DNA of 64,000 nucleotides from an uncultured Bacilli bacterium. Its GTDB lineage: Bacteria; Bacillota_I; Bacilli_A; RF39; UBA660. Of this stretch, positions 1 to 64,000 are shown in pieces. The notes below the pieces were generated by a model. The model had not been told where the DNA came from. It did no database searches and saw only the letters and a program-made list of their open reading frames with translations. The DNA lies in the NCBI GenBank assembly GCA_947628535.1, contig CANRAF010000001.1, positions 268-64,267 of the forward strand. Reading direction: 5' to 3'. The translations under genes and the position numbers were made by a program. The first letter of the stretch is position 1, and the number at the start of each line of letters is the position of its first letter.

Positions 1-171
<171 letters not shown>

Positions 172-236
172 AAAATTTATTTTTAGTTTGATTTTTAATA
201 TTTAATATTCCTAGCTATCTCAAATTGACGTTTTGC

Positions 237-252
237 TCAGTTTTCAAAGATC
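237..252 (-). promoter_or_regulatory. rrn leader boxA antitermination element
   Basis: GATCTTTGAAAACTGA on the minus strand between the rrn promoters and 16S, matching the Firmicutes boxA pattern. Confidence 0.7.
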
Positions 253-296
253 AAATCTTCTTTTTTTATCCAGTCTTTTTTTCTGACTGCCTTCTC

Positions 297-325
297 ATTG
301 TAACAGAAGATGTTTTTAATGTCAA
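297..325 (-). promoter_or_regulatory. rrn promoter P2 (sigma-A)
   Basis: TTGACA (325-320), 17 nt spacer, TG-extended TACAAT (302-297). Confidence 0.8.
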
Positions 326-400
326 GCATTTTTGTAAATTTTTTTGCGCTTTTTGTAGATTGACAATTGTTTTTGTTTTCTTCATATGAAAACGTTATAT

Positions 401-429
401 ATAATAATATTAATTTTACACATTGTCAA
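401..429 (-). promoter_or_regulatory. rrn promoter P1 (sigma-A)
   Basis: TTGACA (429-424), 17 nt spacer, TATTAT (406-401). Confidence 0.6.
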
Positions 430-543
430 CATTTTTTTGAAATTTACCTTTTTTTGCTAATTTTATTAAAAAAAATAAAAAAATGATATATAAATATCAT
501 TATTTTACATTATATACTATGCAATTATTTAATTTGTATTACA

Positions 544-1089
544 TTATATTTTTATTTTTTCTTTTTTTAGTTTTTTATACTCATTAAAATAGTAATCTAT
601 AGTTTTTTCAGTAAATGGGTACTCTTTATTTCTTACCATTTCAATAAGTTTACTAAGTTCATTTTTTAATATTGTGTCTAAATCATCTGAATAATTCATT
701 TTCTTTTTATGATATTTATATTCACCTCTATCTAAAACTTTAAATGAACCATCAGGAAATACTCTTAAATCTAAATCATAATCTATATATTTGATTGTAC
801 CATCTTCAATTATTGATGGTGATGCTATATTGCAGTAATAAAATATTCCATTTGGTTTTATTTGCCCAATTATATTAAACCAGTTTTTTTTAGAAAAAAA
901 CATAATTGCAGGCTCTTTAGTTCTCCATGTTCTTCCATCTGATTCTATTACTAAAGTTTTATAATTCCCACAAACTATGTATTCATCATCTTCTGTTAAA
1001 TATGTTGCTTCATCCCAGCTACGATGAATTTTGCTATCATGTTTATAACTATGAATATTCAAGTGACTCCCTATTTCATATTTTTTCAT
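544..1089 (-). CDS. DUF402/YgaC-family nucleoside tri/diphosphate phosphatase
   Basis: IHSYKHDxxIHRxW and YIDYDLD motifs; start moved to MKKYEIG. Confidence 0.8.
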   Translation of the reverse strand: MKKYEIGSHLNIHSYKHDSKIHRSWDEATYLTEDDEYIVCGNYKTLVIESDGRTWRTKEPAIMFFSKKNWFNIIGQIKPNGIFYYCNIASPSIIEDGTIKYIDYDLDLRVFPDGSFKVLDRGEYKYHKKKMNYSDDLDTILKNELSKLIEMVRNKEYPFTEKTIDYYFNEYKKLKKEKIKI

Positions 1090-1163
1090 ATTTTCACTCC
1101 CACTTGTATACATTATATATTTTTTTTGTCTAAATTACAATTTTTTTAAAAGAAAAAGTAATC

Positions 1164-2465
1164 TTATTTTGTTAAGATTACTTCTATTGCTTTTTGAAGC
1201 TGAGTATCATCCTCTATATTATTAGTATCATAATATTTTTCATTTTGTTTTACTTTTATAGTTGGAGTTACACCTTTACCTTCAATATTTTTTCCTTTTG
1301 ATGTTTTCCATGTTTCAGTTGTATATTTTATTAATGATTCACTTGACACTGTTTTAGTTTTTTGAACTGTTCCTTTACCATATGTTGGCATTCCTACTAA
1401 TTCAGAATCTAGTTGTTCATTTAAAGCAGCTGCTAAAACTTCTGATGCTGAAGCACTACTTTCATTTATTAAAACTACTATTTTATGATCTTTTTCTTTT
1501 CCCTTTAAAGCATATTTTATATCTTTTTTAGTTTTAGATTCAATTTGTAAAATAGGGGTTTTTCTATCTAATAATTTACTTGCTATATTTATCACTGTTT
1601 CAAGTTGTCCCCCTTCATTACCTCTTAAATCTATTATTAATTTATCAATGTTTTTATTTTCTAATTCTTTTAATGCTTTAGAAAATTGTTCATCTGCTGT
1701 ACCAGAAAAGATAGAAAGACAAATATATCCTATATTTTGATTATCTCTTTTTATTATGTCAGAGGAAACAGATGGAATCTCTACTTTAGCAGTTGTTACT
1801 TTAGTAGTTACTTCTTTGCCATCTCTTTGAACTGTTATTGATATAGTTTTATTTTCTGCACCTTTTATTTTTTTAGCTATTTCATCAGCTTTTAGTTTAC
1901 TAACATCTTCACCATTTATTTTTAAATATCTATCTCCTACTTTAAGTCCTGCTTTTTCGGCTGGAGATGATTTGTAAATATTAAGTATAGTTACTAAATC
2001 ACCCTCTTCTTGATAAACTTCTGCTCCGATGCCATAAAAATATCCATTTAATTCATCTTGGAAATCTTTTAATTCATCGTCACTATAATATGATGAATGG
2101 GCATCTTCAAGTGTTCCTATCATTCCGTTTATCGCAGCTTCTTTTAAAGTCTTTTTGTCTACTTTATTTAAATATTCCTCAAGAAGAGTGTTATATACAT
2201 TTTCTATTTCTGCCATTTCCTTTTTGTTATTTTGATTTAAATAAAGAGGCATATTATTATTTGAAAAAATTATTTCTCCAATTAAAATACCAATGATTAA
2301 TGCCATAATAAATACTAGTATAAGTTCAGATGTATTAAATCTATTTTTACCAAAATTTATTTTTGAGAAAGTTTTTTTCATTGATTTAATTATTTTAGAG
2401 TTTTTTAATTTTGATTTATCTTTTTTATTATCTTTAGTTTTTGTTTTATTCTTTGGTTTATTCAT
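1164..2465 (-). CDS. S41 carboxy-terminal processing protease (TM, PDZ, Ser-Lys dyad)
   Basis: N-terminal TM, GIGA-type PDZ, IIDLRGNxGG, SASASE and GKGTVQ motifs. Confidence 0.9.
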   Translation of the reverse strand: MNKPKNKTKTKDNKKDKSKLKNSKIIKSMKKTFSKINFGKNRFNTSELILVFIMALIIGILIGEIIFSNNNMPLYLNQNNKKEMAEIENVYNTLLEEYLNKVDKKTLKEAAINGMIGTLEDAHSSYYSDDELKDFQDELNGYFYGIGAEVYQEEGDLVTILNIYKSSPAEKAGLKVGDRYLKINGEDVSKLKADEIAKKIKGAENKTISITVQRDGKEVTTKVTTAKVEIPSVSSDIIKRDNQNIGYICLSIFSGTADEQFSKALKELENKNIDKLIIDLRGNEGGQLETVINIASKLLDRKTPILQIESKTKKDIKYALKGKEKDHKIVVLINESSASASEVLAAALNEQLDSELVGMPTYGKGTVQKTKTVSSESLIKYTTETWKTSKGKNIEGKGVTPTIKVKQNEKYYDTNNIEDDTQLQKAIEVILTK

Positions 2466-2563
2466 TTTTTATTTTCACCTCTATATTATATATAATAACA
2501 TATTTATAGAAATTTTTAAGAGAAATATTATTTTTTTAAAGAAAAAGAAACGATTATCGTTTC

Positions 2564-3817
2564 TTACTTTTCATTAATTGTAGATACAACATTAATTGAT
2601 TTAGCGACTTCAAGGAGTTCTCCTTGATCCATTTGGTCTGATACAATATAGTATTCAATACCGTTACTAGTCCAAGTGTAGGATGTGTCTGTTAATGAAC
2701 CAACTGTATCAATTAACATGAATGGTTCTCCATAGGTTGGTATTATTTCCAGTTCTGATGCTGGTTTTACAGTTTCTTGTACTAAGATAAAAGGATTATC
2801 TCCAGAGAATGTCATAATTACTCTTTCACCATCAGATGTTTGAATTACTTCTTTGTCTGATAAGGATGTATTAGTAGGTAAATAAAGTGGGAAGACATTT
2901 TCATCTACTTTTGAAGATTCATAAGTAGCAGTATTAGATGAATTTGTGTTTGTGTTTGTATTTTCATTAGTGTTTGTATTGGTATTAGTATTAACATTTT
3001 CATTATCAGCACTATTTTGGCTGTCTTCAGTAGTTGCTTCATTTTGAGTATTAGAATTTTCACCAGATGAAATACCATCTGTACTATCATCGTTTGCTCC
3101 AGTGCTTTCTGTATTTTCATCATTTTGTGTATTACTATTTTCATCTACATTTTCTTCATTATTATTTGCGTTATTATCTTCAGTTGTTTCAAAATCTTTT
3201 GTTATTGCTTCTAAACTAAATTGATCGTCATTGAAACTTGCTTTTTTATCAAGACTAGTTACATTAAATTCTATATATGTTACTCCTTCTTCATCTTGAA
3301 CTTCTACTTTTTTAAGATTATAATCTTTATCTAAAACTATATTTTGTTTTACATATGTTGGATTATTTGGATAGTTTGTTTTAGTAGTAAATACATAATC
3401 GCCATCTTTTTGAGTAAATTTGTAAGCACTATCATCTTTTAAATCTTTGGCTACAGAGTTTAACAGATAACTTTGAGAATTGTTGTTTGGCCAATCACTT
3501 TGGAATTTAAAACTTTTGTTAAGAGATGGTGTTATAACATATACTTCATCTGAATTTTTTAAAATTATTTGTTCATAATCATTTGCTTTATTTGTTAATG
3601 ATACTTTATATTTATCATCTTTTTGATAACTTACTTCAACATCATATTCATAAGTATCATCATTATTAGTTAGTTTTAAATTTCCTTCCATATAATATGC
3701 TTTTAAACCTTCAACTTCTTTAATGAAATTATCTTTAATTTCTTTGTCTCCTAGAGAACCACATCCTGTTAGACATAGAGTTGCAATTATCGCAACAGTT
3801 ATAAATAATCTTTTCAT
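2564..3817 (-). CDS. YdcC/SsdC-like sporulation lipoprotein (LolA-like fold, Asn/Thr-rich linker, C-terminal domain)
   Basis: Lipobox LTGC; QIILKNxDxVYVITPSLNKSFKFQSDWPNNNSQSYL matches YdcC-type sequences. Confidence 0.75.
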   Translation of the reverse strand: MKRLFITVAIIATLCLTGCGSLGDKEIKDNFIKEVEGLKAYYMEGNLKLTNNDDTYEYDVEVSYQKDDKYKVSLTNKANDYEQIILKNSDEVYVITPSLNKSFKFQSDWPNNNSQSYLLNSVAKDLKDDSAYKFTQKDGDYVFTTKTNYPNNPTYVKQNIVLDKDYNLKKVEVQDEEGVTYIEFNVTSLDKKASFNDDQFSLEAITKDFETTEDNNANNNEENVDENSNTQNDENTESTGANDDSTDGISSGENSNTQNEATTEDSQNSADNENVNTNTNTNTNENTNTNTNSSNTATYESSKVDENVFPLYLPTNTSLSDKEVIQTSDGERVIMTFSGDNPFILVQETVKPASELEIIPTYGEPFMLIDTVGSLTDTSYTWTSNGIEYYIVSDQMDQGELLEVAKSINVVSTINEK

Positions 3818-3885
3818 TTTTCACCTCTTTTTGCTTTCAATTAATTATATTTTTGTTTCTTTTAGATATTCACATTTATTTATGA

Positions 3886-3913
3886 ATATTTTTTTTAAAA
3901 GCATACATAATAT
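3886..3913 (+). promoter_or_regulatory. candidate sigma-E-type promoter of yuzA-like gene
   Basis: ATA-N17-CATAATAT upstream of a strong RBS; short motif in AT-rich DNA. Confidence 0.35.
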
Positions 3914-3932
3914 TTAATAAAGGAGGAAAGGT

Positions 3933-4133
3933 ATGGAAACATTACAAAAAGTTGCCTTAGTATTTACTATTATAGGTGCTATCGTATGGGGTCTAATTGG
4001 CTTATTTGATTTTAATTTAGTTGAATTCATTTTTGGTGATGGTAGCGCACTTGCTAGAATAGTTTATACAATTGTTGGTATATGTGGTTTAATTAACATT
4101 GGACTTTTAGTTCAAAAAATTGAATTTAAATAA
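3933..4133 (+). CDS. DUF378 (YuzA-like) small membrane protein
   Basis: LVFTIIGAIVWGLIGLFDFNLV...ARIVYTIVGI pattern; AAGGAGG RBS. Confidence 0.85.
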   Translation: METLQKVALVFTIIGAIVWGLIGLFDFNLVEFIFGDGSALARIVYTIVGICGLINIGLLVQKIEFK

Positions 4134-4140
4134 AAAAATA

Positions 4141-4170
4141 AAAAAAGCACTTAATGATTAGTGCTTTTTT
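4141..4170. terminator. bidirectional intrinsic terminator
   Basis: AAAAAAGCACT-TAATGATT-AGTGCTTTTTT between convergent genes. Confidence 0.8.
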
Positions 4171-4173
4171 GTT

Positions 4174-4644
4174 TTAATATCCATCAATATCTACTAGTTT
4201 GTAACGTGTTATATCATTTGCTTCACCATCACATACTGCTTTAAACTTCCATGTCCCATTAGCCTCAAGATTGCTATTATTATCATAACAAGATCCTAAG
4301 TTGTTGCCATTTTTATCGTAAACATTAAATTCTATGTCAACATATGAATAATCTTTATCAGTATTATTTTTGACAGTTCCCTCTATATAATAAAAAGTTC
4401 CATATTCGTCTGCATACCCTTTATGTCCTTTTAAAAGTTCTAACTCTGTTTTCTTTGGCTCAGTTGTACCTGTTTGTTCTTGCTTATCCTCTTCTTCTCC
4501 AGGTAATGCAGAAACAATTACTACAATTAGTATTATTACAATGATAACTATTAACCAAGTGGGAAGACCTTGTTTCTTTTTACAATTGGGACACACTTTT
4601 GCTTTGTCATCTATTTCTGTTTGGCAATGTTTACATTTTTTCAT
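4174..4644 (-). CDS. zinc-ribbon, TM, FxLYD-domain membrane protein
   Basis: CKHC...CPNC at the N-terminus, one TM, then IEGTVKN...EFNVYDKNG...WKF (FxLYD-like). Confidence 0.75.
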   Translation of the reverse strand: MKKCKHCQTEIDDKAKVCPNCKKKQGLPTWLIVIIVIILIVVIVSALPGEEEDKQEQTGTTEPKKTELELLKGHKGYADEYGTFYYIEGTVKNNTDKDYSYVDIEFNVYDKNGNNLGSCYDNNSNLEANGTWKFKAVCDGEANDITRYKLVDIDGY

Positions 4645-4665
4645 AATATCACTCCTTTTTGTTTA

Positions 4666-4695
4666 ATTATACCCCCCCCCGTATCGTTTTGTCAA
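4666..4695 (-). promoter_or_regulatory. sigma-A promoter with G9 tract in the spacer
   Basis: TTGACA-aaacgatac-G9-TATAAT, 18 nt spacer. Confidence 0.85.
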
Positions 4696-4731
4696 TAAAA
4701 AAACACTTCTTTTATTTTGAAGTGCTTTCCT

Positions 4732-6126
4732 TTATTTTATTATTATTGTTACAGTTGTTGTTTTTGGTGTATATGTTAATTTTAAATCTTCTCCTGTAAC
4801 TTGAACTTTTACTTTATGCGTTCCTTTATCTAATCCTTGTAAATCTACAAATGCTTGAATATTTTCTGAAGAAGCATCTTTAATATTAGTAGCTGATCCT
4901 TTTACTATTACTGTTGCTACTGAATCAGAACGCGATGCAGCTTGAGCTGTTAAGCCATCTTTTAAGTTTTTAGTTGCTATATTTATATTTTTAACTGTTT
5001 TTTCTTTAACATCTGCTAAAGTAACTTCTGCAACTACAGATTTAGTAGATATTTCTCTTACTCCACTTGGAAGTGATAAGTTAACTGTATATTCTGTTTT
5101 CTTATCAAGACCATCTACATTTATATTTACTGGTATATATGAAATCTTTTCTAAGGCACTTTCATTACCATAAATAGTAGCATTTGTCTTACTTAATTTT
5201 ATTTCATCTATAGCTTTTCCAAAGGCAACTTCACCTTCTGGAACAACTCTAAGTGGTACTTCTTTACTTGGGGATGCTATTTCTATTGAAGCATCAACTG
5301 TTCCAGGAACTATTTCTATGTCCAGTTTATTACCTTTTGAATCATAAGCCACAAGAGGTATTTCTTTAAGTGTTGTTGTTCCAACTGTAGGTTTAGTTAT
5401 TTTTCTAATATCAACTAAAGCCTTAACTGTTGCTATTTGTTCTAGTTTGTATTCTGCACCTTTTACATATACTTCATCCCTACTGAAACTTATATCAGAA
5501 ATAGTATATTTAGAATCTAAACTATCTTCATATAGAATTTCTTTAGTTATTTTCTTAGATTCAGACATTTTTTCATAAACAACAACTGTTGCTACTGATG
5601 GATCTAGTTTATAATCTATTGATGAAACTGATCCACTATATTTTAAATCTACTTTATGGGTTCCAGGTTTTAAATCACGAAGATCAATAACTACTTCGTC
5701 ATTTTGAAATTGTTTAGCTAGATATAAATCCGCTCTTCTACCAATCAAAGTAATATCAACTGTTTCTGGAAGTCCTTCAATAACATATGCTTCTTCATTA
5801 TAAAGAGCTGTTACTTGTTTATTATAAATAATATCTGCAGAATTATTTGTTAATACTTCTGTTATTTTATCAACTCCAAAGAAAGCTATAAGAGCTATTA
5901 ATAGTGATAGACTTATTAATACTAATTTGTTATTTAAAAGTCTATCAAGGGGTTTACTAGTACCTTTAAATGGTTTCATTGCTAGTAACATAAGTTTAGC
6001 AAGTGGAGTTATAATAATTTTATCTATAACTATATATATTTGACTAATTAAATAATAGATGCCACGAGCTAGTTTTTTTAATAATTTAAATTTTTTCTTT
6101 TTCTTTGAGGATTTTTTCTTTGCCAT
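4732..6126 (-). CDS. cdaR: CdaR/YbbR diadenylate cyclase regulator
   Basis: Repeated YbbR-like domains, directly downstream of cdaA. Confidence 0.85.
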   Translation of the reverse strand: MAKKKSSKKKKKFKLLKKLARGIYYLISQIYIVIDKIIITPLAKLMLLAMKPFKGTSKPLDRLLNNKLVLISLSLLIALIAFFGVDKITEVLTNNSADIIYNKQVTALYNEEAYVIEGLPETVDITLIGRRADLYLAKQFQNDEVVIDLRDLKPGTHKVDLKYSGSVSSIDYKLDPSVATVVVYEKMSESKKITKEILYEDSLDSKYTISDISFSRDEVYVKGAEYKLEQIATVKALVDIRKITKPTVGTTTLKEIPLVAYDSKGNKLDIEIVPGTVDASIEIASPSKEVPLRVVPEGEVAFGKAIDEIKLSKTNATIYGNESALEKISYIPVNINVDGLDKKTEYTVNLSLPSGVREISTKSVVAEVTLADVKEKTVKNINIATKNLKDGLTAQAASRSDSVATVIVKGSATNIKDASSENIQAFVDLQGLDKGTHKVKVQVTGEDLKLTYTPKTTTVTIIIK

Positions 6127-6935
6127 TATACATCTTCCTCCTCTTCAAATTCATCTTCGAATTCATCTTGTTTTGGTTTTAATTCATCAATTAGTAAAAT
6201 TCTAGCATCATCTATTGTTAGATTATAGAAAAGTTCTCCTTTAATTGCAATTGATACTCTTCCTGTTTCTTCGGAAACTACTATTGCTAGAGCATCTGTC
6301 TCTTCGGTTATCCCAAGAGCTGCACGATGTCTAGTACCTAACCTTTTATTTATTTTTAAACTGTTGCTTGTAGGAAATACTGCTCCCGCACAACTTATTT
6401 TGTCTCCTTGTATTATTACTCCTCCATCATGTAGTGGATTATTTGGGAAGAATATTGAAACTAGAAGTTCACTTGACATTTCAGCATATAAATTTGTTGC
6501 TTTATTAATATAATCAATTAAACTTACATCTCTTTCAATAACAATTAAAGCTCCTATTTTGGCCTTTCTCATATTATCAACTGCAGTTATAATTTCATAT
6601 ACTAACCTTTCTCTTTCATCAACTGTTAAAATTTTATGCCTTCCTAAAAGTTGTGTTTTTCCTATTTGCTCTAAAATACTTCTTATTTCCGGTTGGAATA
6701 TAATAATCAAAGCAAGTGGTCCCCATTGAATTACATATTCAAGTATAAGTCCAACTGTAACTAATCCTATTGCATCTGCAATTATTTTTATTATCCAAAT
6801 AATTAATATTCCTTTGAATAATAAGGAAAGTTTAACATTACTTTTAACATTCTTTAAAATTTGATAAACTATTACCCATACGATTGTTACATCTATGATT
6901 TTTCTAATTATATCTATAATTAAGTCCCAATTCAT
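6126..6935 (-). CDS. cdaA: diadenylate cyclase CdaA
   Basis: Three TMs, PLHDGGVII and LGTRHRAALG motifs; GGAGG RBS before MNWDL. Confidence 0.95.
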   Translation of the reverse strand: MNWDLIIDIIRKIIDVTIVWVIVYQILKNVKSNVKLSLLFKGILIIWIIKIIADAIGLVTVGLILEYVIQWGPLALIIIFQPEIRSILEQIGKTQLLGRHKILTVDERERLVYEIITAVDNMRKAKIGALIVIERDVSLIDYINKATNLYAEMSSELLVSIFFPNNPLHDGGVIIQGDKISCAGAVFPTSNSLKINKRLGTRHRAALGITEETDALAIVVSEETGRVSIAIKGELFYNLTIDDARILLIDELKPKQDEFEDEFEEEEDV

Positions 6936-7081
6936 AATTACCTCCAAACGCTTTTTAATTATAACATCTATTTTTATAGAAGTAAAATTTTCTTTTTAAT
7001 GTGTACGCTTCTACTTTTACAAGTATACTATAAAAGTAAAAAAATTGTAAGATGTATTCTACAATTTTTTATTTATTTTCG

Positions 7082-8305
7082 TTATTTATAAATTGGAAAT
7101 TTTTTTGTTAATTTTAAAACTTCTTTTTTATTTTTTTCTAATATTTCTTTATTATCAACATTTTTAAGAGTTTCAGTTATAATATCTGCAATTAACTTAA
7201 ATTCTTTTTCTTTTAAACCTCTTGTAGTCATTGCAGGTGTACCTATTCTAATGCCACTTGTAGTAAACATAGATTCTTGTTCGTTTGGAACCGAGTTTTT
7301 ATTACATGTTATATGGATTTGATCAAGAATTTTCTCTGCATCTTTTCCTGTTATTCCAAATGAATTTTTAACATCTATTAACATAAGGTGGTTTTCTGTT
7401 GTTCCTGAAACTACTTTGACACCATTTTCTTTAAAGCGTTCAGCCATTGCTTTAGCATTTTTTATAACTTGTTTTTGATATTCTTTAAATTCTGGCTTTA
7501 ACGCTTCATAAAAGCATTGTGCCTTGGCTGCTATTACATGCATTAAAGGGCCTCCTTGAATTCCAGGGAAAATTGTTTTATCTATTTTTTTGGCAATGTC
7601 TTCATTGTTGGTCAAAATTATTCCTCCACGTGGGCCTCTTAATGTTTTATGAGTAGTTGAAGTTACTACATCGGCATAAGGACATGGGTTTTGATGAAGA
7701 CCTGCTACTACTAAACCTGCAATATGAGCCATATCTACCATTAAATATGCTCCAACTTTGTCGGCTATTTCTTTAAAACGTTTAAAATCTATTTCTAAAG
7801 CATAAGCAGATGCTCCAGCAATTATCATTTTAGGTTTTTCTTTTAAAGCTAATCTTTCAATTTCATCATAATCTAGCCTTTCTGTTCCTTTATCTAAATC
7901 ATATGATATTATTTCATAATCGCGACCACTAAAGTTTATTGGATGTCCATGGGTTAAATGGCCTCCATTTGTCAAAGCAAGTCCCATAACTTTGTCTCCA
8001 TGATTTAAAAGTGCACGATAAACTGCTAAATTAGCACTACTACCTGAATGAGGTTGGACATTTGCATATTTTACTCCAAACAACTGCTTTAAATATTTAA
8101 TAGCCTGATTTTCAAATATATCAATATATTCACAACCACCATAATATCTCTTTTCAGGATAACCTTCAGCGTATTTGTTAGTAAGTATACTTCCTTGAAG
8201 TTTTAGTATATCTTTTGATACATAGTTTTCTGATGCAATTAATTCAATATTATCCTCTTGTCTTCTTGTTTCTTTTTCTAAAGCATCTTCTAAAATCTTA
8301 TCCAT
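7082..8305 (-). CDS. glyA: serine hydroxymethyltransferase
   Basis: [27 protein letters not shown] motifs. Confidence 0.97.
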
Positions 8306-8467
8306 ATTATCACCTATAAACATTATACTCCTTTTAGATAAAGTTAGTAAATAAAAAACTTTGAAATAAAACTTTTTAGTTAATGTTTTAGATAATTAAC
8401 TTATATTAATGATTATTAATATGATGTTTTACCTTTTTTATTTTAGTAAGACTAAAAAAAGAATAAA

Positions 8468-8731
8468 CTATTCATTTATTCTTAATAACATTACATCTAA
8501 TTCTTCATATAAGTTTTCTTTTTTCTTTTTAGTTACTTTATCTTTTTTTATTAATTCATTTTTTAGAAGATATTTATATAATTTTCTATTTAATTCATCA
8601 ATGTTATCAAATATGCTTAAAATATTATCATGTATTATTTCATTTGATGCTTCGAGTAATTTATTAGTACAACTTTTTAACAAATTTTGTTCATAAAGGT
8701 AAAGAGTAGATATTATTTCTTTTTCTTCCAT
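8468..8731 (-). CDS. Coat F-like small spore protein
   Basis: MEEKEII...EASN...LYKYLLKN helical pattern resembles clostridial Coat F-domain proteins; coupled to the upstream gene. Confidence 0.5.
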   Translation of the reverse strand: MEEKEIISTLYLYEQNLLKSCTNKLLEASNEIIHDNILSIFDNIDELNRKLYKYLLKNELIKKDKVTKKKKENLYEELDVMLLRINE

Positions 8732-8937
8732 TAGATTATCCTTTCTTTCTCATCAAGTAATTTCATAATTGTTAATAAGTTTTGTTCATGTGTATCACGC
8801 ATTTGTTTTAATATTAATTTTATTTCTTTATTTTGAGTTTTTTTATCACATTCTTTAGTTTGTTTAATTATTAAATAGTTTTCACTAAATAGTTCCTTTA
8901 AATTGATTAAATCATTTGGTGACATATTGTTATTTTC
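8731..8937 (-). CDS. small helical spore-coat-like protein, partner of the Coat F-like gene
   Basis: GGAGG RBS before MENNNMS; resembles the short ferritin-like partners of Coat F genes. Confidence 0.45.
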   Translation of the reverse strand, partial: ENNNMSPNDLINLKELFSENYLIIKQTKECDKKTQNKEIKLILKQMRDTHEQNLLTIMKLLDEKERII

Positions 8938-8956
8938 CATATTTTGCCTCCATTTA

Positions 8957-8986
8957 TATAATGAAACTATTTTTATTTTTTTATAC
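8957..8986 (-). promoter_or_regulatory. sigma-G-type (forespore) promoter
   Basis: GTATA-N18-CATTATA matches the B. subtilis sigma-G consensus GHATA-N18-CATnnTA. Confidence 0.55.
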
Positions 8987-8995
8987 AAAACTTAC

Positions 8996-9664
8996 TTATT
9001 TTCTTTTTCTTACTGAACCTTTATAAATATATTTTTCTTGCCATTTATTTTCATTTTTGTCTATTAATCTTATTGCACAGTTATCTAAATTTTTCTCCTT
9101 ATCATACCATTCAGGGCTATAATGAAACCAGTCCATTATAAAACATTTAATTGTAGTACCATGACTTACAATAAAAAATGTGTCTTTACCCTCATAGATA
9201 TCTCTATATAATGTATCTATAAATTGTTTCATTCTTAAGGCAACATCGTAGGGACTATCTCCATCAGGAAGTTTAGCATAAAATCTTCCTTGTTCTTTAT
9301 ATAATTTGTCATAATATTCAAAATTCTGCGGATATTTTCTTTTACATTCCTCAAGAGGGGTGTCACTAAAAAGGCCATATCTTTGTTCTATTAAAGTTAT
9401 ATCTTCTTTTTGATCTTCAATATTTAAATAACTATTTATTATGTTTTTTGTCTGTCTAGCTCTTGTATAGGGGCTATTAAAAATAGTTGAATTATCTAAA
9501 TTTATTTGATTTTCTTCTATATATTTTTTCAAAAACATTCCTGCCTTTTCTGCATCATCTTCTCCCTTTTTTGTTAAATATACTTTGTGATCAGGTAATT
9601 TTAATTTATAATTTTCTTTAGTGTTTTGCATAGACTCTCCATGTCTTATTAAAAATATTTTCAT
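8996..9664 (-). CDS. histidine phosphatase (phosphoglycerate mutase family)
   Basis: LIRHGES, SPYTRARQT and VSHG motifs. Confidence 0.9.
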   Translation of the reverse strand: MKIFLIRHGESMQNTKENYKLKLPDHKVYLTKKGEDDAEKAGMFLKKYIEENQINLDNSTIFNSPYTRARQTKNIINSYLNIEDQKEDITLIEQRYGLFSDTPLEECKRKYPQNFEYYDKLYKEQGRFYAKLPDGDSPYDVALRMKQFIDTLYRDIYEGKDTFFIVSHGTTIKCFIMDWFHYSPEWYDKEKNLDNCAIRLIDKNENKWQEKYIYKGSVRKRK

Positions 9665-9723
9665 AATAACCCTCCTCATATTTATTTTATCATAATATTA
9701 TAAAAAGAAAAACCCTTAATGGG

Positions 9724-11049
9724 TTAATCATTATCTATTCTTTCAACATCATAGTCAATTATTCTTCCTGTTTTAGCATTTATTTCATAATCATATTCTT
9801 TGCCATTTGCTGTAAATTCTACAGAGTATTCGTTGTCTTCACGATCAAGTTCTACATGAACGTTTCTAGGACTTCCAACACCTGCATGACTTAAAGCTAT
9901 TTCTTTTGCTCTGCTTGATGAAATATAACTAGAAGTACTATTAGTGCTTGTATTTTTATTACTATTTACTTTATTATTATAATTATCATCATCGTAATCG
10001 TCATCATCATAATCATAGTCATCATTATCATCATAATCGTCAATATCATTACTATAATTATCAGACTTTTCTTTATGAGAGTGAATAATTGCTCCTGTTT
10101 TGGCATTTATTTCATAATCATATTCATATTTACTAGTATCAAACTCTACTTCATAAACTATTTTTCCATCATCAGCATCGAAATCTACTTCTAAATTTCT
10201 AGGATTTGATACTTTAGCATGATTTAAAGCTATTTCTTTTGCTTTTGTTTTACCTATATATGATTTAGTACTTGCAGTACCTTCTTTTTGAATATCTTTA
10301 AGATTTGTTTTATTGCTTTCACTTAAAACATTTAATTCATTTATTGATAAATCTACTAAATCTGTTTCTTTTAAAAGACTATTGCTATCTAAAACATCAA
10401 GAATTAATTTTGCCTTTCCTAAAGAAATTCCATATTTATTAGCAAGGTCTTCAGCTTTTTTATCTTTATCTAGTGTTTGACTTAGAACTGATCCATTTAT
10501 CTTGTCATTTCCTAAAATACTACTTATTTTTTCTGATAATTTTTGTCTTAATTGTTCTCCTTTTTCATGATCTTTGTTTTCTACAGAAATTAAAATTGAA
10601 TTTGATAAATCATCTATGTAACCTTTAGTTACTAATGATCCTATTATGGCATTTAATGCTACATCAATATCAACATTTTCTAAATCCATATCTTCTAAAA
10701 CTTCTTTGGCATCGTTATTTTTAGCAACAGCATCAAGTACTTTTTCATCTTTACTTACTTTAAGTTCAATACTTGGGTTTACATCTAATTGAACTATTGA
10801 ATCTACTTGATAGAATTTGCTATAACTAAAATAGGTTACTCCTGTTAATAAGAGAATAAGTGCTAGAGCAAAAGATAGTTTTGGTATAAACTTGTTTTTT
10901 GCTTTTTTAATTGTTCCTTCTTTTTCAATTTTTTTCATTTTTTCTTTTCCTTCTTTCTTTTTACAATTTAAGAGAATATTATCAAAATTGTCTGGTATAG
11001 AATTATTAAATGATTTATTTATTTTATCTTTTATATCTTTGGTATTCAT
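9724..11049 (-). CDS. anti-sigma factor with RsgI-like extracellular domain and two PepSY domains
   Basis: TM, LDVNPSIEL motif, two AKEIALxHA...YEVEF...YDYEINAKTGxII PepSY repeats with an Asp-rich linker. Confidence 0.75.
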   Translation of the reverse strand: MNTKDIKDKINKSFNNSIPDNFDNILLNCKKKEGKEKMKKIEKEGTIKKAKNKFIPKLSFALALILLLTGVTYFSYSKFYQVDSIVQLDVNPSIELKVSKDEKVLDAVAKNNDAKEVLEDMDLENVDIDVALNAIIGSLVTKGYIDDLSNSILISVENKDHEKGEQLRQKLSEKISSILGNDKINGSVLSQTLDKDKKAEDLANKYGISLGKAKLILDVLDSNSLLKETDLVDLSINELNVLSESNKTNLKDIQKEGTASTKSYIGKTKAKEIALNHAKVSNPRNLEVDFDADDGKIVYEVEFDTSKYEYDYEINAKTGAIIHSHKEKSDNYSNDIDDYDDNDDYDYDDDDYDDDNYNNKVNSNKNTSTNSTSSYISSSRAKEIALSHAGVGSPRNVHVELDREDNEYSVEFTANGKEYDYEINAKTGRIIDYDVERIDND

Positions 11050-11053
11050 GGCT

Positions 11054-11587
11054 TCACCTCCACTCCTCCTTTAGTTTTTTTATTGCTCTATGGTATTTTG
11101 AGAGAACTGTCGACAATTTCATTTCTAAAATATTTGCTATTTCAATGTGTTTTAGCTTACCAATTAAGTGCATAATTATTATTTGTCTTTCCTCATCTGA
11201 TAAACTTTCAAGCAAAATTTTGATAGTTGCTTTATCTTCTACACTTATATCTGGATTTATAAGAGTATTTTCATCTATTTCTGATATAGTTATTTTCTTT
11301 TGCTTTCTTATTTTTGTTAATGCTAAGCTTTTAGTAATTGTAAAAATCCAGTTCATTGGTTTTCCTTGGTATTTATAACTATCTATATTTTCATATATTT
11401 TTATAAATACTTCTTGCATATTATCAAGTGATTGTTCGTGATTTTTTAAAATTGACAGGCTATATCCATAGATCGATGATTTTGTAAGAGTGTATAATTC
11501 ATGAAATGCTTCTTCATCATTTTGTGATATTTTTAAAAAGAGATTTTCAATTAATTTTGAATTTAACTTTTCTATACCATTTTTCAT
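11054..11587 (-). CDS. ECF sigma-70 factor
   Basis: Region 2 (DNMQEVFIKIY, WIFTITK) and region 4 HTH (IANILEMKLSTVLSKYHRA). Confidence 0.9.
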   Translation of the reverse strand: MKNGIEKLNSKLIENLFLKISQNDEEAFHELYTLTKSSIYGYSLSILKNHEQSLDNMQEVFIKIYENIDSYKYQGKPMNWIFTITKSLALTKIRKQKKITISEIDENTLINPDISVEDKATIKILLESLSDEERQIIIMHLIGKLKHIEIANILEMKLSTVLSKYHRAIKKLKEEWR

Positions 11588-11611
11588 GTCATTATCTCCT
11601 CTCATTATAAT

Positions 11612-11638
11612 AACGTTTGAAATTGATATTTTATTGCA
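11612..11638 (-). promoter_or_regulatory. candidate ECF-type autoregulatory promoter
   Basis: TGCAAT-N17-CGTT directly upstream of the ECF gene, similar to SigV/SigW-type promoters. Confidence 0.45.
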
Positions 11639-11742
11639 ATTTATTTTAAAATTTTTTAATTTCTAAAATAATTATATATAGTTTTGGAAAAATAGACAAT
11701 ATTTAAGCATTAAAAAGTAACATCATTTTGACGTTACTATTT

Positions 11743-12489
11743 TTACTTATTTCTTGCTAATATTTTTGGGGATTCATATCCTTCCTTTTGTAAATAGTCT
11801 ATTATATCTAAAAAATAATAGTCATCTTTAACCCCCTGTAAAGTAAATAAAACATTTTCTAGTTCTTTTTTTATACTTTTATCAAATTCTAGATTTTCAA
11901 TGCTAGAAATTTCTCCAAAAAGTTGATTATTAAATGTACCATTTTGTAAATACCATATAAATATTTTTAGCATATCTATTTTATCTTTGTTTTTAGCTTT
12001 TTTTATTATTTCTTCAGAATTTAAATTTGAATTTAACAAAAATAATGGTTCTTTAGGAACATAAAAATCTATTATCATTGATTCAAAGTCAATAAATTTT
12101 ATATCTAAATTTTCATTTATCATTATATTTCTACCATGAATATCACAGTGACATATTCCGCTTCTATGTAACTCTTTTAATTTTTCCATCGAATCTTTAA
12201 ATATTTCAAGTAAAGACTTAGTGTCTAGTTTATCAGTTGTCTTCCCATTTTCTAATGTTTCATAATTTTTTAAAAATGGTAAATAGATGACACTTTTATA
12301 CCCAGGTAATTTTTTTTGATTTTCTTCATTAAGTTTAGAGGCTTTAGATGGTGCATTTACAAATGGCAAATTTTTTTCTTTTAATTTGTTCCATATATTT
12401 GCCTCTATAGCAGAGTACTTTTTTAATAAATCATCACTATAAACGAATACATTATAATATGTTCTTTCTGAAGTTTTTAAATTTTCCAT
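11743..12489 (-). CDS. protein-kinase-like (ePK/RIO-fold) protein
   Basis: LHRSGICHCDIHGRNIMI catalytic loop and IKFIDF metal-binding motif. Confidence 0.75.
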   Translation of the reverse strand: MENLKTSERTYYNVFVYSDDLLKKYSAIEANIWNKLKEKNLPFVNAPSKASKLNEENQKKLPGYKSVIYLPFLKNYETLENGKTTDKLDTKSLLEIFKDSMEKLKELHRSGICHCDIHGRNIMINENLDIKFIDFESMIIDFYVPKEPLFLLNSNLNSEEIIKKAKNKDKIDMLKIFIWYLQNGTFNNQLFGEISSIENLEFDKSIKKELENVLFTLQGVKDDYYFLDIIDYLQKEGYESPKILARNK

Positions 12490-12626
12490 AGTAACCTCCC
12501 TTTTTAATGTTTGTTATTATAACATAAAACAATGCTTTTGTACAGTAATCATTAGTATTTACCTATTAATTTTTATATATAAAACAAAAGAAAAACCCTT
12601 ATAAAATAAGGATTTAATTATTATAT

Positions 12627-12703
12627 TGGTGGAGAATAAGGGATTCGAACCCTTGGCCTCCTGCGTGCAAGGCAGGCGCTCTAGCCAGCTGAGCTAATTC
12701 CCC
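12627..12703 (-). tRNA. tRNA-Ala(UGC)
   Basis: GGGGAATTAGCTCAGCTGG...CTTGCAC...GGTTCGAATCC...CTCCACCA cloverleaf with encoded CCA; TTGACA-16-TATAAT promoter at 12735-12762. Confidence 0.97.
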
Positions 12704-12765
12704 AGATAAGCGATCCTTAAAAAGGACACTTATAATTATACTTAATATTGCTAATTTGTCAATAG

Positions 12766-13014
12766 TTAAATACTATCAACATTGATTTTTACTTGTTTAT
12801 TATCTTTTAAGTAACTACTAGCTTGAACTATTGTTCTTATTGAATTTATTACTTTTCCACTTTTTCCTATTACTCTTGGCATATCATTTTCTGATATTAA
12901 TACTTCTAATAATATTTCTTTTTCATCTTCAGATGGAAATTGTTTTACTGCTACTAAATCTTTGTCAACAACAAGTGATAATATTATTTCTTCAGTTAAT
13001 TTTAATAAATCCAT
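12766..13014 (-). CDS. khpA: KH-domain RNA-binding protein KhpA
   Basis: MPRVIGKSGKVINSIRT motif, downstream of rpsP. Confidence 0.9.
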   Translation of the reverse strand: MDLLKLTEEIILSLVVDKDLVAVKQFPSEDEKEILLEVLISENDMPRVIGKSGKVINSIRTIVQASSYLKDNKQVKINVDSI

Positions 13015-13286
13015 TATTTGCTTTGTCTTTCTTCGTGGAATTTTTTCATAATACCAGCATTACTTAATAAATCTTTTGCTGTATCAGTTAAAACTGCACC
13101 ATTTCTTAACCATTTTAAAGCAACCTCTTCATTTATTTTAACTTCAGCAGGATCTGTTAATGGATTATAAAATCCTATTAATTCAAGATATTTTCCATCT
13201 CTTGGACTTCTTGAATCAGTTGCTACGATACGATAACTTGGTCTTTTTTTAGAACCCATTCTTGTTAATCTAATTTTTACTGCCAT
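13014..13286 (-). CDS. rpsP: 30S ribosomal protein S16
   Basis: [21 protein letters not shown]...SPRDG. Confidence 0.98.
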
Positions 13287-13407
13287 AATTTCTCTCTCCT
13301 TTCAATCTGATAGTATTATATATTATAACTTTATGTTTGTCAACCAAAAAAGTTGACAAGTTATTTTTTTTAATTAAAAACCTATAAATATAGATTACAT
13401 TTATAGG

Positions 13408-13953
13408 TTATTTATTTTCGTTAATAAAATTTTCATTTACATTTTGATCTATTTCTTCCATTATTTTATTTTCATTATCTTCATCTATTATTTCTTCCCA
13501 TTCATCTTCGTCTTCATCTACTGCTATTCTAACTTTAGCATCTCCTACAATTTCAATTCCTAATTCTTTTTCGATATCATATTCAATTAGACCATTATTT
13601 ATATCTACTTTTGTACAAGTTGGTCCACTTAAACTTCTTACAATAACTTCACTATCAGAACTTATATTGCTTTCTCTTCTTCTTGTAACATTTAATAGTT
13701 CTTCATAAGAAATTGTTTGTTTTGATACTAATGTTTTTGTATCATTATCATATGAATACCAAATATTAACATCACATGTTCCTTTTACTTTAATTTTATC
13801 ATTTTCTTTAAAACCTTCAAATTTATGGTTAATTACCCAACATCCTAATATTGTAGTTGGCGCTTCTTCAGGAGTTAAAGAATAATGATTAGTAAATTTC
13901 TTTTTTCCTTTTCCAAGCACTGTTTTAGTAACGATTTCTCTATAGTTTGCCAC
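13408..13953 (-). CDS. cotE: spore coat morphogenetic protein CotE
   Basis: YREIVTKTVLGKG, ILGCWVINH, INIWYSYDNDTKT and acidic DEWEE tail match B. subtilis CotE; GTG start. Confidence 0.9.
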   Translation of the reverse strand: MANYREIVTKTVLGKGKKKFTNHYSLTPEEAPTTILGCWVINHKFEGFKENDKIKVKGTCDVNIWYSYDNDTKTLVSKQTISYEELLNVTRRRESNISSDSEVIVRSLSGPTCTKVDINNGLIEYDIEKELGIEIVGDAKVRIAVDEDEDEWEEIIDEDNENKIMEEIDQNVNENFINENK

Positions 13954-13971
13954 TACATCACCCCTCAATTT

Positions 13972-13997
13972 AATTTATGCCTTTATTGGGATTTTGT
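13972..13997 (-). promoter_or_regulatory. sigma-K/E-type promoter of cotE
   Basis: AC-N16-CATAAATT upstream of the cotE RBS. Confidence 0.45.
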
Positions 13998-14028
13998 TGA
14001 CTTTTTTTAGAAAAAATAACTATTTTTA

Positions 14029-15339
<1,311 letters not shown>

Positions 15340-15395
15340 TCACCTCGACTTCTCTATTATAGATTTTTTTGTATTTTTGTCAATAAAAAGGAGAA

Positions 15396-16820
15396 CTACT
15401 TTTCTATGTATTCTCCATTTAAACTCCATGTTTTAGCATCAGTTATTTTTACATTTACTATGCTACCTATTATTTTTTCTGGACCTTTTAAATTAACTAG
15501 TTTATTAGTATCTGTATACCCCATTAAAAATCCATCTTTATCACTTGCTTGTTCTACTAAAACCGGAACAATTTTTCCTTCTAATTTTTTATTATTTAAA
15601 AGAGCATATTTATTGACTAATTCATTAAGTTTATATAATCTTTGTTCTTTCTCTTCTATTGTTATGCTATCTTTCATCTTTTCTGCAGGTGTTCCTACTC
15701 TTTTAGAAAAAATAAAAGTATATGCAAGATCAAATTTACATTCTTCTACCAAATTTAATGTATCTTGAAACTCTTCATCAGTTTCATTAGGAAATCCTAC
15801 AATTATATCAGTAGATATAGCCACATTAGGTATTTTCTTTTTAAGTTTATTAAATAAAGTTAAATATTCTTCTTTAGTATAACGTCTACCCATAAGTTTT
15901 AAAATTTTATCATTACCAGACTGTACTGGAAGATGAATACTTGGCATGATGTTTTTGTATTTAGCAATTACATCAATCATTTCATCTGTAAAATCCCATG
16001 GATGTGAGGTCATAAATCTTACTCTTTCTATTCCTGTTTTTGCAGTGTCCTCTAAAAGATTTGCCATATTATAGTTATCATTTAAATCTTTCCCATAGGC
16101 GTTAACATTTTGCCCTAATAAAGTTACTTCTTTATAACCGTCTTTTACTAAAGATTCTACTTCTTTTATAATGTCATTTTTATTTCTACTTCTTTGTTTT
16201 CCTCTTGTATAAGGTACAATACAATATGTACAAAACTTATCACAACCATACATAATATTAACGTATGCTTTATATTTATTTTGTCTATCAACAGGCATGT
16301 TCTCTATTATTTCTCCCTCAATACTTGGGGCATCTATTTTTAATATTTTTTCTTTAAACGAGTCATAAACAATATTACTAAGTTTATGAATATTATGAGT
16401 TCCTAAAACAAAATCCATCCATTTATATTTATTTTTAATATCTTCTGCTACCTTTTCTTCCTGAGCCATACAGCCTGTAAGTCCAACTACAATATTCTTT
16501 TTAGTTTGTTTTAAATGTTTTATTCTTCCTAACATACCAAATACTTTATTATGAGCGTTTTCTCTTATTGAACAAGTATTAAGTAGAATTAAATCAGCTT
16601 CTTCCATATCCTCTACTCTATTCATACCCATTTCTTTTAAAATGGCAATCATATTTTCACTATCATGTTCATTCATTTGACAGCCATATGTTTTTATATA
16701 AAAAGTTTTATTATTTAGTTTGTTTTTAACAGTTTTTTCATTATTATAATTTTTTGTAATTACTTCTTCTTTAGTTCTTTTACGAGCATCCTTTAGATTT
16801 GGCATGTTCATACTAATCAC
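15396..16820 (-). CDS. miaB: tRNA methylthiotransferase MiaB
   Basis: TYGCQMN, NTCSIRE, radical-SAM CxxxCxxC (GCDKFCTYC), C-terminal TRAM domain. Confidence 0.95.
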   Translation of the reverse strand: MISMNMPNLKDARKRTKEEVITKNYNNEKTVKNKLNNKTFYIKTYGCQMNEHDSENMIAILKEMGMNRVEDMEEADLILLNTCSIRENAHNKVFGMLGRIKHLKQTKKNIVVGLTGCMAQEEKVAEDIKNKYKWMDFVLGTHNIHKLSNIVYDSFKEKILKIDAPSIEGEIIENMPVDRQNKYKAYVNIMYGCDKFCTYCIVPYTRGKQRSRNKNDIIKEVESLVKDGYKEVTLLGQNVNAYGKDLNDNYNMANLLEDTAKTGIERVRFMTSHPWDFTDEMIDVIAKYKNIMPSIHLPVQSGNDKILKLMGRRYTKEEYLTLFNKLKKKIPNVAISTDIIVGFPNETDEEFQDTLNLVEECKFDLAYTFIFSKRVGTPAEKMKDSITIEEKEQRLYKLNELVNKYALLNNKKLEGKIVPVLVEQASDKDGFLMGYTDTNKLVNLKGPEKIIGSIVNVKITDAKTWSLNGEYIEK

Positions 16821-16871
16821 TCCTCTTGTAGATTATAAAATAAAAAGGTAAATTAATCAATAATCTACCTA

Positions 16872-17558
16872 TTATATTTCATTTGCTTCTCCATAAATTA
16901 AATTATCTAATGTTTTTGTATCATTATTTTTAATCATTTGTTTTATTTCTTCAATATTATTAACGATTACTTCAATTATCTTGTTAAGTGCTGGAAGTAA
17001 TTGTTTCTTTTTTAAATTATCTACTATTACTTCAAGGTTACTCATTTTTGAATAGAAACCGTAATCTTCATTTTTAATATATTTTTCATATAAATTTTGA
17101 AATGCAACTACATCTATATTATTAAATCTTTTATCTTCAAGGATTTTAACAGTTGTATATATGTAATTACTATTTAAAGATCTATCTAGAATTGTTTCAC
17201 CATTTTTGTTTCTAATATTAGGAATGAAACTTTTATTTCTATATAGAATTTTAATTATTTCTATTACTTCAAGATAATTTTTAGTAGCTAAAATATGAGC
17301 AAATGTATTTCCATCTTTATTTTGATGATTTACATCCCAGTCTTTTCTTTTAATATATTTTAAAACTAAATCATAATGATTTTTTATTAAAAGGTAACTT
17401 AGTATGTCATCATCATTTTCATTTACTGTATTGATGTTAGTAGATTTCTTTTTTAATATTTGATCTACTACTTCTAAATGTCCTTCATCAATTAAATTAA
17501 AAATCTGGAGTGGTTCTTCCTCACATTTTTCTATTGCTTTTTTTTCATCATAAAACAT
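16872..17558 (-). CDS. ankyrin-repeat protein
   Basis: VNHQNKDGNTFAHILA and NIRNKNGETILD repeats. Confidence 0.7.
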   Translation of the reverse strand: MFYDEKKAIEKCEEEPLQIFNLIDEGHLEVVDQILKKKSTNINTVNENDDDILSYLLIKNHYDLVLKYIKRKDWDVNHQNKDGNTFAHILATKNYLEVIEIIKILYRNKSFIPNIRNKNGETILDRSLNSNYIYTTVKILEDKRFNNIDVVAFQNLYEKYIKNEDYGFYSKMSNLEVIVDNLKKKQLLPALNKIIEVIVNNIEEIKQMIKNNDTKTLDNLIYGEANEI

Positions 17559-17676
17559 CTTTTTTCACCTCTTTTTGTGAGACAATTAGATATTTTATCA
17601 AACTTTAAAATTTTTGTCAAATTTTCTTACGTTTTTTCCATAAGAAAAAACCTATTTTAATAATAGGTTTTAATTA

Positions 17677-18948
17677 TTATAGGCTTTCTACTACACAAAA
17701 AGCTGCATAATATGGAACATATTTTATATTGTTCTTTACTTTAAAGTCTTCTCCTCCAAAGCGAATACCTAAATTAAGATTATATTTTTTCATTGACAAA
17801 GTCATGCTCTTTGATTTAGAATTTGCTTCTCCATGAATTATTTCAATAGGTATTATTTTCCCTGTTCTTGTTTTTATTACTATATCAATAAAGGCTTTTC
17901 CCCCAGAATGATAATGATAAATGTTAAAACCATTACTTGCAAGGGTTGATACAATATTATTTTCATATAAAAGTTCTAATAATTTAGAATTGGTTATTAA
18001 TCTATTACCACTTACATTCATTTTTTTATATAAAATTCCAGAATCGTTATAGTATAGTTTAAAACTTTCATCATCTTTTGCTTTTGATAAAGGAGATGTT
18101 AATTCTGTAACTCTAGAACTTTTTATTATCATATTATTTTGTTCTAAAAATTCTATTGATTTTTCATATTCTTTACTTCTACCTCCTGTTTTTATATTAC
18201 CATACTGAAATTTTTTATTGTCTTTTAGCAGTTGAATAGAAATATTGTTATATACTTCTTGTCCTCTTTTTATATCAATTAAATTATCAAGTTTTAATAA
18301 ATTATATTTCATTAATTTGATATTTTCAATGTGAATATTCCCTAGCATATTATAATTTTGATTATTATGATATTCTACTATAGCATTAGGATATCCTCCT
18401 GTTAAAACAAAGTCGTTATAAAGCTCTATTGCTAAAGTATGAAATGGCATTGATTTATTATTCTTAAAAGAATCCATTATAAAATCTACAAGTTGTTCTT
18501 TGCCTATATATTTTAAATATTCTGGAAATGTTACTAAATCCATTTTTTTATAGTTTACTTGATCTGATTTATTGTTATTAACAATTTCCATACTACTTGT
18601 TATCATAATGATATGATAATCATCTCCTGTAAAAAGTTTTTTTACAGCAGTAATAGTTTTTTCGTTTACATTGTCAAAAATGATTAAGCTATCATCTTTT
18701 AAAATTGTTTCTAATGAAATAGCAGATAGTCCTCTTATTAATTTATCTTTTGTTGTGTTTTTTTCAATTACATAATCAAGTTCTAAATTTTCAAAACAAT
18801 CAAAATAAATAGTATTTTTATATTCATTTTGTCCAAAATTAAGTACAGTATGAGTTTTTCCGCAACCACTTATTCCATATATAAGTAATGGTTTTCGATA
18901 TGCATCCATTTTCCATTTTACTAAATCATTTATTATTTTTCGTTCCAT
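17677..18948 (-). CDS. AAA_14/DUF4143-type ATP-binding protein with degenerate Walker B
   Basis: GISGCGKT Walker A, GGYP, FKLYYNDSG motifs; IIFDNV where DEIQ is usual. Confidence 0.75.
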   Translation of the reverse strand: MERKIINDLVKWKMDAYRKPLLIYGISGCGKTHTVLNFGQNEYKNTIYFDCFENLELDYVIEKNTTKDKLIRGLSAISLETILKDDSLIIFDNVNEKTITAVKKLFTGDDYHIIMITSSMEIVNNNKSDQVNYKKMDLVTFPEYLKYIGKEQLVDFIMDSFKNNKSMPFHTLAIELYNDFVLTGGYPNAIVEYHNNQNYNMLGNIHIENIKLMKYNLLKLDNLIDIKRGQEVYNNISIQLLKDNKKFQYGNIKTGGRSKEYEKSIEFLEQNNMIIKSSRVTELTSPLSKAKDDESFKLYYNDSGILYKKMNVSGNRLITNSKLLELLYENNIVSTLASNGFNIYHYHSGGKAFIDIVIKTRTGKIIPIEIIHGEANSKSKSMTLSMKKYNLNLGIRFGGEDFKVKNNIKYVPYYAAFCVVESL

Positions 18949-19121
18949 AAAATGCCTCCTCTATACTATTTTTATAATTAAAGTATAGTATATTTATAAT
19001 AAATAGTCAATAGAGTGAAAAGAAAAAGATACTATTTTTTTATAAGCATCTTTATTATTTCCTCACTCATTATACAAGTATCTTCTTTTTTTGATTATTG
19101 AAACTATTTTCTTGTTAAAAC

Positions 19122-19148
19122 AAAAAAGCTATCAATTGATAGCTTTTT
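19122..19148 (-). terminator. terminator after tsf
   Basis: Perfect palindrome AAAAGCTATCAATTGATAGCTTTT. Confidence 0.75.
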
Positions 19149-19150
19149 AA

Positions 19151-20032
19151 TTAACCATTTATTTGATTTTTTACTTCTTCAGCAAAGTTTTCGTTTCTTT
19201 TTTCCATTCCTTCGCCTACTTCGTATCTAACCATTTTAACTATTTTTCCGCCATTATCTGAAACATATTTTCCAACTGATTCTTTATTTTCAGCTTTTAT
19301 ATATATTTGATTTTCCAAACAAACTTCTTCATAGAATTTTTTAGTTTTTCCTACTAGAATTTGTTCTACTCTATCTTCAGGTTTTCCTTCGTTAAGTAAT
19401 TGTTCTTTCATAATTTTTTGTTCTTTTTCTAAAACATCATTTGGAACTGATTCACTATTTAAATAAAGTGGTCTCATTGCTGCTGCATGCATAGCAACAT
19501 CTCTTGCAACATCTTCAGTTGCTCCTTCAAGAACAACTAAAACTGTAATTTTACCTCCCATATGTGAGTAAATTCCAAATACTTGACTATCAGTCTTTTT
19601 AACTATTTCAAATCTTCTGAAACTTATTTTTTCTCCTATTTTAGCAGTTAAATTTATAATTGCTTCTTCAATAGTTTCACTTGAACCTTCAAGAGTAAGT
19701 TTATTTGCTTCCTCTATTGTTTTTACATCTTTATCTACTAATGTTTTACTTAGTTTATTAATTAAATTTTTAAACTCTTCATTTTTAGCAACAAAATCTG
19801 TTTCAGAATTTACTTCAAAAATTACAGCAGAATTGTTTAGTGATGCAGCTTCAGTTGTGCCTTCTGCTGCAATTCTTTCAGCCTTTTTTGCAGCTTTTGA
19901 TATTCCTTTTTCTCTAAGCCATGTTATAGCATCATCCATATTTCCATTTGATTCTTGTAATGCTTTTTTGCAGTCCATCATTCCTGCACCAGTTTTTTCT
20001 CTTAAACTTTTTACATCTTGTGCACTAAACAT
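19151..20032 (-). CDS. tsf: elongation factor Ts
   Basis: LREKTGAGMMDCKKAL and EVNSETDFVA. Confidence 0.98.
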   Translation of the reverse strand: MFSAQDVKSLREKTGAGMMDCKKALQESNGNMDDAITWLREKGISKAAKKAERIAAEGTTEAASLNNSAVIFEVNSETDFVAKNEEFKNLINKLSKTLVDKDVKTIEEANKLTLEGSSETIEEAIINLTAKIGEKISFRRFEIVKKTDSQVFGIYSHMGGKITVLVVLEGATEDVARDVAMHAAAMRPLYLNSESVPNDVLEKEQKIMKEQLLNEGKPEDRVEQILVGKTKKFYEEVCLENQIYIKAENKESVGKYVSDNGGKIVKMVRYEVGEGMEKRNENFAEEVKNQING

Positions 20033-20051
20033 TTAATGACCTCCTATAAAA

Positions 20052-21071
20052 TTATTTTAATGCTGCTACTAGGTCAGCTTTTTTCATTGTACTATAACCT
20101 TTTAATCCTTTTTCTTTAGCTATAGCTTTTAATTCAGTTAAAGTCTTTGATTCTAAATCAACTTCTTTTTTTACTGCTTTTGCTTTCTTTGGTTTTTCTT
20201 CTTTTGTTTCATCATCTTTTGCTTTAACAGTCTTTTCTTTCTTTTCTTCTTTTTTAGGTGCTTCTTTTGCTACTTTTTCTTCTTTTATTTCTTTTTTATC
20301 TGATTTACTTTCTTCTTTATCTTCTTGTTTAGCACTTTCTCCTTTAGAAGATTTTTTCATATCTTCTTGTGAAACACAATCTATTAATTCGTTACCATTT
20401 ACTTCTGCTATCGCATTTGTTAATGCTCCAATTACTAATTTTACAGCTCTAACAGCATCATCGTTAGCAGGAATTACATAATCTACCATATCTGGATCAC
20501 AATTAGTATCCACTATACCAAATACTGGTATTTTTAATTTTCTTGCTTCTTTTATTGCTGTTTCTTCTGCTCTTGGATCAACAATTATTAAAGCATTTGG
20601 AACTTTTTTCATTTCTCTTATACCACGTAAGTTTCTATTTAATTTTTCGTATTCTTTTTTAATTTGAATTACTTCTTTTTTTGGTAAAGCTTCAAAAATC
20701 CCGTCTTCTTCCATTTTTTCAATTTCATCTAATCTTTTTATTCTATTTCTAATTGTTCTAAAGTTTGTAAGTGTTCCACCAAGCCATCTTTCATTAACAA
20801 AGTACATATTAGTACGTTTTGCATTTTCTTCCATTGCTTCACTAGCTTGTTTTTTAGTACCTACATATAAGAAAGTTCCTCCATTTTGAGCAATTTTCTT
20901 AATTTCAGCATATGCTTCTTCTATTTGTTTAACTGTTTTTTGTAAATCAATAATATAAATATCATCTCTTGATGTATAAATATATTCTTTCATTTTAGGA
21001 TTCCATCTTCTTTTTTGATGTCCGAAGTGAACTCCTGCTTCTAATAAATAACTCATTGACACTACTGTCAT
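20052..21071 (-). CDS. rpsB: 30S ribosomal protein S2 with Lys/Glu linker and C-terminal Rho-N-like domain
   Basis: [25 protein letters not shown]; extra tail of about 100 aa ending [35 protein letters not shown]. Confidence 0.97.
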
Positions 21072-21157
21072 AATAATTTCCTCCTTCGTTTTACTTCTAC
21101 TAAATTCAAAATAATATCACCATAATTGGCACTTGATATTAAAATTCTTTAGTATGT

Positions 21158-21703
21158 TTATTTTAAAGCAGCAATTAATTCTGCTTTTTTCATTGAAGTA
21201 TAACCTTCAACTTTTTTATCTTTGGCTATTTTTTTAAGTTCTGCTACAGTAAGTTTAGATAAATCTTCACTTGCTTTAGTATCTTTTTTTGCTTCGCTTT
21301 TTGCAGGTTTTTCTTTAGTTTCTTCTTGAACTTTTACAGTAGGTGCTTTTACTTTTTCTCCTTTAGCAATTTTTACTAAATCTTTAAATGCTTCTTTATC
21401 ATGAATTGCAAGTTCTGATAACATTTTTCTGTTAACTTCTACACCTGCTTTATTAAGGCCATCTATAAATCTAGAATAACTAATATCATTTACTCTACAT
21501 TCAGCATTAATTCTTGTTATCCATAACTTTCTAAAGTTTCTTTTTGTTTGTTTTCTATCACGATAAGCATATCTTTCAGAATGCATTACTTGTTCGTGAG
21601 CTGTTTTATAAAGTCTATGTTTACTACCAAAATAACCTTCTGCCTTTTTTAGTACTTTTTTACGTCTTGCACGTGTTGCAACACTATTTTTTACTCTTAC
21701 CAT
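21158..21703 (-). CDS. rplT: 50S ribosomal protein L20 with C-terminal Rho-N-like domain
   Basis: [24 protein letters not shown]; tail [35 protein letters not shown]. Confidence 0.97.
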
Positions 21704-21725
21704 GTTTTTCTACTCCTCTCCTATT

Positions 21726-21914
21726 TTATATAACATTTTTTATTCTTTTGTAATCTGAATTACTTAGGTTTGACCCTTGTCTTTTCTTTCTATTAGCACT
21801 TGTTGGTTTTTTACCAGTCTTATGTTGTCCTACTGAGTTTGATTTAGTAATTGAACCACTTTGTCTAATGTTTAATGATTTCTTTGTTCCTTTATGTGTT
21901 TTTAATTTTCCCAT
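21726..21914 (-). CDS. rpmI: 50S ribosomal protein L35
   Basis: MGKLKTHKG; position between infC and rplT. Confidence 0.93.
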   Translation of the reverse strand: MGKLKTHKGTKKSLNIRQSGSITKSNSVGQHKTGKKPTSANRKKRQGSNLSNSDYKRIKNVI

Positions 21915-21923
21915 GTTTACCTC

Positions 21924-22457
21924 CTATTTATTTTCTTTAATTGGTGCGAGTAACATTGTCATGCTTCTGCCTTCTAATTTGGCTTTTTGCTCTACAGTTG
22001 CTATATCTTTTGTTTTTTCTGCAAATCTGTTCATTACTTCTTCTCCAAGTTCTGGATGGATTATTTGTCTTCCTTTGAATCTAATACTAAGTTTAATTTT
22101 ATGACCCTTTTCTAAATATTTTGAAGCATTTCTTAGTTTAGTTTCAAAATCTCCAACATCGATTACTGGTGAAAGACGATATTCTTTAAGTTCAACATTG
22201 TTTGCTTGTTGTTTTTTACGGCTTTCTTTAGCTTTCTTTGCCTTTTCGTATTTAAACTTATTATAATCCATTATTTTACAGACTGCAGGATTTGAATTTG
22301 CATTTATTAACACAAGATCAAGTCCAGCATAATTTGCAATTGTTTGAGCATCATTTATGGGTTTAATTCCCATTTGTTCCCCGTTTGGTCCGATTACTAG
22401 AACATGAGGAATTTTTATTTGTTCGTTACATAACAAATCATTACTTTTTTTAGCTAT
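21924..22457 (-). CDS. infC: translation initiation factor IF-3 with probable non-canonical AUA start
   Basis: [22 protein letters not shown]; GGAGGTG RBS precedes an in-frame ATA at 22457. Confidence 0.95.
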
Positions 22458-22480
22458 ACTAAACACCTCCACTAAAATAT

Positions 22481-22605
22481 AAAAAGAGTACGAAATGTAC
22501 TCTAATCCACCAAAAAACATAAATATATTATTTTATTTAACTTGGCTTTTGACCTATAGCTATTCGCTATCAGGTGGATTTATACATCTCTTTCCTTTTT
22601 TTACA
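22481..22605 (-). promoter_or_regulatory. L20 leader-like autoregulatory RNA with terminator
   Basis: AATCCACC pairs with GGTGGATT, internal CACCTGA...TAGGT, then hairpin AGAGTAC-ATTTC-GTACTCT plus U-run; promoter TTGACA-17-TATAAT at 22612-22640. Confidence 0.6.
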
Positions 22606-22716
22606 TATTAGATTATATACAAATGATATGTATTTGTCAATGTTTTTATGAATTTTTATTATATTTATACAATAAAAAAGACTATTTGAAACAATAATTT
22701 CAAGCAGTCTTTTATA

Positions 22717-24012
22717 TTATCTTAAATAATTCATAAAACTTAATGCTGAATAAATATTTCCTGTTTTTGGTACATCATCAAGTTTTGTTTTATCTACAAC
22801 TTTGTTAACGACAATATTTGTATTATCTTCAAAATTTTCTAGTTTAGTAAATTTAGCATATACTGTAACATTTCCATCAATTACATCGTCAGTATTAAAC
22901 CATGTATCAGTTCCTTCATAGTACCATCCAACAAAATCATATCCATTTTTTTCAGTATTTGGAATATCTTTAGGATTTATTTTGCCATCTTTGTCTACTA
23001 AAACAATATTACTCTTTCCATCTACAACAAAGTCAACATAATATGCATCAATACCAGCTATCAAATTTCCAGCAATTTGTGTATTGGTTGCCTTAAATGT
23101 GATATTTTCAGCTTCATTATTATTAAATATAGCACCTAAATCATTTGTACTAGCATTATTTATAAGAGTTGAATTAGAAACATTTATATCTACACCTTTT
23201 GTTTCCTTATTACTATATTTAGCCATTAAAATGACATCAAATGAATCATATGTTGAATGTCCAGTAAAAGCGTTTTGAATTACTGAATTATTTTTAATAT
23301 CAAGACTTACATTTTGTTGATTACCTACAACGATAGTTCCATAAGAATTACTACCATTCTTTGCGGCTGCATAACCTGTTAATTTACTATTATCTATAGT
23401 AACTTTATTACCTGTTACTGCACCGCTGTCTGCATCATAACTAGTTAAATCCAAAGCTGCATAACCCGCTAAATCACTATTTTTAATATTTACTGTATTA
23501 GAACCACCTTCAATCCATACTGCATATTTCGCATGAATAGTTGAATTAGAAATAGTTATAGTTGAACCATTACCACTAGTATTATAAACAACTACTCCAG
23601 AACCAGCACTAGTAAATTTTGATGAGTCATTTTCATCCGAATAATACATTTGAACTCCTGAAATATTAACTGTTGCTTTTGTTTTAACTTTAATAAATTC
23701 AGGTTGGCTTCCATTTGCACCATTATTTTTAGTAATTGTTAAATTATTAAAATTAACTTTTGTTGCACCGTTTGTTATTGAAAATGTGCCTTTAACAGTA
23801 GCACCATTTCCATTAATTACAACATTATTTGAAATAGTGTAATCTTTTTCATTATATGCTTTATCTTTTTGTAAATTAATAACAGAACAACTGCTAAGAG
23901 CGGTGTCCAATTCTGTTTCACTAGTTGGATTACAATTAGCTTCAGCAAAAACATTTGGAACAATAAACATACTTACTGCGAATGCAAATACCATAAATAA
24001 TACTTTCTTCAT
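22717..24012 (-). CDS. secreted/surface protein: beta-helix-like repeats, InlB B-repeat, VPKTG motif without anchor helix
   Basis: Signal peptide ending VFA, Asn/Ile-rich solenoid pattern, KNGYDFVGWY...VTVYAKF repeat, LDDVPKTG near the end. Confidence 0.7.
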   Translation of the reverse strand: MKKVLFMVFAFAVSMFIVPNVFAEANCNPTSETELDTALSSCSVINLQKDKAYNEKDYTISNNVVINGNGATVKGTFSITNGATKVNFNNLTITKNNGANGSQPEFIKVKTKATVNISGVQMYYSDENDSSKFTSAGSGVVVYNTSGNGSTITISNSTIHAKYAVWIEGGSNTVNIKNSDLAGYAALDLTSYDADSGAVTGNKVTIDNSKLTGYAAAKNGSNSYGTIVVGNQQNVSLDIKNNSVIQNAFTGHSTYDSFDVILMAKYSNKETKGVDINVSNSTLINNASTNDLGAIFNNNEAENITFKATNTQIAGNLIAGIDAYYVDFVVDGKSNIVLVDKDGKINPKDIPNTEKNGYDFVGWYYEGTDTWFNTDDVIDGNVTVYAKFTKLENFEDNTNIVVNKVVDKTKLDDVPKTGNIYSALSFMNYLR

Positions 24013-24035
24013 ATAATTTTCTCCTTTCTATAAAT

Positions 24036-24067
24036 ATATTATCACCCCCCCCCCCACGTATTGTCAA
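24036..24067 (-). promoter_or_regulatory. sigma-A promoter with G11 tract in the spacer
   Basis: TTGACA-atacgt-G11-TGATAATAT; spacer is 18 nt to GATAAT or 20 nt to TG-extended TAATAT. Confidence 0.75.
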
Positions 24068-24155
24068 GCTATTTCATCTTTTATCATTTTTTATATTTAC
24101 ATCGAATTTATCATTTTTTTTATTTTTAAAATTATCCTTGGTTTTTCTAATGATT

Positions 24156-24518
24156 TTATGAGTTTTTTATATTATTTATTTCTACTTGAATTGCCTTGAC
24201 CATTTTTTCTAACATATCCAAGGTTTGTTCTGTTTCACTTTTAAACTCTCTATCATTTTTATATGTTTCATTCTCATTTGCATCACTTTCCATATTTGTT
24301 TTAGATCTAATATTCCCTGATTCCGTTGAACCTACTTTTTGAAGTCCTCTTTCCTGCATTACTTGTCTATAAAAAGCATTAGTTGATAAAACTTGGGCCA
24401 CAAGCATTAACCAGTTACCAAGTGCATTTTGTTCATTTGCTGTCATATCATCTATTAATATATATCCTACTATAACAGCACTTAAAGAAAAAATTTTAGG
24501 AGGAATATTAGGTAGCAA
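24156..24518 (-). CDS. conserved hypothetical protein
   Basis: GGAGG RBS with TTG start; MTANEQNALGNWLMLVAQVL motif. Confidence 0.6.
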   Translation of the reverse strand: MLPNIPPKIFSLSAVIVGYILIDDMTANEQNALGNWLMLVAQVLSTNAFYRQVMQERGLQKVGSTESGNIRSKTNMESDANENETYKNDREFKSETEQTLDMLEKMVKAIQVEINNIKNS

Positions 24519-24561
24519 AGAAATCCCTCCTTTTTTATTTTTTTCTTTACTTATACTTTTG

Positions 24562-24945
24562 TTAATTAAAAGCTATTTCAACATCTATGTTTTCATCCGT
24601 TAATGATATGTATAGAAATATTATTCCGCTTATAGCTATTAAAAGAGATGCTATAAACGATAAGTATGTTAAATTTTTCTTTTGAGATGTATCCCAAGGT
24701 TTTAAATTTTTTATGCCTTTATATGAATCTTTTAAAAAATAAATATATACAATTACTAAAATAGTAAATATTAAAGTTGTTATATCTCTATATTTTTCTT
24801 TACTTTGTAAATTTTTTTCTATAAAATACTTTCTTTCTAAAGTATTAGAGTACCAACTAAGAAATATTATTCCAATATATATTAGCCATATAAAATCTTC
24901 TATTTTCAGTTGCTTTAATTTTTCTATAGTCTCTTCACTATTCAT
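24562..24945 (-). CDS. hypothetical membrane protein (about 3 TM)
   Basis: Hydrophobic segments; forms an operon with the downstream ORF. Confidence 0.6.
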   Translation of the reverse strand: MNSEETIEKLKQLKIEDFIWLIYIGIIFLSWYSNTLERKYFIEKNLQSKEKYRDITTLIFTILVIVYIYFLKDSYKGIKNLKPWDTSQKKNLTYLSFIASLLIAISGIIFLYISLTDENIDVEIAFN

Positions 24946-25075
24946 ATTTAATTATATAATTTCTATTTTAAATATATGAACTAAAAAGCACCTATAGATA
25001 TAGGTGCTATATAAGGAGAACAAAAAATCATTCTCCACTTATATTATTAACTATTTATTAACTTTTATACATTTT

Positions 25076-25519
25076 TTAATATTTTTTTAAATCTTTTTCT
25101 ATTTTTCTTTTAATATCTCTTTCTTTGATAGTTTCTCTTTTATCATAATTCTTTTTACCTTTACATACTCCGAGAAGAAGTTTTGCTCTATTATCTTTAT
25201 TAAAATAAATTTTAAGAGGGATTAACGTATAGCCTTCTTTATTTACTTTTTCATTTAGTTTTAATATTTCTTTTTTATGAAGTAATAATTTTCTTTGTCT
25301 CGTTTCACTTTGATTAAATATCTCAGAACTATGACTATATTTTTTTATAAACATGTTAATAACATAAACTTCATTATTTTTTATTTTGGCATAACAATCT
25401 TTTATATTGCATGATCCTTCGCGAATAGATTTTACTTCACTTCCTAAAAGTTCTATTCCGCATTCTATTTCATCTTCTATAAAATAATTGTATCTAGCTT
25501 TTCTATTTACTATTTCCAT
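25076..25519 (-). CDS. smpB: SsrA-binding protein SmpB
   Basis: NRKARYNY, GIELLGSEVKSIR, RKLLLHK, GKKNYDKRE. Confidence 0.97.
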   Translation of the reverse strand: MEIVNRKARYNYFIEDEIECGIELLGSEVKSIREGSCNIKDCYAKIKNNEVYVINMFIKKYSHSSEIFNQSETRQRKLLLHKKEILKLNEKVNKEGYTLIPLKIYFNKDNRAKLLLGVCKGKKNYDKRETIKERDIKRKIEKDLKKY

Positions 25520-25520
25520 T

Positions 25521-27608
25521 TTATTTTTTCCTTGTTCTAACTTTTGGTTCAATAATCTCAAAATCTATTTCTGATTGTTCTTTTGATGCACGTACTAGTT
25601 TTACTGGAATAATATCACCGAGTCTGTAGATTTTTTTACCTCTTTGACCTATTAAAACTTCTGTTTCTGGATTATATCCATAATGGTCATTCATTGATTC
25701 ATAGCCTACTCTACCTTCAATAAGATTTGGAAGTCTTACATACATACCTCCCTTTTCAGTAAAGCCTACTATCATAGCTTGATATTCTTCACCAATATAA
25801 TTTTGCATATATTCAGCTGATTTCATTTTGTTTGATTGTCTTTCGCATTCATCAGCTGCTACTTCTCTATTTGAAGATTGAATACCTACTTTTTTCATTG
25901 CTTCTTTAAATTCATCGCTATATAAATATTCGTTATTATTGTTAAGATGAGCCTTAATAATCATATGATTAATTAAATCTGGTAGTCTTCTTATAGGAGA
26001 GGTTACTTGTCCATAAGCCTCTCTTTTTACCTCGTCTATTCCAATACTAAAATGTCCAATATTGTACTCTCTATAATCAGCCTTATCTAAACATCTTACC
26101 AGCATTTCACTAAATACTTCTTTTCTTTTTGAATCCTCCAGGCTTTTAAGAAGTTGCTGCAAATATTTGGAAGTTCCAAATTTTTCCTTTATGTTTATCT
26201 TTTCACCATATTCTGTCATAACTGAAACGACATGTCTCAATCTATCTTCATTTAAAACATCATGGTCTCTATACATAAAAGGAATTCCTAAATTATAAAA
26301 ATGCGTTGCAACACTTTCATTTGCTATTAACATAAATTGTTCTATTAATTTTTCTCCACTTCTTTGCTCTCTTCTTAACATTTCTGTTGGAACACCATTT
26401 TCATCAGTGTTTATTTTTTGTTCAGGAATTTCAAAATTTTGATAACCGCGTGATATTCTATTTTTTTCAAGTATTAATCTTAAATCATTCATTAATTTTA
26501 AAGTATCAGAAAATTCTTTATAGTCTTCAGGGATTTCATTTTCTTCTAAAATTTTATTAACATTTTTATAGGTCATTTGCTTTCTTGATCTAATAACGCT
26601 TTCATACATATCTAATTTTGCAACTTTACCTTTAGGAGTTATTTCCATATCAAAAGTAAGTGCAAGTCTATCTACATCAGGATTTAAGGAACATATCCCA
26701 TTTGAAAGTTCTACAGGTAGTTCTGGATTTACAACAGTATTCATGTAAACACTGGTACCTCTTTCATAAGCTTCTCTAAATATAGCAGTACCATATTTTA
26801 CATAATTAGATACATCTGCTATATGGACTCCTAATTTATAGTTACCATTTGGAAGTTTTTCTAAACTTATAGCATCATCAATATCTTTAGTATCATCACC
26901 ATCTATTGTAAAAATAGTTTTATCTCGTAGGTCCCTTCTTCCTTTTATTTCCTCTTCTGTTATAGTACTTGGAATTAAAAGTAATTCATCTTTTATTTCA
27001 TCATTCCATTCGTATTCAAAACCATTAGCATAAAGAATTGCTTTATCATCTGAACGTGGTTCGTTTTTATGACCAATTATTCTATCTAAAACTGCAACAG
27101 GTTCTTTATTTTTCTTAGTATTTTCTATTTTTATACCTATTATTGTTCCATCTACTATTTTTTCATCTAAACGTATTTTATACTTCATACCATTTTTAAG
27201 GACGGCATATCTTACTCCTTTTTCTGTAATTACTTCAGCGCTTTGACCTGCCCTTTTTACAACTTCTTTTAAAGTACCACGTTTTTCATCAAAGTCTGTT
27301 ATTTTAACTTTTACAATATCTCCAGTTATACAATTAAAAGTATTTTTTTCAACAGATATTGTTATATCATCACATTTTACAAAAACTTCTCCTTTTTTAT
27401 TTACTTTTACTTCTCCTTCTTCAAAAGGATTTCTTATATACTTGTCTTTTCCTGTTTGATATATTTGATGTTCTTCAATCATTTTTTCAAATGCATCCTC
27501 AAAATCCTCAAAAGACAAATTAGTGTATCCTAATTTTTTGTATACTTCTTCTTTTGTTAAACCATTATGTCTTGAGATTGTTAGTATCTCTAATATTCTA
27601 TTTGACAT
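25521..27608 (-). CDS. rnr: ribonuclease R
   Basis: FTIDGDDTKDIDDAIS, TSPIRRxPDL and S1 domain; secG-rnr-smpB order. Confidence 0.93.
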   Translation of the reverse strand: MSNRILEILTISRHNGLTKEEVYKKLGYTNLSFEDFEDAFEKMIEEHQIYQTGKDKYIRNPFEEGEVKVNKKGEVFVKCDDITISVEKNTFNCITGDIVKVKITDFDEKRGTLKEVVKRAGQSAEVITEKGVRYAVLKNGMKYKIRLDEKIVDGTIIGIKIENTKKNKEPVAVLDRIIGHKNEPRSDDKAILYANGFEYEWNDEIKDELLLIPSTITEEEIKGRRDLRDKTIFTIDGDDTKDIDDAISLEKLPNGNYKLGVHIADVSNYVKYGTAIFREAYERGTSVYMNTVVNPELPVELSNGICSLNPDVDRLALTFDMEITPKGKVAKLDMYESVIRSRKQMTYKNVNKILEENEIPEDYKEFSDTLKLMNDLRLILEKNRISRGYQNFEIPEQKINTDENGVPTEMLRREQRSGEKLIEQFMLIANESVATHFYNLGIPFMYRDHDVLNEDRLRHVVSVMTEYGEKINIKEKFGTSKYLQQLLKSLEDSKRKEVFSEMLVRCLDKADYREYNIGHFSIGIDEVKREAYGQVTSPIRRLPDLINHMIIKAHLNNNNEYLYSDEFKEAMKKVGIQSSNREVAADECERQSNKMKSAEYMQNYIGEEYQAMIVGFTEKGGMYVRLPNLIEGRVGYESMNDHYGYNPETEVLIGQRGKKIYRLGDIIPVKLVRASKEQSEIDFEIIEPKVRTRKK

Positions 27609-27685
27609 ATCATCACCTTAATATTATAATATCACATAATAAAAAAAAAAGATATCATATGACACCTTATTAACACTTATTTTTT

Positions 27686-27910
27686 TTACATAAAGGATAT
27701 TATAAGACAAGTAATTACAAATACTAATCCAAGAATTAAAGTTAATCTACTTATTACTAATTCTGAGCCGCGTTCTTTTCTATTTTTAAATAAATCACTA
27801 GTAGCACCAGACATAATATTACCCATATCGCCTGATTTACTGCTTTGAAGAAGCACTAGTGTTATTAATATGGCACATAATACTAATAAACAAATTTGTA
27901 CTATTTCCAT
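27686..27910 (-). CDS. secG: preprotein translocase subunit SecG
   Basis: LVLLQSSK...DLFKNRKERGSELVISRLT. Confidence 0.9.
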   Translation of the reverse strand: MEIVQICLLVLCAILITLVLLQSSKSGDMGNIMSGATSDLFKNRKERGSELVISRLTLILGLVFVITCLIISFM

Positions 27911-28024
27911 ACTATCCCTCCTTGTTAATAACTAAATGTATTTTAGCACAATATATGATTAAAAGCAAATATTTTTTACATATTTGCTTTTTTTGTAATT
28001 TCAATTTAAATTTACATCCACAAT

Positions 28025-31000
28025 TTATTTTTTTGTTTTATTTCTGTTATATACTTCATATGCTCCTACTGATACCAATGATAATCCTAATATTATTCCT
28101 ATAATTGATATAAAACTTCCTGTATCTGGTACCTCTATTACTGTTCCTTCTATTTCTTCTTTCTTTTTGTTTTGTTCTTCTATTACCTTATATTTTGCAT
28201 AGAATATTCTATCACTATCTAGTTTTATTTCTTCTCCAACTTTATATAATACTTCTCCATTTTCTATAATGCTATATCCTAATAGTATTCCATTTTTTAT
28301 ACTTCTTTGTGGTGCTATTACACTACAACTATTATATGTTGTCTTACAACTTATTTCTTCTTTTCCATTTTTATATATGAATGTTGCTGTTAATATTTTT
28401 ACTGTTTCATCTATTCTCAATTTATATATTTCATCTTTTGTTATTGATATTTTACTTCCTGGTTTTATTCCCTCATCTTCACTTGATATACTAAATCCTA
28501 TTATTTCATAGTTTGTTTCTTCTACTTCTGGTAAAGTTATATCACATGCTAATTCTTTATTGTATATATAACAACTTTCTGATGCTTTTGATATTTTTAT
28601 CTTGTTATTTGGTGTTTCGAATTTTGCTGTTAGTTTCTTTTTTGTTATTGCATATAACGTCATGTTATCTGTTATTGTTATTCTATCTCCAACTGCATAT
28701 TCTTTTTCCTTTGCTGTATTACTACTTGCGTATCCTATTATTTCATAGCCTTCTCTTGTTATATCTGGTAATACTATTTCACAATTACCCTCTCCTGTAC
28801 AGCTTAATGTTTTATTTTCTATACTTGCTCCATTTTCTTCTAATGTTAATGTATAAGTACTTGTTTCAGGTGGTTTTATTTCTTCCTTTTTATATACTCC
28901 ATATAATGTTATATCTTTTGTTAAAGTAATCTCAATTCCTACATTATAATCTACACTACCTCCATTTGTTAGACTCCACCCTAAAAATTCACCATCTGTT
29001 ACTGTTTTTTGAGGCGTTACTATTTTGCAGCTATCACCTGTTGTTCTACAACTTAATCTTTCTTCATTTCCGTTAAATATGAATACTGCTGTAAACTCTT
29101 TTATCTTTTTTGCTCTTGCATAGTATGTTGTATCCTGAGTTAATGTTACTATATTTCCTTCTAATATACCCATATCTTCATCTGTTGTACTGAATCCTAA
29201 TATTTCATAACCTGTTGCTGTTATATTTGGAAGTGTTATATTACATCCTGTTTCTTCATTATATATATAACAACTTTCTGATGCTTTTGTTATTGTTAAA
29301 TCACTATTTGTTGTTTTAAATGTTGCTGTTAGTTTCTTTTTTGTTATTGCATATAGTGTCGTGTCGCTTGATAATATTATTCTATCTCCAACCTCATATT
29401 CTTTTTCCTTTGCTGTACTACTACTTGCATATCCTATTATTTCATAGCCTTCTCTTGTTATATCAGGTAATACTATTTCACAATTACTCTCTCCTGTACA
29501 GATTAATGCTTTATTTTCTATGCTTGCTCCATTTTCTTCTAATGTTAATGTATAGGTATTTGTTATTATATTTTTGCTACAAGTACCATACATTGTTGTT
29601 ATACTTTTTGTTGGTGTATACTCTCCTCCTGTTTCATAAGTTATTTCTTTCCCATTTTCTTTTTCTGTCCAACCACATGTATATCCTGCCTTTGTAATCG
29701 TTGGTAATGTTACACTTGGCATTGCACTCCACTTTGCATATAGTGTTGTTGTTCCAAATTTGCTCCAATTACCATTTTCATCTGTATATCCTGTTATATT
29801 ATTTTGTAATACTGGACTTGTTGCATTGCTTAACACTAAACTTCCTGAACTTGCTTCTGTATACCATCCTTCAAATGTTGCTGTTGATGTTAATTCATTT
29901 GTTGATGATACTGTAGCATTATCTGAATCATTTCCTTCTGATGTTGTAAATCCTCTTATTTTATATTCTTTCTTTGGTAATGTTATACTCGATGGATTTA
30001 ATGTTTTTGTGTTATATGTTATTTGTAAACTTCCTGGTTGTACATCTGTTGTTGCTCCGTTACTATTTAAATTTATTTTTACTTCATTTAATTTTGTCTC
30101 GCACACTCCATATAATGTTACATTTTCTGTTGGTGTATATTGTGATCCTGATGCATAAGTTATTTCTTTCCCATTTTCTTTTTCTGTCCAACCACATATG
30201 TATCCTTCTTTTTCTATTGTTGGTAATGTTATCTTTTGTGCTTGCCATCTAGCATACAATGTAGTTGCTGCATTTCTTATCCAGTTCCCACTTGTATCCG
30301 TATATCCTGTTATATTATTTTGTAATACTGGACTTGTTGCATTGCTTAACACTAAACTTCCTGAACTTGCTTCTGTATACCATCCTTCAAATGTTGCTGT
30401 TGATGTTAGTTCATTTGTTGATGATACTGTAGCATTATCTGAATTACTTTCTTTTGATGTTTTAAATCCACTTACTGTGTGTTCTTTCTTTGGTATTGTT
30501 ATTGTACTTGGAGTTATTACCTTTGTGTTATATGTTATTTGTAAACTTCCTGGTTGTGCATCTGTTGTTGCTCCGTTACTATTTAATGTTATTGTATATG
30601 TATTTGGTATAAATGTTGAAGTTATTGTTCCTGCCGAACCTACTGTTACTATTGCTGGTGATTCTGAACTTGTTGATAATCCTGTAAATTTACTAAATGT
30701 ATATCCAGTATTTGCTGTTGCTGTTGATGTTATTGTTTCTCCACTTCTTGCTGTTAAACTCTTATTTCCTGAAGTTCCTGATGTTGTTGCTGTTACTCCT
30801 GTTTTATTACTTTGTGCTGTTACTTTATGACTTCCATTTCCATCTGTTGCTACTGTTATTTCATATTCTGTTCTATCAAACCACATTGAATATGTTGAAT
30901 CTGCTGTTAAACTTGGCACTGTTTGACTTACTGAAGCTGCTGTTTCACTTGCTGCCCCTGTGCTTATTCCTTTAAATGTTGATTCTGTTGCATGTGTTGG

Positions 31001-34000
31001 TACTTTATATATATTTGCCAATGTTAAACTTGTGCTGTTTGGTGCTATATACGTTTCTGTACTTTCTTGTTTATAGTTTGCTGTTGTATAAACTCCTTTT
31101 TCTCCACTTACTTTTAGTAACATATTATTTACTACATAACTTCTATATATTTGTGATACGCTTGTTGATGTATTTCCTGCTTCATCCTTACAGAATAAGT
31201 AATATTGACCAGCCTTATTTACTTCTGATGTTGTTGAGTAGTCTTTACTTGATGTTATTGAAGTATAATCACTATCTGTTGGTGCTGATTTTGTGCCAAA
31301 GTAGTATTTTGTTACTCCAGCTGTATCTGTACATGATAATGTTGCTGTTTGTTTTGCTGATTTTAATGTATTTGTTGTTGTTATTTTTCCTACCGGTTTT
31401 GTTGTATCATTACATTTTGCATATAGAGTTACTGATGCTGGACTTGTTGCCGTTGGTGTATAACTTGTTGTATAATCTGTACCATTTCCATCTGCTTGTG
31501 AATTCCATACACATGTATTTCCATCCTTACTTATTGTTTGAAGTGGAACTGCTACTGGTTTCCAGTTAGCTGTTAATGTTACTTCTCCATTTTTGTCTCT
31601 TAAGTTCTTAAAGTATGTATTTGTTGTTGTATCTCCTGTCCATATTCCATATGTTGGTAATGTTGATTCGCTTGGCCCTGCTCCTACTATCACTTCTCTT
31701 GATGATTCTCTTATTGTTCCTACTGCTGCTTTCTCATTGACTTTTTCTCCATCTAGATATATTTTCATTGTACTTCCATCATAGGTTGCTACTACCGTGT
31801 GCCATTCTTTAAATGGTATTGCTCCTGTACATACTGATGTCTGTGATGTATCTGTACTATTTAATGCAAATTGAAAACATGCTGCATTTGTATTTTGTTC
31901 CACATAAAATTCAAATCCATTTTTATTACTATAATTATCTATTAGTGCTCCCCCATTTTCTGTTCCTGCTTTTGTATAGAATTTTGCTACTACTGTTATT
32001 TTTTTTCCAAAATCTTTATTCCTTAATGATGTTGTAAAATAATCACTTGTTCCATTTAATTCTAATCCATTATAGAATATTCTATAAAATAATTGATTTG
32101 CATTTGTCGTATAGTTAAATGAATTAGTAAAGTTTTCTTTAATTTCAGCGTCTGTTAATACATCATTTATTATTAATGCTCTTGATATTAATCCATTATA
32201 ATAATTTCTTGTTCCTCCAGTTGTTTTACTTGCTGATGATGTTAGGCCTGCTGAGGCGTTACTTGTCCAGCCAGCAAATACTTGAGATTTACTATAATAT
32301 GGTCCTATTGTTGCTCCAGTGCCATTTTCTTCTCCTTTTACTGTTACTGTCTTTATTGGTGTTGAACAATATATTTCTTCGTCATATGTTCCGCTTGTTG
32401 GGCAATTACCATTATAATTTATTCCTCCATTCATTTCATATTTTATTGTGTATGTATTTGCATCAAACTTACCATATAAAGTTGCATTTGATGTCGGTGT
32501 ATATGATGCTCCTCCATTTTTAACTTTTGTTGTATATGTTCCTTCTTTATACCAACCATTAAATGTATATCCTGTTAATGTTGCATTTGGTAATGTTACT
32601 GCACTTGTTGTATATTTTGCGTACAATGTATGATTGCTTTCACTTATTAGGTTACTAGAATTGGATACTTTATTTACTAAGTTTTTATCGCTATACCATC
32701 CTTCAAATGTATTTGTACTTTTTTCACTTTTTGGATATGTACTACTTACTGTTTTTCCATAACTATATGTTGTTGTATAAGCATCTTTTGTAGTATTTGG
32801 TAAGTTTTTATATGTTTTATAGGCTACTAAATGATTACCTACTACATTTCCTCCATTATATTCTAAATTTACTGTTGTCCCATACACTCTTGTGGGCCTT
32901 AATACCCAAAATAAATCTTTGGCATATATCTCATATAATCTTGTAAATCCTGTTTTAGTACTGTTTTTATCATAATGTTTTACCCCTGCACTTGTAAAAT
33001 CTATAAACTTTGGATATCCATCACTATCTTGCCCTACATACATAAATGATTCTATTTTGCTCGTATTATTTGTTAAGTCAAATATTATATCTCCATATTC
33101 TAAATCATTTACACCTATTCCTATACTAAATCCATTATTTCTTGCTCTTATTAGCTTTTCTCTATCTCCATTATCATTACCTCTTAAATATCTTCCTCCA
33201 TATAATCCTGGCACCAACATCTCTCTTATGTTTTTTTGATTTCCTGTTAAATTTGCTGCCTTTGTATCTGTTTTCATATAGTATATTTTTTTCTTTTCTG
33301 TTCCTACTGTTACATCCTTAGTATTAAATAGTGCTGTAAGCATATCATTTTCGTTATTACTTTTAGCTCTTATATATCCTATATCTATTCCTAGACTATT
33401 ATAATAAATCATTTTAGCAAATTCTCCATCTGATAAAGTTATTGTACTTGTTATATTATCTAAATCTTTTTTGTAGTTATTTGTTATTGCACTTCCATTA
33501 TTTGTTATTTTTCCATTTTTCACTAAATTTTCAAATTTTGTTATTTCTTCTTCCATTTTTGTTATATTTATTCCGTTTATTGTTGGATTTACTTTTGTTT
33601 TTAACTCTCCTAATTGTAATGTTTCTCCTTCGTTTGTTGTTATTTTCATTCCTTTATTTGTTATATCTTTATCTGTTGTTACTTTTACTTTGTATTTATA
33701 TGTGTATGTTGGATTGTCATTACTGTAAACATTATCTACCATTCCACTATTTGGGATTATTTCATCTACTTTCCAAGTAATAGTTTTACTATTTTTATCA
33801 TAACTACAATTATTGCAACTATTTTCAACATATTCTGTACCATCTGGTATTTTATTTGTTATAGATAGATTTTTATATTGATAACTAGCACTATTTGTTG
33901 CATATTTCCATGTATATTTATTTGCTTCACAAGCACTCTTAGTGTAATACGCACCTCTTGAACAATAACTATAATTTGCTTTATTTTGTATTGTTAAATT

Positions 34001-35305
34001 ATAAGTTATTTCATCGCCCTCATTTACAGAATTTTTATCACTAATTGTATTATATGTTCTTCCATTTGTTCCATATTTTACATCTTCATATGCATATTGT
34101 CTTATTTTTAATCTTGATAGCTTTTCTCTTGCTACTGAATTATCTATTACATTTTGATCTACTGCTTTAGAAAAATCATCTGATTCTGTTGGTATAGTAC
34201 AAACATTAGTCCCGTTACAAAATTGATTTATAGGTCTTTCAACTGATATTCTATAACCTATTTGAGTACTAGTCTCAGTTAATATTTTTGTTGGGAACCA
34301 TTCTTCTACTGTATCATATCTGATTCCATATGTATCATCACCAGTGCTTTTCATTGATCCGTCTGAATTATAAGTATAATCAGCCCCATATGAATGAATA
34401 AGACCCTGTTCATTTTTATTTATAGCTCCTCCTACATATATCATTACATGACCAGGACTTCCTGATACACTCCCATCTGCATTTTTATTTCTAAATGCAT
34501 AATTAATAATATCTCCTGGTTGTAAAATACTTTTTAGTTCTGCTATAACCTTTGTACTTTTGCCTGCAATCTCTTTTTGAACTGCACTCACAGTTGTACC
34601 TTCTGCTTCAAAGTAATATACTGCTTGAGTTTTATTATTTTTATTATTATTTAAATAAGAGCCTGTTGTACTACTTACGTTGGTTTTATTATTGCTTGCC
34701 GTTTGTTTAGATATTGCAGCAAAATAACGTGTATCTACCCCTAAACCAACATTATTTACTTCTTTTTGGAACCATCCTTGATTTTGTTTAGTAGTATAAA
34801 AAATATCTGGATAATTTTTTATATTGCTGTCTGACATATTATAATATGGATATTTTTTACCATCATAAAAATATGAATAAGTCCCATTTTTATAATAATT
34901 AGAAAAATCATAACCTAAAGCATTTTTATAAACAATATACACAAATCCTGAACAATCGATGAAAAAATCATTAGTCATAGTTGTTTGTTCTGGAGTAACA
35001 TTTAAATTTCTCCAGGCCATTGTTCCGCTTACTGTAGCCTTTGTGAATCCATAATTTGTATCCTTTAAATTTTGTCCATAATCAGTATATAAATTATTAT
35101 AGTAATAACTTAATGCAGTTGCAACTACCATATCCTGCATTTTTTGTCTAGTAAATGTTTTATTTGTTATTGCATATGAATTTGATACTTTATATAATAT
35201 AAATACTCCTGCCATTAAGATTATTAAACATATTAAGCCCAAAAATACTTTTTTATATTCTTTTACTTTATTTAATACCCCCCCCCCAAGCATAATTTTC
35301 TTCAT
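28025..35305 (-). CDS. 2426-aa cell-surface protein: NlpC/P60-like domain, DUF11-like domain, InlB B-repeats, LamG-like domain, tandem repeats, VPDTG sorting signal
   Basis: AAGGAG RBS, signal peptide, DCSGFV and GHVMIYVG, WHTVVATYDG, TF/EGWY repeats, VPDTG plus TM plus basic tail. Confidence 0.85.
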   Translation of the reverse strand: MKKIMLGGGVLNKVKEYKKVFLGLICLIILMAGVFILYKVSNSYAITNKTFTRQKMQDMVVATALSYYYNNLYTDYGQNLKDTNYGFTKATVSGTMAWRNLNVTPEQTTMTNDFFIDCSGFVYIVYKNALGYDFSNYYKNGTYSYFYDGKKYPYYNMSDSNIKNYPDIFYTTKQNQGWFQKEVNNVGLGVDTRYFAAISKQTASNNKTNVSSTTGSYLNNNKNNKTQAVYYFEAEGTTVSAVQKEIAGKSTKVIAELKSILQPGDIINYAFRNKNADGSVSGSPGHVMIYVGGAINKNEQGLIHSYGADYTYNSDGSMKSTGDDTYGIRYDTVEEWFPTKILTETSTQIGYRISVERPINQFCNGTNVCTIPTESDDFSKAVDQNVIDNSVAREKLSRLKIRQYAYEDVKYGTNGRTYNTISDKNSVNEGDEITYNLTIQNKANYSYCSRGAYYTKSACEANKYTWKYATNSASYQYKNLSITNKIPDGTEYVENSCNNCSYDKNSKTITWKVDEIIPNSGMVDNVYSNDNPTYTYKYKVKVTTDKDITNKGMKITTNEGETLQLGELKTKVNPTINGINITKMEEEITKFENLVKNGKITNNGSAITNNYKKDLDNITSTITLSDGEFAKMIYYNSLGIDIGYIRAKSNNENDMLTALFNTKDVTVGTEKKKIYYMKTDTKAANLTGNQKNIREMLVPGLYGGRYLRGNDNGDREKLIRARNNGFSIGIGVNDLEYGDIIFDLTNNTSKIESFMYVGQDSDGYPKFIDFTSAGVKHYDKNSTKTGFTRLYEIYAKDLFWVLRPTRVYGTTVNLEYNGGNVVGNHLVAYKTYKNLPNTTKDAYTTTYSYGKTVSSTYPKSEKSTNTFEGWYSDKNLVNKVSNSSNLISESNHTLYAKYTTSAVTLPNATLTGYTFNGWYKEGTYTTKVKNGGASYTPTSNATLYGKFDANTYTIKYEMNGGINYNGNCPTSGTYDEEIYCSTPIKTVTVKGEENGTGATIGPYYSKSQVFAGWTSNASAGLTSSASKTTGGTRNYYNGLISRALIINDVLTDAEIKENFTNSFNYTTNANQLFYRIFYNGLELNGTSDYFTTSLRNKDFGKKITVVAKFYTKAGTENGGALIDNYSNKNGFEFYVEQNTNAACFQFALNSTDTSQTSVCTGAIPFKEWHTVVATYDGSTMKIYLDGEKVNEKAAVGTIRESSREVIVGAGPSESTLPTYGIWTGDTTTNTYFKNLRDKNGEVTLTANWKPVAVPLQTISKDGNTCVWNSQADGNGTDYTTSYTPTATSPASVTLYAKCNDTTKPVGKITTTNTLKSAKQTATLSCTDTAGVTKYYFGTKSAPTDSDYTSITSSKDYSTTSEVNKAGQYYLFCKDEAGNTSTSVSQIYRSYVVNNMLLKVSGEKGVYTTANYKQESTETYIAPNSTSLTLANIYKVPTHATESTFKGISTGAASETAASVSQTVPSLTADSTYSMWFDRTEYEITVATDGNGSHKVTAQSNKTGVTATTSGTSGNKSLTARSGETITSTATANTGYTFSKFTGLSTSSESPAIVTVGSAGTITSTFIPNTYTITLNSNGATTDAQPGSLQITYNTKVITPSTITIPKKEHTVSGFKTSKESNSDNATVSSTNELTSTATFEGWYTEASSGSLVLSNATSPVLQNNITGYTDTSGNWIRNAATTLYARWQAQKITLPTIEKEGYICGWTEKENGKEITYASGSQYTPTENVTLYGVCETKLNEVKINLNSNGATTDVQPGSLQITYNTKTLNPSSITLPKKEYKIRGFTTSEGNDSDNATVSSTNELTSTATFEGWYTEASSGSLVLSNATSPVLQNNITGYTDENGNWSKFGTTTLYAKWSAMPSVTLPTITKAGYTCGWTEKENGKEITYETGGEYTPTKSITTMYGTCSKNIITNTYTLTLEENGASIENKALICTGESNCEIVLPDITREGYEIIGYASSSTAKEKEYEVGDRIILSSDTTLYAITKKKLTATFKTTNSDLTITKASESCYIYNEETGCNITLPNITATGYEILGFSTTDEDMGILEGNIVTLTQDTTYYARAKKIKEFTAVFIFNGNEERLSCRTTGDSCKIVTPQKTVTDGEFLGWSLTNGGSVDYNVGIEITLTKDITLYGVYKKEEIKPPETSTYTLTLEENGASIENKTLSCTGEGNCEIVLPDITREGYEIIGYASSNTAKEKEYAVGDRITITDNMTLYAITKKKLTAKFETPNNKIKISKASESCYIYNKELACDITLPEVEETNYEIIGFSISSEDEGIKPGSKISITKDEIYKLRIDETVKILTATFIYKNGKEEISCKTTYNSCSVIAPQRSIKNGILLGYSIIENGEVLYKVGEEIKLDSDRIFYAKYKVIEEQNKKKEEIEGTVIEVPDTGSFISIIGIILGLSLVSVGAYEVYNRNKTKK
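28160..29557 (-). repeat. two intragenic repeats, period 699 bp (233 aa)
   Basis: TYTLTLEENGASIENK...CEIVLPDITREGYEIIGYASS occurs twice; cttgctcc anchor at 28824 and 29523. Outer limits approximate. Confidence 0.85.
29580..30586 (-). repeat. two intragenic repeats, period 516 bp (172 aa), with near-identical core
   Basis: gttgctccgttact anchor at 30051 and 30567; DNATVSSTNELTSTATFEGWYTEASSGSLVLSNATSPVLQNNITGYTD identical in both copies. Confidence 0.9.
35278..35287 (-). repeat. G10 homopolymer within codons 7-10 of the giant surface protein
   Basis: ctt-ggg-ggg-ggg-gta (L-G-G-G-V). Confidence 0.9.
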
Positions 35306-35400
35306 TTGGACTCACTCCTTTAGTTTCTTATAGTTTTATTATAACATAAGGTACAAAAAAAAGAAACCAATTAATTGGTTTCTTATTATTTTGTTACTTA

Positions 35401-36585
35401 TTATTCAATAACTGATGAAACTACACCAGCACCAACTGTTCTACCACCTTCACGGATTGAGAATTGAGTTCCGTTTTCGATAGCAATTGGGTGGATTAAT
35501 TCTACTGTCATATTAACATTGTCACCAGGCATAACCATTTCAACACCTGCAGGTAATTCAATTACACCAGTAACATCTGTTGTTCTGAAATAGAATTGTG
35601 GTCTGTAGTTTGCGAAGAATGGAGTATGACGTCCACCTTCTTCTTTAGATAATACATAAACTTCAGCAGTAAATTTCTTATGAGGTGTAACTGAACCTGG
35701 TTTAGCAAGTACTTGTCCACGTTCAACTTCTTCTCTGGAAATTCCACGAAGTAATACTCCGGCATTATCTCCTGCTTCAGCATAATCTAAAGATTTTTTA
35801 AACATTTCAATTCCTGTAACAACTGTTTTCTTAGTTGGTTTAATACCAACAATTTCAACTTCGTCATTAAGGTTTAATTTACCACGTTCAACACGTCCTG
35901 TAACAACTGTTCCACGTCCTGTGATTGTGAATACATCTTCAATACTCATTAAGAATGGTTTTTCAGTATCACGTTCAGGAGTTGGAATCCATTCATCAAC
36001 TGCATCCATAAGTTCTTTAATTTTTTCAACATATTTTGGATCTCCTTCAAGAGCTTTAAGTGCAGATCCAGAAATGATTGGAGTGTTGTCACCATCATAG
36101 TCATATTCATTAAGTAGATCTCTAACTTCCATTTCTACTAATTCAAGTAATTCAGGATCATCTACCATATCACATTTATTTAAGAATACAACCATTTTTG
36201 GTACTCCAACTTGACGTGATAATAGAATATGTTCTCTAGTTTGAGCCATTGGTCCATCTGTAGCAGCAATTACTAAGATTGCACCATCCATTTGTGCTGC
36301 ACCAGTAATCATGTTTTTAACATAATCGGCATGTCCTGGGCAGTCTACGTGAGCATAATGTCTTTTTGCAGTTTCATACTCAACGTGTGCGGTATTAATT
36401 GTAATACCACGTTCTCTTTCTTCAGGAGCTTTATCAATGTTTGCATAATCTACAAACTCTGCTCCACCTTGTTCTGCTAAAACTTTTGTAATAGCAGCTG
36501 TTAGTGTTGTTTTACCGTGGTCTACGTGACCTATTGTACCAACATTAACATGTGGTTTACTACGGTCAAATTTTTCTTTTGCCAT
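35401..36585 (-). CDS. tuf: elongation factor Tu
   Basis: [21 protein letters not shown]. Confidence 0.99.
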
Positions 36586-36668
36586 ATTTTTAATTTCCTC
36601 CTTTTTTTATTTCAATTATTATTGTATCTAACAATTGAAGATTTTTCAACTGTTTCTACCTTTTTTTG

Positions 36669-38738
36669 TTAATTACCGCTTTTTTTAATTATTTCTTCGG
36701 CAATTGATTTTGGTACTTCTTCATAATGATCTGCAACCATTTGGAATGTTCCACGTCCTTGAGTATTTGATCTTATACTTGTTGCGTATCCAAACATTTC
36801 AGATAGTGGTACCATTGCAGAAAATTTGATTGAATTTCCACGAGATTCTTGTGAAAGTGGTTTCCCCCTTCTTGCAGTAATATCACCCATTACATTACCA
36901 AAATATTCTTCTGGTACGACAATGTCAACTTTCATAATTGGTTCAAGAATTATTGGTTGACATTTATTTTTAGCTTCTTTAAGTGCAAGTGATGCTGCAA
37001 CTTTAAAGGCCATTTCACTTGAATCGACATCATGGTATGAACCATCATATAGAGTAGCTTTTACATCTATCATTGGGAAGCCAGCAAGAATACCTGTTTT
37101 TAGGGCATCTTGCAATCCTTTATCAACTACAGGAATATATTCTCTTGGAACTACTCCTCCAACTATTTCATCAACAAATTCATAACCTTTGTCATGATTT
37201 GGTTCAAATCTTACCCATACGTGTCCATATTGTCCACGACCACCAGATTGTTTAATATACTTACCTTCACATTCTCCTGACCTAGTTATTGTTTCACGAT
37301 AAGCAACTTGTGGTTTACCAACATTTGCTTCCACATGGAATTCTCTTTTCATACGATCCACTAGAACATCTAGATGAAGTTCTCCGATACCTGCGATTAT
37401 TGTTTGTCCTGTTTCAACATCTGTATGAACTTTGAATGTTGGATCTTCTTCTGCTAATTTTTGAAGTGCTATTGCCATTTTATCTTGATCAGCTTTTGAT
37501 TTTGGTTCAATAGCAAGTTCAATTACTGGATCTGGTACATCAATTGATTCAAGGATAATTGGTTTCTTTTCATCACATAAAGTGTCCCCTGTTGTTGTAT
37601 TTTTAAGTCCTACTGCTGCTGCAATATCTCCAGTCCATACTTCTGATATTTCTGTTCTATCATTAGCATGCATTTGAAGAATACGACCAATTCTTTCTTT
37701 TGAATTTTTAGTACTATTTAATACATATGAACCACTTGCTAAGTGTCCTGAGTACACTCTAAAGAATGTTAGACGTCCAACGAATGGATCTGTCATTACT
37801 TTAAATGCTAAAGCACTGAAAGGTTCTTCATCTGATACTTTTCTATCGTCTTCTTCTCCTTTGGCATTTGTCCCTTTAATTGCAGGAATATCAATAGGAG
37901 ATGGTAAGTAATCTATAACTGCATCAAGTAATAATTTTATTCCTTTATTACCAAGAGCAGTACCACACATGAATGGGAAGAATTCTGCTTTTAAAACACC
38001 ATTTCTAATAGCACGTTTTATCATCTCTACTGAAACTTCTTCACCTTCAAGATATTTTTCCATTAATTCATCATCGAATTCAGCTATTGCTTCGATCATA
38101 TTAGTTCTATATTCTTCTACTTTAGATTTCATATCTTCTGGTATATCAATTTCTTCAGCATTTTCTTCTGCTCCACCATCATAATGATATGCTTTTAAAG
38201 TTATTAAATCTATTATTCCATTAAAATCACTTTCTGCTCCAATTGGAAGTTCTATTGCTGCAGTATTTGCTCCAAGTCTATCTTTAACACTTTGTAAGCT
38301 CATATAAAAATCTGCCCCTAATTTATCCATTTTATTTGAGAAGATAATTCTAGGTACGTGATATTCATTAGCTTGTCTCCATACAGTTTCACTTTGTGGT
38401 TCTACACCAGCATTTGAATCTAGTAAAAGTACAGCACCATCTAGAACTCTTAAACTACGTTGTACTTCAACTGTGAAGTCTACGTGTCCAGGAGTATCAA
38501 TGATGTTATATCTATATCCTTTCCAGAAAGCTGTTGTTGCTGCTGAAGTGATTGTAATTCCACGTTCTTTTTCTTGCTCCATCCAGTCCATTTGAGAAGC
38601 ACCATCATGAGTTTCTCCTATTTTATGGATTTTCTTTGTATGGAATAAAATACGTTCAGTTGCTGTAGTTTTTCCGGCATCGATATGAGCCATAATTCCG
38701 AAATTTCTTGTTTTTTCTAAACTAGTTTGTCTTGCCAT
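36669..38738 (-). CDS. fusA: elongation factor G
   Basis: [26 protein letters not shown]. Confidence 0.99.
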
Positions 38739-38753
38739 ATTTTATTTCCTTTC

Positions 38754-39221
38754 CTACCACTTATAATGAGCGAATGCTTTATTTGCTTCGGCCATTCTGT
38801 GAGTATCTTCACGTTTTTTTACTGCTGCACCAGTATTATTTGATGCATCAATTATTTCATTTGCTAAGTTTTCAGCCATACCATGACCTCCTCTTAGTCT
38901 TGCATAATTTATTAACCATCTAAGTCCTAGAGTTTGTGATCTTTCAGCTGATACTTCAATAGGAACTTGATAATTAGATCCACCAACACGACGTGATTTA
39001 ACTTCTAAAGCTGGTTTAATATTTTCAAGTGCTTCATTAAATACTTCCATTGGTTCTTTGCCTGTTTTTTCTTTTATCATATCAAAGGCACTATATAAGA
39101 TTTTTTCTGCTTTACCTCTTTTTCCATCTATCATCATTGAGTTAATTAATTTTGTAACAACTTTTGATTTATATATAGGATCTGGTAAAACATCTCTTTT
39201 TTCTGCTCTTCTTTTACGCAT
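38754..39221 (-). CDS. rpsG: 30S ribosomal protein S7
   Basis: [22 protein letters not shown]. Confidence 0.99.
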
Positions 39222-39246
39222 TTTTGTTTTCCTCCTTTATATTTTA

Positions 39247-39657
39247 TTATTTTCCTTTTTTAGTTCCGTATTTTGAACGAGCTTTTTTACGATCTTTAAC
39301 TCCTTGTGTATCCATTGTTCCACGAACAATATGATAACGTACACCGATTAAGTCTTTAACACGTCCGCCACGAATTAGTACAACACTATGTTCTTGAAGA
39401 TTATGTCCTTCTCCAGGAATATAAGCATCTACTTCTTTACCGTTTGATAAACGAACACGAGCATATTTTCTTAATGCTGAGTTTGGTTTCTTTGGTGTTT
39501 TTGTTCCTACACGCACACATACTCCACGTTTTTGTGGTGATGCAGTATTAACATTTTTCTTCTTTAATGTGTTCATTCTAACTCCGAGTACTGGAGATTT
39601 AGACTTTCTTGTTTTGTCTTTTCTATTCTTTCTTACTAATTGATTTATTGTTGGCAT
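39247..39657 (-). CDS. rpsL: 30S ribosomal protein S12
   Basis: [18 protein letters not shown]. Confidence 0.99.
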
Positions 39658-39871
39658 AACTTCTCCTTTCTACACACATACCCAGGTGTATCATTTTTTC
39701 TAATTTTTATTAGGTTTACCGAAATAAACCTAAATAAAATTCAACGTTTGTAATATAACATTTTGATTTTAGTTTGTCAATAATATTTGGTAAATTTTGT
39801 TATACACTTTTATTGTATGCAATAAAAATTTAATTATTTTGATTTTTTATTTAATATAAAAAGAACAATTA

Positions 39872-42403
39872 TTACAACTGTTCTTTTAATCTTTCTAGTT
39901 TTTCTTCTTCTTCTTTTAATTTTTTTCTGTCTTGTTCAACAACATTTGCAGGGGCTTTATTTACATAGTTCTCATTTGCTAAAAGTTTTTTTCTTTTATT
40001 TATTGAAGCTTCTAATTTTTCTATTTCAGTTTTTAAAATATTTTTATCTATTTCTTTTCCTTTTTGAAAATAAACTATGTTAATATATGGAGATTTATAT
40101 TCATATTTTTCTCCTTCTTTTTCTTTATTTAGATTTTCATAGGTTATTTTTAACATGTTTTTATAGATATCTTCTACTTCTTTTTCGGCCTTTAAAGATA
40201 TACCTGCTTCTTTGGTAATGTTATTTGTAACTTTTAAGTTTCTTATATTTGTAATATCTTCAATTACTTTATCTAGTTTTTCTTTTTCCTCAAATACTTC
40301 TTTTTTATTATATTTAGGATAACTACTTATCATAATACTTTCTGCTTCTTTTACATTTAGTTTTGAATATATTTCTTCAGTTACATAAGGCATAAATGGA
40401 TGAAGCATTTTTAAAATATCTGTTATTACTTTTAATAATACTTTTTTAGTAGTAGCATTATTTAATTTTGATTTAGATAGTTCTATATAATTATCACAAA
40501 AATCTTCCCAAATAAATTTATAAAGTGCTCCTCCAGCATTGTTAAATTCATATTTTTCCATATTTGTTCTTACGGTTTTTATTGTTTCATTAAGTTTTGT
40601 TAAAATCCATTTATCTTCAATTGATAAATCTTTTCCTTCATAATCTATATTATCTATGTCTTCTATATTCATTAATACAAATCTAGAAGCATTCCAAAGT
40701 TTATTAATGAAGTTCCAAGCTGATTTTACTTTTTCTTCATCATATCTTAAATCCATTCCTGGTGCTGTATTAGTTGTTAGGAAAAATCTTAAAGCATCAG
40801 CGCCATAGGTATCTATTACATCCATCGGATCTACTCCGTTACCTAGGGATTTTGACATTTTTCTGCCCATTTTATCTCTTATTAATCCATGGATTAAACA
40901 GTCTTTAAATGGTCTTTGATTAGTGAAATGCAAGGCTTGAAAAGTCATTCTATTAACCCAAAAAGGAATTATGTCATAGCCTGTAACTAATACATTATTT
41001 GGATAATATCTTTTTAGGTCTTCAGTTTCGTTTGGCCATCCAAGAGTTGAGAAAGGCCAAAGGGCACTTGAAAACCATGTGTCTAATACATCTTCATCTT
41101 GCTTCCAGCCTTCTCCTTTTGGTTTTTCAAGTCCTACATATACTTCTTCTCCTTTATACCAAGCAGGAATTCTGTGCCCCCACCAAAGCTGTCTTGATAT
41201 ACACCAATCATAAGTTATTTCCATCCAGTGATTCATAGTTTTTTCATATCTTGCTGGTACAAAATTTACTTTTGTTTCCTTATTTTTTTGATTTTCTAAT
41301 ATGCGATCTGCGAGAGGTCGCATTTTTACAAACCATTGTTTTGAAAGATATGGTTCTACCATTACTCCTGTTCTTTCTGAATGTCCTACATTATGAGTTA
41401 TCTCTTCTATTTTTATTAAAAGTCCTTCTTTTTCTAAATCTTTTACGATTTCATCACGAGCTTTAAATCTATCTAAACCTTGATATTTACCAGTTTTTTC
41501 ATTCATGGTTCCATCTTCGTTTAAAATATTTATTCTTTCAAGATTATGTCTTTCTCCTACTTCAAAGTCATTAGGATCATGTGCTGGAGTTATTTTTACT
41601 ACTCCTGTTCCAAATTCTGGATCTGCATGTTGATCTGCTATTACAGGAATTTTTTTATTTAGAAGAGGTAGTATTACATTTTTACCTATATATTTTTGAT
41701 ACCTTTCATCATTTTCATTTACTGCAACCGCTGTATCTCCGAGAAGTGTTTCAGGACGAGTTGTTGCTATTTCTAGATAATCGTCTTCTCCTTCTATAAA
41801 GTATTTTATATGATAAAATGCTCCTTTTACTTCTTTATAAATTACTTCTTCATTAGAAAGTGCTGTTTTTGCTTCAGGATCCCAATTAATAATTCTCTCA
41901 CCACGATATATTAATCCTTCGTTATAAAGTCTTACAAATACTTCTTTTACGGCATTTGAAAGGCCTTCATCTAAGGTGAAACGTTCTTTTCTATAATCTA
42001 GACTAAGTCCAAGTTTTGCCCATTGTTTTCTAATGTTTTCAGCATATTCTTCTTTCCATTCCCAAGCTTTTTCAAGAAAACCTTCACGGCCTAGCTCATA
42101 TTTATTTATGCCTTCCTTTTTTAATTTTGCAACAACTTTGGCTTCAGTTGCTATGGCTGCATGATCCATTCCTGGAAGCCACATAGCATCAAATCCATCC
42201 ATTCTCTTATATCTTATAATAATGTCTTGGAGCGCAGTATCCCAGGCATGCCCTAGATGAAGTTTCCCTGTTACGTTTGGTGGTGGTATTACTATACAAT
42301 ATGGATCTTTTGATTTATCTCCACTTTGAAAATATTCTTTCTCTAACCACTTTTTATATTTTCCTTTTTCTACTTCTTTGTGATTATATTTTTTATCTAA
42401 CAT
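39872..42403 (-). CDS. valS: valyl-tRNA synthetase
   Basis: [30 protein letters not shown] and C-terminal coiled coil. Confidence 0.98.
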
Positions 42404-42418
42404 TTTATCATCTTCTTT

Positions 42419-43069
42419 CTAATTTTTTGGTTTTACTAGTTTATCTATTTTTTGAATGTCTTCAATAAGACTTTCAAATATTTCATCTCCTTGATATATG
42501 ATTTTATCATATTCTATCCAAAAATCACTAGCAGTTTTGGCGTTTTTACTTACTATTTCTGCTCTATCACCATAATATTTTAAATCTTCTTTAGCTTTTT
42601 CATAGGACATTGCTTTTTGAAGATCATATATTTTAATTTGAAAATCACATTCTATTTTATCAACTTTATAACAAAACTTTGCTTCTTTTGTTTTTCTTTC
42701 ATTAAATTCTTCGAGCAAATTATCTATTTCTTGTTTTTTCAAAAGATTTTTAGTTATTTTGCTAACGCATTCTCGTCCTAGTTTTAATTTTTCTTCTCTT
42801 GTTATGTTTGATCTTATAGTTAAATCTCCCATTATTATTTCTTCAGTTTCATGAAGCGTTAGTATTTTTAAGACTTTTTCCATATCTAAATTTAGTTCGT
42901 ATTCACTTGCTATCATAATTCCAAGAATTAATGTTCCATAGATATGCTCTGCTACACTTTCAATTCTTTCCTTTTCTATTCCTATTTCTACAAACCCTGT
43001 ACGAAGTCGTTCTTTTAAGGTATTTGCATATAAGTAAAATCTTATAATGTTTTGGTTTTTCTCTTTCAT
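42419..43069 (-). CDS. HD-domain hydrolase (HD_3/YfbR-like, HE variant)
   Basis: LKERLRTG, ESVAEH, LHETEEIIMGD, DKIE. Confidence 0.8.
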   Translation of the reverse strand: MKEKNQNIIRFYLYANTLKERLRTGFVEIGIEKERIESVAEHIYGTLILGIMIASEYELNLDMEKVLKILTLHETEEIIMGDLTIRSNITREEKLKLGRECVSKITKNLLKKQEIDNLLEEFNERKTKEAKFCYKVDKIECDFQIKIYDLQKAMSYEKAKEDLKYYGDRAEIVSKNAKTASDFWIEYDKIIYQGDEIFESLIEDIQKIDKLVKPKN

Positions 43070-43089
43070 CTTTTACCTCTTTTCTATAA

Positions 43090-43300
43090 AAAAAATTACA
43101 TCACCCAAGGACGATGTAATCGTGGTACCACCTTAATTTGTAATAGTTTATTACCTTATTTGTATATAACACATACCTGTGAATTGTTTTACTAAAGTTC
43201 AAACAATTAACTCCAAAGCTACCTTCAACTATATCTAATATCTATTTACACCAAACATAGACTCTCTTTAATTAAATGATAGTTTACTCCTCTTTTTCTT
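43090..43300 (-). promoter_or_regulatory. T-box riboswitch, Val specifier
   Basis: AGAGAG box, GGTGTAA, GAAG-GTA specifier (43222-43220), T-box AAGGTGGTACCACG (43134-43121), terminator TTACATC...GATGTAA plus U-run. Confidence 0.9.
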
Positions 43301-43306
43301 TGTTTT

Positions 43307-43423
43307 TTAATATAAATCCCTAATGGTTACTATTTCTCCTGCTACTAGGAAAATTACCATTAAGATTACAAATGCTAATATTAGAAAGGCCATAAGTCCC
43401 CAACCATGATTGTTTAGTTTCAT
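43307..43423 (-). CDS. 38-aa prepilin-leader-like micro-protein (absent from the ORF track)
   Basis: AGAGGTG RBS overlapping the trxB end; MKLNNHG-WGLMAFLILAFVILMVIFLVAGEIVTIRDLY. Confidence 0.6.
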   Translation of the reverse strand: MKLNNHGWGLMAFLILAFVILMVIFLVAGEIVTIRDLY

Positions 43424-43424
43424 T

Positions 43425-44342
43425 TTACACCTCTTTTATTTCTTTTATGCAAGTTACTGCTGCCAGTGCTCCATCAGCAGTTGCTGTTACTAATTGAAAA
43501 GCATCTTTTTTTACTACATCCCCAGCAGCATATATACCTTCAATAGGTGTTTTTCTTTGTTGGTCTACAATAATATAACCTTTTTCATCCAAAATTTCAA
43601 GGTTTTTTAAGAAATTTGTATCTGGTTCATAACCAATAAAGATAAAACATGCTTTGGTTGGCAGTTCTTTTTCCTTTTCCTTTACTTTTAAAGTTACAGA
43701 TTTTAAAACACCATTTTCTTCATTAAATTTTTCAACAGTAGCATTTTTTATAATTTTAATATTTTCTTTTTCTTTTATTTTATTTATTAAGATTTTATCT
43801 CCTTTTACTTTATTACTTCTACATAAGATTGTAACAGTTTTACAAATATCTGATAAATAAAGGGATTCTTCCAAAGCACTATTACCTGCTCCAACAATTG
43901 ATACATCTTCATTTTTGTAAAGATTTCCATCACATAGTGAGCAGAAACTTATTCCTTTTCCTTCAAGAGTATTTGAACCATCTTTTTCTAATTTTTTAGG
44001 AGTTCTTCCAACTGCGAGAATTATTTTTTTAGCTTCTATTTTGTTTCCATTTTTTAGAGTTAAAATTTTACTTTTTTTATTGTTTTTAATACTTACTACT
44101 TCAGAAAATATTTGTTTTATTTTTAAACTGTCTAATTGTTCAGTAAAATGCTCTGCTAAATCTGGTCCTGTTATTTTGACAAATCCAGGATAGTTTTCAA
44201 CTGTCGAAGTTTTATTTAGTTCTCCTCCAGGCATTTCTTTTTCAATTATGCAACAGTTTAAATTTGCTCTTTTTATATAGATTGCTGCTGTTATACCGGC
44301 AGGACCTGCTCCTACTATGGCAACATCATATATGTTTTTCAT
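43425..44342 (-). CDS. trxB: thioredoxin-disulfide reductase
   Basis: GAGPAG, VENYPG, CxxC (CSLCDG), GAGNSA, AAGDV. Confidence 0.9.
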   Translation of the reverse strand: MKNIYDVAIVGAGPAGITAAIYIKRANLNCCIIEKEMPGGELNKTSTVENYPGFVKITGPDLAEHFTEQLDSLKIKQIFSEVVSIKNNKKSKILTLKNGNKIEAKKIILAVGRTPKKLEKDGSNTLEGKGISFCSLCDGNLYKNEDVSIVGAGNSALEESLYLSDICKTVTILCRSNKVKGDKILINKIKEKENIKIIKNATVEKFNEENGVLKSVTLKVKEKEKELPTKACFIFIGYEPDTNFLKNLEILDEKGYIIVDQQRKTPIEGIYAAGDVVKKDAFQLVTATADGALAAVTCIKEIKEV

Positions 44343-45138
44343 TTTCTTCAGTCCTTTCTTTTAATCTATTTACTCTTGTATCTTTTTTCTTTCGAATAAC
44401 TAAGTATAATCCTAGTAAGAATAATAGTACAGAAACTATTTGAGCTACTTTAAATGGTCCAAGCATTAAAGAGTCTGTTCTAAGACTTTCAATAAAGAAT
44501 CTTATGAATGAATACCACATAAAATATATTCCTACAAGTCTTCCTGGTTTTAACTTAAATTTTTTTCTTATAATAATTAATAAAACAAAACCAATTAAAT
44601 TCCATATACATTCATAATAGAAGGTAGGATGATAGTATGTTCCATTAATATTCATACCATTTATAATGAATTGTGGTATATTTAAATTTTCTAAAGTTTC
44701 TTTTGCTACTTCAGGCCCATGGGCTTCACTATTAAAAAAGTTCCCCCATCTTCCTATTGCTTGGGCAAGGAGCATTGCTGGTGCTGCTAAATCAAAAATT
44801 TTTAGAACATTTTTTTTGTTTTTTTTGCAGTAGTAAATAAACCAGATACCGCCACAAATTATAGCACCATGAACTGCGAGACCACCATTCCAAATAGCTA
44901 TTATTTGAAACGGATTACTTAAATAATAACTTAAATTAAATATTACATAATAAATTCTGGCACCTATTATGCCAAAGATTGCTCCATAGAAAACAAGGTT
45001 AGTTAAAAAGTCTTCATTATAGCCATCTTTTTTGGCTGTTTTCAGAAAGAGAAATGAACCCGCTAAAATAGCAAGGAGCATAGTAATTGAATACCAATAA
45101 ATGTCAATTGGTCCGAGCGATATTAAAACTGGATTCAT
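44326..45138 (-). CDS. lgt: prolipoprotein diacylglyceryl transferase
   Basis: GARIYYV, GGLAVHG, QAIGRWGNFFNSE, HPTFYYE. Confidence 0.97.
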   Translation of the reverse strand: MNPVLISLGPIDIYWYSITMLLAILAGSFLFLKTAKKDGYNEDFLTNLVFYGAIFGIIGARIYYVIFNLSYYLSNPFQIIAIWNGGLAVHGAIICGGIWFIYYCKKNKKNVLKIFDLAAPAMLLAQAIGRWGNFFNSEAHGPEVAKETLENLNIPQFIINGMNINGTYYHPTFYYECIWNLIGFVLLIIIRKKFKLKPGRLVGIYFMWYSFIRFFIESLRTDSLMLGPFKVAQIVSVLLFLLGLYLVIRKKKDTRVNRLKERTEENEKHI

Positions 45139-45153
45139 GTACTCCCTCCTTTA

Positions 45154-47970
45154 TTAATTATTGTTTAAAACTTTTTTTAAATACTGTCCTGTATAAGATT
45201 TTTCTACTTTTGCTATTTGTTCTGGAGTTCCAGTTGCTATTACTTCGCCACCTTTTTCTCCACCTTCTGGTCCTAAATCTATAATGTAATCAGCTGTTTT
45301 TATCATATCTAGATTATGTTCTATTACTATTACACTATCTTTATTATCTACTATTTTGTTAATAATTGCAAGTAACTTCTTTATGTCATGGGCGTGAAGT
45401 CCTGTTGTTGGTTCGTCCATAACAAATAAAGTTTTTCCAGTTGGTTTTTTTTGAAGTTCTTTAGCTAGTTTTACACGAGAGGCTTCTCCTCCTGATAAAG
45501 TTGGCGCAGGTTGACCAAGTTTTATATAACCAAGTCCTACGTCATCTAAAACTTTTAACTTTCTTTTTATTTTTGGAACGTTTTCAAAGAACTTCAAGGC
45601 CTGTGTTACACGAAGATCTAGAACTTCATTAATATTTTTCCCTTTAAATTTTATTTTTAAACTTTCAGTATTATACCTTGCACCATGACATACTTCACAT
45701 GGAACGTAAACATCTGGTAAGAAATGCATTTCTATTTTTTTAACACCATCACCACGGCAGGCTTCACATCTTCCACCTTTTACGTTAAATGAAAATCTGC
45801 TTTTGTCATATCCAAGCATTTTTGCTTCTTTAGTTGATGCAAATAATTCACGGATATCATCAAATACTCCTGTATAGGTTGCAGGGTTAGATCTTGGAGT
45901 TCTTCCGATTGGATTTTGGGAGATATGAACAATTTTGTCAATATTTTCTAAACCTTTTATTTGTCTATATGCTCCAGGTTTTTCTTTTGAACTATAAACA
46001 TGATTATATAAAATTCTAGTTAATATTTGATTTATTAAAGTACTTTTGCCACTTCCTGATACTCCTGTTACACAGGTAAATGTTCCGAGAGGAAATTTTA
46101 CATTAATATTTTTCAAATTATTTTCCTTGGCACCTTTGAGTTCTAGAAATTTACCTGTCCCTTTTCTTCTTTTTTTTGGAACCATAATACATTCTTTGCC
46201 ACTTAAATATCTTCCTGTAAGACTATTATCGTCGTTTGCAACTTCTTCAGGAGTGCCTATTGACACTATTTTTCCTCCTTCATCTCCTGCGAGAGGCCCT
46301 ATATCTACTAAAAAGTCACATTTTTTCATTGTATCTGTGTCGTGTTCAACAACTATTAAAGTGTTCCCTAAATCTCTCATGCTAAGCATTGTGTCAATAA
46401 GTCTATCATTATCTCTTTGATGAAGTCCAATACTTGGTTCATCTAAAACATATAAAACTCCTGTTAGTCTAGTACCTACTTGAGTTGCAAGTCTAATTCT
46501 CTGAGCTTCTCCTCCTGATAGAGTTCCAGCACTTCTACTTAAGGTTAAATAATCTAATCCAACGTTTATAAGAAAACTTAATCTATCTTTGATTTCGTTT
46601 ACAATAAGTTTAGATATTTGGGTTTGTTCTTCAGATAATTTTAAATTACTCATAAATTCATATAAATTTTTAATACTTAAATTTGTTACTTCATAAATAT
46701 TTTTACCATTTATTAAAACTTGTAATACTTCTTTTTTTAATCTCGCACCTTTACAAGTAGGACACATTAACTCTACCATATATCTTTCAAGCCATTCCCT
46801 AATCCAAGTACTACTTGTTTCCATGTATCTTCTTTCTAGATTAGTTATTATGCCTTCATAAGTTCCATAACTATCTGAGAGATGTCCATTTTTACTGCGA
46901 TAATGGAAATGAATTAAGTCATTAGTACCATATAGAATCATATCTAGTTCTTTTTTGGTAAAATCCTTTATTTTTTTATTTAAATCTATAGAATAATGAT
47001 CACAAAAATTTTGTAGTTTTAAATAGTTTATGTTTTCTTCATCATCTCCAAAAGGTACAATACCTCCATCTTTTATTCTTTTGTTTTTATCAGGTATTAC
47101 TAAATCTGGATCCATTACTAATTTTACTCCAAGACCTTTACAGTCAGGACAAGCCCCATAAGGAGCATTGAAACTAAAGGTACGGGGTTCTAATTCGTTT
47201 AAGGAAAAATTACAATAAGGGCAAGCAAAGTTTTCAGAAAAGACTATTTTTTCCCCGTTTGGAATTTGAATAAATATCTTACCTTTTGACAGTTTACACC
47301 CAGTTTCAATTGATTCATATAATCTTGATTTTATATCTGGTTTTATAACTAAACGATCTATTACTACTTCAATATTATGTTTTTTGTTTTTTTCAAGTTC
47401 AATTGTATCTCCGAGATCATATTCTTCTCCATCTATGTTTACCCTAACATAACCACTTTTTCTTAGATCTTCAAATAAGTCTTTATGAGTTCCTTTTTTA
47501 CCTTCTATTACAGGAGATAAAATTATTATTTTTGTTTTTTCTTCAAGTTCAAGAACTTTGTTGGTCATTTCTTCAATACTTTGATTAGTAATAGGGATAT
47601 TGTGATTAGGACAATAGGGAATACCTATTTTTGAGTATAGAAGTCTTAAGTGATCGTATAATTCAGTTACTGTTCCTACTGTTGAACGAGGATTTTTATT
47701 AGTTGTTTTTTGATCTATTGAAATAGCTGGTGAAAGTCCTTCAATGGAATCAACATTTGGTTTTTCTGTTCCTCCGAGAAATTGTCTAGCATAAGCAGAT
47801 AAGCTTTCTAGATAACGCCTTTCTCCTTCTTTATAAATTGTATCAAATGCAAGAGAAGATTTACCACTTCCTGATACTCCAGTCATAACTATAAATTTAT
47901 TTTTAGGTAGTTCTAAAGATATATTTTTTAAATTGTTTTCTTTTGCTCCTTTAATTATTATTTTTTCCAT
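45154..47970 (-). CDS. uvrA: excinuclease ABC subunit A
   Basis: Two ABC modules (GVSGSGKS, LSGGE) and zinc fingers. Confidence 0.98.
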   Translation of the reverse strand: MEKIIIKGAKENNLKNISLELPKNKFIVMTGVSGSGKSSLAFDTIYKEGERRYLESLSAYARQFLGGTEKPNVDSIEGLSPAISIDQKTTNKNPRSTVGTVTELYDHLRLLYSKIGIPYCPNHNIPITNQSIEEMTNKVLELEEKTKIIILSPVIEGKKGTHKDLFEDLRKSGYVRVNIDGEEYDLGDTIELEKNKKHNIEVVIDRLVIKPDIKSRLYESIETGCKLSKGKIFIQIPNGEKIVFSENFACPYCNFSLNELEPRTFSFNAPYGACPDCKGLGVKLVMDPDLVIPDKNKRIKDGGIVPFGDDEENINYLKLQNFCDHYSIDLNKKIKDFTKKELDMILYGTNDLIHFHYRSKNGHLSDSYGTYEGIITNLERRYMETSSTWIREWLERYMVELMCPTCKGARLKKEVLQVLINGKNIYEVTNLSIKNLYEFMSNLKLSEEQTQISKLIVNEIKDRLSFLINVGLDYLTLSRSAGTLSGGEAQRIRLATQVGTRLTGVLYVLDEPSIGLHQRDNDRLIDTMLSMRDLGNTLIVVEHDTDTMKKCDFLVDIGPLAGDEGGKIVSIGTPEEVANDDNSLTGRYLSGKECIMVPKKRRKGTGKFLELKGAKENNLKNINVKFPLGTFTCVTGVSGSGKSTLINQILTRILYNHVYSSKEKPGAYRQIKGLENIDKIVHISQNPIGRTPRSNPATYTGVFDDIRELFASTKEAKMLGYDKSRFSFNVKGGRCEACRGDGVKKIEMHFLPDVYVPCEVCHGARYNTESLKIKFKGKNINEVLDLRVTQALKFFENVPKIKRKLKVLDDVGLGYIKLGQPAPTLSGGEASRVKLAKELQKKPTGKTLFVMDEPTTGLHAHDIKKLLAIINKIVDNKDSVIVIEHNLDMIKTADYIIDLGPEGGEKGGEVIATGTPEQIAKVEKSYTGQYLKKVLNNN

Positions 47971-48129
47971 ATAAAACACTTCCCTTTTTTATTTTGCTCC
48001 CTTTTCTAAGTTTGTATTATAACATATTTTTAGTCTTTTTTAAATAGATAAGAATTTTTGATTATGGATTTTATAAAATAGAAAAAGATCACTTTTTTGT
48101 GATCTTTTATAATATTTATTATCAGTTTT

Positions 48130-50451
48130 TTAATAGTGATAACAAGATTTGTAACTTTCTACTCCACATGTTTTTGCTCTACATGAATAATGTGTTTGAC
48201 ATCCACATGTCTTTGCCCTACATGACTCTCTGGTTTCACATCCTGCTTTTGAACATCTATTGTATTTAGTACATGTATATGCAGTACATGGACAATTTGA
48301 TCCAGTAGTATAATTATACGCTGAACAAGTTTTAGTGGTAGTACATTTTTGGCAATTACTAAATGCCTTTACTGTAGTAATTCCAGAACCTGCTGTACCA
48401 GCATTACAAACTTTATACCCTGTGCTTTTTCTTGTATAGCCGGATGGACAAGAAGGATAACTTAAGTTCCATGTTACTGTACAAGATTTAGCAGTAACTT
48501 TTTTTGTTGTACAATTTTTATTAGTTTTATATGTTTTGCAGCTACCTTTATTACAAGCAGATCTTTTAGAGCAAGAAGAAGTTGCACAAGTACAACTTGA
48601 ACCTCTTTTATATAATGCGCAATCACATGATGAATTTCTACATGATTTATATGTTTTACAATCACATGATGAATTTACACATGATTTATATTGTTTTACA
48701 CCGCAATCTTTATGTGCTGAGTATGTTGCTACATTATATGTTGCACTATTCGATGTTACATTTCCTGCATTATCTTCACATGTTCCTGATACTTTAAATC
48801 CTTTCATTGGGGATTTTATTGTATATGTATATGGGTTAGTTGTATGTTTCGTACTATTTACATTTGAATTACTTGATAATGTTTTTACTCCACTTCCTGT
48901 ATCACTACAACTTACTGTTACACTAAATGGTGATGAGCTTGATACTGCATAATAACTTTTTTCACTTACTTTATTTTTATTTGCTTTATATGTTATTACT
49001 GGTGCTTTTGTATCTACATTTATTTCTCCTGATGTTATCTTCTTATTCTTTTGTCCTCCTGCTGTTACAAATCCTTCATTTATTATTATGTTGTCACTTC
49101 CTAATTGATTTGTTTTACTTGCTGTATATGTTAGTTTATATTCTACTACTTTATTTTCATTTGTATTATATACTCCTGTTGATGCTTTCGATAATGTTCC
49201 TAAATTGTTTTTTAATACCATCTTACTTACATCTATTGTTGCTGTTTTATCTGTCGGTACATAACATGTTACTGTCATGCTTGTTGTTTTATTTAATCCT
49301 AACCAACTACTTGATGGTGTTGTATTCTTACAATATATTGGGTCCCCAGTTGTATATGAATCACTTCTTACATAATAATTTTTGTCTTTTGTTGTTTTAT
49401 TTCCTGCTTTATCTTCACATGTTGTTGTATATTTCTTTGGCATTGTTGATATTGATGCTGTTTTTATTGTATCTTTATGTGTTGTTTCCCCTGTATATGT
49501 TTTCCCATTTTGTATTATTTGATTCTTTAATGTATTTATTACTCCTTCATCTGTACATTTCGCAGTTACATTTAACTCTGGTATATACCATCCATCTGTT
49601 TGTGGTTTCTTATCTTCTGTATAACTTACTTTTGGTGCTGTATTATCTATTATAAATTTTGCACAAGCATTTCCTGTACTATTTCCTCCTGCATCTACTA
49701 CATGTATTTCATATTCTCCTTCTATTCCTTCTTTCATATGTTTATTTATGTAACTAATTATTTCTTTTTGGGTTACTTCGCTATTATCATTTAACTCTAT
49801 TCCTACTATCTCTTCTGTTGTCATATTTATTATCTCTATATATGCTATCTGTCTATCTTCTTTTACTTCTTTTAGTTTTACTGCTTTTGGATTATATACT
49901 TTACCTTCTGTTATTGCCGTCGGATCTGTATATTCTGCAGCTTCTACATTACAGCTTGGATTTTCTTTATCACCCCAATCTGTTATATTACATGCTATCT
50001 GTTCTTCTTCACTACTTGTATCTTTAGTAGGATCATATACATTACCATTTTTATCTGTACATCTTAAACATGCATACCATTTATATTCACTACTATTTAT
50101 TTTTTGTTTTACGTATACATAACTTTCTGTACATTCATTACCTTCTGAATCTACAAATTCTTTGCTTATATAGTTATTACTTTGCATCTCTGGCAAACTT
50201 ACATAACTAAAGTCTTGCCCGTTTCTATATACTCCTGTATAACTTTTTACTGGCAATTTTTGTCTATTATCTGTAAAGTATTCTTTACCTGATATTAATA
50301 ATTGATCTTTTAATTTCTCATTATACTCATTTCTTCCTTCATTCATATAATGTGTTACTACTGGTATTGCTATACCTGCGAGTACCGCTATTATGGCTAC
50401 TGTTATCAGTATTTCTACCATTGTAAATCCTTTTTTATTAACTTTTTTCAT
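48130..50451 (-). CDS. large type IV pilin-like protein with Ig-like repeats and 30-Cys C-terminal region
   Basis: KKG-FTMVEILITVAIIAVLAGIAIP prepilin motif; DNTAP/DTKAP Ig-like segments; Cys-rich 13-aa repeats. Confidence 0.8.
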   Translation of the reverse strand: MKKVNKKGFTMVEILITVAIIAVLAGIAIPVVTHYMNEGRNEYNEKLKDQLLISGKEYFTDNRQKLPVKSYTGVYRNGQDFSYVSLPEMQSNNYISKEFVDSEGNECTESYVYVKQKINSSEYKWYACLRCTDKNGNVYDPTKDTSSEEEQIACNITDWGDKENPSCNVEAAEYTDPTAITEGKVYNPKAVKLKEVKEDRQIAYIEIINMTTEEIVGIELNDNSEVTQKEIISYINKHMKEGIEGEYEIHVVDAGGNSTGNACAKFIIDNTAPKVSYTEDKKPQTDGWYIPELNVTAKCTDEGVINTLKNQIIQNGKTYTGETTHKDTIKTASISTMPKKYTTTCEDKAGNKTTKDKNYYVRSDSYTTGDPIYCKNTTPSSSWLGLNKTTSMTVTCYVPTDKTATIDVSKMVLKNNLGTLSKASTGVYNTNENKVVEYKLTYTASKTNQLGSDNIIINEGFVTAGGQKNKKITSGEINVDTKAPVITYKANKNKVSEKSYYAVSSSSPFSVTVSCSDTGSGVKTLSSNSNVNSTKHTTNPYTYTIKSPMKGFKVSGTCEDNAGNVTSNSATYNVATYSAHKDCGVKQYKSCVNSSCDCKTYKSCRNSSCDCALYKRGSSCTCATSSCSKRSACNKGSCKTYKTNKNCTTKKVTAKSCTVTWNLSYPSCPSGYTRKSTGYKVCNAGTAGSGITTVKAFSNCQKCTTTKTCSAYNYTTGSNCPCTAYTCTKYNRCSKAGCETRESCRAKTCGCQTHYSCRAKTCGVESYKSCYHY

Positions 50452-50486
50452 ATGCTTTCATATGCTCCTTCATATTTTATTTTCCT

Positions 50487-50521
50487 ATTATAAGGATACC
50501 CCCCCCCTATACTTTTGTCAA
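50487..50521 (-). promoter_or_regulatory. promoter with G9 tract in the spacer
   Basis: TTGACA-aaagtata-G9-TATCCT-TATAAT; 17 nt to TATCCT, 23 nt to TATAAT. Confidence 0.7.
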
Positions 50522-50570
50522 TATTTTTTTAGTTGTGATATAATTATTGATATGTGTTGGTGATGTTTTT

Positions 50571-51620
50571 ATGAAAAGCAAATGTAAAGTCGTTATTATT
50601 GGTGCGGGACCTTCAGGAATTTCTACTGCCCTTAATTTAGTAAAGTTGGGTGTTAATGATATTATAGTTATTGAAAAATACAAATTTCCTAGATACAAAT
50701 GTTGTGCAGGTTATATTACTTCAAAAACTAAGAAAACTTATGAAAAATTTGGTCTTGATATTAATAAATGTCATTACTCTTTAATTAAAGATTTTAATAT
50801 TTTTTATAGATTTAATCTAAAACAAAAAATTGTTAATAAGTTTTTATATACTAATAAAAAAATAGATAGAACGGAACTTGATTATGCTTTTTATAAGCTT
50901 GCTATTTCTAAAGGTGTTAAAATTTATGAAAACTGTAAAATAACATATCATAACATTGACGAAAAATGGATATCTTTGTCAAAGAATGAAAAGGTTAATT
51001 ATGATTATTTAGTTTTTGCTGATGGTTGTAATAGTTTTGGGAATAGATATCAAAATAATCTAAAGACAAATATTGCTATGCAAATGATTTTTAAAAGTGA
51101 TAAAAAAGAAGAAATTCAAATTCATTTTGGTGTATCTAAAAAAGGTTATGGCTGGGTTAGTTCTTGTAATGGAATTACTAATATTGGATTAACTGATGTT
51201 TTCAACAAAAATATCAATTATAATGATTTATTTAGTTCTTTCTTAACAACTCTTGGATTTAAATATGATAGTAAAAAACTTACAGGCGCTTTTACTCCTA
51301 TTGGTATTAGAACTCCTATTATAAATGAAAATATTTTCTTTGTAGGTGATGCTGTTGGGGCATGTGATCCACTTACCTTATCTGGACTTAGATATGGCCT
51401 CGATTCTGGAAAATATTGTGCTAAAGCAATTTATGAAAATAAAAATAAAATTTATTTAAAATATATTAATAGTTTAAAAATAAAGTTTTTCTTTATGAAA
51501 GTTTTACTAAAAATATTCTATCTTAAAATATCACTTTTTTGTATTTTTGAAATAGGATGTCGTTTCTTTGGCAAAATAATTGAAAGCGTATTTAATAATT
51601 TTTTTGTTAATAAAAAATAA
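50571..51620 (+). CDS. geranylgeranyl-reductase-family FAD-dependent oxidoreductase
   Basis: GAGPSG, PRYKCCAG, DRTELDY, ADG, GYGWV, VGDAVGACDPLTLSGL. Confidence 0.8.
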   Translation: MKSKCKVVIIGAGPSGISTALNLVKLGVNDIIVIEKYKFPRYKCCAGYITSKTKKTYEKFGLDINKCHYSLIKDFNIFYRFNLKQKIVNKFLYTNKKIDRTELDYAFYKLAISKGVKIYENCKITYHNIDEKWISLSKNEKVNYDYLVFADGCNSFGNRYQNNLKTNIAMQMIFKSDKKEEIQIHFGVSKKGYGWVSSCNGITNIGLTDVFNKNINYNDLFSSFLTTLGFKYDSKKLTGAFTPIGIRTPIINENIFFVGDAVGACDPLTLSGLRYGLDSGKYCAKAIYENKNKIYLKYINSLKIKFFFMKVLLKIFYLKISLFCIFEIGCRFFGKIIESVFNNFFVNKK

Positions 51621-51657
51621 TATTTCTTTTATGGTGAAATATTATTTTCATATGTTT

Positions 51658-52236
51658 TTATAATATGATTTCATTATTATTAAACTTAACATTTAAGTAC
51701 TTTTTACTAGAAAGATAATCGCACATATGAACGAAGAATTCATATTTATCATTTGGTTTTGGTAATGTTACATTACTATAGTTACTTTTATTCCACTCTC
51801 CCATATGAGAAGACATCGCTTTAGTAATTAATAATATATCCTCTTCTTTAAATAATGTTTTATCTTTGTTTTGCTTTATAAAATTTGCTCCGAGTAATGG
51901 ATGATCAAATCTTGTATACTTTTCTTTAGGGTCTCCTAATTTTTGAGTATCGTGAAACATGATAGCAATTAACATTAAATCTTTTTCTCTTTCGGTAAAT
52001 ATATTTTTTAAATACTCTAAATCTAAGATATCTTTAGCTATTCTGATTGCAACTTTAGTATGTCTTACAAGACCTCCATCTCCTTGAGCAAACTCTGGAT
52101 GATATTTACCAGTAGAAGCTGCAGGAACTGTAAAAAAATAATCTGGTACTAAATCTAATAAGTTTTCTGCACTTTTTCTATAGTTTTCATCTTGTATATA
52201 ATTTAATTCTGCTTTAAATACTTCTTTTTTATTCAT
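51658..52236 (-). CDS. HD-domain protein
   Basis: ASTGKYHP, GGLVRHT, MFHD, HMG, CDY motifs. Confidence 0.75.
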   Translation of the reverse strand: MNKKEVFKAELNYIQDENYRKSAENLLDLVPDYFFTVPAASTGKYHPEFAQGDGGLVRHTKVAIRIAKDILDLEYLKNIFTEREKDLMLIAIMFHDTQKLGDPKEKYTRFDHPLLGANFIKQNKDKTLFKEEDILLITKAMSSHMGEWNKSNYSNVTLPKPNDKYEFFVHMCDYLSSKKYLNVKFNNNEIIL

Positions 52237-52335
52237 ACTACACCTCTATACAATATATTTATCTTGTTTTCTTTTGGTTTATTTAATATATTTTTTTGGC
52301 AACTATTACTTGCGAATTTACTTTATTTATTTTAA

Positions 52336-53103
52336 CTACTTTATTTGATCTATTAAAGATTCGATTTTGTCATTATACTCAAATCTATAATGACTTGTTA
52401 TTTGCATATCTGTTTCTTCTAGGCGATCCTCTTCTTTTTGTTTTTGAGTTTCATCTCTATTTTGAATTAAATAAGGAACTCCTCTTTCGTTATATTTATC
52501 AGATATCATTGCTATATGATCTCCATCATCAAAAACTAAAATATCTCCCGGCATAAAATTACCAATACTATACATATCTGTTTCTAAACTTTTGGCGTAT
52601 CTTTGGAAAAACAAATCCATATTTCCTACTCTTCGAAAATCGATGTTACTATCTCTTATTTCAATGCCATAAGTTCCTTTTTTGTATGTATTATCTATAT
52701 CTTGGGAAATCATATCTTTTAAACTGTAACCTGCTGTTTTGAAAGCATACCAAATAAGGTCGGCACAAATACCTTCTTTTTCTACTTCAGGATATCCTCC
52801 AGCATAATATTTACTGACATATTTAGGATTCCATTTTGCATACTGCTTTTCTCCATTTAACATATCGGTGTAATCATCAGTACCATTTTTATTGTAATCA
52901 GTTTGGCTTTTTAATCTTATAAATCCAAAATCAGAGATATTATAGTAATCTTTTTTATCACTTATTGGCTTTAAATCTTCATTATAAGCTATATAATATT
53001 TTAAGACTGTTAATACACCGATTGCAAAAACTATTGCTAATATAAAGGTTGTAAATCTTTTAAAATTTTTTTTTACTTTCTTTCTTTTCCTTTTCTTTGC
53101 CAT
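52336..53103 (-). CDS. DUF1287 (YijF-like) membrane-anchored protein
   Basis: YYAGGYP, GICADLIWYAF, DSNIDFRRV, PGDILVF, HIAMISD. Confidence 0.8.
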   Translation of the reverse strand: MAKKRKRKKVKKNFKRFTTFILAIVFAIGVLTVLKYYIAYNEDLKPISDKKDYYNISDFGFIRLKSQTDYNKNGTDDYTDMLNGEKQYAKWNPKYVSKYYAGGYPEVEKEGICADLIWYAFKTAGYSLKDMISQDIDNTYKKGTYGIEIRDSNIDFRRVGNMDLFFQRYAKSLETDMYSIGNFMPGDILVFDDGDHIAMISDKYNERGVPYLIQNRDETQKQKEEDRLEETDMQITSHYRFEYNDKIESLIDQIK

Positions 53104-53113
53104 ATTTAAACTC

Positions 53114-55066
53114 CTATTTCGTTTTTAATTCAAATAATATATCTCTTAACTGCATTGCTCTTTCAAAATCTAGTTCTTTAGCTGCTTTTCTCATTTCTTC
53201 TTCTATTTTATCGATATTTTCTATGTTAATTATATCACTATTTTGAGATTTTTCCATTTTTTCCAGTTCTTTTTCATCAACATTTGATATTAATTCTGGT
53301 ATTTCTTTAATTATTGTTTTAGGGATTATGTTATGTTCTTTATTATACTCTTCTTGAATTGTTCTACGGCGTTTAGTTTCAGTTATTGCTAAATTCATGC
53401 TGTCAGTTACTATATCAGCATACATTATAACGTGTCCATTTGCATTTCTGGCACATCTACCTATAGTTTGAATTAAACTTCTTTCGCTTCTTAAGAATCC
53501 TTCTTTATCAGCATCTAATATAGCGATTAAACTTACTTCAGGAATATCTAAGCCCTCGCGAAGGAGATTTATTCCTACAATACAATCGTATTTACCTTGT
53601 CTTAACTCTCTTATTATTTTTAATCTTTCAAGGGTTTTTATTTCAGAGTGAAGATAGGCTACTTTAATGTCTAAGTCTTTTAAATATTTAGTTAACTCTT
53701 CACTCATTCTAATAGTTAAAGTTGTAATAAGTACACGTTCATTTTTACTTGCTCTTTTTCTTATTTCTCCTACTAAATCATCTATTTGACCTTCAGTTTT
53801 TCTAATTTCTATTGTTGGATCTAATAGTCCTGTTGGACGAATGATTTGATCTACTTTGTTTTCTGCAAGTTCTAGCTCATAGTCCCCGGGAGTTGCTGAT
53901 ACATAGATTATTTGATCTGTTTTGTTTTCAAATTCGTTAAATTTAAGAGGTCTATTATCAAGTGCACTTGGAAGACGAAAACCATATTCTACAAGAGTTG
54001 TTTTTCTTGCTCTATCTCCATTATACATGGCTCTTACTTGGGGTATTGTTACATGTGATTCATCTATTACAAGAAGATAATCATCTCCAAAAAAGTCCAT
54101 TAAAGTTGTAGGTGTTTCTCCTTCTTTTCGGCCACTTAAATGACGAGAATAATTTTCAACTCCACTACAAAAACCTGTTTCTGTAAGCATTTCTATGTCA
54201 TATTTTGTGCGTTGTTCTAATCGTTCTGCCTCGAGAAGTTTGTTATTTTCTCTTAGAAAGGCAAGTCTTTCTTCTAACTCTTCTTTTATTCTTTTTATAG
54301 CTTCTTTTAACTTTTCCTCGCTTGTTACGAAATGACTCGCAGGAAATATTGTTGTATTTTTTATTACATTTAAAACTTTTCCTGTTAAGGTATCTATTTC
54401 AGATATTTTATCTATTTCATCTCCAAAAAATTCTACACGTATTCCATTTCTATTTTCATAAGTTGGGATTATTTCTAAAACGTCTCCTCGGACTCTAAAT
54501 GTACCACGCTTAAAATCATGATCGTTTCGATCATATAACATATCGATTAATTTTTTCATTACTTTATTTCTTTCAATTTCCTCTCCTACTGTTAATGTTA
54601 TAGTATTGTTTTTATATTCTTCAACTTCTCCGATACCATAAATGCAGGAAACTGATGCTACTACTATTACATCTTCTCTTGAAAGAAGAGCACTTGTAGC
54701 TGCGTGTCTTAACTGATCTATTTCATCATTAATTGAGGCATCTTTTTCAATATAGGTATCTGTACCAGGTATGTAGGCTTCTGGTTGATAATAGTCATAG
54801 TAAGAAACAAAATACTCTACTCTGTTTTCAGGAAATAATTCTTTTAATTCAGCATAAAGTTGTCCTGCTAATGTTTTGTTATGTGCAAGAACTAAAGTTT
54901 TTTTGTTGGTTTCTTTTATTACATTAGCTATGGTAAAAGTTTTTCCAGTACCTGTTGCTCCGAGAAGTACTTGATGTTTTTTTCCATCTTTTATGCCATT
55001 TACTAAACTATTTATCGCTTGTGGTTGGTCCCCGCTTGGTTTATACTTCGAATGTATTTTAAACAT
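53114..55066 (-). CDS. uvrB: excinuclease ABC subunit B
   Basis: [31 protein letters not shown]. Confidence 0.98.
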
Positions 55067-55143
55067 AAGATTGCCTCCCTTTTAATATGTTTATTATATC
55101 ATTAGTTGTACAAATAAAAAAGCTATTAGAAAATTAATAGCTT

Positions 55144-55677
55144 TTATTCTTCTTCAATAATTCCGTAATCATTATGTTTTCTTTTATATATTACTGCAAC
55201 TTTATCAGTTTCAATGTTTTTAAACATGTAGAAATCATGATTTAATAATTCCATTTGAAGAATTGCTTCTTCCTCATCCATTGGTTTTAATTCTACTGTT
55301 TTTCTCTTAACTATTTGATTTTGGTTTTCTTCATCTGAATCTATATTTTCAATATTTAAAATGAAATCAAATTTTCCTTTTTGTTTTTTTCCTGAAATTC
55401 TTGTTTTATTTTTAACAATTTGTCTTTCTAATTTATCAATAGATGTATCAATAACAGCGTAAAAATCTACACCTTCTTCTTCTACTCTTAAAGTGCATCC
55501 TTTAAGAGGTATAGTTACTTCAATTTTTTGTTTTGGCCCATATACTTTGAATAGAATGGTACCTGTTACTTCATCACTGTTTTCTATGTACTTATTTAAC
55601 TTTTGAATTTTTTCTTCAGCATAATTTTTCATAGAATCAGTTATATTTGTTTTTTCACCACGAATATTTAATTTCAT
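55144..55677 (-). CDS. hpf: ribosome hibernation promoting factor (long HPF)
   Basis: S30AE fold, IDKLERQI, KPMDEEEAILQMELLNHDFY. Confidence 0.93.
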   Translation of the reverse strand: MKLNIRGEKTNITDSMKNYAEEKIQKLNKYIENSDEVTGTILFKVYGPKQKIEVTIPLKGCTLRVEEEGVDFYAVIDTSIDKLERQIVKNKTRISGKKQKGKFDFILNIENIDSDEENQNQIVKRKTVELKPMDEEEAILQMELLNHDFYMFKNIETDKVAVIYKRKHNDYGIIEEE

Positions 55678-55757
55678 AATATCATCTCCTTTATTTAAGT
55701 TTATCATATTTATAAAAAAAATAAAACCACAAAAGTGGTTTAATGAAGAATAAAAAG

Positions 55758-56006
55758 TTAAGAAATTAATTTTAAAAAAGCTTCTTTGTGAAAGTTGTTT
55801 AAACTTCTCACCGAATAGTATTTCTGTGCCCTCCCATATTTCGAAAAATCCATATTGTATGATATGTATGTTAAACTCTGTTTCTTCCAGTATATCCTTA
55901 CTATTATCTCTGTCTCATACCCATTCAATCCCTTTTCTCTACATTTCTCTATTAATTCCTCTTTGTTCGTCGGTAAATTCATCAATGTCTTTAATCTCTT
56001 TGGCAC
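55758..56006 (-). CDS. sigma-region-4/ArpU-like HTH protein, copy 1
   Basis: ETEIIVRIYWKKQSLTYIS...YSVRSLNNFHKEAFLKL; GTG start overlapping the upstream stop; the 3 inter-copy SNPs are all synonymous in this frame. Confidence 0.65.
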   Translation of the reverse strand: MPKRLKTLMNLPTNKEELIEKCREKGLNGYETEIIVRIYWKKQSLTYISYNMDFSKYGRAQKYYSVRSLNNFHKEAFLKLIS

Positions 56007-56443
56007 TTCTCTTCTCCCTTTACTACTATATAGTTCATGTATACCGCTAACATACTACCTAATATTATACATAATAACACACTTACATATATGCTCGGTA
56101 TTAAGGCTGTTATTATATAAAATATTGTCCATGTGAATGTCGTACATGCCACTGTCGAGTTTAAATGAAATGTCTCCCCTAAAAGTGTTCTCACAAAGAA
56201 AAATCCTATTAGAAAAAATGATAACTCTGCAAACGCATCATTAAAATATGCTATTACAAATACTCCCGCTGTTTGTATTAATTGAAGTGGTATTGTTATT
56301 CCATAAAATATTACATTTTCTATTATTCTCTCTAATTTTTCTGCTCTTGTTTGGGCAAAATTCTCTATCGATGCTGTATTATTAAACCAAATCCCGTTCT
56401 TTCTCTTTCTCTTCTCTTTTTCTTCGTTTCCTTTCTTATTCAT
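55991..56443 (-). CDS. AgrB-like membrane peptidase, copy 1
   Basis: VRTLLGETFHLNSTVAC retains R...G..H-x6-C (His-Cys spacing as in S. aureus AgrB H77/C84); about 4 TM; GGAGG RBS. Confidence 0.65.
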   Translation of the reverse strand: MNKKGNEEKEKRKRKNGIWFNNTASIENFAQTRAEKLERIIENVIFYGITIPLQLIQTAGVFVIAYFNDAFAELSFFLIGFFFVRTLLGETFHLNSTVACTTFTWTIFYIITALIPSIYVSVLLCIILGSMLAVYMNYIVVKGEEKCQRD

Positions 56444-56505
56444 TTATTCCTCCTATTTGTTTAATAATAGACAAGGGCCCTTTTATCTATTATTCTTTTT
56501 ATTTA

Positions 56506-56598
56506 TTATTTTGCTATGTTAACTACTTTTTTTGCTAGTTTCTTTGCAAATTTGTTTTCTTTGTCGAATTTGCCCCACCATAATAGGCTTTGTCCCAT
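56506..56598 (-). CDS. 30-aa peptide MGQSLLWWGKFDKENKFAKKLAKKVVNIAK, copy 1 (absent from the ORF track)
   Basis: AGAGGTG RBS, ATG at 56598, TAA-TAA; overlaps the 3' end of the membrane-protein gene in another frame. Confidence 0.65.
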   Translation of the reverse strand: MGQSLLWWGKFDKENKFAKKLAKKVVNIAK

Positions 56599-57190
56599 CT
56601 TTTACACCTCTTTTCTTTAAATATACTTCTTTTACTAATATAATTATTCCCATAATTATAAAGTAATCTATTGATAATAAATTCCTCGTTGTTTCATTTA
56701 TTTGTGTAAAATCTATAAATCTTACTTTATACATATATGTTATTCCTTCTATTACTACATTTAATCCTATACTTAAAAATATATATATGATACTTCTTAT
56801 TTTTCTTTTTGAATATATATAACCAAATACTATGAAGAAGATTATTACAAATAATTGTGCTATTCCTTTATCAAATATTCCTACTACTAATATATTTAGT
56901 AATAAATATACAATACTAAATTTAAATAATTTCTTGGCATCTTTTACTCTAAACACTATGAGCATAACTGCATAAAAATTTAATATGATAACTATCCAAT
57001 TTGTTATATAATCTATTGCTTTTATAACATTTATTTCCTTTAGATTTTCATATGTTACTGCATAATGTGGAAATCCCATACTTTCCATAGCTGTATTGAA
57101 TATTATTAACATAACCATTATTATCAGTAACCACACTACTACCTTTGCTATTTTCTCATTTACCCCTAACCATTTTATGAAATCCTTCAT
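56519..57190 (-). CDS. multi-pass membrane protein (about 6 TM, no kinase domain), copy 1
   Basis: GAGGT RBS before MKDFIKW; hydrophobic helices; TATAAT at 57215-57210. Confidence 0.75.
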   Translation of the reverse strand: MKDFIKWLGVNEKIAKVVVWLLIIMVMLIIFNTAMESMGFPHYAVTYENLKEINVIKAIDYITNWIVIILNFYAVMLIVFRVKDAKKLFKFSIVYLLLNILVVGIFDKGIAQLFVIIFFIVFGYIYSKRKIRSIIYIFLSIGLNVVIEGITYMYKVRFIDFTQINETTRNLLSIDYFIIMGIIILVKEVYLKKRGVKDGTKPIMVGQIRQRKQICKETSKKSS

Positions 57191-57351
57191 ATATACTACC
57201 TCACTTCCGATTATACTATATCTATCTTTCTTTGTAACGCAATTGTTACGCAAATGATGTGCTTTTCCATTTTTTTCCATTTACTATTTTATCATCTTTT
57301 TAATTTGTAATGGAACTTATTTGTTACTTTATTTATATTATAATGTTTTTA

Positions 57352-57380
57352 TTGAGTTTTTCATAGTTTTATGTTATAAT
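57352..57380 (+). promoter_or_regulatory. ssrA promoter
   Basis: TTGAGT-17-TATAAT with TG extension, 8 nt before the tmRNA 5' end. Confidence 0.75.
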
Positions 57381-57388
57381 TAGTCCAC

Positions 57389-57733
57389 GGGGACGATAGG
57401 GTTCGACAAGAGTATAATGATTTAAACTGCAAGTAGATGGCAATCTTTAAATGCATTTTTAAAAATAACTGGAAACAGACAATTACAATTCGCTTAATTT
57501 AATTAACTAGAGCGAGCTCTTGTATATTCTCTGCTTACTGGAATATATTAGGGTAATACTAAGTAGGCTATATTACTATAGTTCCTATATATAGTAATGA
57601 ATTTTTATAGGATAGTTGTCTATGTGGTTGTTAATTGCTTTGTGGATAATGAATTTTTTCAATTAACTAAACTTGTAGATGTTTAAATTTAATTTGCTTT
57701 TGGACAGGAGTTCAATTCTCCTCGTCTCCACCA
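57389..57733 (+). ncRNA. ssrA: tmRNA
   Basis: 5' GGGGACG...TTCGAC pairs with 3' CGTCTCCACCA (G3:U), T-loop TTCAATT, ATAACT resume context followed by tag ORF GNRQLQFA-stop (57471-57497). Confidence 0.95.
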
Positions 57734-57757
57734 TTAAGTAATAATTTTTTTATAAAT

Positions 57758-57831
57758 GCCGATTTAGTTTAGTGGTAAAACAGATGCATGGTAAGCATCA
57801 GAGATCAGTTCAATTCTGTTAATCGGCACCA
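57758..57831 (+). tRNA. tRNA-Thr(GGU)
   Basis: GCCGATT/AATCGGC acceptor stem, GATGC-ATGGTAA-GCATC anticodon arm, ACCA end; one T-stem mismatch. Confidence 0.85.
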
Positions 57832-57895
57832 GAGTGTTTTTTGTAAAAACATTTTTATGATATATTAAATATGTTTCAAAATTTTGTATAAAGTA

Positions 57896-57929
57896 AAAAC
57901 TTAGCAAAAATATTAATTTGCTAAGTTTT
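57896..57929. terminator. hairpin between ssrA-tRNA and cassette copy 2
   Basis: AAAACTTAGCAAA...TTTGCTAAGTTTT. Confidence 0.75.
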
Positions 57930-57957
57930 ATTTTTATTATATCTGAAGAATAAAAAG

Positions 57958-58206
57958 TTAAGAAATTAATTTTAAAAAAGCTTCTTTGTGAAAGTTGTTT
58001 AAACTTCTCACTGAATAGTATTTCTGTGCCCTCCCATATTTCGAAAAATCCATATTATATGATATGTATGTTAAACTCTGTTTCTTCCAGTATATCCTTA
58101 CTATTATCTCTGTCTCATACCCATTCAATCCTTTTTCTCTACATTTCTCTATTAATTCCTCTTTGTTCGTCGGTAAATTCATCAATGTCTTTAATCTCTT
58201 TGGCAC
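57958..58206 (-). CDS. sigma-region-4/ArpU-like HTH protein, copy 2
   Basis: Protein identical to copy 1. Confidence 0.65.
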   Translation of the reverse strand: MPKRLKTLMNLPTNKEELIEKCREKGLNGYETEIIVRIYWKKQSLTYISYNMDFSKYGRAQKYYSVRSLNNFHKEAFLKLIS

Positions 58207-58643
58207 TTCTCTTCTCCCTTTACTACTATATAGTTCATGTATACCGCTAACATACTACCTAATATTATACATAATAACACACTTACATATATGCTCGGTA
58301 TTAAGGCTGTTATTATATAAAATATTGTCCATGTGAATGTCGTACATGCCACTGTCGAGTTTAAATGAAATGTCTCCCCTAAAAGTGTTCTCACAAAGAA
58401 AAATCCTATTAGAAAAAATGATAACTCTGCAAACGCATCATTAAAATATGCTATTACAAATACTCCCGCTGTTTGTATTAATTGAAGTGGTATTGTTATT
58501 CCATAAAATATTACATTTTCTATTATTCTCTCTAATTTTTCTGCTCTTGTTTGGGCAAAATTCTCTATCGATGCTGTATTATTAAACCAAATCCCGTTCT
58601 TTCTCTTTCTCTTCTCTTTTTCTTCGTTTCCTTTCTTATTCAT
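58191..58643 (-). CDS. AgrB-like membrane peptidase, copy 2
   Basis: Identical to copy 1. Confidence 0.65.
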   Translation of the reverse strand: MNKKGNEEKEKRKRKNGIWFNNTASIENFAQTRAEKLERIIENVIFYGITIPLQLIQTAGVFVIAYFNDAFAELSFFLIGFFFVRTLLGETFHLNSTVACTTFTWTIFYIITALIPSIYVSVLLCIILGSMLAVYMNYIVVKGEEKCQRD

Positions 58644-58705
58644 TTATTCCTCCTATTTGTTTAATAATAGACAAGGGCCCTTTTATCTATTATTCTTTTT
58701 ATTTA

Positions 58706-58798
58706 TTATTTTGCTATGTTAACTACTTTTTTTGCTAGTTTCTTTGCAAATTTGTTTTCTTTGTCGAATTTGCCCCACCATAATAGGCTTTGTCCCAT
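58706..58798 (-). CDS. 30-aa peptide, copy 2
   Basis: Identical to copy 1. Confidence 0.65.
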   Translation of the reverse strand: MGQSLLWWGKFDKENKFAKKLAKKVVNIAK

Positions 58799-59390
58799 CT
58801 TTTACACCTCTTTTCTTTAAATATACTTCTTTTACTAATATAATTATTCCCATAATTATAAAGTAATCTATTGATAATAAATTCCTCGTTGTTTCATTTA
58901 TTTGTGTAAAATCTATAAATCTTACTTTATACATATATGTTATTCCTTCTATTACTACATTTAATCCTATACTTAAAAATATATATATGATACTTCTTAT
59001 TTTTCTTTTTGAATATATATAACCAAATACTATGAAGAAGATTATTACAAATAATTGTGCTATTCCTTTATCAAATATTCCTACTACTAATATATTTAGT
59101 AATAAATATACAATACTAAATTTAAATAATTTCTTGGCATCTTTTACTCTAAACACTATGAGCATAACTGCATAAAAATTTAATATGATAACTATCCAAT
59201 TTGTTATATAATCTATTGCTTTTATAACATTTATTTCCTTTAGATTTTCATATGTTACTGCATAATGTGGAAATCCCATACTTTCCATAGCTGTATTGAA
59301 TATTATTAACATAACCATTATTATCAGTAACCACACTACTACCTTTGCTATTTTCTCATTTACCCCTAACCATTTTATGAAATCCTTCAT
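58719..59390 (-). CDS. multi-pass membrane protein, copy 2
   Basis: Identical to copy 1. Confidence 0.75.
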   Translation of the reverse strand: MKDFIKWLGVNEKIAKVVVWLLIIMVMLIIFNTAMESMGFPHYAVTYENLKEINVIKAIDYITNWIVIILNFYAVMLIVFRVKDAKKLFKFSIVYLLLNILVVGIFDKGIAQLFVIIFFIVFGYIYSKRKIRSIIYIFLSIGLNVVIEGITYMYKVRFIDFTQINETTRNLLSIDYFIIMGIIILVKEVYLKKRGVKDGTKPIMVGQIRQRKQICKETSKKSS

Positions 59391-59542
59391 ATATACTACC
59401 TCACTTCCGATTATACTATATCTATCTTTCTTTGTAACGCAATTGTTACGCAAATGATGTGCTTTTCCATTTTTTTCCATTTACTATTTTATCATCTTTT
59501 TTAGCCCTTTTTATTTTTTTTAACATAAAAAAAAGAATTTTG

Positions 59543-60586
59543 TCAATTCTTTCCTTTTTTATCAGCAATAATACTCGTTTTTGTAATTATAAATCCTATT
59601 AATAAAAGTATAAATATATATATTATTATTCCTAGTGTTTTATCATTTATTGAATAAATTACAGAAGCAAATGCAAATAATATATTCATTGCATAAATTG
59701 CAAGTACTGTATTTCTATGTGATAGCCCTAAATTTAAAAGTTGATGATGCAGATGAGCTTTATCAGGCATATATATTGGTTGTTTTTTTATCATTCTTCT
59801 AATAATTGCAAATAATGTATCTAAAATTGGTATTCCTAATAATAATATTGGAATAAAGAATGATGTCATTGTTACTGTTTTAAATCCTAATAGTGATATA
59901 GTTGCTATCATAAAACCTTGAAACATTGAACCAGAATCTCCTGAAAATATTTTTGCTGGATAAAAGTTATGACATAGGAATCCAAGTGATGCTCCGAGCA
60001 TAATGAATGCAAGAGATACATCTAATCCTCCGAAACTTGCTTTTATAAAAGCAATTATTCCTATTGTGGAATAAAAAATGCTACATGTTCCTGTTGATAG
60101 TCCATCCAGTCCATCTATTAAATTTATTATATTTATACATCCAACTATAAATAATATAGTAAGTGGGTAAGTAAAAATACCAAAATCTATATGGAAACTG
60201 CCTATAGTTATTTTATCAAGTGCTATACCACCATAGAATAGAACAATTGCTGCAGCAATTATTTGTCCTAAAAGTTTTGTTTTAGCTCCTAGTGGACTAA
60301 TATCATCTATTACTCCGACTATTATAATTATAAATGCTCCAATTAATATTGAATTCATTTGAATGCTTTGTACCCCAAATAGCATATAGCCAAAAAGAAA
60401 TGTTAGAAAAACTCCGAGTCCTCCTAGTCTAGGCATTGGCTTAGTGTGAACTTTTCTTTTATCTGGCATATCAATAGCTCCAATATGTTTTGCTACTTTC
60501 TTTATATAAAATGTCACTAAAAATGAAAAGATAAAACAAGTTGCAATTATTATAAAGATATGCAAATGATTACTTAAATCTAACAT
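59543..60586 (-). CDS. tagO: TagO/WecA-family UDP-GlcNAc:undecaprenyl-P GlcNAc-1-P transferase
   Basis: GVIDD, INLIDGLDGL, IFSGDSGS, DKAHLHH. Confidence 0.88.
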   Translation of the reverse strand: MLDLSNHLHIFIIIATCFIFSFLVTFYIKKVAKHIGAIDMPDKRKVHTKPMPRLGGLGVFLTFLFGYMLFGVQSIQMNSILIGAFIIIIVGVIDDISPLGAKTKLLGQIIAAAIVLFYGGIALDKITIGSFHIDFGIFTYPLTILFIVGCINIINLIDGLDGLSTGTCSIFYSTIGIIAFIKASFGGLDVSLAFIMLGASLGFLCHNFYPAKIFSGDSGSMFQGFMIATISLLGFKTVTMTSFFIPILLLGIPILDTLFAIIRRMIKKQPIYMPDKAHLHHQLLNLGLSHRNTVLAIYAMNILFAFASVIYSINDKTLGIIIYIFILLLIGFIITKTSIIADKKGKN

Positions 60587-60644
60587 AATACCACCTATAG
60601 TGATTATAACATGCCTTTATAAAAAAATATAGATAAAATATTGT

Positions 60645-61634
60645 TTATTTATCTATATAATATAGTTTTTCTAACATTATTCCTGTACCTTCTGCTACAC
60701 ATGAAAGCGGTTCTTCTGCTTTAAATACTGGTACTTTTAATTCTTCTTGAAGTAATTCTGGTAGGCCATTTAAAAGAGCGCCACCACCAGTAATTATTAT
60801 TCCTCTTTCTATTATATCTGCTGAAAGTTCAGGAGGAGTTTGTTCTAAAACTACTTTTATCATAGCTACTATCTTTTTAATGCTTTCTTTTAAGGCAACT
60901 TCTATTTCCTCACTTGATATAGTTATTGTTTTTGGAAGTCCTCCTACCAAATCTCTTCCTTTTACTTCCATTTTATTTTTACTTTTTCCTTGCTTAACTG
61001 TTCCTATTTTTATTTTAATGTTTTCTGCTGTTTTTTCTCCAACTAACAATTTATATTTTTCTTTTATATAATCAATTATATTTTGATCAAAAGTATTGCC
61101 TGCTGTTTTTATTGAGGCACTTGTAACAATATTTCCAAGTGATAGAACTGCTATATCTGTTGTTCCTCCACCAATATCTACAACCATATTACCTTCAGGT
61201 TTTCCTATATCAAGCCCTGCTCCTACTGCCGCTACTTTAGGTTCTTCTTCTACAAATACTTTTTTGGCCCCTGTTTTTTCTGCTACTTCTTTAATTGCAT
61301 TTTTCTCAACTTCTGTTATATTTGATGGACAACATATTAATATTCTAGGTTTACTAATTTTTGTTCCTAGTTTAACTTTTCTTAAAAAATGCTCAAGTAA
61401 GGATGCAACCATATCAAAATTGGCGATAACTCCATCTTTCATTGGTTTTATAGCTTTTAATTTTCCTGGTGTCTTTCCAAGCATACTATTTGCTTCTTCA
61501 CCAACTGCTATTACATCTTTAGTTTCATCATCTATTACTATGACACTTGGTTCATTTAGAACTATTCCTTCACCTTTTACATATATAAGGATATTAACTG
61601 TTCCTAAATCTATTCCTATGTCTTTGCTAAACAT
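60645..61634 (-). CDS. mbl: MreB-family actin (Mbl by synteny)
   Basis: DIGIDLGT, VDIGGGT, TGGGALL; lies downstream of murA and spoIIQ-like genes. Confidence 0.85.
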   Translation of the reverse strand: MFSKDIGIDLGTVNILIYVKGEGIVLNEPSVIVIDDETKDVIAVGEEANSMLGKTPGKLKAIKPMKDGVIANFDMVASLLEHFLRKVKLGTKISKPRILICCPSNITEVEKNAIKEVAEKTGAKKVFVEEEPKVAAVGAGLDIGKPEGNMVVDIGGGTTDIAVLSLGNIVTSASIKTAGNTFDQNIIDYIKEKYKLLVGEKTAENIKIKIGTVKQGKSKNKMEVKGRDLVGGLPKTITISSEEIEVALKESIKKIVAMIKVVLEQTPPELSADIIERGIIITGGGALLNGLPELLQEELKVPVFKAEEPLSCVAEGTGIMLEKLYYIDK

Positions 61635-61635
61635 A

Positions 61636-62304
61636 TTAATTTCCTTCAGTATTTGTGAAGAATTCTTCTGGATTAACTAGAATATTTTTATTATATAGTT
61701 CAAAATGTAAATGATTTCCTAAATCGCTACTTATATTATTAGTTCCACTTGTGGCAATTACTTGTCCCTTTTTTACTTCATCTTTTTCTTTTACTTTTAC
61801 ATCTTTTATGCTTTGATATACACTTATCATATTATTATCGTGTTCTATTTTTACTGTAGTACCTACAATATCATCTTCAGATATTGATACAACTTTACCA
61901 TCTTCTATAGCATTTACTTCAAAAACTTCTTTACTTACATAATCTACTCCTTTGTTTTGAATATAAGTGTTTTCATAGTAAATGATTGCATCTTCTTGAC
62001 TATCTTCTTCTGCTTGATAGTCATAATAACTTTTTCCTATCTCTACTCCTTCTGCAGTATATGGTCTTACTATATCAGTGTTACTTTCACTTTCTTCGCT
62101 TTCAGTTGTTTGTTCATCTTCTGCTGATACTGGCATAACATTATCTGTTAGTATTTCATAAGAGACATATCTTAAGTTATCAATTTGTTCATCCTCTGCT
62201 GTTTTTAAAGACTGAGTAACAGCATAACTTACTAAGCATACTAATGCGATTATAGAAATTACTATTCCTTGTAATAAATAATACCTTGAACTTCTTTTTG
62301 TCAT
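61636..62304 (-). CDS. spoIIQ: SpoIIQ-like M23/LytM protein
   Basis: N-terminal TM, degenerate HxxxD (NKGVD), HLHFE, spoIIQ-mbl synteny. Confidence 0.7.
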   Translation of the reverse strand: MTKRSSRYYLLQGIVISIIALVCLVSYAVTQSLKTAEDEQIDNLRYVSYEILTDNVMPVSAEDEQTTESEESESNTDIVRPYTAEGVEIGKSYYDYQAEEDSQEDAIIYYENTYIQNKGVDYVSKEVFEVNAIEDGKVVSISEDDIVGTTVKIEHDNNMISVYQSIKDVKVKEKDEVKKGQVIATSGTNNISSDLGNHLHFELYNKNILVNPEEFFTNTEGN

Positions 62305-62356
62305 ATAAAATCACCTCATTATAAGTTTTAACAAATAATGAGGTTTTATACATATT

Positions 62357-62554
62357 TTAAATAATTTTTGATAGTGATGCACAGTCGTAGATAAAGTTTG
62401 TTACTAAATAAATTAAAGAAATTGCTATAAAGAAGAAAAATAATCTTGCTTTAAATACTTTATTTTTTTTAAATATTTGATTTATATTAACTGCATCAAG
62501 AGAAAATATTACAAGTGGTGTTATTAAAGCATATAAAAGGAATTTAATTAGCAT
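62357..62554 (-). CDS. DUF1146 (YwzB-like) membrane protein
   Basis: INQIFKKNKVFKARL...ISLIYLVTNF. Confidence 0.75.
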   Translation of the reverse strand: MLIKFLLYALITPLVIFSLDAVNINQIFKKNKVFKARLFFFFIAISLIYLVTNFIYDCASLSKII

Positions 62555-62984
62555 TTTCGTATTCTTTTATTTGATTTATTCTTCTTAAATATCTTTCTTC
62601 TTCTAAAGGTTTTTCATTTAAAAAAGTATGAACCATTTCTAAAGCATATTCTTTATCTGTTTTTCCTGAAAAGGCTATAACGTTTGCTCTATTATGTTTT
62701 TTAGCAAGACTTGCTTCTTCTATAGTATTTATTTTAGCACAGTAAGCACCTTTTACTTTATTAACTGCTATAGATATTCCGATACCACTTTTACAGATTG
62801 CTATTCCAATATCTGCTTCTTTTTTGGCTATTTTTTCTCCGAGTAATATTCCATATTTTGGAAAATCCACAAATTCTTCAGAATGAGTTCCTAAATCTAT
62901 TATTTGGTAATCTTTTTGTAATGATTCGATTAAATATTGTTTTAAATTATAACCACCATGATCTGCTGCTAAAGCTATTTTCAT
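62544..62984 (-). CDS. rpiB: ribose-5-phosphate isomerase B
   Basis: ADHGG, ICKSGIGISIAVNK, HNRAN, RYLRR. Confidence 0.9.
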   Translation of the reverse strand: MKIALAADHGGYNLKQYLIESLQKDYQIIDLGTHSEEFVDFPKYGILLGEKIAKKEADIGIAICKSGIGISIAVNKVKGAYCAKINTIEEASLAKKHNRANVIAFSGKTDKEYALEMVHTFLNEKPLEEERYLRRINQIKEYENAN

Positions 62985-63035
62985 TTTATCACCTCTTAAG
63001 TATTATATACTATTTTTTTAATAAAAAAAAGAACC

Positions 63036-63245
63036 TTAGTTCTTCATTCCATATTTTTGTTTGAATTTTTCAACATTTCCTGTCATTTTGGCTGTTCCTT
63101 GTGTTCCAGTATAAAATGGATGACATTTTGAACATATTTCAACATGTATTTCATCATCTTTTGATGTAGACATTGCTTTGAAACTTTCGCCACATAAACA
63201 TTTAAATGTTACTTCTTTTTGTTCTTTATGAATATCTTTTTTCAT
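63036..63245 (-). CDS. rpmE: 50S ribosomal protein L31 (Zn-binding type)
   Basis: MKKDIH, CxC, CSKCHPFYTG. Confidence 0.95.
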   Translation of the reverse strand: MKKDIHKEQKEVTFKCLCGESFKAMSTSKDDEIHVEICSKCHPFYTGTQGTAKMTGNVEKFKQKYGMKN

Positions 63246-63314
63246 ATATGTCGCTCCTTTCGCCATGACTTTTTTTGTCATAGTAATAATAATTCTTTAG
63301 TAGTATAGCAGAAA

Positions 63315-64000
63315 TTAATTAGTTTGGCAAGTTTTTTCTTCAAGTTTTATATCTGCTCCAACATTTGAAAGTTTTTCAATTATTCCTTCATATCCTCTTA
63401 AAATATGTTCAACTTCTTCAACCACTGTTTTTCCTTCTGCTATTAAACCTGCAATTATAAGGGCTGCTCCGGCACGAAGATCTGTTGCTTTTACTGTTTT
63501 TCCTTTTAAATATGTATCCCCTTTTACTATTGCTTTCATTCCTTTTATTTCTATATCTGCACCCATGTCATTTAAGTATTTTACATGCATAAATCTATTT
63601 TCATAGATGGTTTCTTCTATTTGTGATTTACCTTTGCACTGTGTTAATAGAACAGAGAATGGTTGTTGTAAATCAGTTGCAAATCCTGGATAGTAGTATG
63701 TTTTGATATTAACTGGCTTTAAGTTATCGCTTTTTTTGCATATTATACTATCTTCTTCTATTTCAATATTTGCTCCTGCTGCTTCTAATTTTGATGTTAA
63801 TGCTTCGATATGTTCAGGAATTATATTGCTTATTTTAAGTGGATCTCCTAAAAGAGTTCCTAATATAGTATATGTTCCAGCTTCTATTCTATCAGGAATT
63901 ATTTCAGCAAATCCTTTTGTTAATTTTTTTACACCTTTTATTTTTATAACACTTGTTCCAGCACCAACAATTTGTGCTCCCATATTATTTAAGAATGTAG
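63315..64000 (-). CDS. murA: UDP-N-acetylglucosamine 1-carboxyvinyltransferase, 3' part (5' end beyond window)
   Basis: PDRIEAGT, PGFATDLQ, ENRFMH, ATDLRAGA, RGYE. Confidence 0.95.
   Translation of the reverse strand, partial: TFLNNMGAQIVGAGTSVIKIKGVKKLTKGFAEIIPDRIEAGTYTILGTLLGDPLKISNIIPEHIEALTSKLEAAGANIEIEEDSIICKKSDNLKPVNIKTYYYPGFATDLQQPFSVLLTQCKGKSQIEETIYENRFMHVKYLNDMGADIEIKGMKAIVKGDTYLKGKTVKATDLRAGAALIIAGLIAEGKTVVEEVEHILRGYEGIIEKLSNVGADIKLEEKTCQTN

Follow-up and report, generated by a model that had tools for sequence, protein, structure and literature searches.

The window analysed here, a 64-kb stretch of DNA from a rabbit-gut bacterium, is AT-rich (28% G+C) and contains exactly four runs of G or C longer than 5 nt, which in plus-strand coordinates are C9 (4672-4680), C11 (24045-24055), C10 (35278-35287), and C9 (50499-50507). 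All four are read as G on the minus strand, where nearly all genes of the window lie. The run lengths show a gap: C runs extend up to 5 nt (n=8) and G runs up to 4 nt, no run of 6-8 nt is present, and then come the four runs of 9-11 nt. Under a first-order Markov model of the window, approximately 0.01 runs of 9 nt or more were expected, versus the four observed. Repeats of G or C slip frequently from 7-8 units upward, and the four tracts exceed this length as well as the frequency expected by chance. The run count agrees with the initial annotation, which had listed G9, G11, G10, and G9 as the sole long G/C runs in the 64 kb. No Rfam family was found to overlap any of the tract loci. A reading of the runs as G-quadruplexes or regulator sites was dropped, with a single run per site and flanks that share nothing conserved among the four sites. 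The tracts, numbered 1 to 4 by position, are associated with the following features.

4666-4695, minus strand: promoter 1, with TTGACA (4695-4690), an 18-nt spacer, and TATAAT (4671-4666); 12/12 consensus
4174-4644, minus strand: gene 1, a membrane protein of 156 aa whose single TM helix is accompanied by an N-terminal zinc ribbon and by an FxLYD domain on the extracellular side
24038-24067, minus strand: promoter 2, with TTGACA (24067-24062), an 18-nt spacer, and GATAAT (24043-24038); 11/12 consensus
22717-24012, minus strand: gene 2, a secreted protein of 431 aa that carries a signal peptide and a Listeria-Bacteroides repeat as well as a sorting signal of the VPKTG type at its C-terminus
35278-35287, minus strand: tract 3, G10 in codons 7-10 (Gly-Gly-Gly-Val) of gene 3
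28025-35305, minus strand: gene 3, a 2426-aa surface/wall protein
50487-50521, minus strand: promoter 4, with TTGACA (50521-50516), a 17-nt spacer, TATCCT (50498-50493), and TATAAT (50492-50487)
48130-50451, minus strand: gene 4, a 773-aa pilin-like protein whose N-terminus carries a prepilin-type cleavage/methylation signal (KKGFTMVEIL) and whose C-terminus is Cys-rich

Tracts in promoter spacers

The spacer of promoter 1 consists of aaacgatac followed by G9 (4672-4680), and that of promoter 2 of atacgt, G11 (24045-24055), and a single t. Since the non-G parts offset the tract lengths (9 + G9 versus 7 + G11), both spacers measure 18 nt, at least half of which is occupied by the tract. Promoter 1 stands 22 nt upstream of the start of gene 1 (4174-4644), which is monocistronic, is followed by a terminator (4141-4170), and matches NF038353 FxLYD_dom with 80.9 bits (cut-off 23).

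In promoter 4, aaagtata and G9 (50499-50507) form a spacer of 17 nt, which together with TATCCT gives 10/12 consensus. A perfect TATAAT directly follows TATCCT at 23 nt from the -35. The -10 assignment appears ambiguous, as the 17-nt spacer would fit only the weak TATCCT. The -35 of this promoter overlaps that of a divergent promoter on the plus strand (50515-50544). Gene 4 is monocistronic, with a terminator at 48083-48108, and matches TIGR02532 with 28.6 bits (cut-off 16.3); an 11-codon upstream ORF overlaps its start. Three tracts had been placed in the spacer that separates TTGACA from the -10; this holds exactly for tracts 1 and 2 and has to be qualified for tract 4 given the weak TATCCT. 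By its placement, a change of one unit would be expected to alter expression at tracts 1, 2, and 3, and at tract 4 only if TATCCT is the -10.

A tract in the first codons of gene 3

Tract 3 was correctly described as lying in the first codons: gene 3 begins ATG AAG AAA ATT ATG CTT, followed by G10 and TA. The frame is kept with G7, G10, and G13; with G8, G9, G11, or G12 a TAA is reached after 10-12 residues, the wrong frames closing 1-3 codons past the tract. As out-of-frame lengths in the coding sequence would truncate the product, tract 3 has the properties of a Campylobacter-type intragenic poly-G switch, and judged from its reading frame gene 3 is ON as assembled (G10). The encoded protein has a signal anchor at its N-terminus and a VPDTG sorting signal with a TM segment at its C-terminus; it also contains an NlpC/P60-like region, Flg_new repeats, and a LamG domain. 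The gene has its own extended -10 promoter downstream of the tuf terminator (35361-35384).

The homologs retrieved with the first 403 residues of gene 3 were all distant, at 57% identity or below. No poly-G tract is present in the closest of these (57% identity), so that conservation of the switches does not extend over larger distances. Exact look-ups toward tract 3 in other assemblies gave no record for EF-Tu and contigs that were too short for ribosomal protein S7.

Exported products of the tract genes

Exported or membrane proteins are encoded by 4/4 tract genes, compared with 15/52 ORFs of the window (p = 0.005), and each of the four tract genes is a separate transcription unit. The earlier statements that the tracts are G on the coding strand next to genes for exported or membrane proteins (4/4), and that housekeeping genes are spared (0/4), thus held. 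In the window as in the survey described below, the tracts are biased toward genes for surface structures and host interaction.

Tract lengths across assemblies

Tract lengths were compared for tracts 1, 2, and 4, using contig data of approximately 3x coverage. In three assemblies of the species (approximately 2-3x depth), tract 1 was G9 (window), G9 (L004), and G11 (L006), with identical flanks; a sequencing or assembly error is possible for the G11 variant, because the coverage of its contig was 1.5x. No length difference was seen at tract 2 (G11 in the window, L001, and L014; three assemblies) or at tract 4 (G9 in the window and L007; two assemblies). Contigs L002 and L003 start inside tract 2, and contigs of two assemblies as well as of Logan runs end exactly at tracts. 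The Logan contigs of rabbit-gut runs (approximately 3x depth) break at tracts 1-4 and so yield no lengths. The window proteins were singleton clusters at 90% identity in 10/10 cases tested; therefore, there appear to be no close sister strains outside one study.

Survey of the promoter design in other genomes

Species-representative genomes were surveyed for TTGACA, 5-10 nt, a run of G9 or more, and a -10. The design was present in at least 120 loci in these genomes, approximately 70% of them from Bacillota and mostly from gut MAGs. Treponema MAGs were among the matches, and the design also occurred in the cultured isolates Streptobacillus notomytis, Pumilibacter muris, and a Helicobacter sp. 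The fetched loci included zero pieces of the genome of the window and are therefore independent of it. On viral contigs, 6 G-type and 2 C-type promoters were counted, numbers too small to decide strand orientation.

Among the matches listed, an N-terminal hydrophobic segment was present in 74/103 (72%) of the downstream ORFs versus 134/445 (30%) of other ORFs (p = 1e-14). Behind ordinary consensus promoters of the same loci, such a segment was found in 4/27 ORFs (15%; p = 9e-8 versus 74/103). The families recurring downstream, in the matches listed, were BspA-type LRR, Flg_new, and prepilin N_methyl. Again among the matches listed, the tract adjoins the -10 in 93/122 cases, and the spacers peak at 18-19 nt with a second group at 15-16 nt, the canonical 17 nt being almost absent. 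The rarity of the 17-nt spacing is not predicted by a simple model in which 17 nt is ON. One rabbit MAG contains paralogous cassettes that are identical except for G9 versus G10, and three paralogous cassettes of one MAG share G10 and a spacer of 19 nt. The survey suggests that the use of poly-G in promoters is common across gut Bacillota.

Comparison with known systems

In Neisseria meningitidis porA, a poly-G tract in the promoter spacer sets the level of transcription. In opc of the same species, a poly-C tract lies between -35 and -10, and its length sets the spacing and hence transcription (PMC13742949). The layout of tracts 1 and 2, with a homopolymer separating the -35 from the -10 ahead of a gene for a surface protein, is the same, and on sequence grounds they would classify as promoter-spacer switches of the porA/opc type; tract 4 is ambiguous, and tract 3 does not belong to this type. 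Unlike porA and opc, the loci described here belong to a gut commensal of the low-GC Gram-positive type and combine perfect consensus boxes, a tract adjoining the -10, and an assembled spacing of 18 nt.

Campylobacter jejuni and Helicobacter possess poly-G contingency genes, collectively the phasome (PMC6321876, PMC2823697). Shared features are tracts of G9-G11 in an AT-rich genome, several independent loci, surface structures as targets and, for tract 3, a 5' in-frame tract with ON/OFF control by frameshift. Most of the tracts in Campylobacter lie within genes and act on enzymes that modify glycans, whereas here 3/4 lie in promoters and the targets are proteins (adhesin-like, pilin-like, and others). 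In Campylobacter, the high switching rates are explained by the absence of mismatch repair.

In Treponema pallidum, promoter poly-G tracts modulate transcription of tpr genes (PMC7864442 and references therein). These tracts likewise lie upstream of genes for surface or outer-membrane proteins, but differ in phylum and promoter context, and their position relative to -35 and -10 varies among tpr genes. In Bifidobacterium breve, slippage of a G tract toggles a sortase-dependent pilus ON and OFF, with selection in vivo, as shown by maximum-depth sequencing (PMC9187656). This organism resembles the present case as a gut commensal with a G tract controlling a surface structure. Its tract is intragenic, however, the host is a high-GC actinobacterium, and slippage has been demonstrated there while it is inferred here. 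Homopolymers in promoter spacers also generate combinatorial variation of surface-protein repertoires in Mycoplasma hyorhinis (vlp, poly-A) and Bordetella pertussis (fim, poly-C). In those systems the tracts are of A or C rather than G, and the four genes described here are unrelated and do not form one paralogous family.

Proposed mechanism and alternative explanations

The four tracts are probably contingency loci that would vary by strand slippage, of the kinds known from porA/opc and from Campylobacter: hypermutable simple-sequence repeats that would slip reversibly and affect expression. During replication, the polymerase would slip on the homopolymer and gain or lose a G far more often than a point mutation would arise. 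At tracts 1, 2, and probably 4, such a change would alter the distance between -35 and -10 of a sigma-A promoter and raise or lower the transcription of one monocistronic gene, so that the promoter tracts may act as dimmers or on/off switches, as in Neisseria porA and opc. At tract 3, slippage would shift the frame at codon 10 of the wall protein (2426 aa) and thereby turn it strictly on or off, as happens in the poly-G genes of Campylobacter. Each switch would act independently, so that a single clone would comprise as many as 16 different combinations of the four exported proteins. The products varied in this way would be the FxLYD membrane protein, the secreted repeat protein of the sortase type, the giant adhesin-like wall protein, and the large pilin-like protein.

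The initial annotation had proposed a stochastic surface-variation repertoire. The layout of the tracts, their excess over chance, their exported products, and their orientation support it, whereas length heterogeneity is weakly shown (G9/G9/G11 at tract 1, constant lengths at tracts 2 and 4). A slipped-strand repertoire is nonetheless the best reading, because in many other gut genomes, too, the design shows a strong association with genes for exported proteins.

More tentatively, the promoters of the window may be instances of a standardized cassette composed of a -35, 5-10 nt, and a poly-G tract adjoining the -10, either with a working spacing of 18-19 nt or default-off. Its users would be uncultured gut Bacillota widely, together with Saccharibacteria, Treponema, and Fusobacteriota, and its targets would be exported-protein genes. 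In one variant, the G run would alter the length or twist of the helix such that 18-19 nt, and not 17, is the working spacing; in the other, selection would hold the promoter 1-2 steps from ON, leaving it off by default with rare ON variants.

It is unlikely that the G runs are instead fixed functional elements, the 18-19-nt G-containing spacer being a constant working state. A G-rich spacer at the -10 would then provide the -14 G contact of an extended -10 or a particular helix geometry, and in gene 3 the run would merely code for Gly-Gly-Gly. Such an element would fit the adjoining of tract and -10 (93/122) and the spacers at 18-19 rather than 17 nt among the survey matches listed, the three G10 cassettes with 19-nt spacers in one MAG, and the constancy of tracts 2 and 4 between assemblies. 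No homopolymer is required for a fixed spacer, however, and to our knowledge G runs of 9 or more have been unstable in all organisms tested (Campylobacter, Neisseria, and Haemophilus), an instability generally regarded as intrinsic. The G9 and G11 forms of tract 1, the G9 and G10 forms of paralogs, and the second spacer group at 15-16 nt in the survey also argue against a constant state, and glycine codons that are all GGG are not expected at 28% G+C.

Less probable still is that the tracts arose as neutral mutational accidents or were left behind by a cassette that moved or was copied, selection for variable expression playing no part. The tract of gene 3 is missing from the nearest homolog, and paralogous promoter cassettes exist, so that some tracts have evidently spread by duplication. 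Neutral origin is nevertheless at odds with the confinement of the tracts to promoter spacers and first codons, with none elsewhere in the 64 kb and none in housekeeping genes, and with a strong bias toward exported proteins. Sequencing or assembly artefacts, such as the poly-G of two-colour Illumina chemistry, are very improbable: contigs frequently break at the tracts and coverage of the comparison assemblies is low, but the tracts occur at identical bases in four or five independent assemblies, the runs are only 9-11 nt long with unique matching flanks on both sides and fitting promoter or frame geometry, and the design recurs in cultured isolates and in MAGs that come from numerous studies and assemblers.

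Significance

Phase variation by homopolymer slippage is textbook knowledge for a few pathogens, and work on gut commensals has dealt mostly with invertible promoters. Full-text searching found no literature on poly-G promoter-spacer switches in uncultured gut Bacilli or Clostridia. The mechanism proposed for the tracts, slipped-strand contingency, is already known; what is new is its host, a little-studied gut lineage, and the avoidance of 17 nt is odd. The standardized cassette, if true, would amount to a general rule, as yet undescribed, for how stochastic surface variation is built in the gut microbiota. For the interpretation of MAGs, switch genes may be labelled as broken, or their expression presumed from promoter quality. 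If the tracts vary, a single clone of the bacterium may present its four surface proteins in as many as 16 combinations, and if such switches are common in gut Bacillota, they would be relevant to IgA escape, phage escape, and strain persistence.

Long G runs and adjoining genes

The window has a G+C content of 28%, and nearly all of its genes lie on the - strand. By run-length count over the 64 kb, exactly four long G/C runs were found; C runs on the + strand were otherwise no longer than 5 (8 cases at 5), G runs were no longer than 4, and no G/C runs of 6-8 were present. The number of runs of 9 or more expected under a first-order Markov model was ~0.01.

Long G runs (tracts #1-#4) by run-length count and the genes that they adjoin

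Tract #1: 4672-4680, C9 on the + strand, G9 on the - strand
Gene 1: 4174-4644, - strand, 156 aa; zinc ribbon, one TM helix, FxLYD domain (NF038353, 80.9 bits)
Tract #2: 24045-24055, C11 on the + strand, G11 on the - strand
Gene 2: 22717-24012, - strand, 431 aa; signal peptide, Listeria-Bacteroides repeat, C-terminal VPKTG motif with a hydrophobic tail after it
Tract #3: 35278-35287, C10 on the + strand, G10 on the - strand
Gene 3: 28025-35305, - strand, 2426 aa; signal anchor, Flg_new repeats, LamG domain, terminal VPDTG and TM helix
Tract #4: 50499-50507, C9 on the + strand, G9 on the - strand
Gene 4: 48130-50451, - strand, 773 aa; prepilin-type cleavage/methylation signal (TIGR02532), Cys-rich C-terminus

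The coordinates and lengths in the initial annotation were exact, and its statements that these are the only long G/C runs (nothing else exceeds 5) and that all are G on the strand that encodes the adjacent genes (4/4, - strand) were borne out. N-terminal hydrophobic segments, called by a simple hydropathy test, were present in all four tract genes vs 15 of 52 window ORFs (hypergeometric p = 0.005), which, together with the domains, confirmed the description of all four products as membrane, secreted or pilin-like; the N-terminal helix of gene 4 is like those of type IV pilins and geopilin. None of the four is a housekeeping gene, as had also been claimed, even though they are surrounded by ribosomal protein genes, tuf, fusA, valS, uvrA and uvrB.

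Anatomy of the tracts

Promoter 1 (4666-4695) reads TTGACA-aaacgatac-G9-TATAAT, matching the consensus at 12/12 positions with an 18-nt spacer; the start codon of gene 1 lies 22 nt downstream, a hairpin and T-run lie immediately upstream of the promoter, and a terminator (4141-4170) follows the gene. Promoter 2 (24038-24067), upstream of gene 2, reads TTGACA-atacgt-G11-t-GATAAT and also has an 18-nt spacer, tract lengths of 9 and 11 and non-G parts of 9 and 7 nt giving equal totals. Spacers of ordinary TTGACA promoters in the window are 17 nt (6/8) or 16 nt (2/8), so that the spacers of #1 and #2 exceed the local norm by one base. The placement of three tracts between TTGACA and the -10 was thus exact for #1 and #2, and less clear for promoter 4 (TTGACA-aaagtata-G9-TATCCT), where the weak TATCCT lies at 17 nt and is directly followed by a perfect TATAAT, whose distance to the -35 would be 23 nt.

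Tract #3 lies in the first codons, as proposed, occupying codons 7-10 of gene 3 (ATG AAG AAA ATT ATG CTT GGG GGG GGG GTA). The frame is kept by G7, G10 and G13, and all other lengths lead to TAA after 10-12 residues. Gene 3 has its own extended -10 promoter, located after the tuf terminator (35361-35384).

An 11-codon upstream ORF (MKEHMKAYEKS; 50440-50484, - strand), containing a Shine-Dalgarno-like AAGGAG, overlaps the start codon of gene 4 and may represent a leader peptide or translational coupling. On the opposite strand, the -35 of promoter 4 (50516-50521, - strand) overlaps TTGTCA, the -35 of a divergent promoter (50515-50544, + strand) serving an FAD-dependent oxidoreductase gene; tract #4 lies just upstream of the latter promoter and could also influence it.

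Variation in tract length

The sample originated from a rabbit gut metagenome. All 10 window proteins tested formed singleton clusters at 90% identity, indicating that close relatives are absent outside one study. Logan contigs end at or within all four tracts, at a depth (~3x) that says nothing on length. Tract lengths were compared with those in four further ENA assemblies of the species, all of low coverage. Tract #1 was G9 in the window and one contig (L004) and G11 in another with identical flanks (L006, coverage 1.5x). Tract #2 was G11 in L001 and L014 as well as in the window, and a nearby SNP shows that L014 is not the same clone; two more contigs start within this tract. Tract #4 was G9 in both the window and L007, and the nearest homologue of gene 3 (57% identity) carries no tract. 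Length polymorphism was thus weakly observed, once at #1, with none seen at #2 (three assemblies) or #4 (two).

In L005 (1-200; ENA assembly ERZ27249283), unrelated DNA lies upstream of gene 1 with the junction exactly at the tract position, 'GGTATAAT', only 'GG' remaining ahead of TATAAT; the contig is either chimeric or rearranged at tract #1.

Survey of other genomes

The pattern TTGACA N5-10 G9 N0-3 DATAAT was scanned over a species-representative genome collection and matched at least 120 loci (L018-L137); none of the matches listed came from the genome of the window. By record title, the matches listed comprised ~56 Clostridia-type, 18 Bacilli-, Acholeplasma- or Anaeroplasma-type, 4 unspecified Bacillota, 5 Negativicutes, 5 Saccharibacteria or CPR, 6 spirochaete, 3 Fusobacteriota, ~15 other and 8 unlabelled sources; gut MAGs formed the majority, and 12 were rabbit ('Lapin') MAGs.

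Among the matches listed, a hydrophobic or signal N-terminal segment was present in 74/103 (72%) first downstream ORFs, compared with 134/445 (30%) other ORFs of at least 150 aa (p = 1e-14) and 4/27 (15%) ORFs that follow ordinary TTGACA/DATAAT promoters lacking G/C runs (p = 9e-8) at the same loci. Recurring downstream families among these matches were BspA-type LRR (9 proteins), LRR_8 (6), Flg_new and Flg_new_2 (4), prepilin N_methyl (2), VWA and Big_2, the same kinds of protein as in the window.

Additional G tracts in the survey loci sat in promoters laid out in the same way, with boxes that were slightly imperfect. Paralogous poly-G cassettes with flanks ~80-95% identical occurred within single genomes: two cassettes in rabbit Bacilli MAG Lapin-033 bin54 (L056, L090) differed solely in G9 vs G10, and three in one Oscillospiraceae MAG (L026, L069, L130) all had G10 and 19-nt spacing. 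An uncultured Bacilli MAG from Hadza gut (L062) carries two paralogous genes with G10 (4834-4843) or G9 (6607-6615) in the first few codons; the G10 follows ATG and five codons, as in #3, and is out of frame (OFF), whereas the G9 copy is in frame.

Promoter spacing

Among the 122 matches listed, -35/-10 spacing was 19 nt in 35, 18 nt in 28, 20 nt in 18, 16 nt in 17, 15 nt in 11 and 17 nt in only 6, giving modes of 18-19 nt, to which #1 and #2 belong as the main mode, and 15-16 nt in consensus assemblies; G9 tracts adjoining the -10 had 17-nt spacing only once. Control promoters at the same loci peaked at 17 nt (12/27), with 0 at 19 nt. In vivo, most alleles may lie one or two steps from ON, a reading favoured by published porA data, in which the spacing optimum is 17 nt; alternatively, a G-run spacer may be optimal at 18-19 nt, as favoured by the three identical G10/19-nt paralogues.

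The tract adjoined the -10 in 93/122 of these matches, and the preceding base was C in 71/122. Orientation was G in 4/4 window tracts and ~7/7 extra tracts in survey loci; in viral contigs, G vs C (6 vs 2) was not significant. Both the orientation (G rather than C) and the adjoining of the -10 could plausibly be explained by the extended -10 'TG' motif: G at -14 makes up half of it, and a run fixed at the -10 would hold G there at any length.

Other features of the window

At 1-171 (- strand) the window begins within a 16S rRNA gene, in the 5' end. An L31 leader is located at 63254-63283, and a T-box leader (43104-43309, - strand) precedes an operon of an HD-domain protein and valS. In L20 and S2, both ribosomal proteins (21158-21703 and 20052-21071, - strand), C-terminal extensions end in a common Rho_N/SAP-like motif. 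A stretch of 1.56 kb is directly duplicated (55744-57301 and 57944-59501), with 3 mismatches between the copies, each of which contains the same pair of ORFs for membrane proteins (150 and 253 aa); between the copies, on the opposite strand, lie a tmRNA gene (57389-57733, +) and a tRNA (57758-57828, +). The duplication could be real, surrounding a hot spot for integration, or could have arisen in assembly.

Interpretation

The four tracts are probably classical slipped-strand mispairing contingency loci, three promoter-spacer switches and one intragenic switch, each on one monocistronic exported-protein gene. A fixed structural promoter element is unlikely, a neutral hot spot rather less likely still, and an artefact highly improbable. 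Tracts #1, #2 and #4 would vary the promoter spacer as in the porA/opc type, and #3 would be the single intragenic switch, of the Campylobacter type. The surface-variation reading of the initial annotation was supported in part: design and associations were strong, whereas variability was barely shown (G9/G11 once). The slipped-strand mechanism is documented in Neisseria, Campylobacter, Helicobacter and Treponema tpr genes in the literature searched and in Bifidobacterium breve pili (PMC9187656), and a 2026 review gives invertible promoters as a gut-commensal example (PMC13742949); no description of such switches in uncultured gut Bacilli or Clostridia was found in the literature searched. The significance of the phenomenon is raised by its breadth across gut MAGs and by the unexplained scarcity of 17-nt spacing.

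What the first reader, a model, noticed from the sequence alone, without database searches (positions are those of the whole stretch)
35270..35320. Frameshift ON/OFF switch at the start of a 7.3-kb gene
G10 lies in codons 7-10 after a strong RBS. G9 gives ...ggg TAT TAA and G11 gives ...ggt att aaa TAA, so any single slip terminates translation within a few codons. The assembled state is ON. This is an economical switch for a very costly surface protein.
Basis: seen in the sequence. Interest (0 to 1): 0.7.

Follow-up and report, generated by a model that had tools for sequence, protein, structure and literature searches.

The report
Poly-G on/off switch, giant surface protein
A run of ten G's in the first codons of a 7.3-kb surface-protein gene in an uncultured rabbit-gut bacterium has the full layout of a slippage on/off switch of the kind known from Neisseria and Campylobacter, but no available data could show the run changing length.

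Summary
G10 (window 35278-35287, minus strand) covers codons 7-9 and the first base of codon 10 of a 2426-aa ORF (28025-35305). An AAGGAG site lies 9 nt before the ATG. G7, G10 and G13 keep the frame open. Every other length from G6 to G14 stops after 9-13 residues.

The tract is not chance. The 64-kb window (28% GC) has no G/C run of 6-8 but four of 9-11. All four are G on the coding strand at the 5' ends of exported-protein genes. By contrast, 203 kb from relatives has none of 8 or more.

The three glycines are not a protein requirement. About nine residues including them are an insertion absent from six aligned homologues. None of about 140 family representatives has GGG near its start. No usable start codon lies downstream of the tract.

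Length variation could not be tested. Only one low-depth sample holds the gene, and its contigs break around the tract. Those contigs do suggest that the promoter, ribosome-binding site and start region also sits in front of other genes, and one copy includes the G tract.

Verdict: probable translational phase-variation switch, one locus of a lineage-specific poly-G set in an uncultured member of the Bacilli. It is a new member of a known kind.

The parts
35278..35287 (-). G10 homopolymer (C10 on the + strand). It covers codons 7-9 and the first base of codon 10 and is the proposed slipped-strand switch.
35303..35305 (-). ATG start codon. A second in-frame ATG is codon 5 at 35291-35293. Both lie upstream of the tract.
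35315..35320 (-). Shine-Dalgarno AAGGAG, 9 nt before the ATG.
35338..35346 (-). Extended -10 promoter element TGTTATAAT, with no good -35. It is inferred from the sequence.
   Evidence: Homologues have similar TGnTATAAT elements upstream.
35361..35384 (-). Intrinsic terminator of the upstream tuf gene, so the surface-protein gene is its own transcription unit.
35272..35274 (-). TAA stop read when the tract is G9, G12 or G6 (the -1 frame).
35268..35270 (-). TAA stop read when the tract is G11, G8 or G14 (the +1 frame).
35171..35305 (-). Leader and signal peptide MKKIMLGGGVLNKVKEYKKVFLGLICLIILMAGVFILYKVSNSYA. About nine residues at positions 2-10 (KKIMLGGGV) are an insertion, 12-19 are the charged n-region, and 20-37 are the hydrophobic core.
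28025..35305 (-). ORF of 2426 aa. It has an N-terminal domain with an invariant Cys118/His286/His304 (NlpC/P60-like), five Flg_new repeats and a Laminin_G_3 domain. It also has internal 300-nt repeats and a C-terminal sorting-signal-like tail.
28028..28132 (-). C-terminal VPDTG motif, a 20-residue hydrophobic stretch, and a basic tail NRNKTKK. The layout resembles a sortase sorting signal.
   Evidence: The NCBIfam LPXTG model did not hit.
35316..35346 (-). 30-31-nt module from the -10 element to the Shine-Dalgarno site. In the sample's contigs it is exactly shared with at least three other upstream contexts.

Best explanation
The G10 tract is a slipped-strand mispairing (contingency) switch that acts at the level of translation. 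Transcription starts from an extended -10 promoter just after the tuf terminator. Ribosomes load at AAGGAG/ATG and cross the tract within the first ten codons. With G10 (or G7, G13) they go on to make a 2426-aa exported protein that is probably anchored to the cell wall. It carries a Cys-His-His hydrolase-like head, Listeria-Bacteroides repeats and a lectin-like LamG domain. When replication slippage adds or removes one G, translation stops after 10-12 residues and the protein is not made. Reverse slippage restores it. The population would therefore always contain ON and OFF cells.

The tract-bearing codons look like a lineage-specific 5' graft placed ahead of the gene's own signal peptide. 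The locus is one of several poly-G loci in this genome: three promoter-spacer tracts lie in the same window.

Shown here: the anatomy, the frame consequences, the non-chance statistics, the non-conservation of the glycines, and the absence of a downstream start.

Inferred, not shown: actual length variation, switching rate, surface location and biological purpose.
For: (1) Frame logic: only lengths of 10 plus or minus 3n are open, and all others stop within 9-13 residues.
(2) Statistics: there are four G/C runs of 9-11 and none of 6-8 in 64 kb at 28% GC. The expected number of C runs of 10 or more is about 0.001. No run of 8 or more occurs in 203 kb from homologue loci and three syntenic sister species.
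(3) All four runs are G on the coding strand and lie between about -60 and +30 of the starts of genes for exported or membrane proteins. These are a zinc-ribbon/FxLYD protein, a Flg_new secreted protein, a prepilin-type protein, and the target. [quoted passage not shown]
(4) The glycines are not needed by the protein. KKIMLGGGV is gapped in all six homologues. None of about 140 family representatives has GGG in its first 30 residues. The closest relative (62% identity) starts directly at (M)KVVKEKY, which corresponds to window residues 12-19. GGG is only 7% of Gly codons here.
(5) The start is upstream of the tract. The Shine-Dalgarno site is 9 nt from ATG1, and there is no such site or viable signal peptide for the downstream TTG22 or ATG31.
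(6) Contigs from the sample show a second copy of the -10/SD/ATG/G-tract module (64 of 69 identical, gapless). It is joined to a different coding sequence, which would be OFF at G10 and ON at G9 if its first codons match the window's.
Against: No length polymorphism was seen. The gene occurs only in one rabbit-gut sample (four runs, 3-5x depth, kept as contigs), and none of its contigs spans the tract in this gene's context.

No same-species strain exists in the collections searched.

The tract length comes from a low-depth metagenome assembly, and the 5' module is repeated. Both the exact count and the join could therefore be assembly choices.

Sister species with 96%-identical EF-Tu lack long tracts. 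The system is therefore young or narrow, and a neutral origin cannot be formally excluded.
Confidence: 0.68

Rival explanations
1. The tract is real but functionally static. It would be a by-product of a lineage-specific mutational or recombinational process, such as spread of a repeated 5' module, that is tolerated in an unconstrained part of the leader. It would have no selected ON/OFF role.
For: No variation was observed. The module appears to be repeated, so the tract could hitch-hike. Sister species lack such tracts.
Against: A G10 tract mutates by slippage in every bacterium where this has been measured (general knowledge; PMC6321876 states that tracts of 8 or more mediate switching). 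A tolerated but unselected tract would decay. Instead there is a gap at lengths 6-8 and a mode at 9-11, and all four tracts sit at the 5' ends of exported-protein genes.
Confidence: 0.15
2. Assembly or sequencing artefact. The tract, its exact length, or the join between the repeated 5' module and this gene would be an error of a low-depth metagenome assembly. Examples are poly-G read artefacts or collapse of a repeat.
For: Depth in the only holding sample is 3-5x, and public contigs of that sample do not cover 35212-35315 in this context. The 30-nt segment from the -10 element to the Shine-Dalgarno site is shared with at least three other loci.
Against: The ORF is open across the tract, with a coherent Shine-Dalgarno site and ATG upstream and a signal peptide downstream. 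The other three tracts give -35/-10 spacings of 17-18 nt, which random artefacts would not do. An independent contig carries a gapless G-tract copy of the module. A miscounted length would change the reported state, not the nature of the switch.
Confidence: 0.1
3. The tract acts at another level. Translation would really start downstream and the G run would lie in a 5' UTR or promoter, as at the three neighbouring loci. Alternatively, RNA-polymerase slippage on the G run would make every genotype leaky, so the switch would be a dimmer and not an ON/OFF switch.
For: The three other tracts in the window are promoter-spacer tracts. Transcriptional slippage on long homopolymers is known in bacteria (general knowledge).
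Against: No -35/-10 pair brackets this tract. The only in-frame downstream starts lack a Shine-Dalgarno site and would truncate the signal peptide. The strong Shine-Dalgarno site is correctly spaced for ATG1.
Confidence: 0.05

Closest known systems
Neisseria gonorrhoeae / N. meningitidis pilC (Jonsson et al. 1991, cited in PMC5953494, which lists pilC as G(9-20), genic)
   Same: It has a poly-G tract in the 5' coding region of a large surface-exposed, adhesion-related protein gene. As I recall the original paper, the tract is in the signal-peptide part. Slips of plus or minus one G frameshift the gene and switch the protein ON or OFF.
   Different: The host is a Gram-negative pathogen and the protein is unrelated. 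Switching there is shown experimentally. Here the host is an uncultured Gram-positive-type gut member of the Bacilli, and variation is not shown.
Campylobacter jejuni poly-G phasome (PMC6321876)
   Same: It is a low-GC genome in which G/C runs are otherwise rare. Tracts are G9-G10, almost always G on the coding strand. There are many loci per genome, and most affect surface structures.
   Different: Campylobacter tracts are about 80% intragenic. In this window three of four are promoter-spacer tracts. The phylum differs. Whether this organism lacks mismatch repair, as Campylobacter is said to (my recollection), is untested.
Mycoplasma surface-lipoprotein switches: M. hominis Vaa (poly-A in the 5' coding region) and M. 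hyorhinis vlp (poly-A in the promoter spacer). Details are from my own knowledge. Rosengarten and Wise are cited in PMC11868660.
   Same: The hosts are in a low-GC Bacilli-related lineage. Both translational (5' coding) and promoter-spacer homopolymer switches act on surface proteins. The 5' regions are conserved among paralogous genes.
   Different: Those use poly-A tracts, which are common in AT-rich DNA, and lipoproteins of wall-less cells. Here the tracts are poly-G and the product looks like a wall-anchored giant protein.
Group A Streptococcus mga poly-C tract, 8C to 7C (Lei et al. 2023, cited in PMC11868660)
   Same: It is a Gram-positive example of a G/C homopolymer frameshift that alters surface-protein expression.
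   Different: It is a single regulatory gene with low-frequency switching, and reversion was seen only in animals. It is not a multi-locus set.

Membership tests
SSR-mediated translational phase-variable (contingency) gene | Homopolymeric G/C tract of at least 7-8 units inside the reading frame | tested here: met
   G10 lies at codons 7-10. The cut-off of 7 or more is the one used in PMC6321876.
SSR-mediated translational phase-variable (contingency) gene | Gain or loss of one unit frameshifts and truncates the product | tested here: met
   G9 stops after 10 residues and G11 after 12.
SSR-mediated translational phase-variable (contingency) gene | Tract over-represented relative to base composition and to relatives | tested here: met
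   Expected about 0.001. Four runs of 9 or more occur in 64 kb, against none of 8 or more in 203 kb of relatives.
SSR-mediated translational phase-variable (contingency) gene | Tract length differs between cells, strains or samples | tested here: inconclusive
   Only one sample holds the gene, and its contigs do not span the tract. No other strain was found in any collection.
SSR-mediated translational phase-variable (contingency) gene | High-frequency reversible switching of the phenotype | not testable with these tools
   This needs culture or a reporter assay.
Sortase-anchored (LPXTG-type) surface protein | N-terminal signal peptide | tested here: met
   There is a charged n-region at residues 12-19, a hydrophobic core at 20-37, and SYA before a likely cleavage site. 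No dedicated signal-peptide predictor was run.
Sortase-anchored (LPXTG-type) surface protein | C-terminal LPXTG motif, hydrophobic stretch and basic tail recognised by the curated model | tested here: inconclusive
   The tail has VPDTG, 20 hydrophobic residues and NRNKTKK. The NCBIfam scan gave no LPXTG-anchor hit. Homologues end in IPDTA or IPNTN with a transmembrane stretch and basic tail.
Sortase-anchored (LPXTG-type) surface protein | Cognate sortase encoded in the genome | not tested
No sortase was seen among the 31 window proteins scanned against Pfam.
NlpC/P60 papain-like hydrolase domain | Pfam PF00877 match at the gathering score | tested here: not met
   The score was 17.3 bits against a cut-off of 23, E = 0.0049, for residues 115-140 only. 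Homologue P0002 carries a precomputed PF00877 hit.
NlpC/P60 papain-like hydrolase domain | Conserved Cys ... His ... His/polar catalytic residues | tested here: met
   D117-C118-S119, G285-H286 and H304-S305 are invariant in seven sequences.
NlpC/P60 papain-like hydrolase domain | Papain-like fold | tested here: inconclusive
   The model had mean pLDDT 59. Foldseek against PDB gave no match with E below 0.09.
Listeria-Bacteroides repeat (Flg_new, PF09479) protein | Pfam match above the gathering score | tested here: met
   The score was 106.9 bits against 27, in five stretches.

The most novel reading that the evidence does not exclude
The tract may be part of a portable 5' switch cassette of about 70 nt: extended -10, UTR, Shine-Dalgarno site, ATG, MKKIML codons and poly-G. 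Under this reading the cassette has been grafted by recombination in front of the native signal peptides of several unrelated surface-protein genes. Together with the promoter-spacer G tracts, it would give an uncultured, non-pathogenic gut member of the Bacilli a multi-locus, Campylobacter-like poly-G phasome that arose recently, since it is absent from sister species with 96%-identical EF-Tu.
Probability: 0.35. Interest if true: 0.6.

Novelty: new member of a known kind. Interest (0 to 1): 0.42.

Why it matters
Homopolymer phase variation is textbook biology in Neisseria, Haemophilus, Campylobacter, Bordetella and mycoplasmas. [quoted passage not shown]

This locus and its three neighbours put a dense poly-G set in an uncultured rabbit-gut commensal of the Bacilli. 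The set combines translational and promoter-spacer switches and acts on a giant adhesin- or hydrolase-like protein, a secreted repeat protein, a pilin-like protein and a small membrane protein.

For people who annotate metagenome-assembled genomes, it also means that 'pseudogenes' and truncated surface-protein genes in such genomes may be OFF phases. Tract lengths in low-depth assemblies should not be taken at face value.

Tried and rejected
(1) Read-level test of G9, G10 and G11. The look-up of sequencing runs found only one sample (runs X1-X4, rabbit gut) that holds the gene. It is kept as contigs at 3-5x depth, and these break around this tract and around the G11 tract.

(2) Other strains or species carrying the gene. 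The search for related loci in genome contigs and metagenome contigs found none. Exact leader patterns found none in either collection. The exact protein is not on record.

(3) Orthologues in sister species. Three species with 94-96%-identical EF-Tu keep the synteny around tuf and secG but carry other cargo, or nothing, in the tuf-secG slot. They have no G/C run of 8 or more.

(4) Tracts in homologue loci. There are none of 7 or more in L001-L010.

(5) Downstream start codon: rejected.

(6) A hidden promoter bracketing the tract: no -35 element lies at a usable distance (read by eye).

(7) Function of the N-terminal domain. PDB sequence search gave only chance-level hits. The AlphaFold model was poor (pLDDT 59) and Foldseek found nothing significant.

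(8) Whole-genome census of tracts, mismatch-repair genes, sortase, and other copies of the cassette.
Full report
**Observation**

The finding lies on the minus strand. The + strand has C10 at 35278-35287. On the gene strand the sequence reads AAGGAG (35320-35315), nine bases, then ATG AAG AAA ATT ATG CTT GGG GGG GGG GTA TTA AAT AAA....

The ORF runs from ATG 35305 to the stop at 28025 and encodes 2426 aa. I rebuilt the gene with tract lengths 6-14:
- G7, G10 and G13 leave the frame open.
- G9, G12 and G6 read TAT TAA.
- G11, G8 and G14 read (G)GT ATT AAA TAA.
- Every out-of-frame length therefore yields a peptide of 9-13 residues.

All coordinates were re-verified.

**More than chance?**

Yes. 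The window is 28% GC. The expected number of C runs of 10 or more is about 0.001, and of G runs about 0.00002.

The run-length spectrum is more telling.

| Source | Length 4 | Length 5 | Length 6 | Length 7 | Length 8 | Length 9 | Length 10 | Length 11 |
|---|---|---|---|---|---|---|---|---|
| Window, 64 kb | 46 | 8 | 0 | 0 | 0 | 2 | 1 | 1 |
| Relatives, 203 kb non-redundant | 124 | 15 | 4 | 2 | 0 | 0 | 0 | 0 |

The relatives are low-GC genomes, comprising homologue loci and three syntenic sister species. Their counts decay smoothly and none reaches 8.

All four long runs in the window are G on the coding strand, and all lie at the 5' ends of genes for exported or membrane proteins (product assignments).

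| Tract | Position | Setting | Downstream gene product |
|---|---|---|---|
| G9 | 4672-4680 | TTGACA-N18-TATAAT spacer | Zinc-ribbon/FxLYD protein |
| G11 | 24045-24055 | TTGACA-N18-GATAAT spacer | Secreted Flg_new protein |
| G9 | 50499-50507 | TTGACA-N17-TATCCT spacer | 773-aa protein with a prepilin N-terminus |
| G10 | 35278-35287 | Coding, codons 7-10 | The 2426-aa target |

Lengths of 9-11 and the G-on-coding-strand bias match Campylobacter. [quoted passage not shown] One caveat applies. Almost every gene in this window is on the minus strand, so 'coding strand' cannot be separated from 'this replication strand'.

**Is the tract needed by the protein?**

No.
- In an alignment with six homologues (29-36% identity), about nine residues at positions 2-10 (KKIMLGGGV) are gapped in all six.
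- A search of 1.84 billion representatives found 141 family members. Apart from the query itself, none has GGG in its first 30 residues.
- The closest relative (P0011, 62% identity, locus L009) starts at GTG AAA GTT GTT AAA GAA AAA TAT. That is (M)KVVKEKY, which matches window residues 12-19, NKVKEYKK.
- The window's gene therefore has about 12 extra codons at its 5' end, and they include the tract.
- GGG is only 7% of Gly codons in the window's genes.

**Where does translation start?**

It starts upstream of the tract. The Shine-Dalgarno site is 9 nt from ATG 35305. Downstream of the tract the only in-frame start codons are TTG (codon 22) and ATG (codon 31). Neither has a Shine-Dalgarno site. 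They would delete the charged n-region (residues 12-19) or half the hydrophobic core (residues 20-37).

The gene has its own transcription unit. The tuf terminator is at 35384-35361. It is followed by an extended -10 element, TGTTATAAT, at 35346-35338.

**What the gene encodes**

- Pfam gives five Flg_new (Listeria-Bacteroides) repeats (E = 6e-31) and a Laminin_G_3 domain (E = 2e-15). It also gives a sub-threshold NlpC/P60 hit at residues 115-140.
- Cys118, His286 and His304 are invariant in the family. A hydrolase or transglutaminase-like head is plausible.
- The fold could not be confirmed. The model had pLDDT 59 and there was no significant Foldseek or PDB sequence match.
- The C-terminus is VPDTG, then 20 hydrophobic residues, then NRNKTKK. 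This looks like a sortase sorting signal, but the curated LPXTG model did not hit.
- The gene also has 300-nt internal direct repeats at 78-86% identity.

**Genomic context**

The organism is an uncultured member of the Bacilli. EF-Tu relatives at 94-96% identity exist, and one is named 'MAG: Bacilli bacterium'. The only sample holding the gene is a rabbit gut metagenome.

Three sister species keep the order lgt-trxB-HD-valS-rpsL-rpsG-fusA-tuf-[slot]-secG-rnr-smpB. The slot between tuf and secG differs between them:
- it is empty in one locus;
- it holds a MerR/T4SS-coupling-protein island in some;
- it holds an HTH/helicase island in others;
- it holds a 578-aa cytoplasmic protein in one species.

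In the window the slot holds this gene. secG is at 27686-27910. The target is therefore accessory cargo in a variable slot. None of the sister species has an orthologue to compare.

**Does the tract vary?**

This could not be determined. The four runs of the single holding sample are kept as contigs at 3-5x depth. No contig covers 35212-35315 in this gene's context, and the same happens at the G11 tract. No other strain exists in the collections searched.

**An unexpected observation from those contigs**

Several contigs begin or end with an exact 30-31-nt match to 35316-35346, the segment from the -10 element to the Shine-Dalgarno site. They then continue upstream into at least three different sequences. 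None of these is the window's tuf terminator. Their depths are 3.3-4.7, like the organism's own.

One 172-nt contig matches 35277-35345 at 64 of 69 positions with no gap across the G tract. That stretch covers the -10 element, UTR, Shine-Dalgarno site, ATG, first codons, G tract and one further base. The contig then continues into a different coding sequence.

If its first codons are as in the window, that copy is OFF at G10 (…GGGVI-stop). It would be ON at G9 or G12 (…GGGLYKRKIKYIT, a typical signal-peptide n-region).

Its 5' end shares short words with this one, which may be the same copy.

The 5' module thus appears to be multi-copy. This fits a grafted, portable switch cassette. It also explains why the assembly graph breaks here. 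It means that the join and the tract length in the assembly deserve caution.

**Mechanism**

I judge slipped-strand ON/OFF control of translation to be the best explanation (confidence 0.68). It is one locus of a lineage-specific poly-G set that also uses promoter-spacer tracts. The rivals are:
- a real but unselected tract (0.15);
- an assembly artefact in the tract, its length or the join (0.10);
- action at another level, such as a downstream start or transcriptional slippage (0.05).

The 'economy' rationale is not supported by anything tested. Bet-hedging of an exposed, possibly phage- or host-targeted surface structure is the usual reading (PMC11868660).

**Comparison and novelty**

The closest analogue in layout is neisserial pilC, with a poly-G in the 5' coding region (PMC5953494; Jonsson 1991). 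The closest genome-wide analogue is the Campylobacter poly-G phasome (PMC6321876). The closest phylogenetically are mycoplasma poly-A switches and the streptococcal mga poly-C tract (PMC11868660).

This is a new member of a known kind. The host lineage and the possible cassette are the new elements.

For that reason I could not do the genome-wide tract census, the search for mismatch-repair genes and sortase, or the mapping of cassette copies.

Noticed in passing
window 4666-4695, 24036-24067, 50493-50521 (minus strand): Three more poly-G tracts (G9, G11, G9) lie between perfect TTGACA -35 boxes and -10 boxes. They give spacers of 18, 18 (to GATAAT) and 17 nt. They sit upstream of genes for a zinc-ribbon/FxLYD protein, a secreted Flg_new protein and a 773-aa prepilin-type protein. 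The layout is that of promoter-spacer phase variation.
   Followed up: partly
window 35316-35346 and 35277-35345; contigs of runs X2-X4: The sample's contigs share the segment from the -10 element to the Shine-Dalgarno site exactly with at least three other upstream contexts. One contig carries the whole module, including a gapless G tract, joined to a different gene. The 5' switch module therefore looks multi-copy.
   Followed up: partly
window 27686-35400 compared with loci L011-L026: The tuf-secG interval is a variable cargo slot in this clade. It is empty, or holds a MerR/T4SS-coupling-protein island, an HTH/Peptidase_U49/helicase island, or a 578-aa protein. In the window it holds the 7.3-kb surface-protein gene.
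   Followed up: yes
window 21158-21703; L015 19257-20857; L024 19653-21185: Ribosomal protein L20 here carries a C-terminal Rho_N/HeH-like domain. In sister species both L20 and S2 carry it.
   Followed up: no
window 55991-59480: Two near-identical gene pairs (150 aa plus 253 aa) flank the tmRNA gene (57389-57733) and a tRNA (57758-57828). This is a direct duplication around ssrA.
   Followed up: no
window 28425-30544: The surface-protein gene contains long internal direct repeats: 300 nt at 86% identity, 300 nt at 78% and 116 nt at 85%. They could allow size variation by recombination.
   Followed up: no
window 32900-33500 (residues about 600-800 of the protein): There is a second conserved block (MLVPGLYGGRxLRGNDNGDR ... 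LEYGDII ... YVG) that is invariant across homologues. It resembles a degenerate NlpC/P60 domain without the catalytic Cys.
   Followed up: no
L011/L017/L018 near 11549 and L022 11549-11555: In sister species a G6 run (three loci of one species) or a G7 run (another species) forms the ribosome-binding region of a 91-aa gene at the start of the MerR island. These short G runs differ between species, but the flanking sequence differs as well.
   Followed up: partly
window 1-171 (minus strand): Rfam matches a partial bacterial 16S rRNA here (model positions 1-118, so the gene's 5' end, cut by the window edge). There is also a T-box leader at 43104-43309 ahead of the HD/valS genes.
   Followed up: no

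Follow-up and report, generated by a model that had tools for sequence, protein, structure and literature searches.

A candidate agr-type cassette for a cyclic peptide in uncultured gut Bacilli, with a non-canonical precursor and no histidine kinase

A four-gene cassette in the genome of an uncultured rabbit-gut bacterium is interpreted here, with moderate confidence, as an agr-type cyclic-peptide cassette in which a non-canonical precursor would be coupled to a kinase-free sensing arm. The cassette lies on the minus strand of the window, the 64-kb stretch of DNA analysed, and its genes follow one another in the direction of transcription as membrane protein, peptide, AgrB-like protein, and HTH protein (Table 1). 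To our knowledge, every description of agr, the standard example of peptide quorum sensing in Firmicutes, has combined AgrB and AgrD with a histidine kinase and a LytTR regulator. An earlier note on this DNA had proposed an agr-like cassette of four genes without kinase or response regulator, and both halves of that description were borne out, the first by gene calls, the AgrB profile match, and conservation of the peptide frame, the second by the absence of kinase, receiver, or LytTR Pfam domains from the cassette and of any tblastn match to LytTR in the 64-kb window.

Table 1. Positions of the two cassette copies and of neighbouring features in the window
Feature	Position	Strand	Basis or remark
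Terminator-like hairpin	55724..55741	-	Just past copy 1
82-aa helical, putative DNA-binding protein, copy 1	55758..56006	-	GTG start; AlphaFold2 model
AgrB-like peptidase/cyclase (predicted), copy 1, 150 aa, ~4 TM, H93-x6-C100	55991..56443	-	Pfam PF04647
Hairpin AATAATAGA...GGGCCC...TCTATTATT	56463..56494	-	Between peptide stop and agrB-like ribosome-binding site
Precursor peptide gene, copy 1, 30 aa: MGQ-SLLWW-GKFDKENKFAKKLAKKVVNIAK	56506..56598	-	Out-of-frame overlap with 3' end of membrane gene
6-TM membrane protein, copy 1, 223 aa	56519..57190	-	AlphaFold2 model; ATG start at 57190
Cassette promoter/operator, copy 1	57210..57253	-	Promoter scan; tandem TTGCGTAACAA TTGCGTTACAA repeat, motif 57238-57253
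tmRNA	57389-57733	+	ARAGORN; between both cassette copies
tRNA-Thr(GGU)	57758-57831	+	ARAGORN; between both cassette copies
Second cassette copy	57944-59501	-	Ancestral position, adjoining GT4
HTH gene, copy 2	57958-58206	-	
AgrB-like gene, copy 2	58191-58643	-	
Peptide gene, copy 2	58706-58798	-	
Membrane protein gene, copy 2	58719-59390	-	
Promoter/operator, copy 2	59410-59453	-	

Its sequence places the 150-aa protein in the AgrB family and gives it a predicted catalytic His/Cys pair. It scored 30.2 bits with the Pfam AgrB family (PF04647; cut-off 23, E 3.6e-7), and the same family was precomputed for 120/120 homologues among the matches listed. The segment FHLNSTVAC contributes H93-x6-C100, both residues of which were invariant in 25 homologues, and aligned with FHARSNRLC in the AgrB annotated in phage CDHM1; the similarity that the earlier note had proposed as a check on this ORF was thus recovered by both profile and alignment. 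The catalytic pair of Staphylococcus aureus AgrB, H77/C84, is likewise spaced seven positions apart and lies after TM2. Compared with full-length AgrB proteins of ~185-210 aa the protein is shortened, its match spanning profile positions 17-120 of 185 and leaving the C-terminal third uncovered. An AGGAGG ribosome-binding site precedes the gene.

The 30-aa ORF upstream behaves as a real gene whose reading frame is kept by purifying selection. Its ATG follows a GAGGTG ribosome-binding site at a distance of 6 nt, and the same frame stayed open in 21 distinct loci, where it starts with ATG, GTG, or TTG, while entropy in the peptide frame at codon positions 1, 2, and 3 was 0.59, 0.30, and 0.96, highest at third positions. 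The membrane ORF runs over it in one or other of the remaining two frames, depending on the species, and in locus L022 stops before the peptide begins. Own-frame retention in 21 distinct loci and coding-type entropy led us to reject a chance ORF. The encoded peptides share one layout, consisting of a short variable lead of 2-9 residues, the core [S/C]-x-x-W-x followed by Gly or Pro, and a conserved cationic amphipathic tail of 19-22 residues (muH 0.6 and net charge +6 in the window copy; +4 to +7 across relatives). The core and the Gly/Pro that follows were found in 21/21 distinct loci, for example as SLLWW, CWLWW, SWFWI, and CYFWF, and Ser and Cys alternate at a fixed distance of five residues before an almost invariant Gly. 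Cleavage at the putative site would make [S/C]-x-x-W-x a five-residue ring of the size found in AIPs.

By analogy, a variable lead and ring with a conserved follower appears to obey the logic of AgrD, yet searches of Pfam and NCBIfam, which include the AgrD profiles PF05931 and TIGR04223, returned no family at E <= 1. Like AgrD, the peptide has Cys or Ser five residues ahead of the putative cleavage site and a hydrophobic ring end. Unlike AgrD, in which an N-terminal amphipathic leader of ~20-25 residues is present, it has only 2-9 residues before the core; the acidic C-terminal recognition tail of AgrD is replaced by a basic amphipathic follower, and the gene stands upstream rather than downstream of agrB.

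The membrane protein begins at the ATG in Table 1. A longer 253-aa ORF (57280..56519) was discarded as an over-extended start, because the promoter and ribosome-binding site fall inside the extension, and relatives (199-237 aa), which start MKDFIKWLG, support the shorter form. The AlphaFold2 model (pLDDT 76) comprises an N-terminal amphipathic helix, six TM helices, and a disordered tail. No Pfam domain, PDB sequence match, or solved-fold match was found for it, and a HMMER profile search of 1.84 billion representatives returned an orphan family with 36 representatives, all <=227 aa; neither Pfam nor these 36 representatives revealed a fused HisKA/HATPase kinase. Nor was an anti-sigma domain detected. 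Comparison with AgrC of phage CDHM1 was not significant (hhalign E 0.17). The HMMER search found only short orphan relatives and the hhalign and fold searches were negative, so homology to the AgrC sensor is unsupported and analogy remains: of the "sensor-sized" TM protein in the earlier note, the approximately six TM helices stand in the model, but similarity to an AgrC sensor or a solved fold does not. A Wzy-like glycan polymerase was also rejected, since the protein has no longer homologues and its gene accompanies that of the peptide where loci are split. The idea had been prompted by a sub-threshold TIGR04370 match (19.4 bits against a cut-off of 40) and the neighbouring GT4 gene.

Conservation along the membrane protein is uneven. 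Its N-terminal helix and TM6 are conserved, and the least conserved blocks (residues 51-70, 101-110, and 161-170) map to the outer face predicted by the model. Within one species, residues 31-175 showed dS of 0.95-2.4 and dN of 0.34-0.46, compared with dS of 0 for AgrB and 0.004-0.045 for the flanking GT4 gene. Among alleles of a single species, the membrane protein therefore contains an ancient hypervariable island, concentrated on the predicted outer face, in a pattern that resembles, by analogy, the agr specificity groups. Among the few same-species alleles available, L008 and L027 combine the same membrane allele with different peptides, and L006 and L008 the same peptide with different membrane alleles; this loose linkage argues against simple one-to-one receptor-ligand pairing. 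A 55-aa mini membrane protein, consisting of the N-terminal helix, TM1, and a GFPxYxITY motif, is intact and co-transcribed with the AgrB-HTH genes in three species.

The start of the 82-aa gene overlaps the agrB-like gene by 16 nt, an arrangement through which the two are probably translationally coupled. No Pfam or PDB sequence match was found for the 82-aa protein, members of its family being 60-91% identical to the window protein. Foldseek searches with its model (pLDDT 85) returned mostly sigma region 4 among the best PDB matches, all of them weak (E 0.6-3, TM ~0.5, none at E <= 0.001), several being structures solved in complex with anti-sigma factors; KorA/ArdK were also among the weak matches, and phrog_36, a 'transcriptional regulator', was matched at E 0.008. 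Sigma region 4 is the domain that reads -35 elements. The model thus bears a weak resemblance to sigma region 4, and without a sigma region 2 the protein cannot be a sigma factor. The earlier description of a sigma-region-4-like HTH has weak fold matches behind it and no Pfam family.

Upstream of the membrane gene of copy 1, a promoter with -35 GTTACA, a 17-nt spacer, and -10 TATAAT ending at 57210 is followed by a GAGGT ribosome-binding site before the ATG. The motif TTGCR-N6-TTGCR occurs twice in the 64-kb window, once per cassette copy. Across 298 kb of related loci, 22/30 relaxed-motif matches lay 57-63 nt upstream of the membrane-gene start, the other eight representing a single conserved site inside tmRNA, and the repeat overlaps the -35 element in every cassette promoter. 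In split loci, repeats of the TTGCR/TGCG type stand at the equivalent place in both operons, conforming strictly to the motif in the membrane-peptide operon and more loosely in that of the mini membrane protein. Between the peptide and agrB-like genes, single-sequence folds gave the hairpin a 10-14-bp stem in 14/19 distinct loci, with stem sequences that differ and a recurring GGGCCC/GGGTCC loop; RNAalifold on the MAFFT alignment of this hairpin, in which the 3' arms were misaligned, gave no consensus structure.

The cassette at 55744-57301 is exactly one copy of a 1,558-bp direct repeat, the second being offset by 2,200. The copies differ by three mismatches (55812, 55857, and 55932), all within the 82-aa gene, and encode identical proteins. 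An assembly artefact was rejected, as 4/4 repeat junctions were spanned by independent contigs, among them one run from a different study. The tmRNA and tRNA-Thr pair enclosed by the copies also adjoins the cassette in loci L001, L015, and L026. Two copies around tmRNA would double the gene dosage, and the two-copy state appears to have come first, with a single copy (L001, L026) or complementary halves (L015, L016, L021) remaining in relatives.

The earlier note had also named co-occurrence of the four genes elsewhere as a check, and all four were found together, at one shared chromosomal position (GT4 ... HPF), in 19/22 species-level gut metagenome-assembled genomes, the other three loci being cut by contig ends or gaps. 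The split loci (L015, L016, and L021) still keep all four genes, as two operons, and the site is a syntenic core-genome locus. Within the clade, tblastn found no LytTR in the cassette loci, and neither kinase nor LytTR occurred in the +/-5 kb flanks. In 11 deeper-branching sister loci, a 243-245-aa LytTR protein (Pfam LytTR, E ~1e-16) directly follows the HTH gene, with no Response_reg match; LytTR is the AgrA-type DNA-binding domain. Because these deeper-branching relatives carry it, the absence of LytTR from the clade's loci is most simply read as clade-specific loss or relocation. Searches of 50,697 GenBank phage records (tblastn with the AgrB-like and HTH proteins) and pattern scans of IMG/VR yielded no cassette relative, and no integrase lies near the cassette. 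These empty searches, together with syntenic core genes on both flanks, led us to reject a phage or mobile origin, leaving the phage-type communication module envisaged in the earlier note unsupported. PADLOC returned no match, and a defence system was rejected on that ground.

Taken together, these features suggest how the cassette might work. The follower helix would bring the precursor to the membrane, where the AgrB-like enzyme would cleave after the fifth core residue through a Cys100 acyl-enzyme and the core Ser or Cys would close a five-residue lactone or thiolactone; the predicted product in this genome is (M)GQ-cyclo[SLLWW]. A second leader protease is proposed to be unneeded because the lead is so short. 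The hypervariable outer face of the 6-TM protein would sense the exported peptide, and the invariant cytoplasmic N-terminal helix of the 6-TM protein, the N-terminal domain of the AgrB-like protein, or both would hold or release the 82-aa protein, which in turn would bind the TTGCR repeats at the -35 element and autoregulate the cassette. In its most specific form, this makes the 6-TM protein a new type of autoinducing-peptide receptor that works without phosphorylation by switching the 82-aa protein between hold and release, and the precursor a leaderless, follower-anchored AgrD served by a single processing enzyme. We advance this version only tentatively. On the same receptor reading, occupancy of the TTGCR repeats by the 82-aa protein would switch the cassette on or off, and perhaps a regulon with it.

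It is possible, though again not probable, that the peptide is made as proposed and sensed elsewhere, as an orphan agrBD-type pair acting through an unlinked two-component or LytTR regulator, with the 6-TM protein as exporter or processing partner and the 82-aa protein as a local autoregulator. Orphan agrBD loci with distant regulators are documented (PMC10602386). Sister-clade cassettes include a LytTR protein, a precursor lacking a leader must be exported in some way and its gene shares DNA with the membrane gene, and membrane and peptide alleles are not strictly linked. An exporter, however, has no obvious need for an ancient hypervariable outer face, the clade has neither kinase nor LytTR in the 64-kb window or the flanks searched, and the hosts are presumably gut Bacilli with small genomes.

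A bacteriocin-like locus, in which the processed peptide or the freed cationic follower is antimicrobial, the 6-TM protein provides immunity or export, and the HTH protein regulates the operon, appears unlikely. The strongly amphipathic, highly charged follower helix would suit an antimicrobial, toxin-immunity loci typically show ancient polymorphism in a membrane protein of small size, and the hairpin recalls the architecture of RiPP operons, in which a hairpin after the precursor gene is known. Yet within the peptide conservation peaks in the follower and variability in the lead and ring, the reverse of what a polymorphic toxin with its immunity protein would predict; we know of no AgrB-family enzyme that matures a bacteriocin; an ABC transporter and a second immunity gene are absent; and the cassette is present throughout at one fixed site of the core genome and is not patchily distributed, with PADLOC and phage searches empty. 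Lower still we place regulated proteolysis, which would make the AgrB-like protein a membrane protease acting on the 6-TM or 82-aa protein in an anti-sigma-like cascade, and the peptide a competitive substrate or modulator instead of an exported signal. Co-transcription of the mini membrane protein with AgrB-HTH in three species and the coupling of the agrB-like and HTH genes speak for such a cascade, but the [S/C]-x4 core and conserved follower suit cyclisation chemistry better than a plain inhibitor, and no cleavage-site motif was identified in the membrane or HTH protein. We consider it highly improbable that the 30-aa ORF is untranslated and conserved as an RNA or DNA element or through constraint on the membrane-protein tail: it overlaps another gene and was annotated by no gene caller, but the frame of that tail varies by species and the membrane protein ends ahead of the ORF in L022, whereas the peptide frame has a start codon and no interruption in every case and varies most at third codon positions.

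Returning to the agr-type interpretation, the closest described relatives are the staphylococcal and listerial agrBDCA systems. The cassette resembles them in that its membrane enzyme belongs to the AgrB family and has a His-x6-Cys dyad; the small precursor beside it has Ser or Cys five residues ahead of the presumed cleavage point and a bulky hydrophobic end to the predicted ring; its multi-TM partner contains a segment that is hypervariable within a species; and its promoter has direct repeats, which suggest autoregulation. Comparable rings are found in GBAP, which FsrB makes in E. faecalis, and in the AIP of S. intermedius, a Ser-lactone. In contrast to the order B-D-C-A, the order here is membrane protein-peptide-AgrB-HTH, the amphipathic helix is a basic C-terminal follower and not a long N-terminal leader, the enzyme is cut down, and the cassette contains no histidine kinase domain, an 82-aa stand-alone helical protein taking the place of the receiver/LytTR protein in this clade. 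Clostridial orphan agrBD loci (C. difficile Agr1, C. perfringens) likewise pair AgrB with a precursor in the absence of adjacent AgrC/AgrA. They have canonical AgrD architecture and AgrB of canonical length and are sensed by unlinked two-component systems, and they lack the 6-TM partner and mini-HTH that are strictly linked here. The annotation of Clostridium phage CDHM1 (HG531805) lists agrD, agrB, and agrC with an upstream 62-aa 'putative sigma factor protein', so that agr genes stand beside a very small sigma-like protein and the AgrB catalytic loop aligns; the phage, however, carries a full AgrC kinase, whereas the present cassette is kinase-less and part of the chromosomal core, and the small sigma-like gp38 was rejected as a counterpart of the 82-aa protein for want of any similarity. 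Pairs of membrane anti-sigma and ECF sigma factors (RslA-SigL, RsiW-SigW) may serve as a working analogy, namely a membrane protein that controls a sigma-4-type module at a -35-like element, but here there is no sigma region 2, no match at the sequence level, and no anti-sigma domain detected.

The cassette would therefore keep the chemistry of AgrB and change what surrounds it, with a minimal precursor whose membrane-targeting helix sits in the follower, a cut-down enzyme, a kinase-less hypervariable partner, and a mini DNA-binding protein. The predicted products, lactones or thiolactones of 7-12 residues, are open to direct synthesis, so the hypothesis can be tested without growing the bacterium. 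If the interpretation is true, it would represent a new, phosphorylation-independent form of cyclic-peptide sensing, contained in a very small (~1.5 kb) portable signalling module, and widespread uncultured gut Bacilli with small genomes, in humans, rabbits, and ruminants, would signal in strain-specific 'dialects'.

The four-gene cassette proposed in the earlier note was found in full, all on the minus strand, and its span, 55744-57301, is precisely one unit of a 1558-bp direct repeat whose second copy occupies 57944-59501. Three positions differ between the copies, all within the 82-aa gene, with no change to any encoded protein. Clustered at one edge of the repeat, in this HTH gene, these differences would fit homogenisation by gene conversion. 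The duplication is real, since the two-copy layout was seen again in an independent 5-kb contig (locus L009) and all four repeat junctions were spanned by contigs from rabbit-gut runs, one from a different study. A 253-aa ORF for the membrane protein (57280..56519) was rejected as over-extended, because its relatives begin with MKDFIKWLG and because a promoter (GTTACA-17-TATAAT) and a ribosome-binding site (GAGGT) both fall within it; the real product is 223 aa.

Coordinates of features in the window and, where a locus (L) is named, in related loci from other genomes
Feature	Position	Strand	Remark
Membrane protein gene	57190..56519	minus	223 aa
30-aa peptide ORF	56598..56506	minus	overlaps last 80 nt of membrane gene in a different frame
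Hairpin between peptide and agrB-like genes	56463-56494		same hairpin in copy 2 at 58663-58694
150-aa AgrB-like ORF	56443..55991	minus	
82-aa ORF	56006..55758	minus	16-nt overlap with preceding stop
Terminator-like hairpin	55741-55724		downstream of 82-aa ORF
tmRNA	57389-57733		between cassette copies
tRNA-Thr(GGU)	57758-57831		between cassette copies
55-aa mini-protein gene	L015 4820-4987; L016 1340-1507; L021 4822-4989		in place of full gene ahead of AgrB-like and HTH genes
LytTR-protein gene after HTH gene	L020 5689-6420; L023 5750-6487; L025 2874-3608		also in L022, L024, L029, L032-L036

Consistent with the proposed AgrB-like peptidase carrying H-x6-C, the 150-aa protein scored above threshold against Pfam AgrB (30.2 bits; threshold 23), matching profile positions 17-120 of 185 only. 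H93 and C100 (FHLNSTVAC) were invariant family-wide, and the pair aligned with FHARSNRLC in the annotated AgrB of phage CDHM1. Given this partial match, invariant pair and alignment, the protein is, as judged from sequence, a shortened AgrB-family member with roughly four TM helices. The AlphaFold2 model of the membrane protein (pLDDT 76) comprised an amphipathic N-terminal helix, the six TM helices anticipated earlier, and a disordered tail. This protein had no match in Pfam, NCBIfam (above threshold), PHROG, PADLOC, PDB sequences or PDB folds, and no similarity to an AgrC sensor was found. Its suggested lack of a kinase extended to the whole family: none of the 36 relatives recovered by profile search of 1.84 billion representatives was kinase-fused, since every one was 227 aa or shorter. 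The 82-aa protein had no sequence-level family in Pfam, NCBIfam or PDB sequences, and its model (pLDDT 85) gave weak matches (E about 1, TM about 0.5), mostly to sigma region 4 domains but also to KorA/ArdK-type HTH. Just upstream of agrC in the agr locus of the C. difficile phage CDHM1 (L037), a 62-aa product is annotated as a 'putative sigma factor protein' (28744-28932); comparison with the 82-aa protein detected no similarity.

In alignment, the membrane-protein C-terminal tails fell into two unrelated types, which are two reading frames of one conserved DNA stretch. The third frame, that of the overlapping 30-aa peptide, was open in every case with an ATG, GTG or TTG start, and at locus L022 the small gene is free-standing, the membrane ORF ending upstream of it. 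Variability of the peptide frame by codon position 1/2/3 was 0.59/0.30/0.96 (21 distinct nucleotide versions), the mark of purifying selection on this frame; the ORF is a real gene. The peptides share a common plan: a variable lead of 2-9 residues, [S/C]-x-x-W-x, Gly (Pro in one case), and a conserved tail, x-F-x-K/N-E-...-AKK-I/L-AKK. This tail is an amphipathic, cationic helix with a net charge of +4 to +7 and a muH of about 0.6, a value reached by at most 0.6% of shuffles in five of six cases. Set against the logic of AgrD and its AIPs, such as the Ser-lactone of S. intermedius, the Ser/Cys alternation, the fixed five-residue spacing to a conserved Gly, the ring ending in bulky hydrophobics and the pairing of a variable product with a conserved recognition part are all AgrD-like. 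In contrast, the peptide lacks a long N-terminal leader, its amphipathic helix is located in the basic follower, and its gene lies upstream of the agrB-like gene. It matched no AgrD model in Pfam or NCBIfam.

For each of the AgrB-like, membrane and 82-aa proteins, gut metagenomes yielded one lineage-restricted family. Of 22 species-level genomes, which come from human, goat and rabbit gut and other samples and carry the labels uncultured Bacilli, Tenericutes, Mycoplasma or Erysipelotrichaceae, 19 showed all four genes together; in the remaining three the locus is interrupted by contig ends or N-runs. The position was constant, with MreB-GT4 on one side and the hibernation factor HPF on the other; the site is core chromosomal, not a mobile element. 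No relatives were found in phages or IMG/VR, and the suggestion of a phage-type communication module was dropped. A single copy lies ahead of the tmRNA at L001 and past it at L026, whereas L015, L016 and L021 carry complementary halves, each with its own repeat-bearing promoter: a mini membrane protein, AgrB-like and HTH genes before the tmRNA, and the full membrane gene and peptide after. The retention of all four genes despite rearrangement points to their acting together. The match of the mini-protein to the full-length membrane protein is confined to the N-terminal helix, TM1 and the GFPxYxITY motif; being intact and conserved in three species, the mini-protein suggests that this invariant N-terminal module has its own role.

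The promoter -35 is overlapped by a direct repeat, TTGCR-N6-TTGCR, with a period of 11 bp; in the window this repeat occurred only in the two cassette copies. A relaxed form of the motif gave 30 matches in related loci totalling 298 kb: 22 lay 57-63 nt upstream of membrane-gene starts, and the remaining eight represent one conserved site within tmRNA. Of 19 distinct loci, 14 have an AT-rich hairpin between the peptide stop and the agrB-like ribosome-binding site, with a GGGCCC loop and with stem sequences that differ among loci; hairpins near precursor genes are common in RiPP operons. A further conserved layer was observed upstream of the TTGCG repeats (57262-57294, minus; likewise 59462-59494). 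It contains an extended -10-like TGATAAAAT about 95 nt ahead of the start codon, followed by paired TGGAAA/TGGTAA half-sites whose arrangement varies by species, direct in some and inverted (TTGGTA-N5-TACCAA) in others. This layer may represent either a hairpin in the 5' UTR or a second promoter with a second operator.

Within one species (L006, L007, L008 and L027), flanking genes were 98-100% identical, with dS of 0.004-0.045 for the GT4 flank and 0 for AgrB, and membrane-protein residues 31-175 were 59-68% identical (dS 0.95-2.4, dN 0.34-0.46). These variants are ancient alleles, retained or exchanged by recombination, a pattern also known from agr specificity groups. The least conserved blocks fall on the predicted outer face. 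Peptide lead and ring also varied among these strains (SWLWI, SWFWI, SFLWW), with no strict pairing of peptide and membrane alleles in this small sample. At L005 (5270-5342), the membrane gene is broken directly after MKDFIK, the gene caller resuming at 5342, and the remaining cassette is identical to that of L007; the break may reflect either pseudogenisation or an error in sequencing.

In eleven deeper-branching loci the HTH gene is immediately followed by a gene for a protein of 243-245 aa, which has a LytTR domain at its C terminus (Pfam E about 1e-16) and an N-terminal half that was not recognised as a receiver domain. In these sister clades a cold-shock protein gene lies between the LytTR gene and HPF. 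All LytTR-less loci formed one clade (100/100 support) nested among LytTR-bearing loci in the midpoint-rooted MreB+GT4+HPF tree, the simplest reading being one loss or relocation at its base. L029 (CAZVVV010000057.1), labelled a Muribaculaceae (Bacteroidota) MAG, has the same MreB-GT4-cassette-LytTR-HPF order and grouped with Bacilli loci in this tree; it is probably a mis-binned contig.

We propose that Cys100 of the AgrB-like protein would attack past the fifth core residue, releasing a 22-aa follower, and that Ser4 would close the lactone to give (M)GQ-cyclo[SLLWW], in which case the short lead would leave no need for a second protease. The peptide would bind the 6-TM protein at its polymorphic outer face, and the 82-aa sigma-4-like protein, under the control of conserved cytoplasmic elements, would act at the TTGCR repeats. 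The biosynthetic half is better supported than the more speculative sensing half. Alternatively, an unlinked regulator may sense the peptide, with the 6-TM protein as exporter, or the cassette may be a bacteriocin/immunity pair or a regulated-proteolysis switch. A literature search returned orphan agrBD loci and genome-mined AIPs, and no described system with this architecture. AgrB chemistry would be kept in the cassette, while the precursor architecture and transduction arm are new.

Follow-up and report, generated by a model that had tools for sequence, protein, structure and literature searches.

Here we report that a three-gene operon in the genome of an uncultured rabbit-gut Bacilli bacterium, assembled from a short-read metagenome, is present in two nearly identical direct copies, one on each side of the genes for tmRNA (ssrA) and tRNA-Thr(GGU). 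With a probability of roughly 0.7, this arrangement represents a real intragenomic duplication of a resident operon. The locus lies within a 64-kb stretch of DNA (hereafter the window), which is best read as an unresolved intermediate of a gene-order change by duplication and loss, whereas its relatives show the resolved outcomes.

Comparison of the window with itself revealed a direct repeat of 1558 bp, whose copies R1 (55744-57301, minus strand, on the hpf side) and R2 (57944-59501, minus strand, on the side of a glycosyltransferase gene) are offset by 2200 bp. The copies are 99.8% identical, with three mismatches at 55812/58012, 55857/58057, and 55932/58132, and their identity ends abruptly on both the left and right sides; a third copy was not found within the 64-kb window. 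Between them lies a unique core of 642 bp (57302-57943, plus strand). The left unique flank (A) contains hpf, encoding a ribosome hibernation factor (55144-55707, minus strand), and the right unique flank (B) contains the gene of a GT4 (MraY/WecA-type) glycosyltransferase (59543-60586, minus strand). The resulting order is GT4 - R2 - [tRNA-Thr and tmRNA on the opposite strand] - R1 - hpf, with the ssrA/tRNA-Thr(GGU) module present once. A previous reading made from the sequence alone (the sequence-only reading) had described the same layout of two repeats around a 642-bp core with ssrA and tRNA-Thr, and both its coordinates and its RNA genes were confirmed. Counted in periods of 2200 bp, the structure comprises 1.71 units between unique flanks; a single tandem duplication does not produce such a 1.7-unit structure, which calls for two or more events or for an unusual mechanism.

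In the core, the ssrA gene (57389-57733, plus strand) was predicted by ARAGORN and matches the Rfam model RF00023 over its full length (136.9 bits, model positions 1-374); it encodes the tag GNRQLQFA*, which is common to the relatives. It is preceded by a promoter-like site, TTGAGT-17-TATAAT with a TG extension (57352-57380, plus strand), identified by consensus match only. Downstream are located tRNA-Thr(GGU) (57758-57831, plus strand) and a bidirectional terminator hairpin (57896-57929), which is placed outside the repeat between tRNA-Thr and the end of the R2 operon. The window contains one tmRNA and one tRNA-Thr, and a blastn search of the core against the window matched only the core itself and its own terminator hairpin, with no duplicated ssrA or tRNA 3' end of the kind that marks att sites.

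The repeat is a self-contained operon with its own promoter and three genes, which encode the membrane protein p253, a protein resembling AgrB, and an HTH-like protein of 82 aa. The polytopic membrane protein p253 is encoded at 56519-57190 (minus strand) in R1 and at 58719-59390 in R2, with a conserved start MKDFIKW at 57190 in an open frame that extends to 57280; it had no match in Pfam and a weak, below cut-off match to TIGR04370 in NCBIfam (E=0.004). The AgrB-like membrane protein of 150 aa (55991-56443, minus strand, and 58191-58643) matches PF04647 (E=3.6e-7; 30.2 bits, cut-off 23) over positions 17-120 of the 185-position profile. The conserved helical protein of 82 aa (55758-56006, minus strand, and 57958-58206) is probably a HTH protein similar to sigma region 4; the fold of its AlphaFold model (pLDDT 89) gave only weak matches to sigma region 4 and KorA (E>0.2). 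The promoter/leader region (57191-57301, minus strand, in R1, and the same at 59391-59501 in R2) comprises the extended -10 box TGATAAAAT, a TTGCGT-N5-TTGCG direct repeat, TATAGTATAAT, and the RBS GAGGTAGTA. This promoter matches GTTACA-17-TATAAT and, together with its leader, is kept in 15+ relatives in both genomic contexts. Beyond the R1 operon and outside the repeat, a terminator hairpin (55724-55741, minus strand) is followed by the hpf promoter region and is kept upstream of hpf in the relatives.

The neat ends of the repeat had been taken as a sign of a mobilised cassette. Their positions were confirmed, the left end being 14 bp beyond the stop of the 82-aa gene (the stop ends at 55758) and the right end 5-7 bp upstream of the conserved extended -10 box (57294-57286), but they correspond to the limits of a transcription unit and do not bear out the mobile-element reading. 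Pfam searches of the repeat ORFs and flanking genes returned only AgrB, HPF, GT4, UvrB, DUF1287, and HD domains, and NCBIfam nothing relevant; among the three repeat ORFs, neither database revealed an integrase or transposase, and the only match was that of AgrB to PF04647. Together with the blastn search of the core, these results agree with the earlier remark that no integrase, transposase or att duplication is visible. The cassette interpretation itself is not supported by the relatives, where the vertically inherited operon is a single-copy core element with its own conserved promoter, located at the same chromosomal position between the GT4 gene and hpf in ~60 related loci. The repeat is thus no foreign cassette, and an island targeting ssrA or the tRNA gene was also rejected, given the lack of a recombinase gene and of an ssrA 3' att repeat, and an operon that is neither variable nor foreign.

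The synteny in the relatives is murA-L31-rpiB-M23-mreB-GT4-[operon]-hpf-uvrB. A small ORF of 26-33 aa precedes hpf in relatives, and one locus (L001) contains two LytTR-like genes. The ssrA/tRNA-Thr module is located after the operon in L012-14, before it in L007-9, L020-22, L024, L025, L028, and L061, and within a split operon (agrB-p82 / ssrA / p253) in L026, L027, and L029; in outgroups it is not at this locus. In two species with the split state, a truncated p253 remnant of 57-58 aa with its promoter is retained on the GT4 side and the full p253 on the hpf side (L027, positions 4378-4551, and L029; tblastn E ~1e-15). The remnant beside a full copy shows that the split lineage had a two-copy ancestor. 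The argument that needed RNAs would lock the duplication in is consistent with this lineage, which resolved its duplicate by complementary partial deletions without a pop-out. The window is the union of the 'after' and 'before' orders, as well as the precursor needed by the split order. In the tree of flank genes, all ssrA-adjacent states belong to one clade (SH-aLRT 98), within which the 'before' loci and the split loci each form a monophyletic group (SH-aLRT 100 and 99, respectively), and the window, L012, and L016 are basal; the tree of agrB and p82 agrees with it, and operon trees follow the flank genes. Support for R1 as a precise insertion into an L012-type spacer did not reach significance (p ~0.07).

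The evidence for two copies comes from low-depth short-read contigs, where no read, read pair or long read bridges the 1558-bp repeat. Contigs assembled at k=31 from four source-sample runs contain each of the four junctions (A|R, R|core, core|R, and R|B). The A|R1 junction occurs in contigs of runs X1, X2, X5, X9, and X12, and also in L006 and L015; core|R2 in those of X1, X2, X3, and X12; and R2|B in X1, X4, X11, L003, and L005. An independent metaSPAdes contig of 5012 bp (L002) has the order R-core-R. Contigs from other studies contain A|R and R|core (X5, X9, and L015) and R|B (X11). The depth of repeat-only contigs is ~4.6-5.8, compared with ~2.2-5.1 (mean ~3.4) for the flanks and ~3.3-5.4 for the core, so that the repeat has ~1.6-1.8x the depth of the flanks, as noisy contig means at 3-6x; this points to about one core per two repeats. 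At the variable site nearest to the junction, the contigs that span the link (window, L006, X4, and L003) without exception show C in copies joined to hpf and T in copies joined to the core. Allele combinations at the three variable sites vary from contig to contig, and part of this variation could therefore be strain polymorphism.

One might suspect that each genome possesses a single operon copy, R-core-R being an assembler loop or a merge of two strains with different gene orders. The short-read origin of the metagenome invites this suspicion, with a repeat longer than the reads and the probable insert, as do the identical copies in L002, expected from one graph edge walked twice, and the occurrence of both single-copy orders, operon-before-ssrA and operon-after-ssrA, in related species. 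An unexplained alternative continuation at 55726 further indicates a second related population in the sample, but this loose end has no match in the core or elsewhere. Were two strains mixed, junctions hpf|core and core|GT4 would be expected along with a 1:1 depth; among the loose ends listed, neither junction occurs, and the repeat has the excess depth given above. Moreover, the repeat adjoins the core on both its left and right, so that no linear single-copy solution works. In a second sample (X12), a strain diverged by ~2-3% again has the repeat in two left contexts, with contigs for both A|R and core|R, each carrying A>T at repeat position 4. The split-operon relatives also prove the two-copy state in the clade, and we regard an artefact as rather unlikely.

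The assembly graph fits equally well a chromosome A-R-B accompanied by a 2.2-kb circle (R-core), one per cell, and the short-read junctions are the same for a circle or for the chromosomal arrangement. A mobile or circle-mediated origin would involve either a non-autonomous unit moved in trans by an unseen recombinase, or a 2.2-kb circle with the operon and ssrA/tRNA-Thr integrated in the Campbell manner into an operon-only chromosome, a route by which the arrival of ssrA at the locus and the formation of the flanking repeats would be a single step. One integration followed by differing losses would take fewer events than repeated duplications, and the outer junctions GT4|operon and operon|hpf are the deep-ancestral ones of outgroups without ssrA here, exactly as Campbell integration predicts. 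The sharp repeat ends coincide with a complete transcription unit, and ssrA and tRNA genes are classic sites of island integration (PMC3146451). However, integrase, transposase, and relaxase genes are absent in or beside the repeat, the ssrA/tRNA 3' end is single, inspection of the repeat ends found no convincing terminal inverted repeat or target-site duplication, and the operon is confined to its conserved locus in the ~60 loci compared. A circle without a replication gene has no known source, and nothing indicates an earlier site of ssrA. Such an origin appears improbable.

We thus favor duplication of the resident operon. If the 1.56-kb direct repeats underwent RecA-type recombination with each other, ssrA and tRNA-Thr would be deleted; therefore, the usual fast route of loss would be counter-selected and the two-copy state would persist. 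During persistence, gene conversion would probably homogenise the copies, and conversion of selected genes would explain why R1 and R2 differ at no more than three sites, all synonymous and all at one edge. These differences are all third-position transitions in the 82-aa gene (chance ~0.04) located at most 189 bp from one repeat end (chance ~0.004). The copies differ by 0.2% within the window compared with 2-3% between strains that share the junctions, the copies of the other strains being inseparable. The evidence for concerted evolution is thin, namely one shared substitution at repeat position 4 (A/A in the window, T/T in X12).

Resolution would occur only via deletions inside one copy, and the part deleted would determine whether the operon comes to lie before ssrA, after it, or on both sides of it as a split unit. 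The second copy could originate from a 2.2-kb tandem duplication followed by the loss of one core, or from replication template switching beside the head-on, highly transcribed RNA genes. The duplication could be old, dating to the base of the clade and kept alike by conversion, or recurrent in several lineages. Tentatively, and with less than even confidence, we propose that indispensable ssrA and tRNA-Thr genes between direct repeats act as a lock that stabilises an otherwise short-lived duplication on an evolutionary timescale, leaving concerted copies and, later, internal deletions only. Internal deletions under such a lock would have carried the whole operon across ssrA in one clade, while in another they would have divided it into two transcription units, in a selection-enforced bacterial version of mitochondrial duplication and random loss. 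Replication stalling at the head-on, heavily transcribed RNA genes may seed the process, and gene order around essential RNA genes may generally change in this way.

A close analogy comes from animal mitochondrial genomes, whose gene-order changes are described by the tandem duplication-random loss (TDRL) model (PMC3283314). In both cases a block is duplicated, its copies are differentially lost to give alternative orders around RNA genes, and the lost copies leave pseudogene remnants, represented at this locus by the truncated p253 of L027 and L029. The block that is single-copy in relatives has two copies in the window and L002, in assemblies without a spanning long read, and the relatives have the alternative orders operon-ssrA, ssrA-operon, and split. 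The present case differs in that a protein-coding operon hops across an RNA-gene module in a bacterial chromosome, that the intermediate is not a plain tandem duplication of 2 units, and that the needed genes enclosed by the two copies probably force it to persist. In the literature searched, all 10 papers that join tandem duplication random loss with bacteria and gene order dealt with mitochondria, either their gene order or their tRNAs.

Tandem duplications and amplifications that depend on RecA are unstable in Salmonella and E. coli. The locus resembles them in its kilobase direct repeats, for which loss or amplification by unequal recombination is expected; by contrast, recombinational loss here would remove ssrA and tRNA-Thr. 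Stability is therefore expected of this duplication, which occurs in several samples and strains. Near-identical paralogs that differ only at one edge, in a two-copy state shared by strains whose divergence exceeds that between the copies, recall the concerted evolution by gene conversion of duplicated bacterial genes such as tufA/tufB and rrn operons (PMC5485169, PMC6053082). Those copies are far apart and often inverted, whereas here they are direct repeats 642 bp apart, for which quick loss would normally be expected. Genomic islands integrated at ssrA or tRNA genes, such as the vcr islands at ssrA in Dehalococcoides (PMC3146451), share direct repeats adjoining ssrA and a tRNA gene; these islands carry an integrase, duplicate the ssrA 3' end as att, and are foreign and variably present, in contrast to the 1.56-kb copies of a resident core operon found here, with ssrA unduplicated and no recombinase. 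Relative to canonical agrBDCA, the AgrB-family peptidase is matched (PF04647) by a protein shorter than typical AgrB, and no AgrD propeptide, AgrC histidine kinase or AgrA LytTR regulator was found in or beside the repeat.

Bacterial duplications are usually viewed as transient, and local changes of gene order are credited to inversions, mobile elements, and transfer. The related uncultured gut Bacilli provide a natural series, from a single copy on either side of ssrA, through two copies flanking it, to a split operon with a pseudogene scar, which shows order change via duplication and differential loss. This suggests a rule that a duplication enclosing a needed single-copy gene is not lost by recombination and thus lasts until it is remodelled. 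When a metagenome-assembled genome shows tandem-looking repeats around ssrA, these are accordingly not necessarily misassemblies or islands. With two copies present, the dosage of the AgrB-like operon, which is unstudied and conserved across the whole group, is doubled.

The window is AT-rich (28% GC) and comes from a metagenome assembly of rabbit gut. Its segment 55744-57301 recurs as 57944-59501 (1558 bp, offset 2200 bp, three mismatches), and the identity between these copies, R1 and R2 of the repeat R, drops off abruptly at both the left and the right end. The 642-bp core between them (57302-57943) carries, on the plus strand, a full-length tmRNA gene at 57389-57733 (Rfam score of 136.9 bits, tag GNRQLQFA*) and tRNA-Thr(GGU) at 57758-57831; a good promoter match preceding ssrA and a bidirectional terminator following the tRNA gene also lie within the core. 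The repeat and RNA coordinates bear out the layout described by the sequence-only reading, namely two repeats enclosing a core with ssrA and tRNA-Thr. The left end of R lies 14 bp past the last stop codon of the operon, and the terminators of both operon copies lie outside R, in the unique flanks. R is therefore one complete transcription unit minus its terminator, which explains the ends that had been called neat.

The operon is encoded on the minus strand and comprises three genes. The first encodes a polytopic membrane protein, p253, called as a 253-aa ORF at 56519-57280 and 58719-59480. Its homologues start at MKDFIKW, which corresponds to positions 57190 and 59390, and relatives have stop codons upstream of this start; the ORF as called is thus probably about 30 codons overlong and the true length 223 aa. 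The second gene encodes a 150-aa AgrB-like protein (PF04647, E=3.6e-7), and the third, overlapping the end of the second, encodes p82, an 82-aa protein that is highly conserved between species (identity up to 91%). The p82 sequence had no match in Pfam, NCBIfam, or PDB; its model is a confident small helical bundle (pLDDT 89) that shows weak fold similarity to region 4 of sigma factors and to HTH repressors of the KorA type. AgrD, AgrC, and AgrA were not found within the window, and the operon is not a canonical agr locus.

The 111 bp upstream of the corrected p253 start (minus strand, 57191-57301 and 59391-59501) form a leader within R, which was compared in the related loci L007, L010, L012, L016, L018, L020-L029, and L061. 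It consists of an extended -10 box TGATAAAAT located 5-7 bp from the end of R, a short hairpin, the direct repeat TTGCGT-N5-TTGCG(C), followed by TATAGTATAAT and by a strong RBS, GAGGTAGTA; all of these elements except the hairpin are kept in more than 15 relatives. The hairpin, of the GGTAAAAATTACC type, was found in L016, L012, and L024, among other relatives, and is degenerate in the window. This strongly conserved leader has the appearance of an operator or a regulated promoter, and the HTH-like p82 is possibly its binder. Another conserved hairpin, with a GGGCCC center and a T-run, separates the p253 and AgrB-like genes (56463-56494 and 58663-58694; approximately 6625-6655 in L027); it is likely an internal terminator or attenuator that would divide the operon into two expression units. 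In a split-operon lineage, the operon is broken at this same boundary. In addition, several relatives have, directly before the hpf hairpin, a small ORF (26-33 aa) that has an RBS of its own and encodes the conserved C-terminus ...(K/R)R(I/G)VET(Y/F) (L016, ~1596-1676; L056, ~1572-1667; L027, 6680-6778; L029, ~6755-6856); this ORF follows p82 in single-copy loci and p253 in split loci. No such ORF precedes hpf in the window. The small ORF could encode the peptide that the AgrB-like protein uses as substrate and that is otherwise missing.

The copy number was evaluated using Logan contigs from low-depth short-read runs, among which no molecule spans R. All four junctions of the two-copy structure (hpf/R, R/core, core/R, and R/GT4, where hpf and GT4 are the flanking hibernation factor and glycosyltransferase genes) were present in the four runs of the source sample, and contigs from these runs end 30 bp inside R, as expected of a true repeat at k=31. 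Read depth, proposed as a check by the sequence-only reading, also fits two R per core, with values of ~4.6-5.8 for R-only contigs, ~2.2-5.1 (mean ~3.4) for the flanks, and ~3.3-5.4 for the core. An independent 5-kb metaSPAdes contig, L002, contains the complete R-core-R, while other contigs end at the R ends. Another sample of the same study (run X12), representing a strain diverged by 2-3%, contains both the hpf/R and core/R contexts of the R left end, and runs from other studies contain hpf/R and R/core (X5, X9, and contig L015) or R/GT4 (X11).

An assembly artefact or a mixture of strains is an unlikely source of this structure. The three variable sites occur as five haplotypes among contigs (CGC, TAT, TAC, TGC, and CAT), and only the junction-nearest site is consistently linked to its flank. 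Two mixed single-copy strains would require hpf/core and core/GT4 junctions, neither of which was seen, and equal depth instead of the raised depth of R. A chromosome with one operon copy accompanied by a 2.2-kb circle is also compatible with the short reads. Contigs from runs X1, X2, and X4 track the hpf flank to 55726 and then diverge into ATATTAAAACATTTTTATTTGAAGAAGCTT, for which neither the window nor the retrieved loci contain a match; they probably represent a second related population with a p82 gene that ends differently. In run X9, from another study, a contig of a related strain exits the right end of R at 59503 into TCACTTATTTGTGGTGTGGTTGTATCTTTT, neither core nor GT4 flank, so that a further arrangement may exist.

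Relatives were gathered by p253 and p82 protein searches followed by retrieval of the encoding contigs, resulting in approximately 60 loci from related uncultured Bacilli. In all of them the synteny is murA-L31-rpiB-(DUF1146)-M23-mreB-GT4-[operon]-hpf-...-uvrB-DUF1287-HD, and the operon occurs a single time; by this conserved context it is not foreign to the locus. In line with the sequence-only reading, no integrase, transposase, or duplicated ssrA or tRNA 3' end was found. The observations of that reading hold and its interpretation does so in part; the mobilised cassette is not supported, given the constant synteny and the lack of these hallmarks. Unlike an ssrA-integrated island, the structure has neither an integrase nor an ssrA 3' duplication. 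Transfer through homologous recombination with a 'before-ssrA' donor was rejected, since those lineages share only ~76-80% DNA identity versus 99.8% between the copies, as was a retro-copy of mRNA, since the -10 box lies within R and the terminator outside it.

Five gene orders are distinguished when the loci are read in the GT4-to-hpf direction: operon-[tRNA-Thr, tmRNA]-hpf (order a; L012-14), [tRNA-Thr, tmRNA]-operon-hpf (order b; L007-9, L020-22, L024, L025, L028, and L061), operon-hpf without tmRNA nearby (order c; all outgroups, on long contigs, and L016 and L056, on short contigs), operon-[RNAs]-operon (order d; the window and L002), and agrB-p82-[RNAs]-p253-hpf (order e; L026, L029, and L027, a 149-kb contig). 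Compared in this way, the window is orders a and b combined and the required precursor of order e. Between GT4 and agrB, two order-e species retain an N-terminal p253 remnant (57-58 aa) together with the operon promoter and leader, and after tmRNA they have a full-length p253 with its own promoter copy, the outcome predicted by complementary loss from order d. By these remnants, a two-copy ancestor is shown to have once been present in at least one other lineage. In the p253 tree, the two remnants cluster together and so do the two full copies, placing the order-e duplication before the split of those species; p253 trees of GT4-side and hpf-side copies, built to date the duplication, gave no resolved paralogue clades. 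In a tree of the flanking genes hpf, GT4, mreB, and uvrB, with which the agrB+p82 tree agrees, all ssrA-adjacent orders form one clade (SH-aLRT 98), orders b and e are each monophyletic (100 and 99), a polytomy at the base comprises the window (d), L012 (a), and L016, and the outgroups are all order c. A TGATAAAGT box in L012 was considered as a scar of a lost copy; its resemblance to the operon -10 box reached p 0.00-0.04 in 6 out of 18 comparisons, but such a box is too generic in AT-rich DNA to serve as evidence.

Several relatives carry additional genes at this locus. In L028 (order b), a 1.6-kb insertion between tRNA-Thr and tmRNA (1701-3317) has no integrase and encodes two proteins, one of 417 aa with a lytic-transglycosylase-like motif and one of 81 aa. 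In the L007-9 lineage, a gene for a 460-aa FAD-dependent oxidoreductase lies on the opposite strand between GT4 and tRNA-Thr (5972-7354 in L007). In the distant relative L001, the region from the operon to hpf (2128-4334) contains a tandem pair of LytTR-type regulator genes, of which one is interrupted by Ns, and a tandem pair of cspA-like genes. Among the loci compared, local tandem duplication is common at the operon locus, and LytTR regulators can accompany the AgrB-like operon.

R-core-R amounts to 1.71 units of the 2.2-kb period and is therefore not obtainable by a single tandem duplication. It could have arisen by tandem duplication and subsequent loss of one core, by template switching, or by entry of a circle through Campbell-type recombination. 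The tmRNA-hpf spacer of the L012 type is equal in length to the joined flanks, but the distal spacer similarity is not significant (p ~0.07), which leaves a precise insertion of R1 into such a spacer as a hint. Both the GC skew and the AT skew stay negative along the whole window and nearly all long ORFs are on the minus strand, so that transcription of ssrA and tRNA-Thr, two of the few genes on the plus strand, probably runs head-on to replication, in the window and in all relatives; tRNA-Ala (12627-12703) is co-directional. Head-on transcription is a plausible source of local instability (review PMC7451550), and we speculate that the RNA genes play this role here. A single old duplication with long-term conversion needs fewer events; against it, the small ORF of L016, L056, L027, and L029 is absent from the window, a hint that an a-type ancestor underwent a later duplication of its own.

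Recombination between the direct repeats would remove ssrA, tRNA-Thr, and one operon copy. If these RNA genes are single-copy and needed, the duplication would not be lost by this route and would stay until resolved by internal deletions; tmRNA is essential in some bacteria, such as Helicobacter pylori (PMC2584231). All three differences between R1 and R2 are synonymous third-position transitions (chance ~0.04) confined to 189 bp at one edge (chance ~0.004), the two-copy junctions are common to strains 2-3% apart, and in X12 both copies have the same substitution at R position 4. Taken together, these observations point, tentatively, to gene conversion keeping the copies alike, as is known of the tuf and rrn genes (PMC5485169, PMC6053082).

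In the paper library searched, all papers that named tandem-duplication/random-loss together with bacteria and gene order concerned gene order or tRNAs of mitochondria. In this uncultured Bacilli bacterium, two near-identical operon copies surround an RNA module and the relatives carry resolved forms; the R-core-R locus works like the tandem-duplication/random-loss of animal mitochondria.

Follow-up and report, generated by a model that had tools for sequence, protein, structure and literature searches.

A candidate leaderless AgrD-like peptide with reversed part order beside a small AgrB relative in uncultured gut Bacilli, and its nested counterparts in phage fusion genes

Introduction

The biosynthesis of autoinducing peptides (AIPs) is a two-step process in which AgrB cyclises the precursor and a second protease removes its leader, and the way in which the AIP intermediate crosses the membrane is still debated. 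Classical AgrD consists of a 24-aa N-terminal amphipathic leader, the AIP and an acidic C-terminal tail. In the fsrB/fsrD system of Enterococcus faecalis, which makes the serine lactone GBAP, FsrD shares its reading frame with the last part of FsrB; it carries a leader at its N-terminus and yields a ring of 9 residues. Agr-type genes have also been met on Firmicutes phages; the Clostridioides difficile phage phiCDHM1 reportedly carries separate canonical agrD, agrB and agrC genes. In Staphylococcus aureus, the role played here by the amphipathic follower falls to the N-terminal leader of AgrD, R70, G75, H77 and C84 of AgrB are required for proteolysis, and mutants of the K129-131 region keep peptidase activity and lose AIP formation (PMC10196373).

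The locus described here lies in a 64,000-nucleotide window (the whole stretch of DNA that was analysed) from an uncultured Bacilli bacterium. It resembles agr of staphylococci, listeriae and clostridia in that the gene of a small putative precursor adjoins one for an AgrB-family membrane peptidase with a His-x6-Cys motif, that a Cys or Ser, the presumptive nucleophile, stands five residues before a hydrophobic residue at the would-be P1 position, that the part expected to mature is variable, and that an amphipathic, probably membrane-binding helix accompanies a conserved segment suited to enzyme recognition. Unlike AgrD, the peptide has its parts in reverse order, with no N-terminal leader and with a C-terminal amphipathic helix fused to the recognition segment; this follower is basic (+6) and helical whereas the AgrD tail is acidic, and its gene lies upstream of agrB, partly or wholly overlapping another ORF, whereas the AgrD gene lies downstream. 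In addition, position 4 of the putative ring is an invariant Trp, the core varies less than that of staphylococcal AIPs and, in contrast to agrBDCA, the window locus has neither an AgrC kinase nor an AgrA receiver-LytTR regulator.

Other described systems share single traits with this locus. As in fsrB/fsrD, the nucleophile in the window is a Ser (a putative lactone here) and the presumed precursor gene is entangled with a larger ORF of its own system, but unlike FsrD the peptide is read in another frame than its host ORF and has no leader. The likeness to phiCDHM1 lies in the occurrence of agr-type genes on Firmicutes phages, although the relatives reported below encode one 6TM-AgrB-HTH polypeptide, in whose linker the peptide gene is nested. 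Leaderless bacteriocins and phenol-soluble modulins are also short, devoid of signal or leader and provided with a Lys-rich amphipathic helix, but they act intact, without an AgrB-type partner and without a conserved Ser/Cys-xxW core. The searchable literature yielded no account of an AgrD that is leaderless or inverted, of an AgrB-HTH fusion or of a nested agrD.

Results

The cassette and its duplication

The peptide gene is part of a four-gene operon on the minus strand (M253, peptide, 150-aa mini-AgrB and h82, in that order), flanked by a GT4 glycosyltransferase and MreB on one side and by HPF and UvrB on the other. It is co-oriented with the AgrB-family gene and lies 62 nt upstream of it, so that the order is D-B and not B-D. 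The features of the region are as follows.

57210..57238, minus strand: promoter-like site GTTACA-17-TATAAT, 5′ of M253, recognised by consensus match
56519..57190, minus strand: M253, a predicted 6-TM membrane protein; real start MKDFIKWLG at 57190, conserved body to about 56603
56519-56602, minus strand: unconserved 3′ tail of M253, overlapping the peptide gene
56605..56610, minus strand: Shine-Dalgarno sequence GAGGTG, 6 nt 5′ of the peptide ATG
56506..56598, minus strand: 30-aa peptide gene, copy 1, with its stop; encodes MGQSLLWWGKFDKENKFAKKLAKKVVNIAK
Parts of the peptide: putative exotail M1-Q3; putative ring core S4-L-L-W-W8 (56575-56589); follower G9-K30 (56509-56574); stop (56506-56508)
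56463..56494, minus strand: hairpin between the peptide stop and the agrB RBS, predicted with a 12-bp A/U-rich stem and a loop with GGGCCC (-10 kcal/mol, z = -2.2)
55991..56443, minus strand: 150-aa mini-AgrB with 4 predicted TM helices; R85, G89, H93 and C100 in the TM2-TM3 loop
55758..56006, minus strand: h82, an 82-aa protein resembling a sigma-70-region-4 HTH; its start overlaps the agrB stop
55724..55741, minus strand: terminator-like hairpin with T-run, 3′ of h82 copy 1, just outside the repeat
57389..57831, plus strand: tmRNA (57389-57733) and tRNA-Thr (57758-57831), between both cassette copies
58706..58798, minus strand: second, identical peptide gene, inside cassette copy 2 (57944-59501)

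The duplication is a 1558-bp repeat (55744-57301 = 57944-59501) with 3 mismatches, all of which fall in h82 and are synonymous, since both translations are identical. In the source sample, which is a rabbit gut metagenome, one Logan contig covers 55813 to 58012 without a break, and the end of the second h82 copy beside tRNA-Thr is therefore real. No histidine kinase or response regulator was found near the cassette in the window or in 28 related loci, and the cassette itself holds no ABC transporter and no recognisable immunity gene.

The peptide gene

An initial annotation of this DNA had pointed to a hidden peptide at 56506-56615, a range that corresponds to the peptide ORF plus its ribosome-binding site. 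The gene is hidden because it shares 80 nt with the 3′ end of the 253-codon M253 ORF, which is read in another frame. In the window sequence there is no in-frame start further upstream of the peptide ATG. The exact 30-aa peptide is absent from a collection of 15 billion proteins, as are six of the ten orthologues that were tried there, the other four being unnamed entries, and no RNA-seq run carrying the peptide locus was found. With the AgrD models PF05931 and TIGR04223, neither the window peptide (E <= 1) nor any of 22 orthologues (E <= 10) gave a match. A few peptides weakly matched the EAGR box (E = 5e-4 to 1e-3) and three orthologues weakly matched Cupiennin, a spider antimicrobial family (E = 0.048); we treated both as compositional resemblance.

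The Lys-rich amphipathic helix that had been noted behind the core was borne out, with a hydrophobic moment of 0.70 over 14 residues, a net charge of +6 and a follower that is conserved among orthologues; the moment of the whole follower was equalled by 1.2% of shuffles. A hairpin placed like the one behind the peptide gene was found in 15 of 18 species, where single-sequence folds gave a 10-14-bp A/U stem, of species-specific sequence, and a GGGCCC loop. In RiPP operons a hairpin is expected 3′ of the precursor gene, and by this analogy the element would fit a precursor-gene role. It is possibly an attenuator or a processing site that sets a (high) ratio of precursor to enzyme.

Orthologous small ORFs in bacterial relatives

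By scanning one genome per species we collected 28 syntenic loci, labelled Bacilli bacterium, uncultured Mycoplasma sp. or Tenericutes, and traced the peptide orthologues in them through their DNA context. The family belongs to an uncultured lineage of rabbit, human and ruminant gut metagenomes. In the collected loci the gene order is MreB - GT4 - M253 - peptide - AgrB - h82 - ... - HPF - UvrB. The peptide ORF was present in 25 of the 28 loci, that is, in every locus readable at this spot; the remaining three are interrupted there by contig ends or masked Ns. It lies directly 5′ of the agrB-like gene in 22 loci, adjoins a second, complete M253 copy across the tmRNA in two (L001 and L002), and is represented in L004 by its C-terminal part beside a masked run. 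Every bacterial orthologue has a strong Shine-Dalgarno sequence 6-10 nt upstream. When all six frames of the 28 loci were searched, the motif [SC]xxW[WFILMV][GP]xF occurred once per related locus, in each case shortly 5′ of the agrB-like gene, and nowhere else. Together with the coding signature described below, these findings establish the annotated ORF as a real gene.

The orthologues follow a common pattern: 2-9 variable residues, Ser/Cys, x-x-Trp-[W/F/I/L], Gly/Pro, x-Phe-x-x-Glu, then x-x-[F/L/I]-Ala-Lys-Lys-...-Lys. The initial annotation had suggested that equivalent small ORFs be collected from homologous cassettes and inspected for a conserved nucleophile, aromatic residues and a hypervariable core, and that the idea be given up if the ORF or the pattern were missing. 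Both are present in all readable relatives. Indeed, among 24 sequences (window included) the nucleophile position is Ser in 16 and Cys in 8, with no other residue. Its codons are AGY or TGY throughout, therefore the sole tolerated change is a single A/T switch between the two nucleophiles. Three residues further, at ring position 4, Trp is invariant; position 5 is hydrophobic and is followed by G or P. Variability is high at ring position 2 and in the N-terminal stretch before the nucleophile, which measures 2-9 aa and is distinct in all 23 species. In the follower F11, E14 and K19 are invariant, and A18, K23 and K24 nearly so.

In the peptide frame, pairwise variability at codon positions 1, 2 and 3 was 0.31, 0.18 and 0.46, and this excess at third positions fits the signature of a translated peptide. 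The conserved body of M253 ends with ...KEIYLKKRG, any run-on tail being unconserved, and in 13 species the M253 stop is located within or ahead of the opening codons of the peptide ORF. Since M253 ends this early in 13 species and its tail is unconserved elsewhere, the peptide frame is the one under selection, and the same 13 species led us to reject the idea that the ORF is a mere tail of M253 or its frameshifted C-terminus.

After removal of the MreB distance, divergence of the variable part of the peptide was correlated with that of M253 (partial Mantel r = 0.37, p = 0.0005) and of AgrB (r = 0.35, p = 0.001), and was not correlated with that of the flanking GT4 (r = 0.00, p = 0.52), in tests that may be anticonservative for related sequences. 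These values are suggestive of co-variation of the variable part with M253 and AgrB.

The AgrB relative and its partners

The mini-AgrB matches Pfam PF04647 with 30.2 bits (cut-off 23) over profile positions 17-120 of 185. Its homologues are numerous in gut metagenomes, under the label [quoted passage not shown], and PF04647 is assigned on all 120 homologues among the matches listed. R85, G89, H93 and C100 are invariant and form the signature R-x3-G-x3-H-x6-C; the His-Cys spacing of 7 is that of S. aureus AgrB (H77/C84), from which the Arg and Gly spacing departs by 1-2 residues (PMC10196373). Judged by its profile match and these residues, the gene adjoining the peptide is a real AgrB relative with the presumed catalytic His and Cys. 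It is shorter than classical AgrB (150 aa and 4 TM helices versus about 190 aa and 6), and the missing portion is the C-terminal third (profile positions 121-185). Because this portion includes the K129-131 region, the enzyme might only cut. Its catalytic TM2-TM3 loop is probably cytoplasmic, as in S. aureus, because a Lys-rich N-terminus followed by four helices would place it there under the positive-inside rule.

M253 belongs to no Pfam family and matched nothing in the PDB by sequence or by fold; its AF2 model (pLDDT 78) predicts six long helices and an N-terminal amphipathic helix. One weak NCBIfam match to an O-antigen polymerase was below cut-off and was discarded, and by inspection M253 is devoid of the EExxxR and His motifs of the CPBP/MroQ type. 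Mean pairwise identity over 19 species was 0.50 for M253, 0.64 for h82, 0.75 for AgrB, 0.75 for GT4 and 0.78 for MreB. M253 is thus the fastest-evolving member of the cassette, and in this it can be likened to the AgrC sensor of agr loci.

The h82 protein has neither a Pfam match nor a PDB sequence match. Its AF2 model (pLDDT 83) is a small helical bundle whose top Foldseek hits were sigma region 4 and HTH repressors, none of them significant (E >= 1). Its assignment as a sigma-4-like HTH is accordingly a probable one, drawn from this ranking, from the helix pattern and from the classical HTH sequence of some of the fusions described below. In 15 of the 28 relatives, a fifth gene 3′ of h82 encodes a protein of about 240 aa with a LytTR domain (58-64 bits), the DNA-binding domain of the AgrA type, and with no detectable receiver domain. 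This gene is absent from the subclade of the window, and the 64-kb window contains no LytTR match.

Distant phage relatives

When 1.84 billion representative proteins were searched with a mini-AgrB profile, the matches formed one tight cluster and, beyond a gap, a set of proteins of 360-446 aa whose central AgrB-like domain repeats the R-x3-G-x3-H-x6-C signature, with H-x6-C kept. The N-terminal 200 residues of these fusions are homologous to M253 (hhalign probability 97.4%, E = 1e-11, 168 columns) and their C-termini to h82 (local hmmsearch up to 22 bits; hhalign 80%, E = 1.4e-5); for example, the fusion segment CDKETLIEICKAKDMSAMETDLLV aligns with the h82 segment NKEELIEKCREKGLNGYETEIIV. Some fusions have a classical HTH at their end, such as LSDRELKVFKLYY...IEDIAAELDVSRRTI. 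Because the three proteins are a single polypeptide in these distant relatives, we argue that M253, AgrB and h82 act as one membrane complex.

Most of the nine fusion loci for which DNA was available belong to phage or prophage contexts: seven have a capsid, endolysin or holin gene just upstream, and two (L035 and L037) have no recognisable phage gene at the fusion locus. A scan of IMG/VR found no fusion protein. In all nine, the linker that joins the M253 and AgrB parts contains, in its +1 frame, a homologous nested peptide ORF of 24-35 codons with its own strong Shine-Dalgarno sequence, as in MFK-SWWFF-PKARAFKKMINIAKKA, MRKWGG-SLFFL-PKASAFQKILDFVKKTI and MFRLWSPA-SFLFF-PRLKAFTKMRNKASTI. A Ser stands five residues before P, G or A in eight of the nine, and the ninth (L030) has no Ser or Cys at the expected position. 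Going by these reading frames, the putative peptide gene is fully overprinted in the phage fusions, and its nesting there implies that it has been conserved across about 30% AgrB identity.

Discussion

The arrangement reported here, with a core near the N-terminus, a conserved follower and an AgrB-family neighbour that has kept its presumed catalytic His and Cys, supports the inverted, leaderless AgrD-like layout that had been proposed from the window alone. We consider that the 30-aa peptide probably serves the adjacent mini-AgrB as substrate, an AgrD analogue with its parts in reverse order, and that the cassette is a variant of agr-type peptide biosynthesis; we would give this reading a probability of about 0.65. 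From the same patterns we infer the cleavage site, the cyclisation, the export and the sensing. The variable N-terminus of 2-9 residues would become the exotail, [Ser/Cys]-x-x-Trp-hydrophobic would be the five-residue core, and the follower would comprise a G/P-x-F-x-x-E recognition motif and the Lys-rich helix. This cationic helix may dock the precursor at the cytoplasmic face (inner leaflet) of the membrane, beside the H93/C100 loop, where Cys100 would attack the Trp8-Gly9 bond, releasing the follower and holding the N-terminal octapeptide as an acyl-enzyme (thioester). Ser4, or Cys in a third of the species, would then close a five-residue lactone or thiolactone. The product, (M)GQ-cyclo(SLLWW), would be mature at once and a leader protease would be unnecessary. 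That no second protease is needed, as was suggested at the outset, fits the 2-9 residues found before the nucleophile in all 23 species, since none of them has room for an N-terminal leader. M253 would be the likely receptor and/or exporter and h82 the likely output, to which the LytTR protein may have been added in many relatives.

A different role for the same proteins is unlikely, though it accounts for part of the evidence. The peptide could be translated and never cyclised, serving as a membrane-surface subunit or as a regulatory substrate of an M253-AgrB-h82 complex, in which the truncated AgrB might cut a tether or an inhibitor and so switch the HTH on or off with no secreted signal. 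The mini-AgrB does lack the C-terminal third, a portion of which S. aureus needs for AIP formation and not for peptidase activity, the fusion of the HTH to the AgrB domain in phage relatives suggests membrane-tethered regulation, and there is no kinase near the cassette. However, a strict Ser/Cys position five residues before a conserved boundary is hard to explain without a role as nucleophile, and co-variation of a hypervariable N-terminus with M253 and AgrB is what a specificity-determining signal typically shows.

It is also rather improbable that function lies with the cationic amphipathic helix, within the whole peptide or once released by AgrB, as a product that acts like a bacteriocin or a phenol-soluble modulin, or as a lysis-timing factor in the phages. 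The charge and hydrophobic moment of the follower, the weak Cupiennin matches of three orthologues and the position of the phage homologues directly 3′ of endolysin and holin genes would agree with such a product, yet it leaves the Ser/Cys-xxW-hydrophobic core and the AgrB partner unexplained, the cassette has no immunity or ABC-transporter gene, and it is the helix that is conserved, in contrast to the usual diversification of antimicrobial peptides. An activity of the helix could nevertheless exist as a secondary one alongside the role of AgrD analogue. Finally, that the ORF is untranslated and owes its conservation to the overlapping end of M253 or to an RNA or DNA element is hardly credible, despite the 80-nt overlap in the window and the fact that gene callers missed most orthologues, given that M253 ends by the first peptide codons in 13 species and has an unconserved tail, that each of more than 30 orthologues has a strong Shine-Dalgarno sequence, that variability is highest at third positions of the peptide frame and that the two families, bacterial and phage, agree in the relative position of the stop codon.

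Returning to the peptide as a substrate of the mini-AgrB, the phage fusions allow a wider proposal, which we put forward as a tentative one. The module might be a kinase-less, self-contained cyclic-peptide communication device of phage origin, in which a 6-TM sensor-like domain, an AgrB cyclase and a sigma-4-like DNA-binding domain would be united in one polypeptide, with the precursor overprinted in the +1 frame. A gene of this kind between the lysis and replication modules could report the density of phages or lysogens, much as arbitrium does. The split version would then have been domesticated in the chromosomes of gut Bacilli, beside ssrA in the subclade of the window, with a leaderless, inverted precursor that matures with one cut.

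In a limited literature search we found no cell-cell signalling system for this uncultured gut lineage. Genome searches that rely on AgrD models or on small ORFs already annotated overlook the family because the precursor gene is overprinted. The family suggests that AgrB-type modules may work without a histidine kinase, that the three proteins of the module can be one polypeptide in phages, and that a precursor gene can be fully overprinted within it. A natural leaderless precursor, if true, would represent a minimal route to cyclic (thio)lactone peptides that relies on a single enzyme, and would be of value for the study of AgrB as well as for the production of such peptides.

Duplicated cassette and its relatives

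Within window positions 55744-59501, the tmRNA and tRNA-Thr genes are flanked by both copies of the cassette, which differ from each other at three positions, all synonymous and all lying in h82, the gene encoding the sigma-70-region-4-like HTH protein. When the syntenic loci L001, L002 and L009 of species-level relatives were compared, we observed that the left copy has kept AgrB-h82, with the membrane protein M253 reduced to 55 amino acids and the peptide absent. The right copy has kept M253 in all three loci; L001 and L002 also retain the peptide there, and the L009 sequence stops at a contig edge. This arrangement looks like a reciprocal loss following the same duplication. Another relative, L017, carries a single cassette with the tmRNA upstream of it.

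The public records of L004 (about 3780-3880) and L006 (about 3760-3870) have masked or withheld sequence, shown as runs of N, over the greater part of M253 and over the peptide gene's N-terminal part. Weak matches to the EAGR box, an aromatic and glycine-rich motif of Mycoplasma gliding-organelle proteins, were obtained from one or two peptides (the L003 and L007 orthologues, with GSWFWFG; E = 5e-4 to 1e-3), a resemblance that is probably compositional.

Fifth gene

A further gene follows h82 in 15 of the related loci (L008 and also L004, L007, L010-L015, L020, L021 and L024-L027) and is missing from the window's subclade:

L008 4689-5420, LytTR gene after h82, product of about 240 amino acids

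The LytTR domain lies at the C-terminal end of a protein that is highly divergent across species (29-38% identity), and its N-terminal half matched no receiver model. A cold-shock-protein gene is found after the LytTR gene in these relatives.

Intergenic hairpin

56463-56494, minus strand, hairpin between the peptide stop codon and the agrB RBS, with equivalent sites in L007-L028

Across the window and L007-L028, the A/U-rich stem of 10-14 bp varies in sequence by species with its complementarity kept, and the loop is conserved as GGGCCC or GGGTCC. No clear T-run was seen at this hairpin, and its candidate roles are those of attenuator, RNase target or palindromic operator in the DNA.

Phage fusion genes and junction cysteines

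In the distant, mostly phage or prophage loci L029-L037, M253-like, AgrB-like and HTH domains are encoded in single ORFs of 381-421 amino acids; seven of these nine ORFs come just after phage genes for capsid, endolysin or holin. Within every fusion gene, a peptide ORF preceded by an SD of its own is nested in the +1 frame. Such proteins are rare, with 6-7 homologues per search among 5.8 billion clusters, and none was found in IMG/VR.

Two invariant cysteines lie on either side of the AgrB/h82 junction (EKCQRD ... LIEKCREKG):

56003-56005, mini-AgrB C147
55941-55943, h82 C22

Both are also kept in the fused phage proteins (PLCDKETLIEICKAK), and the pair may bind a metal or form a disulphide where the two domains meet.
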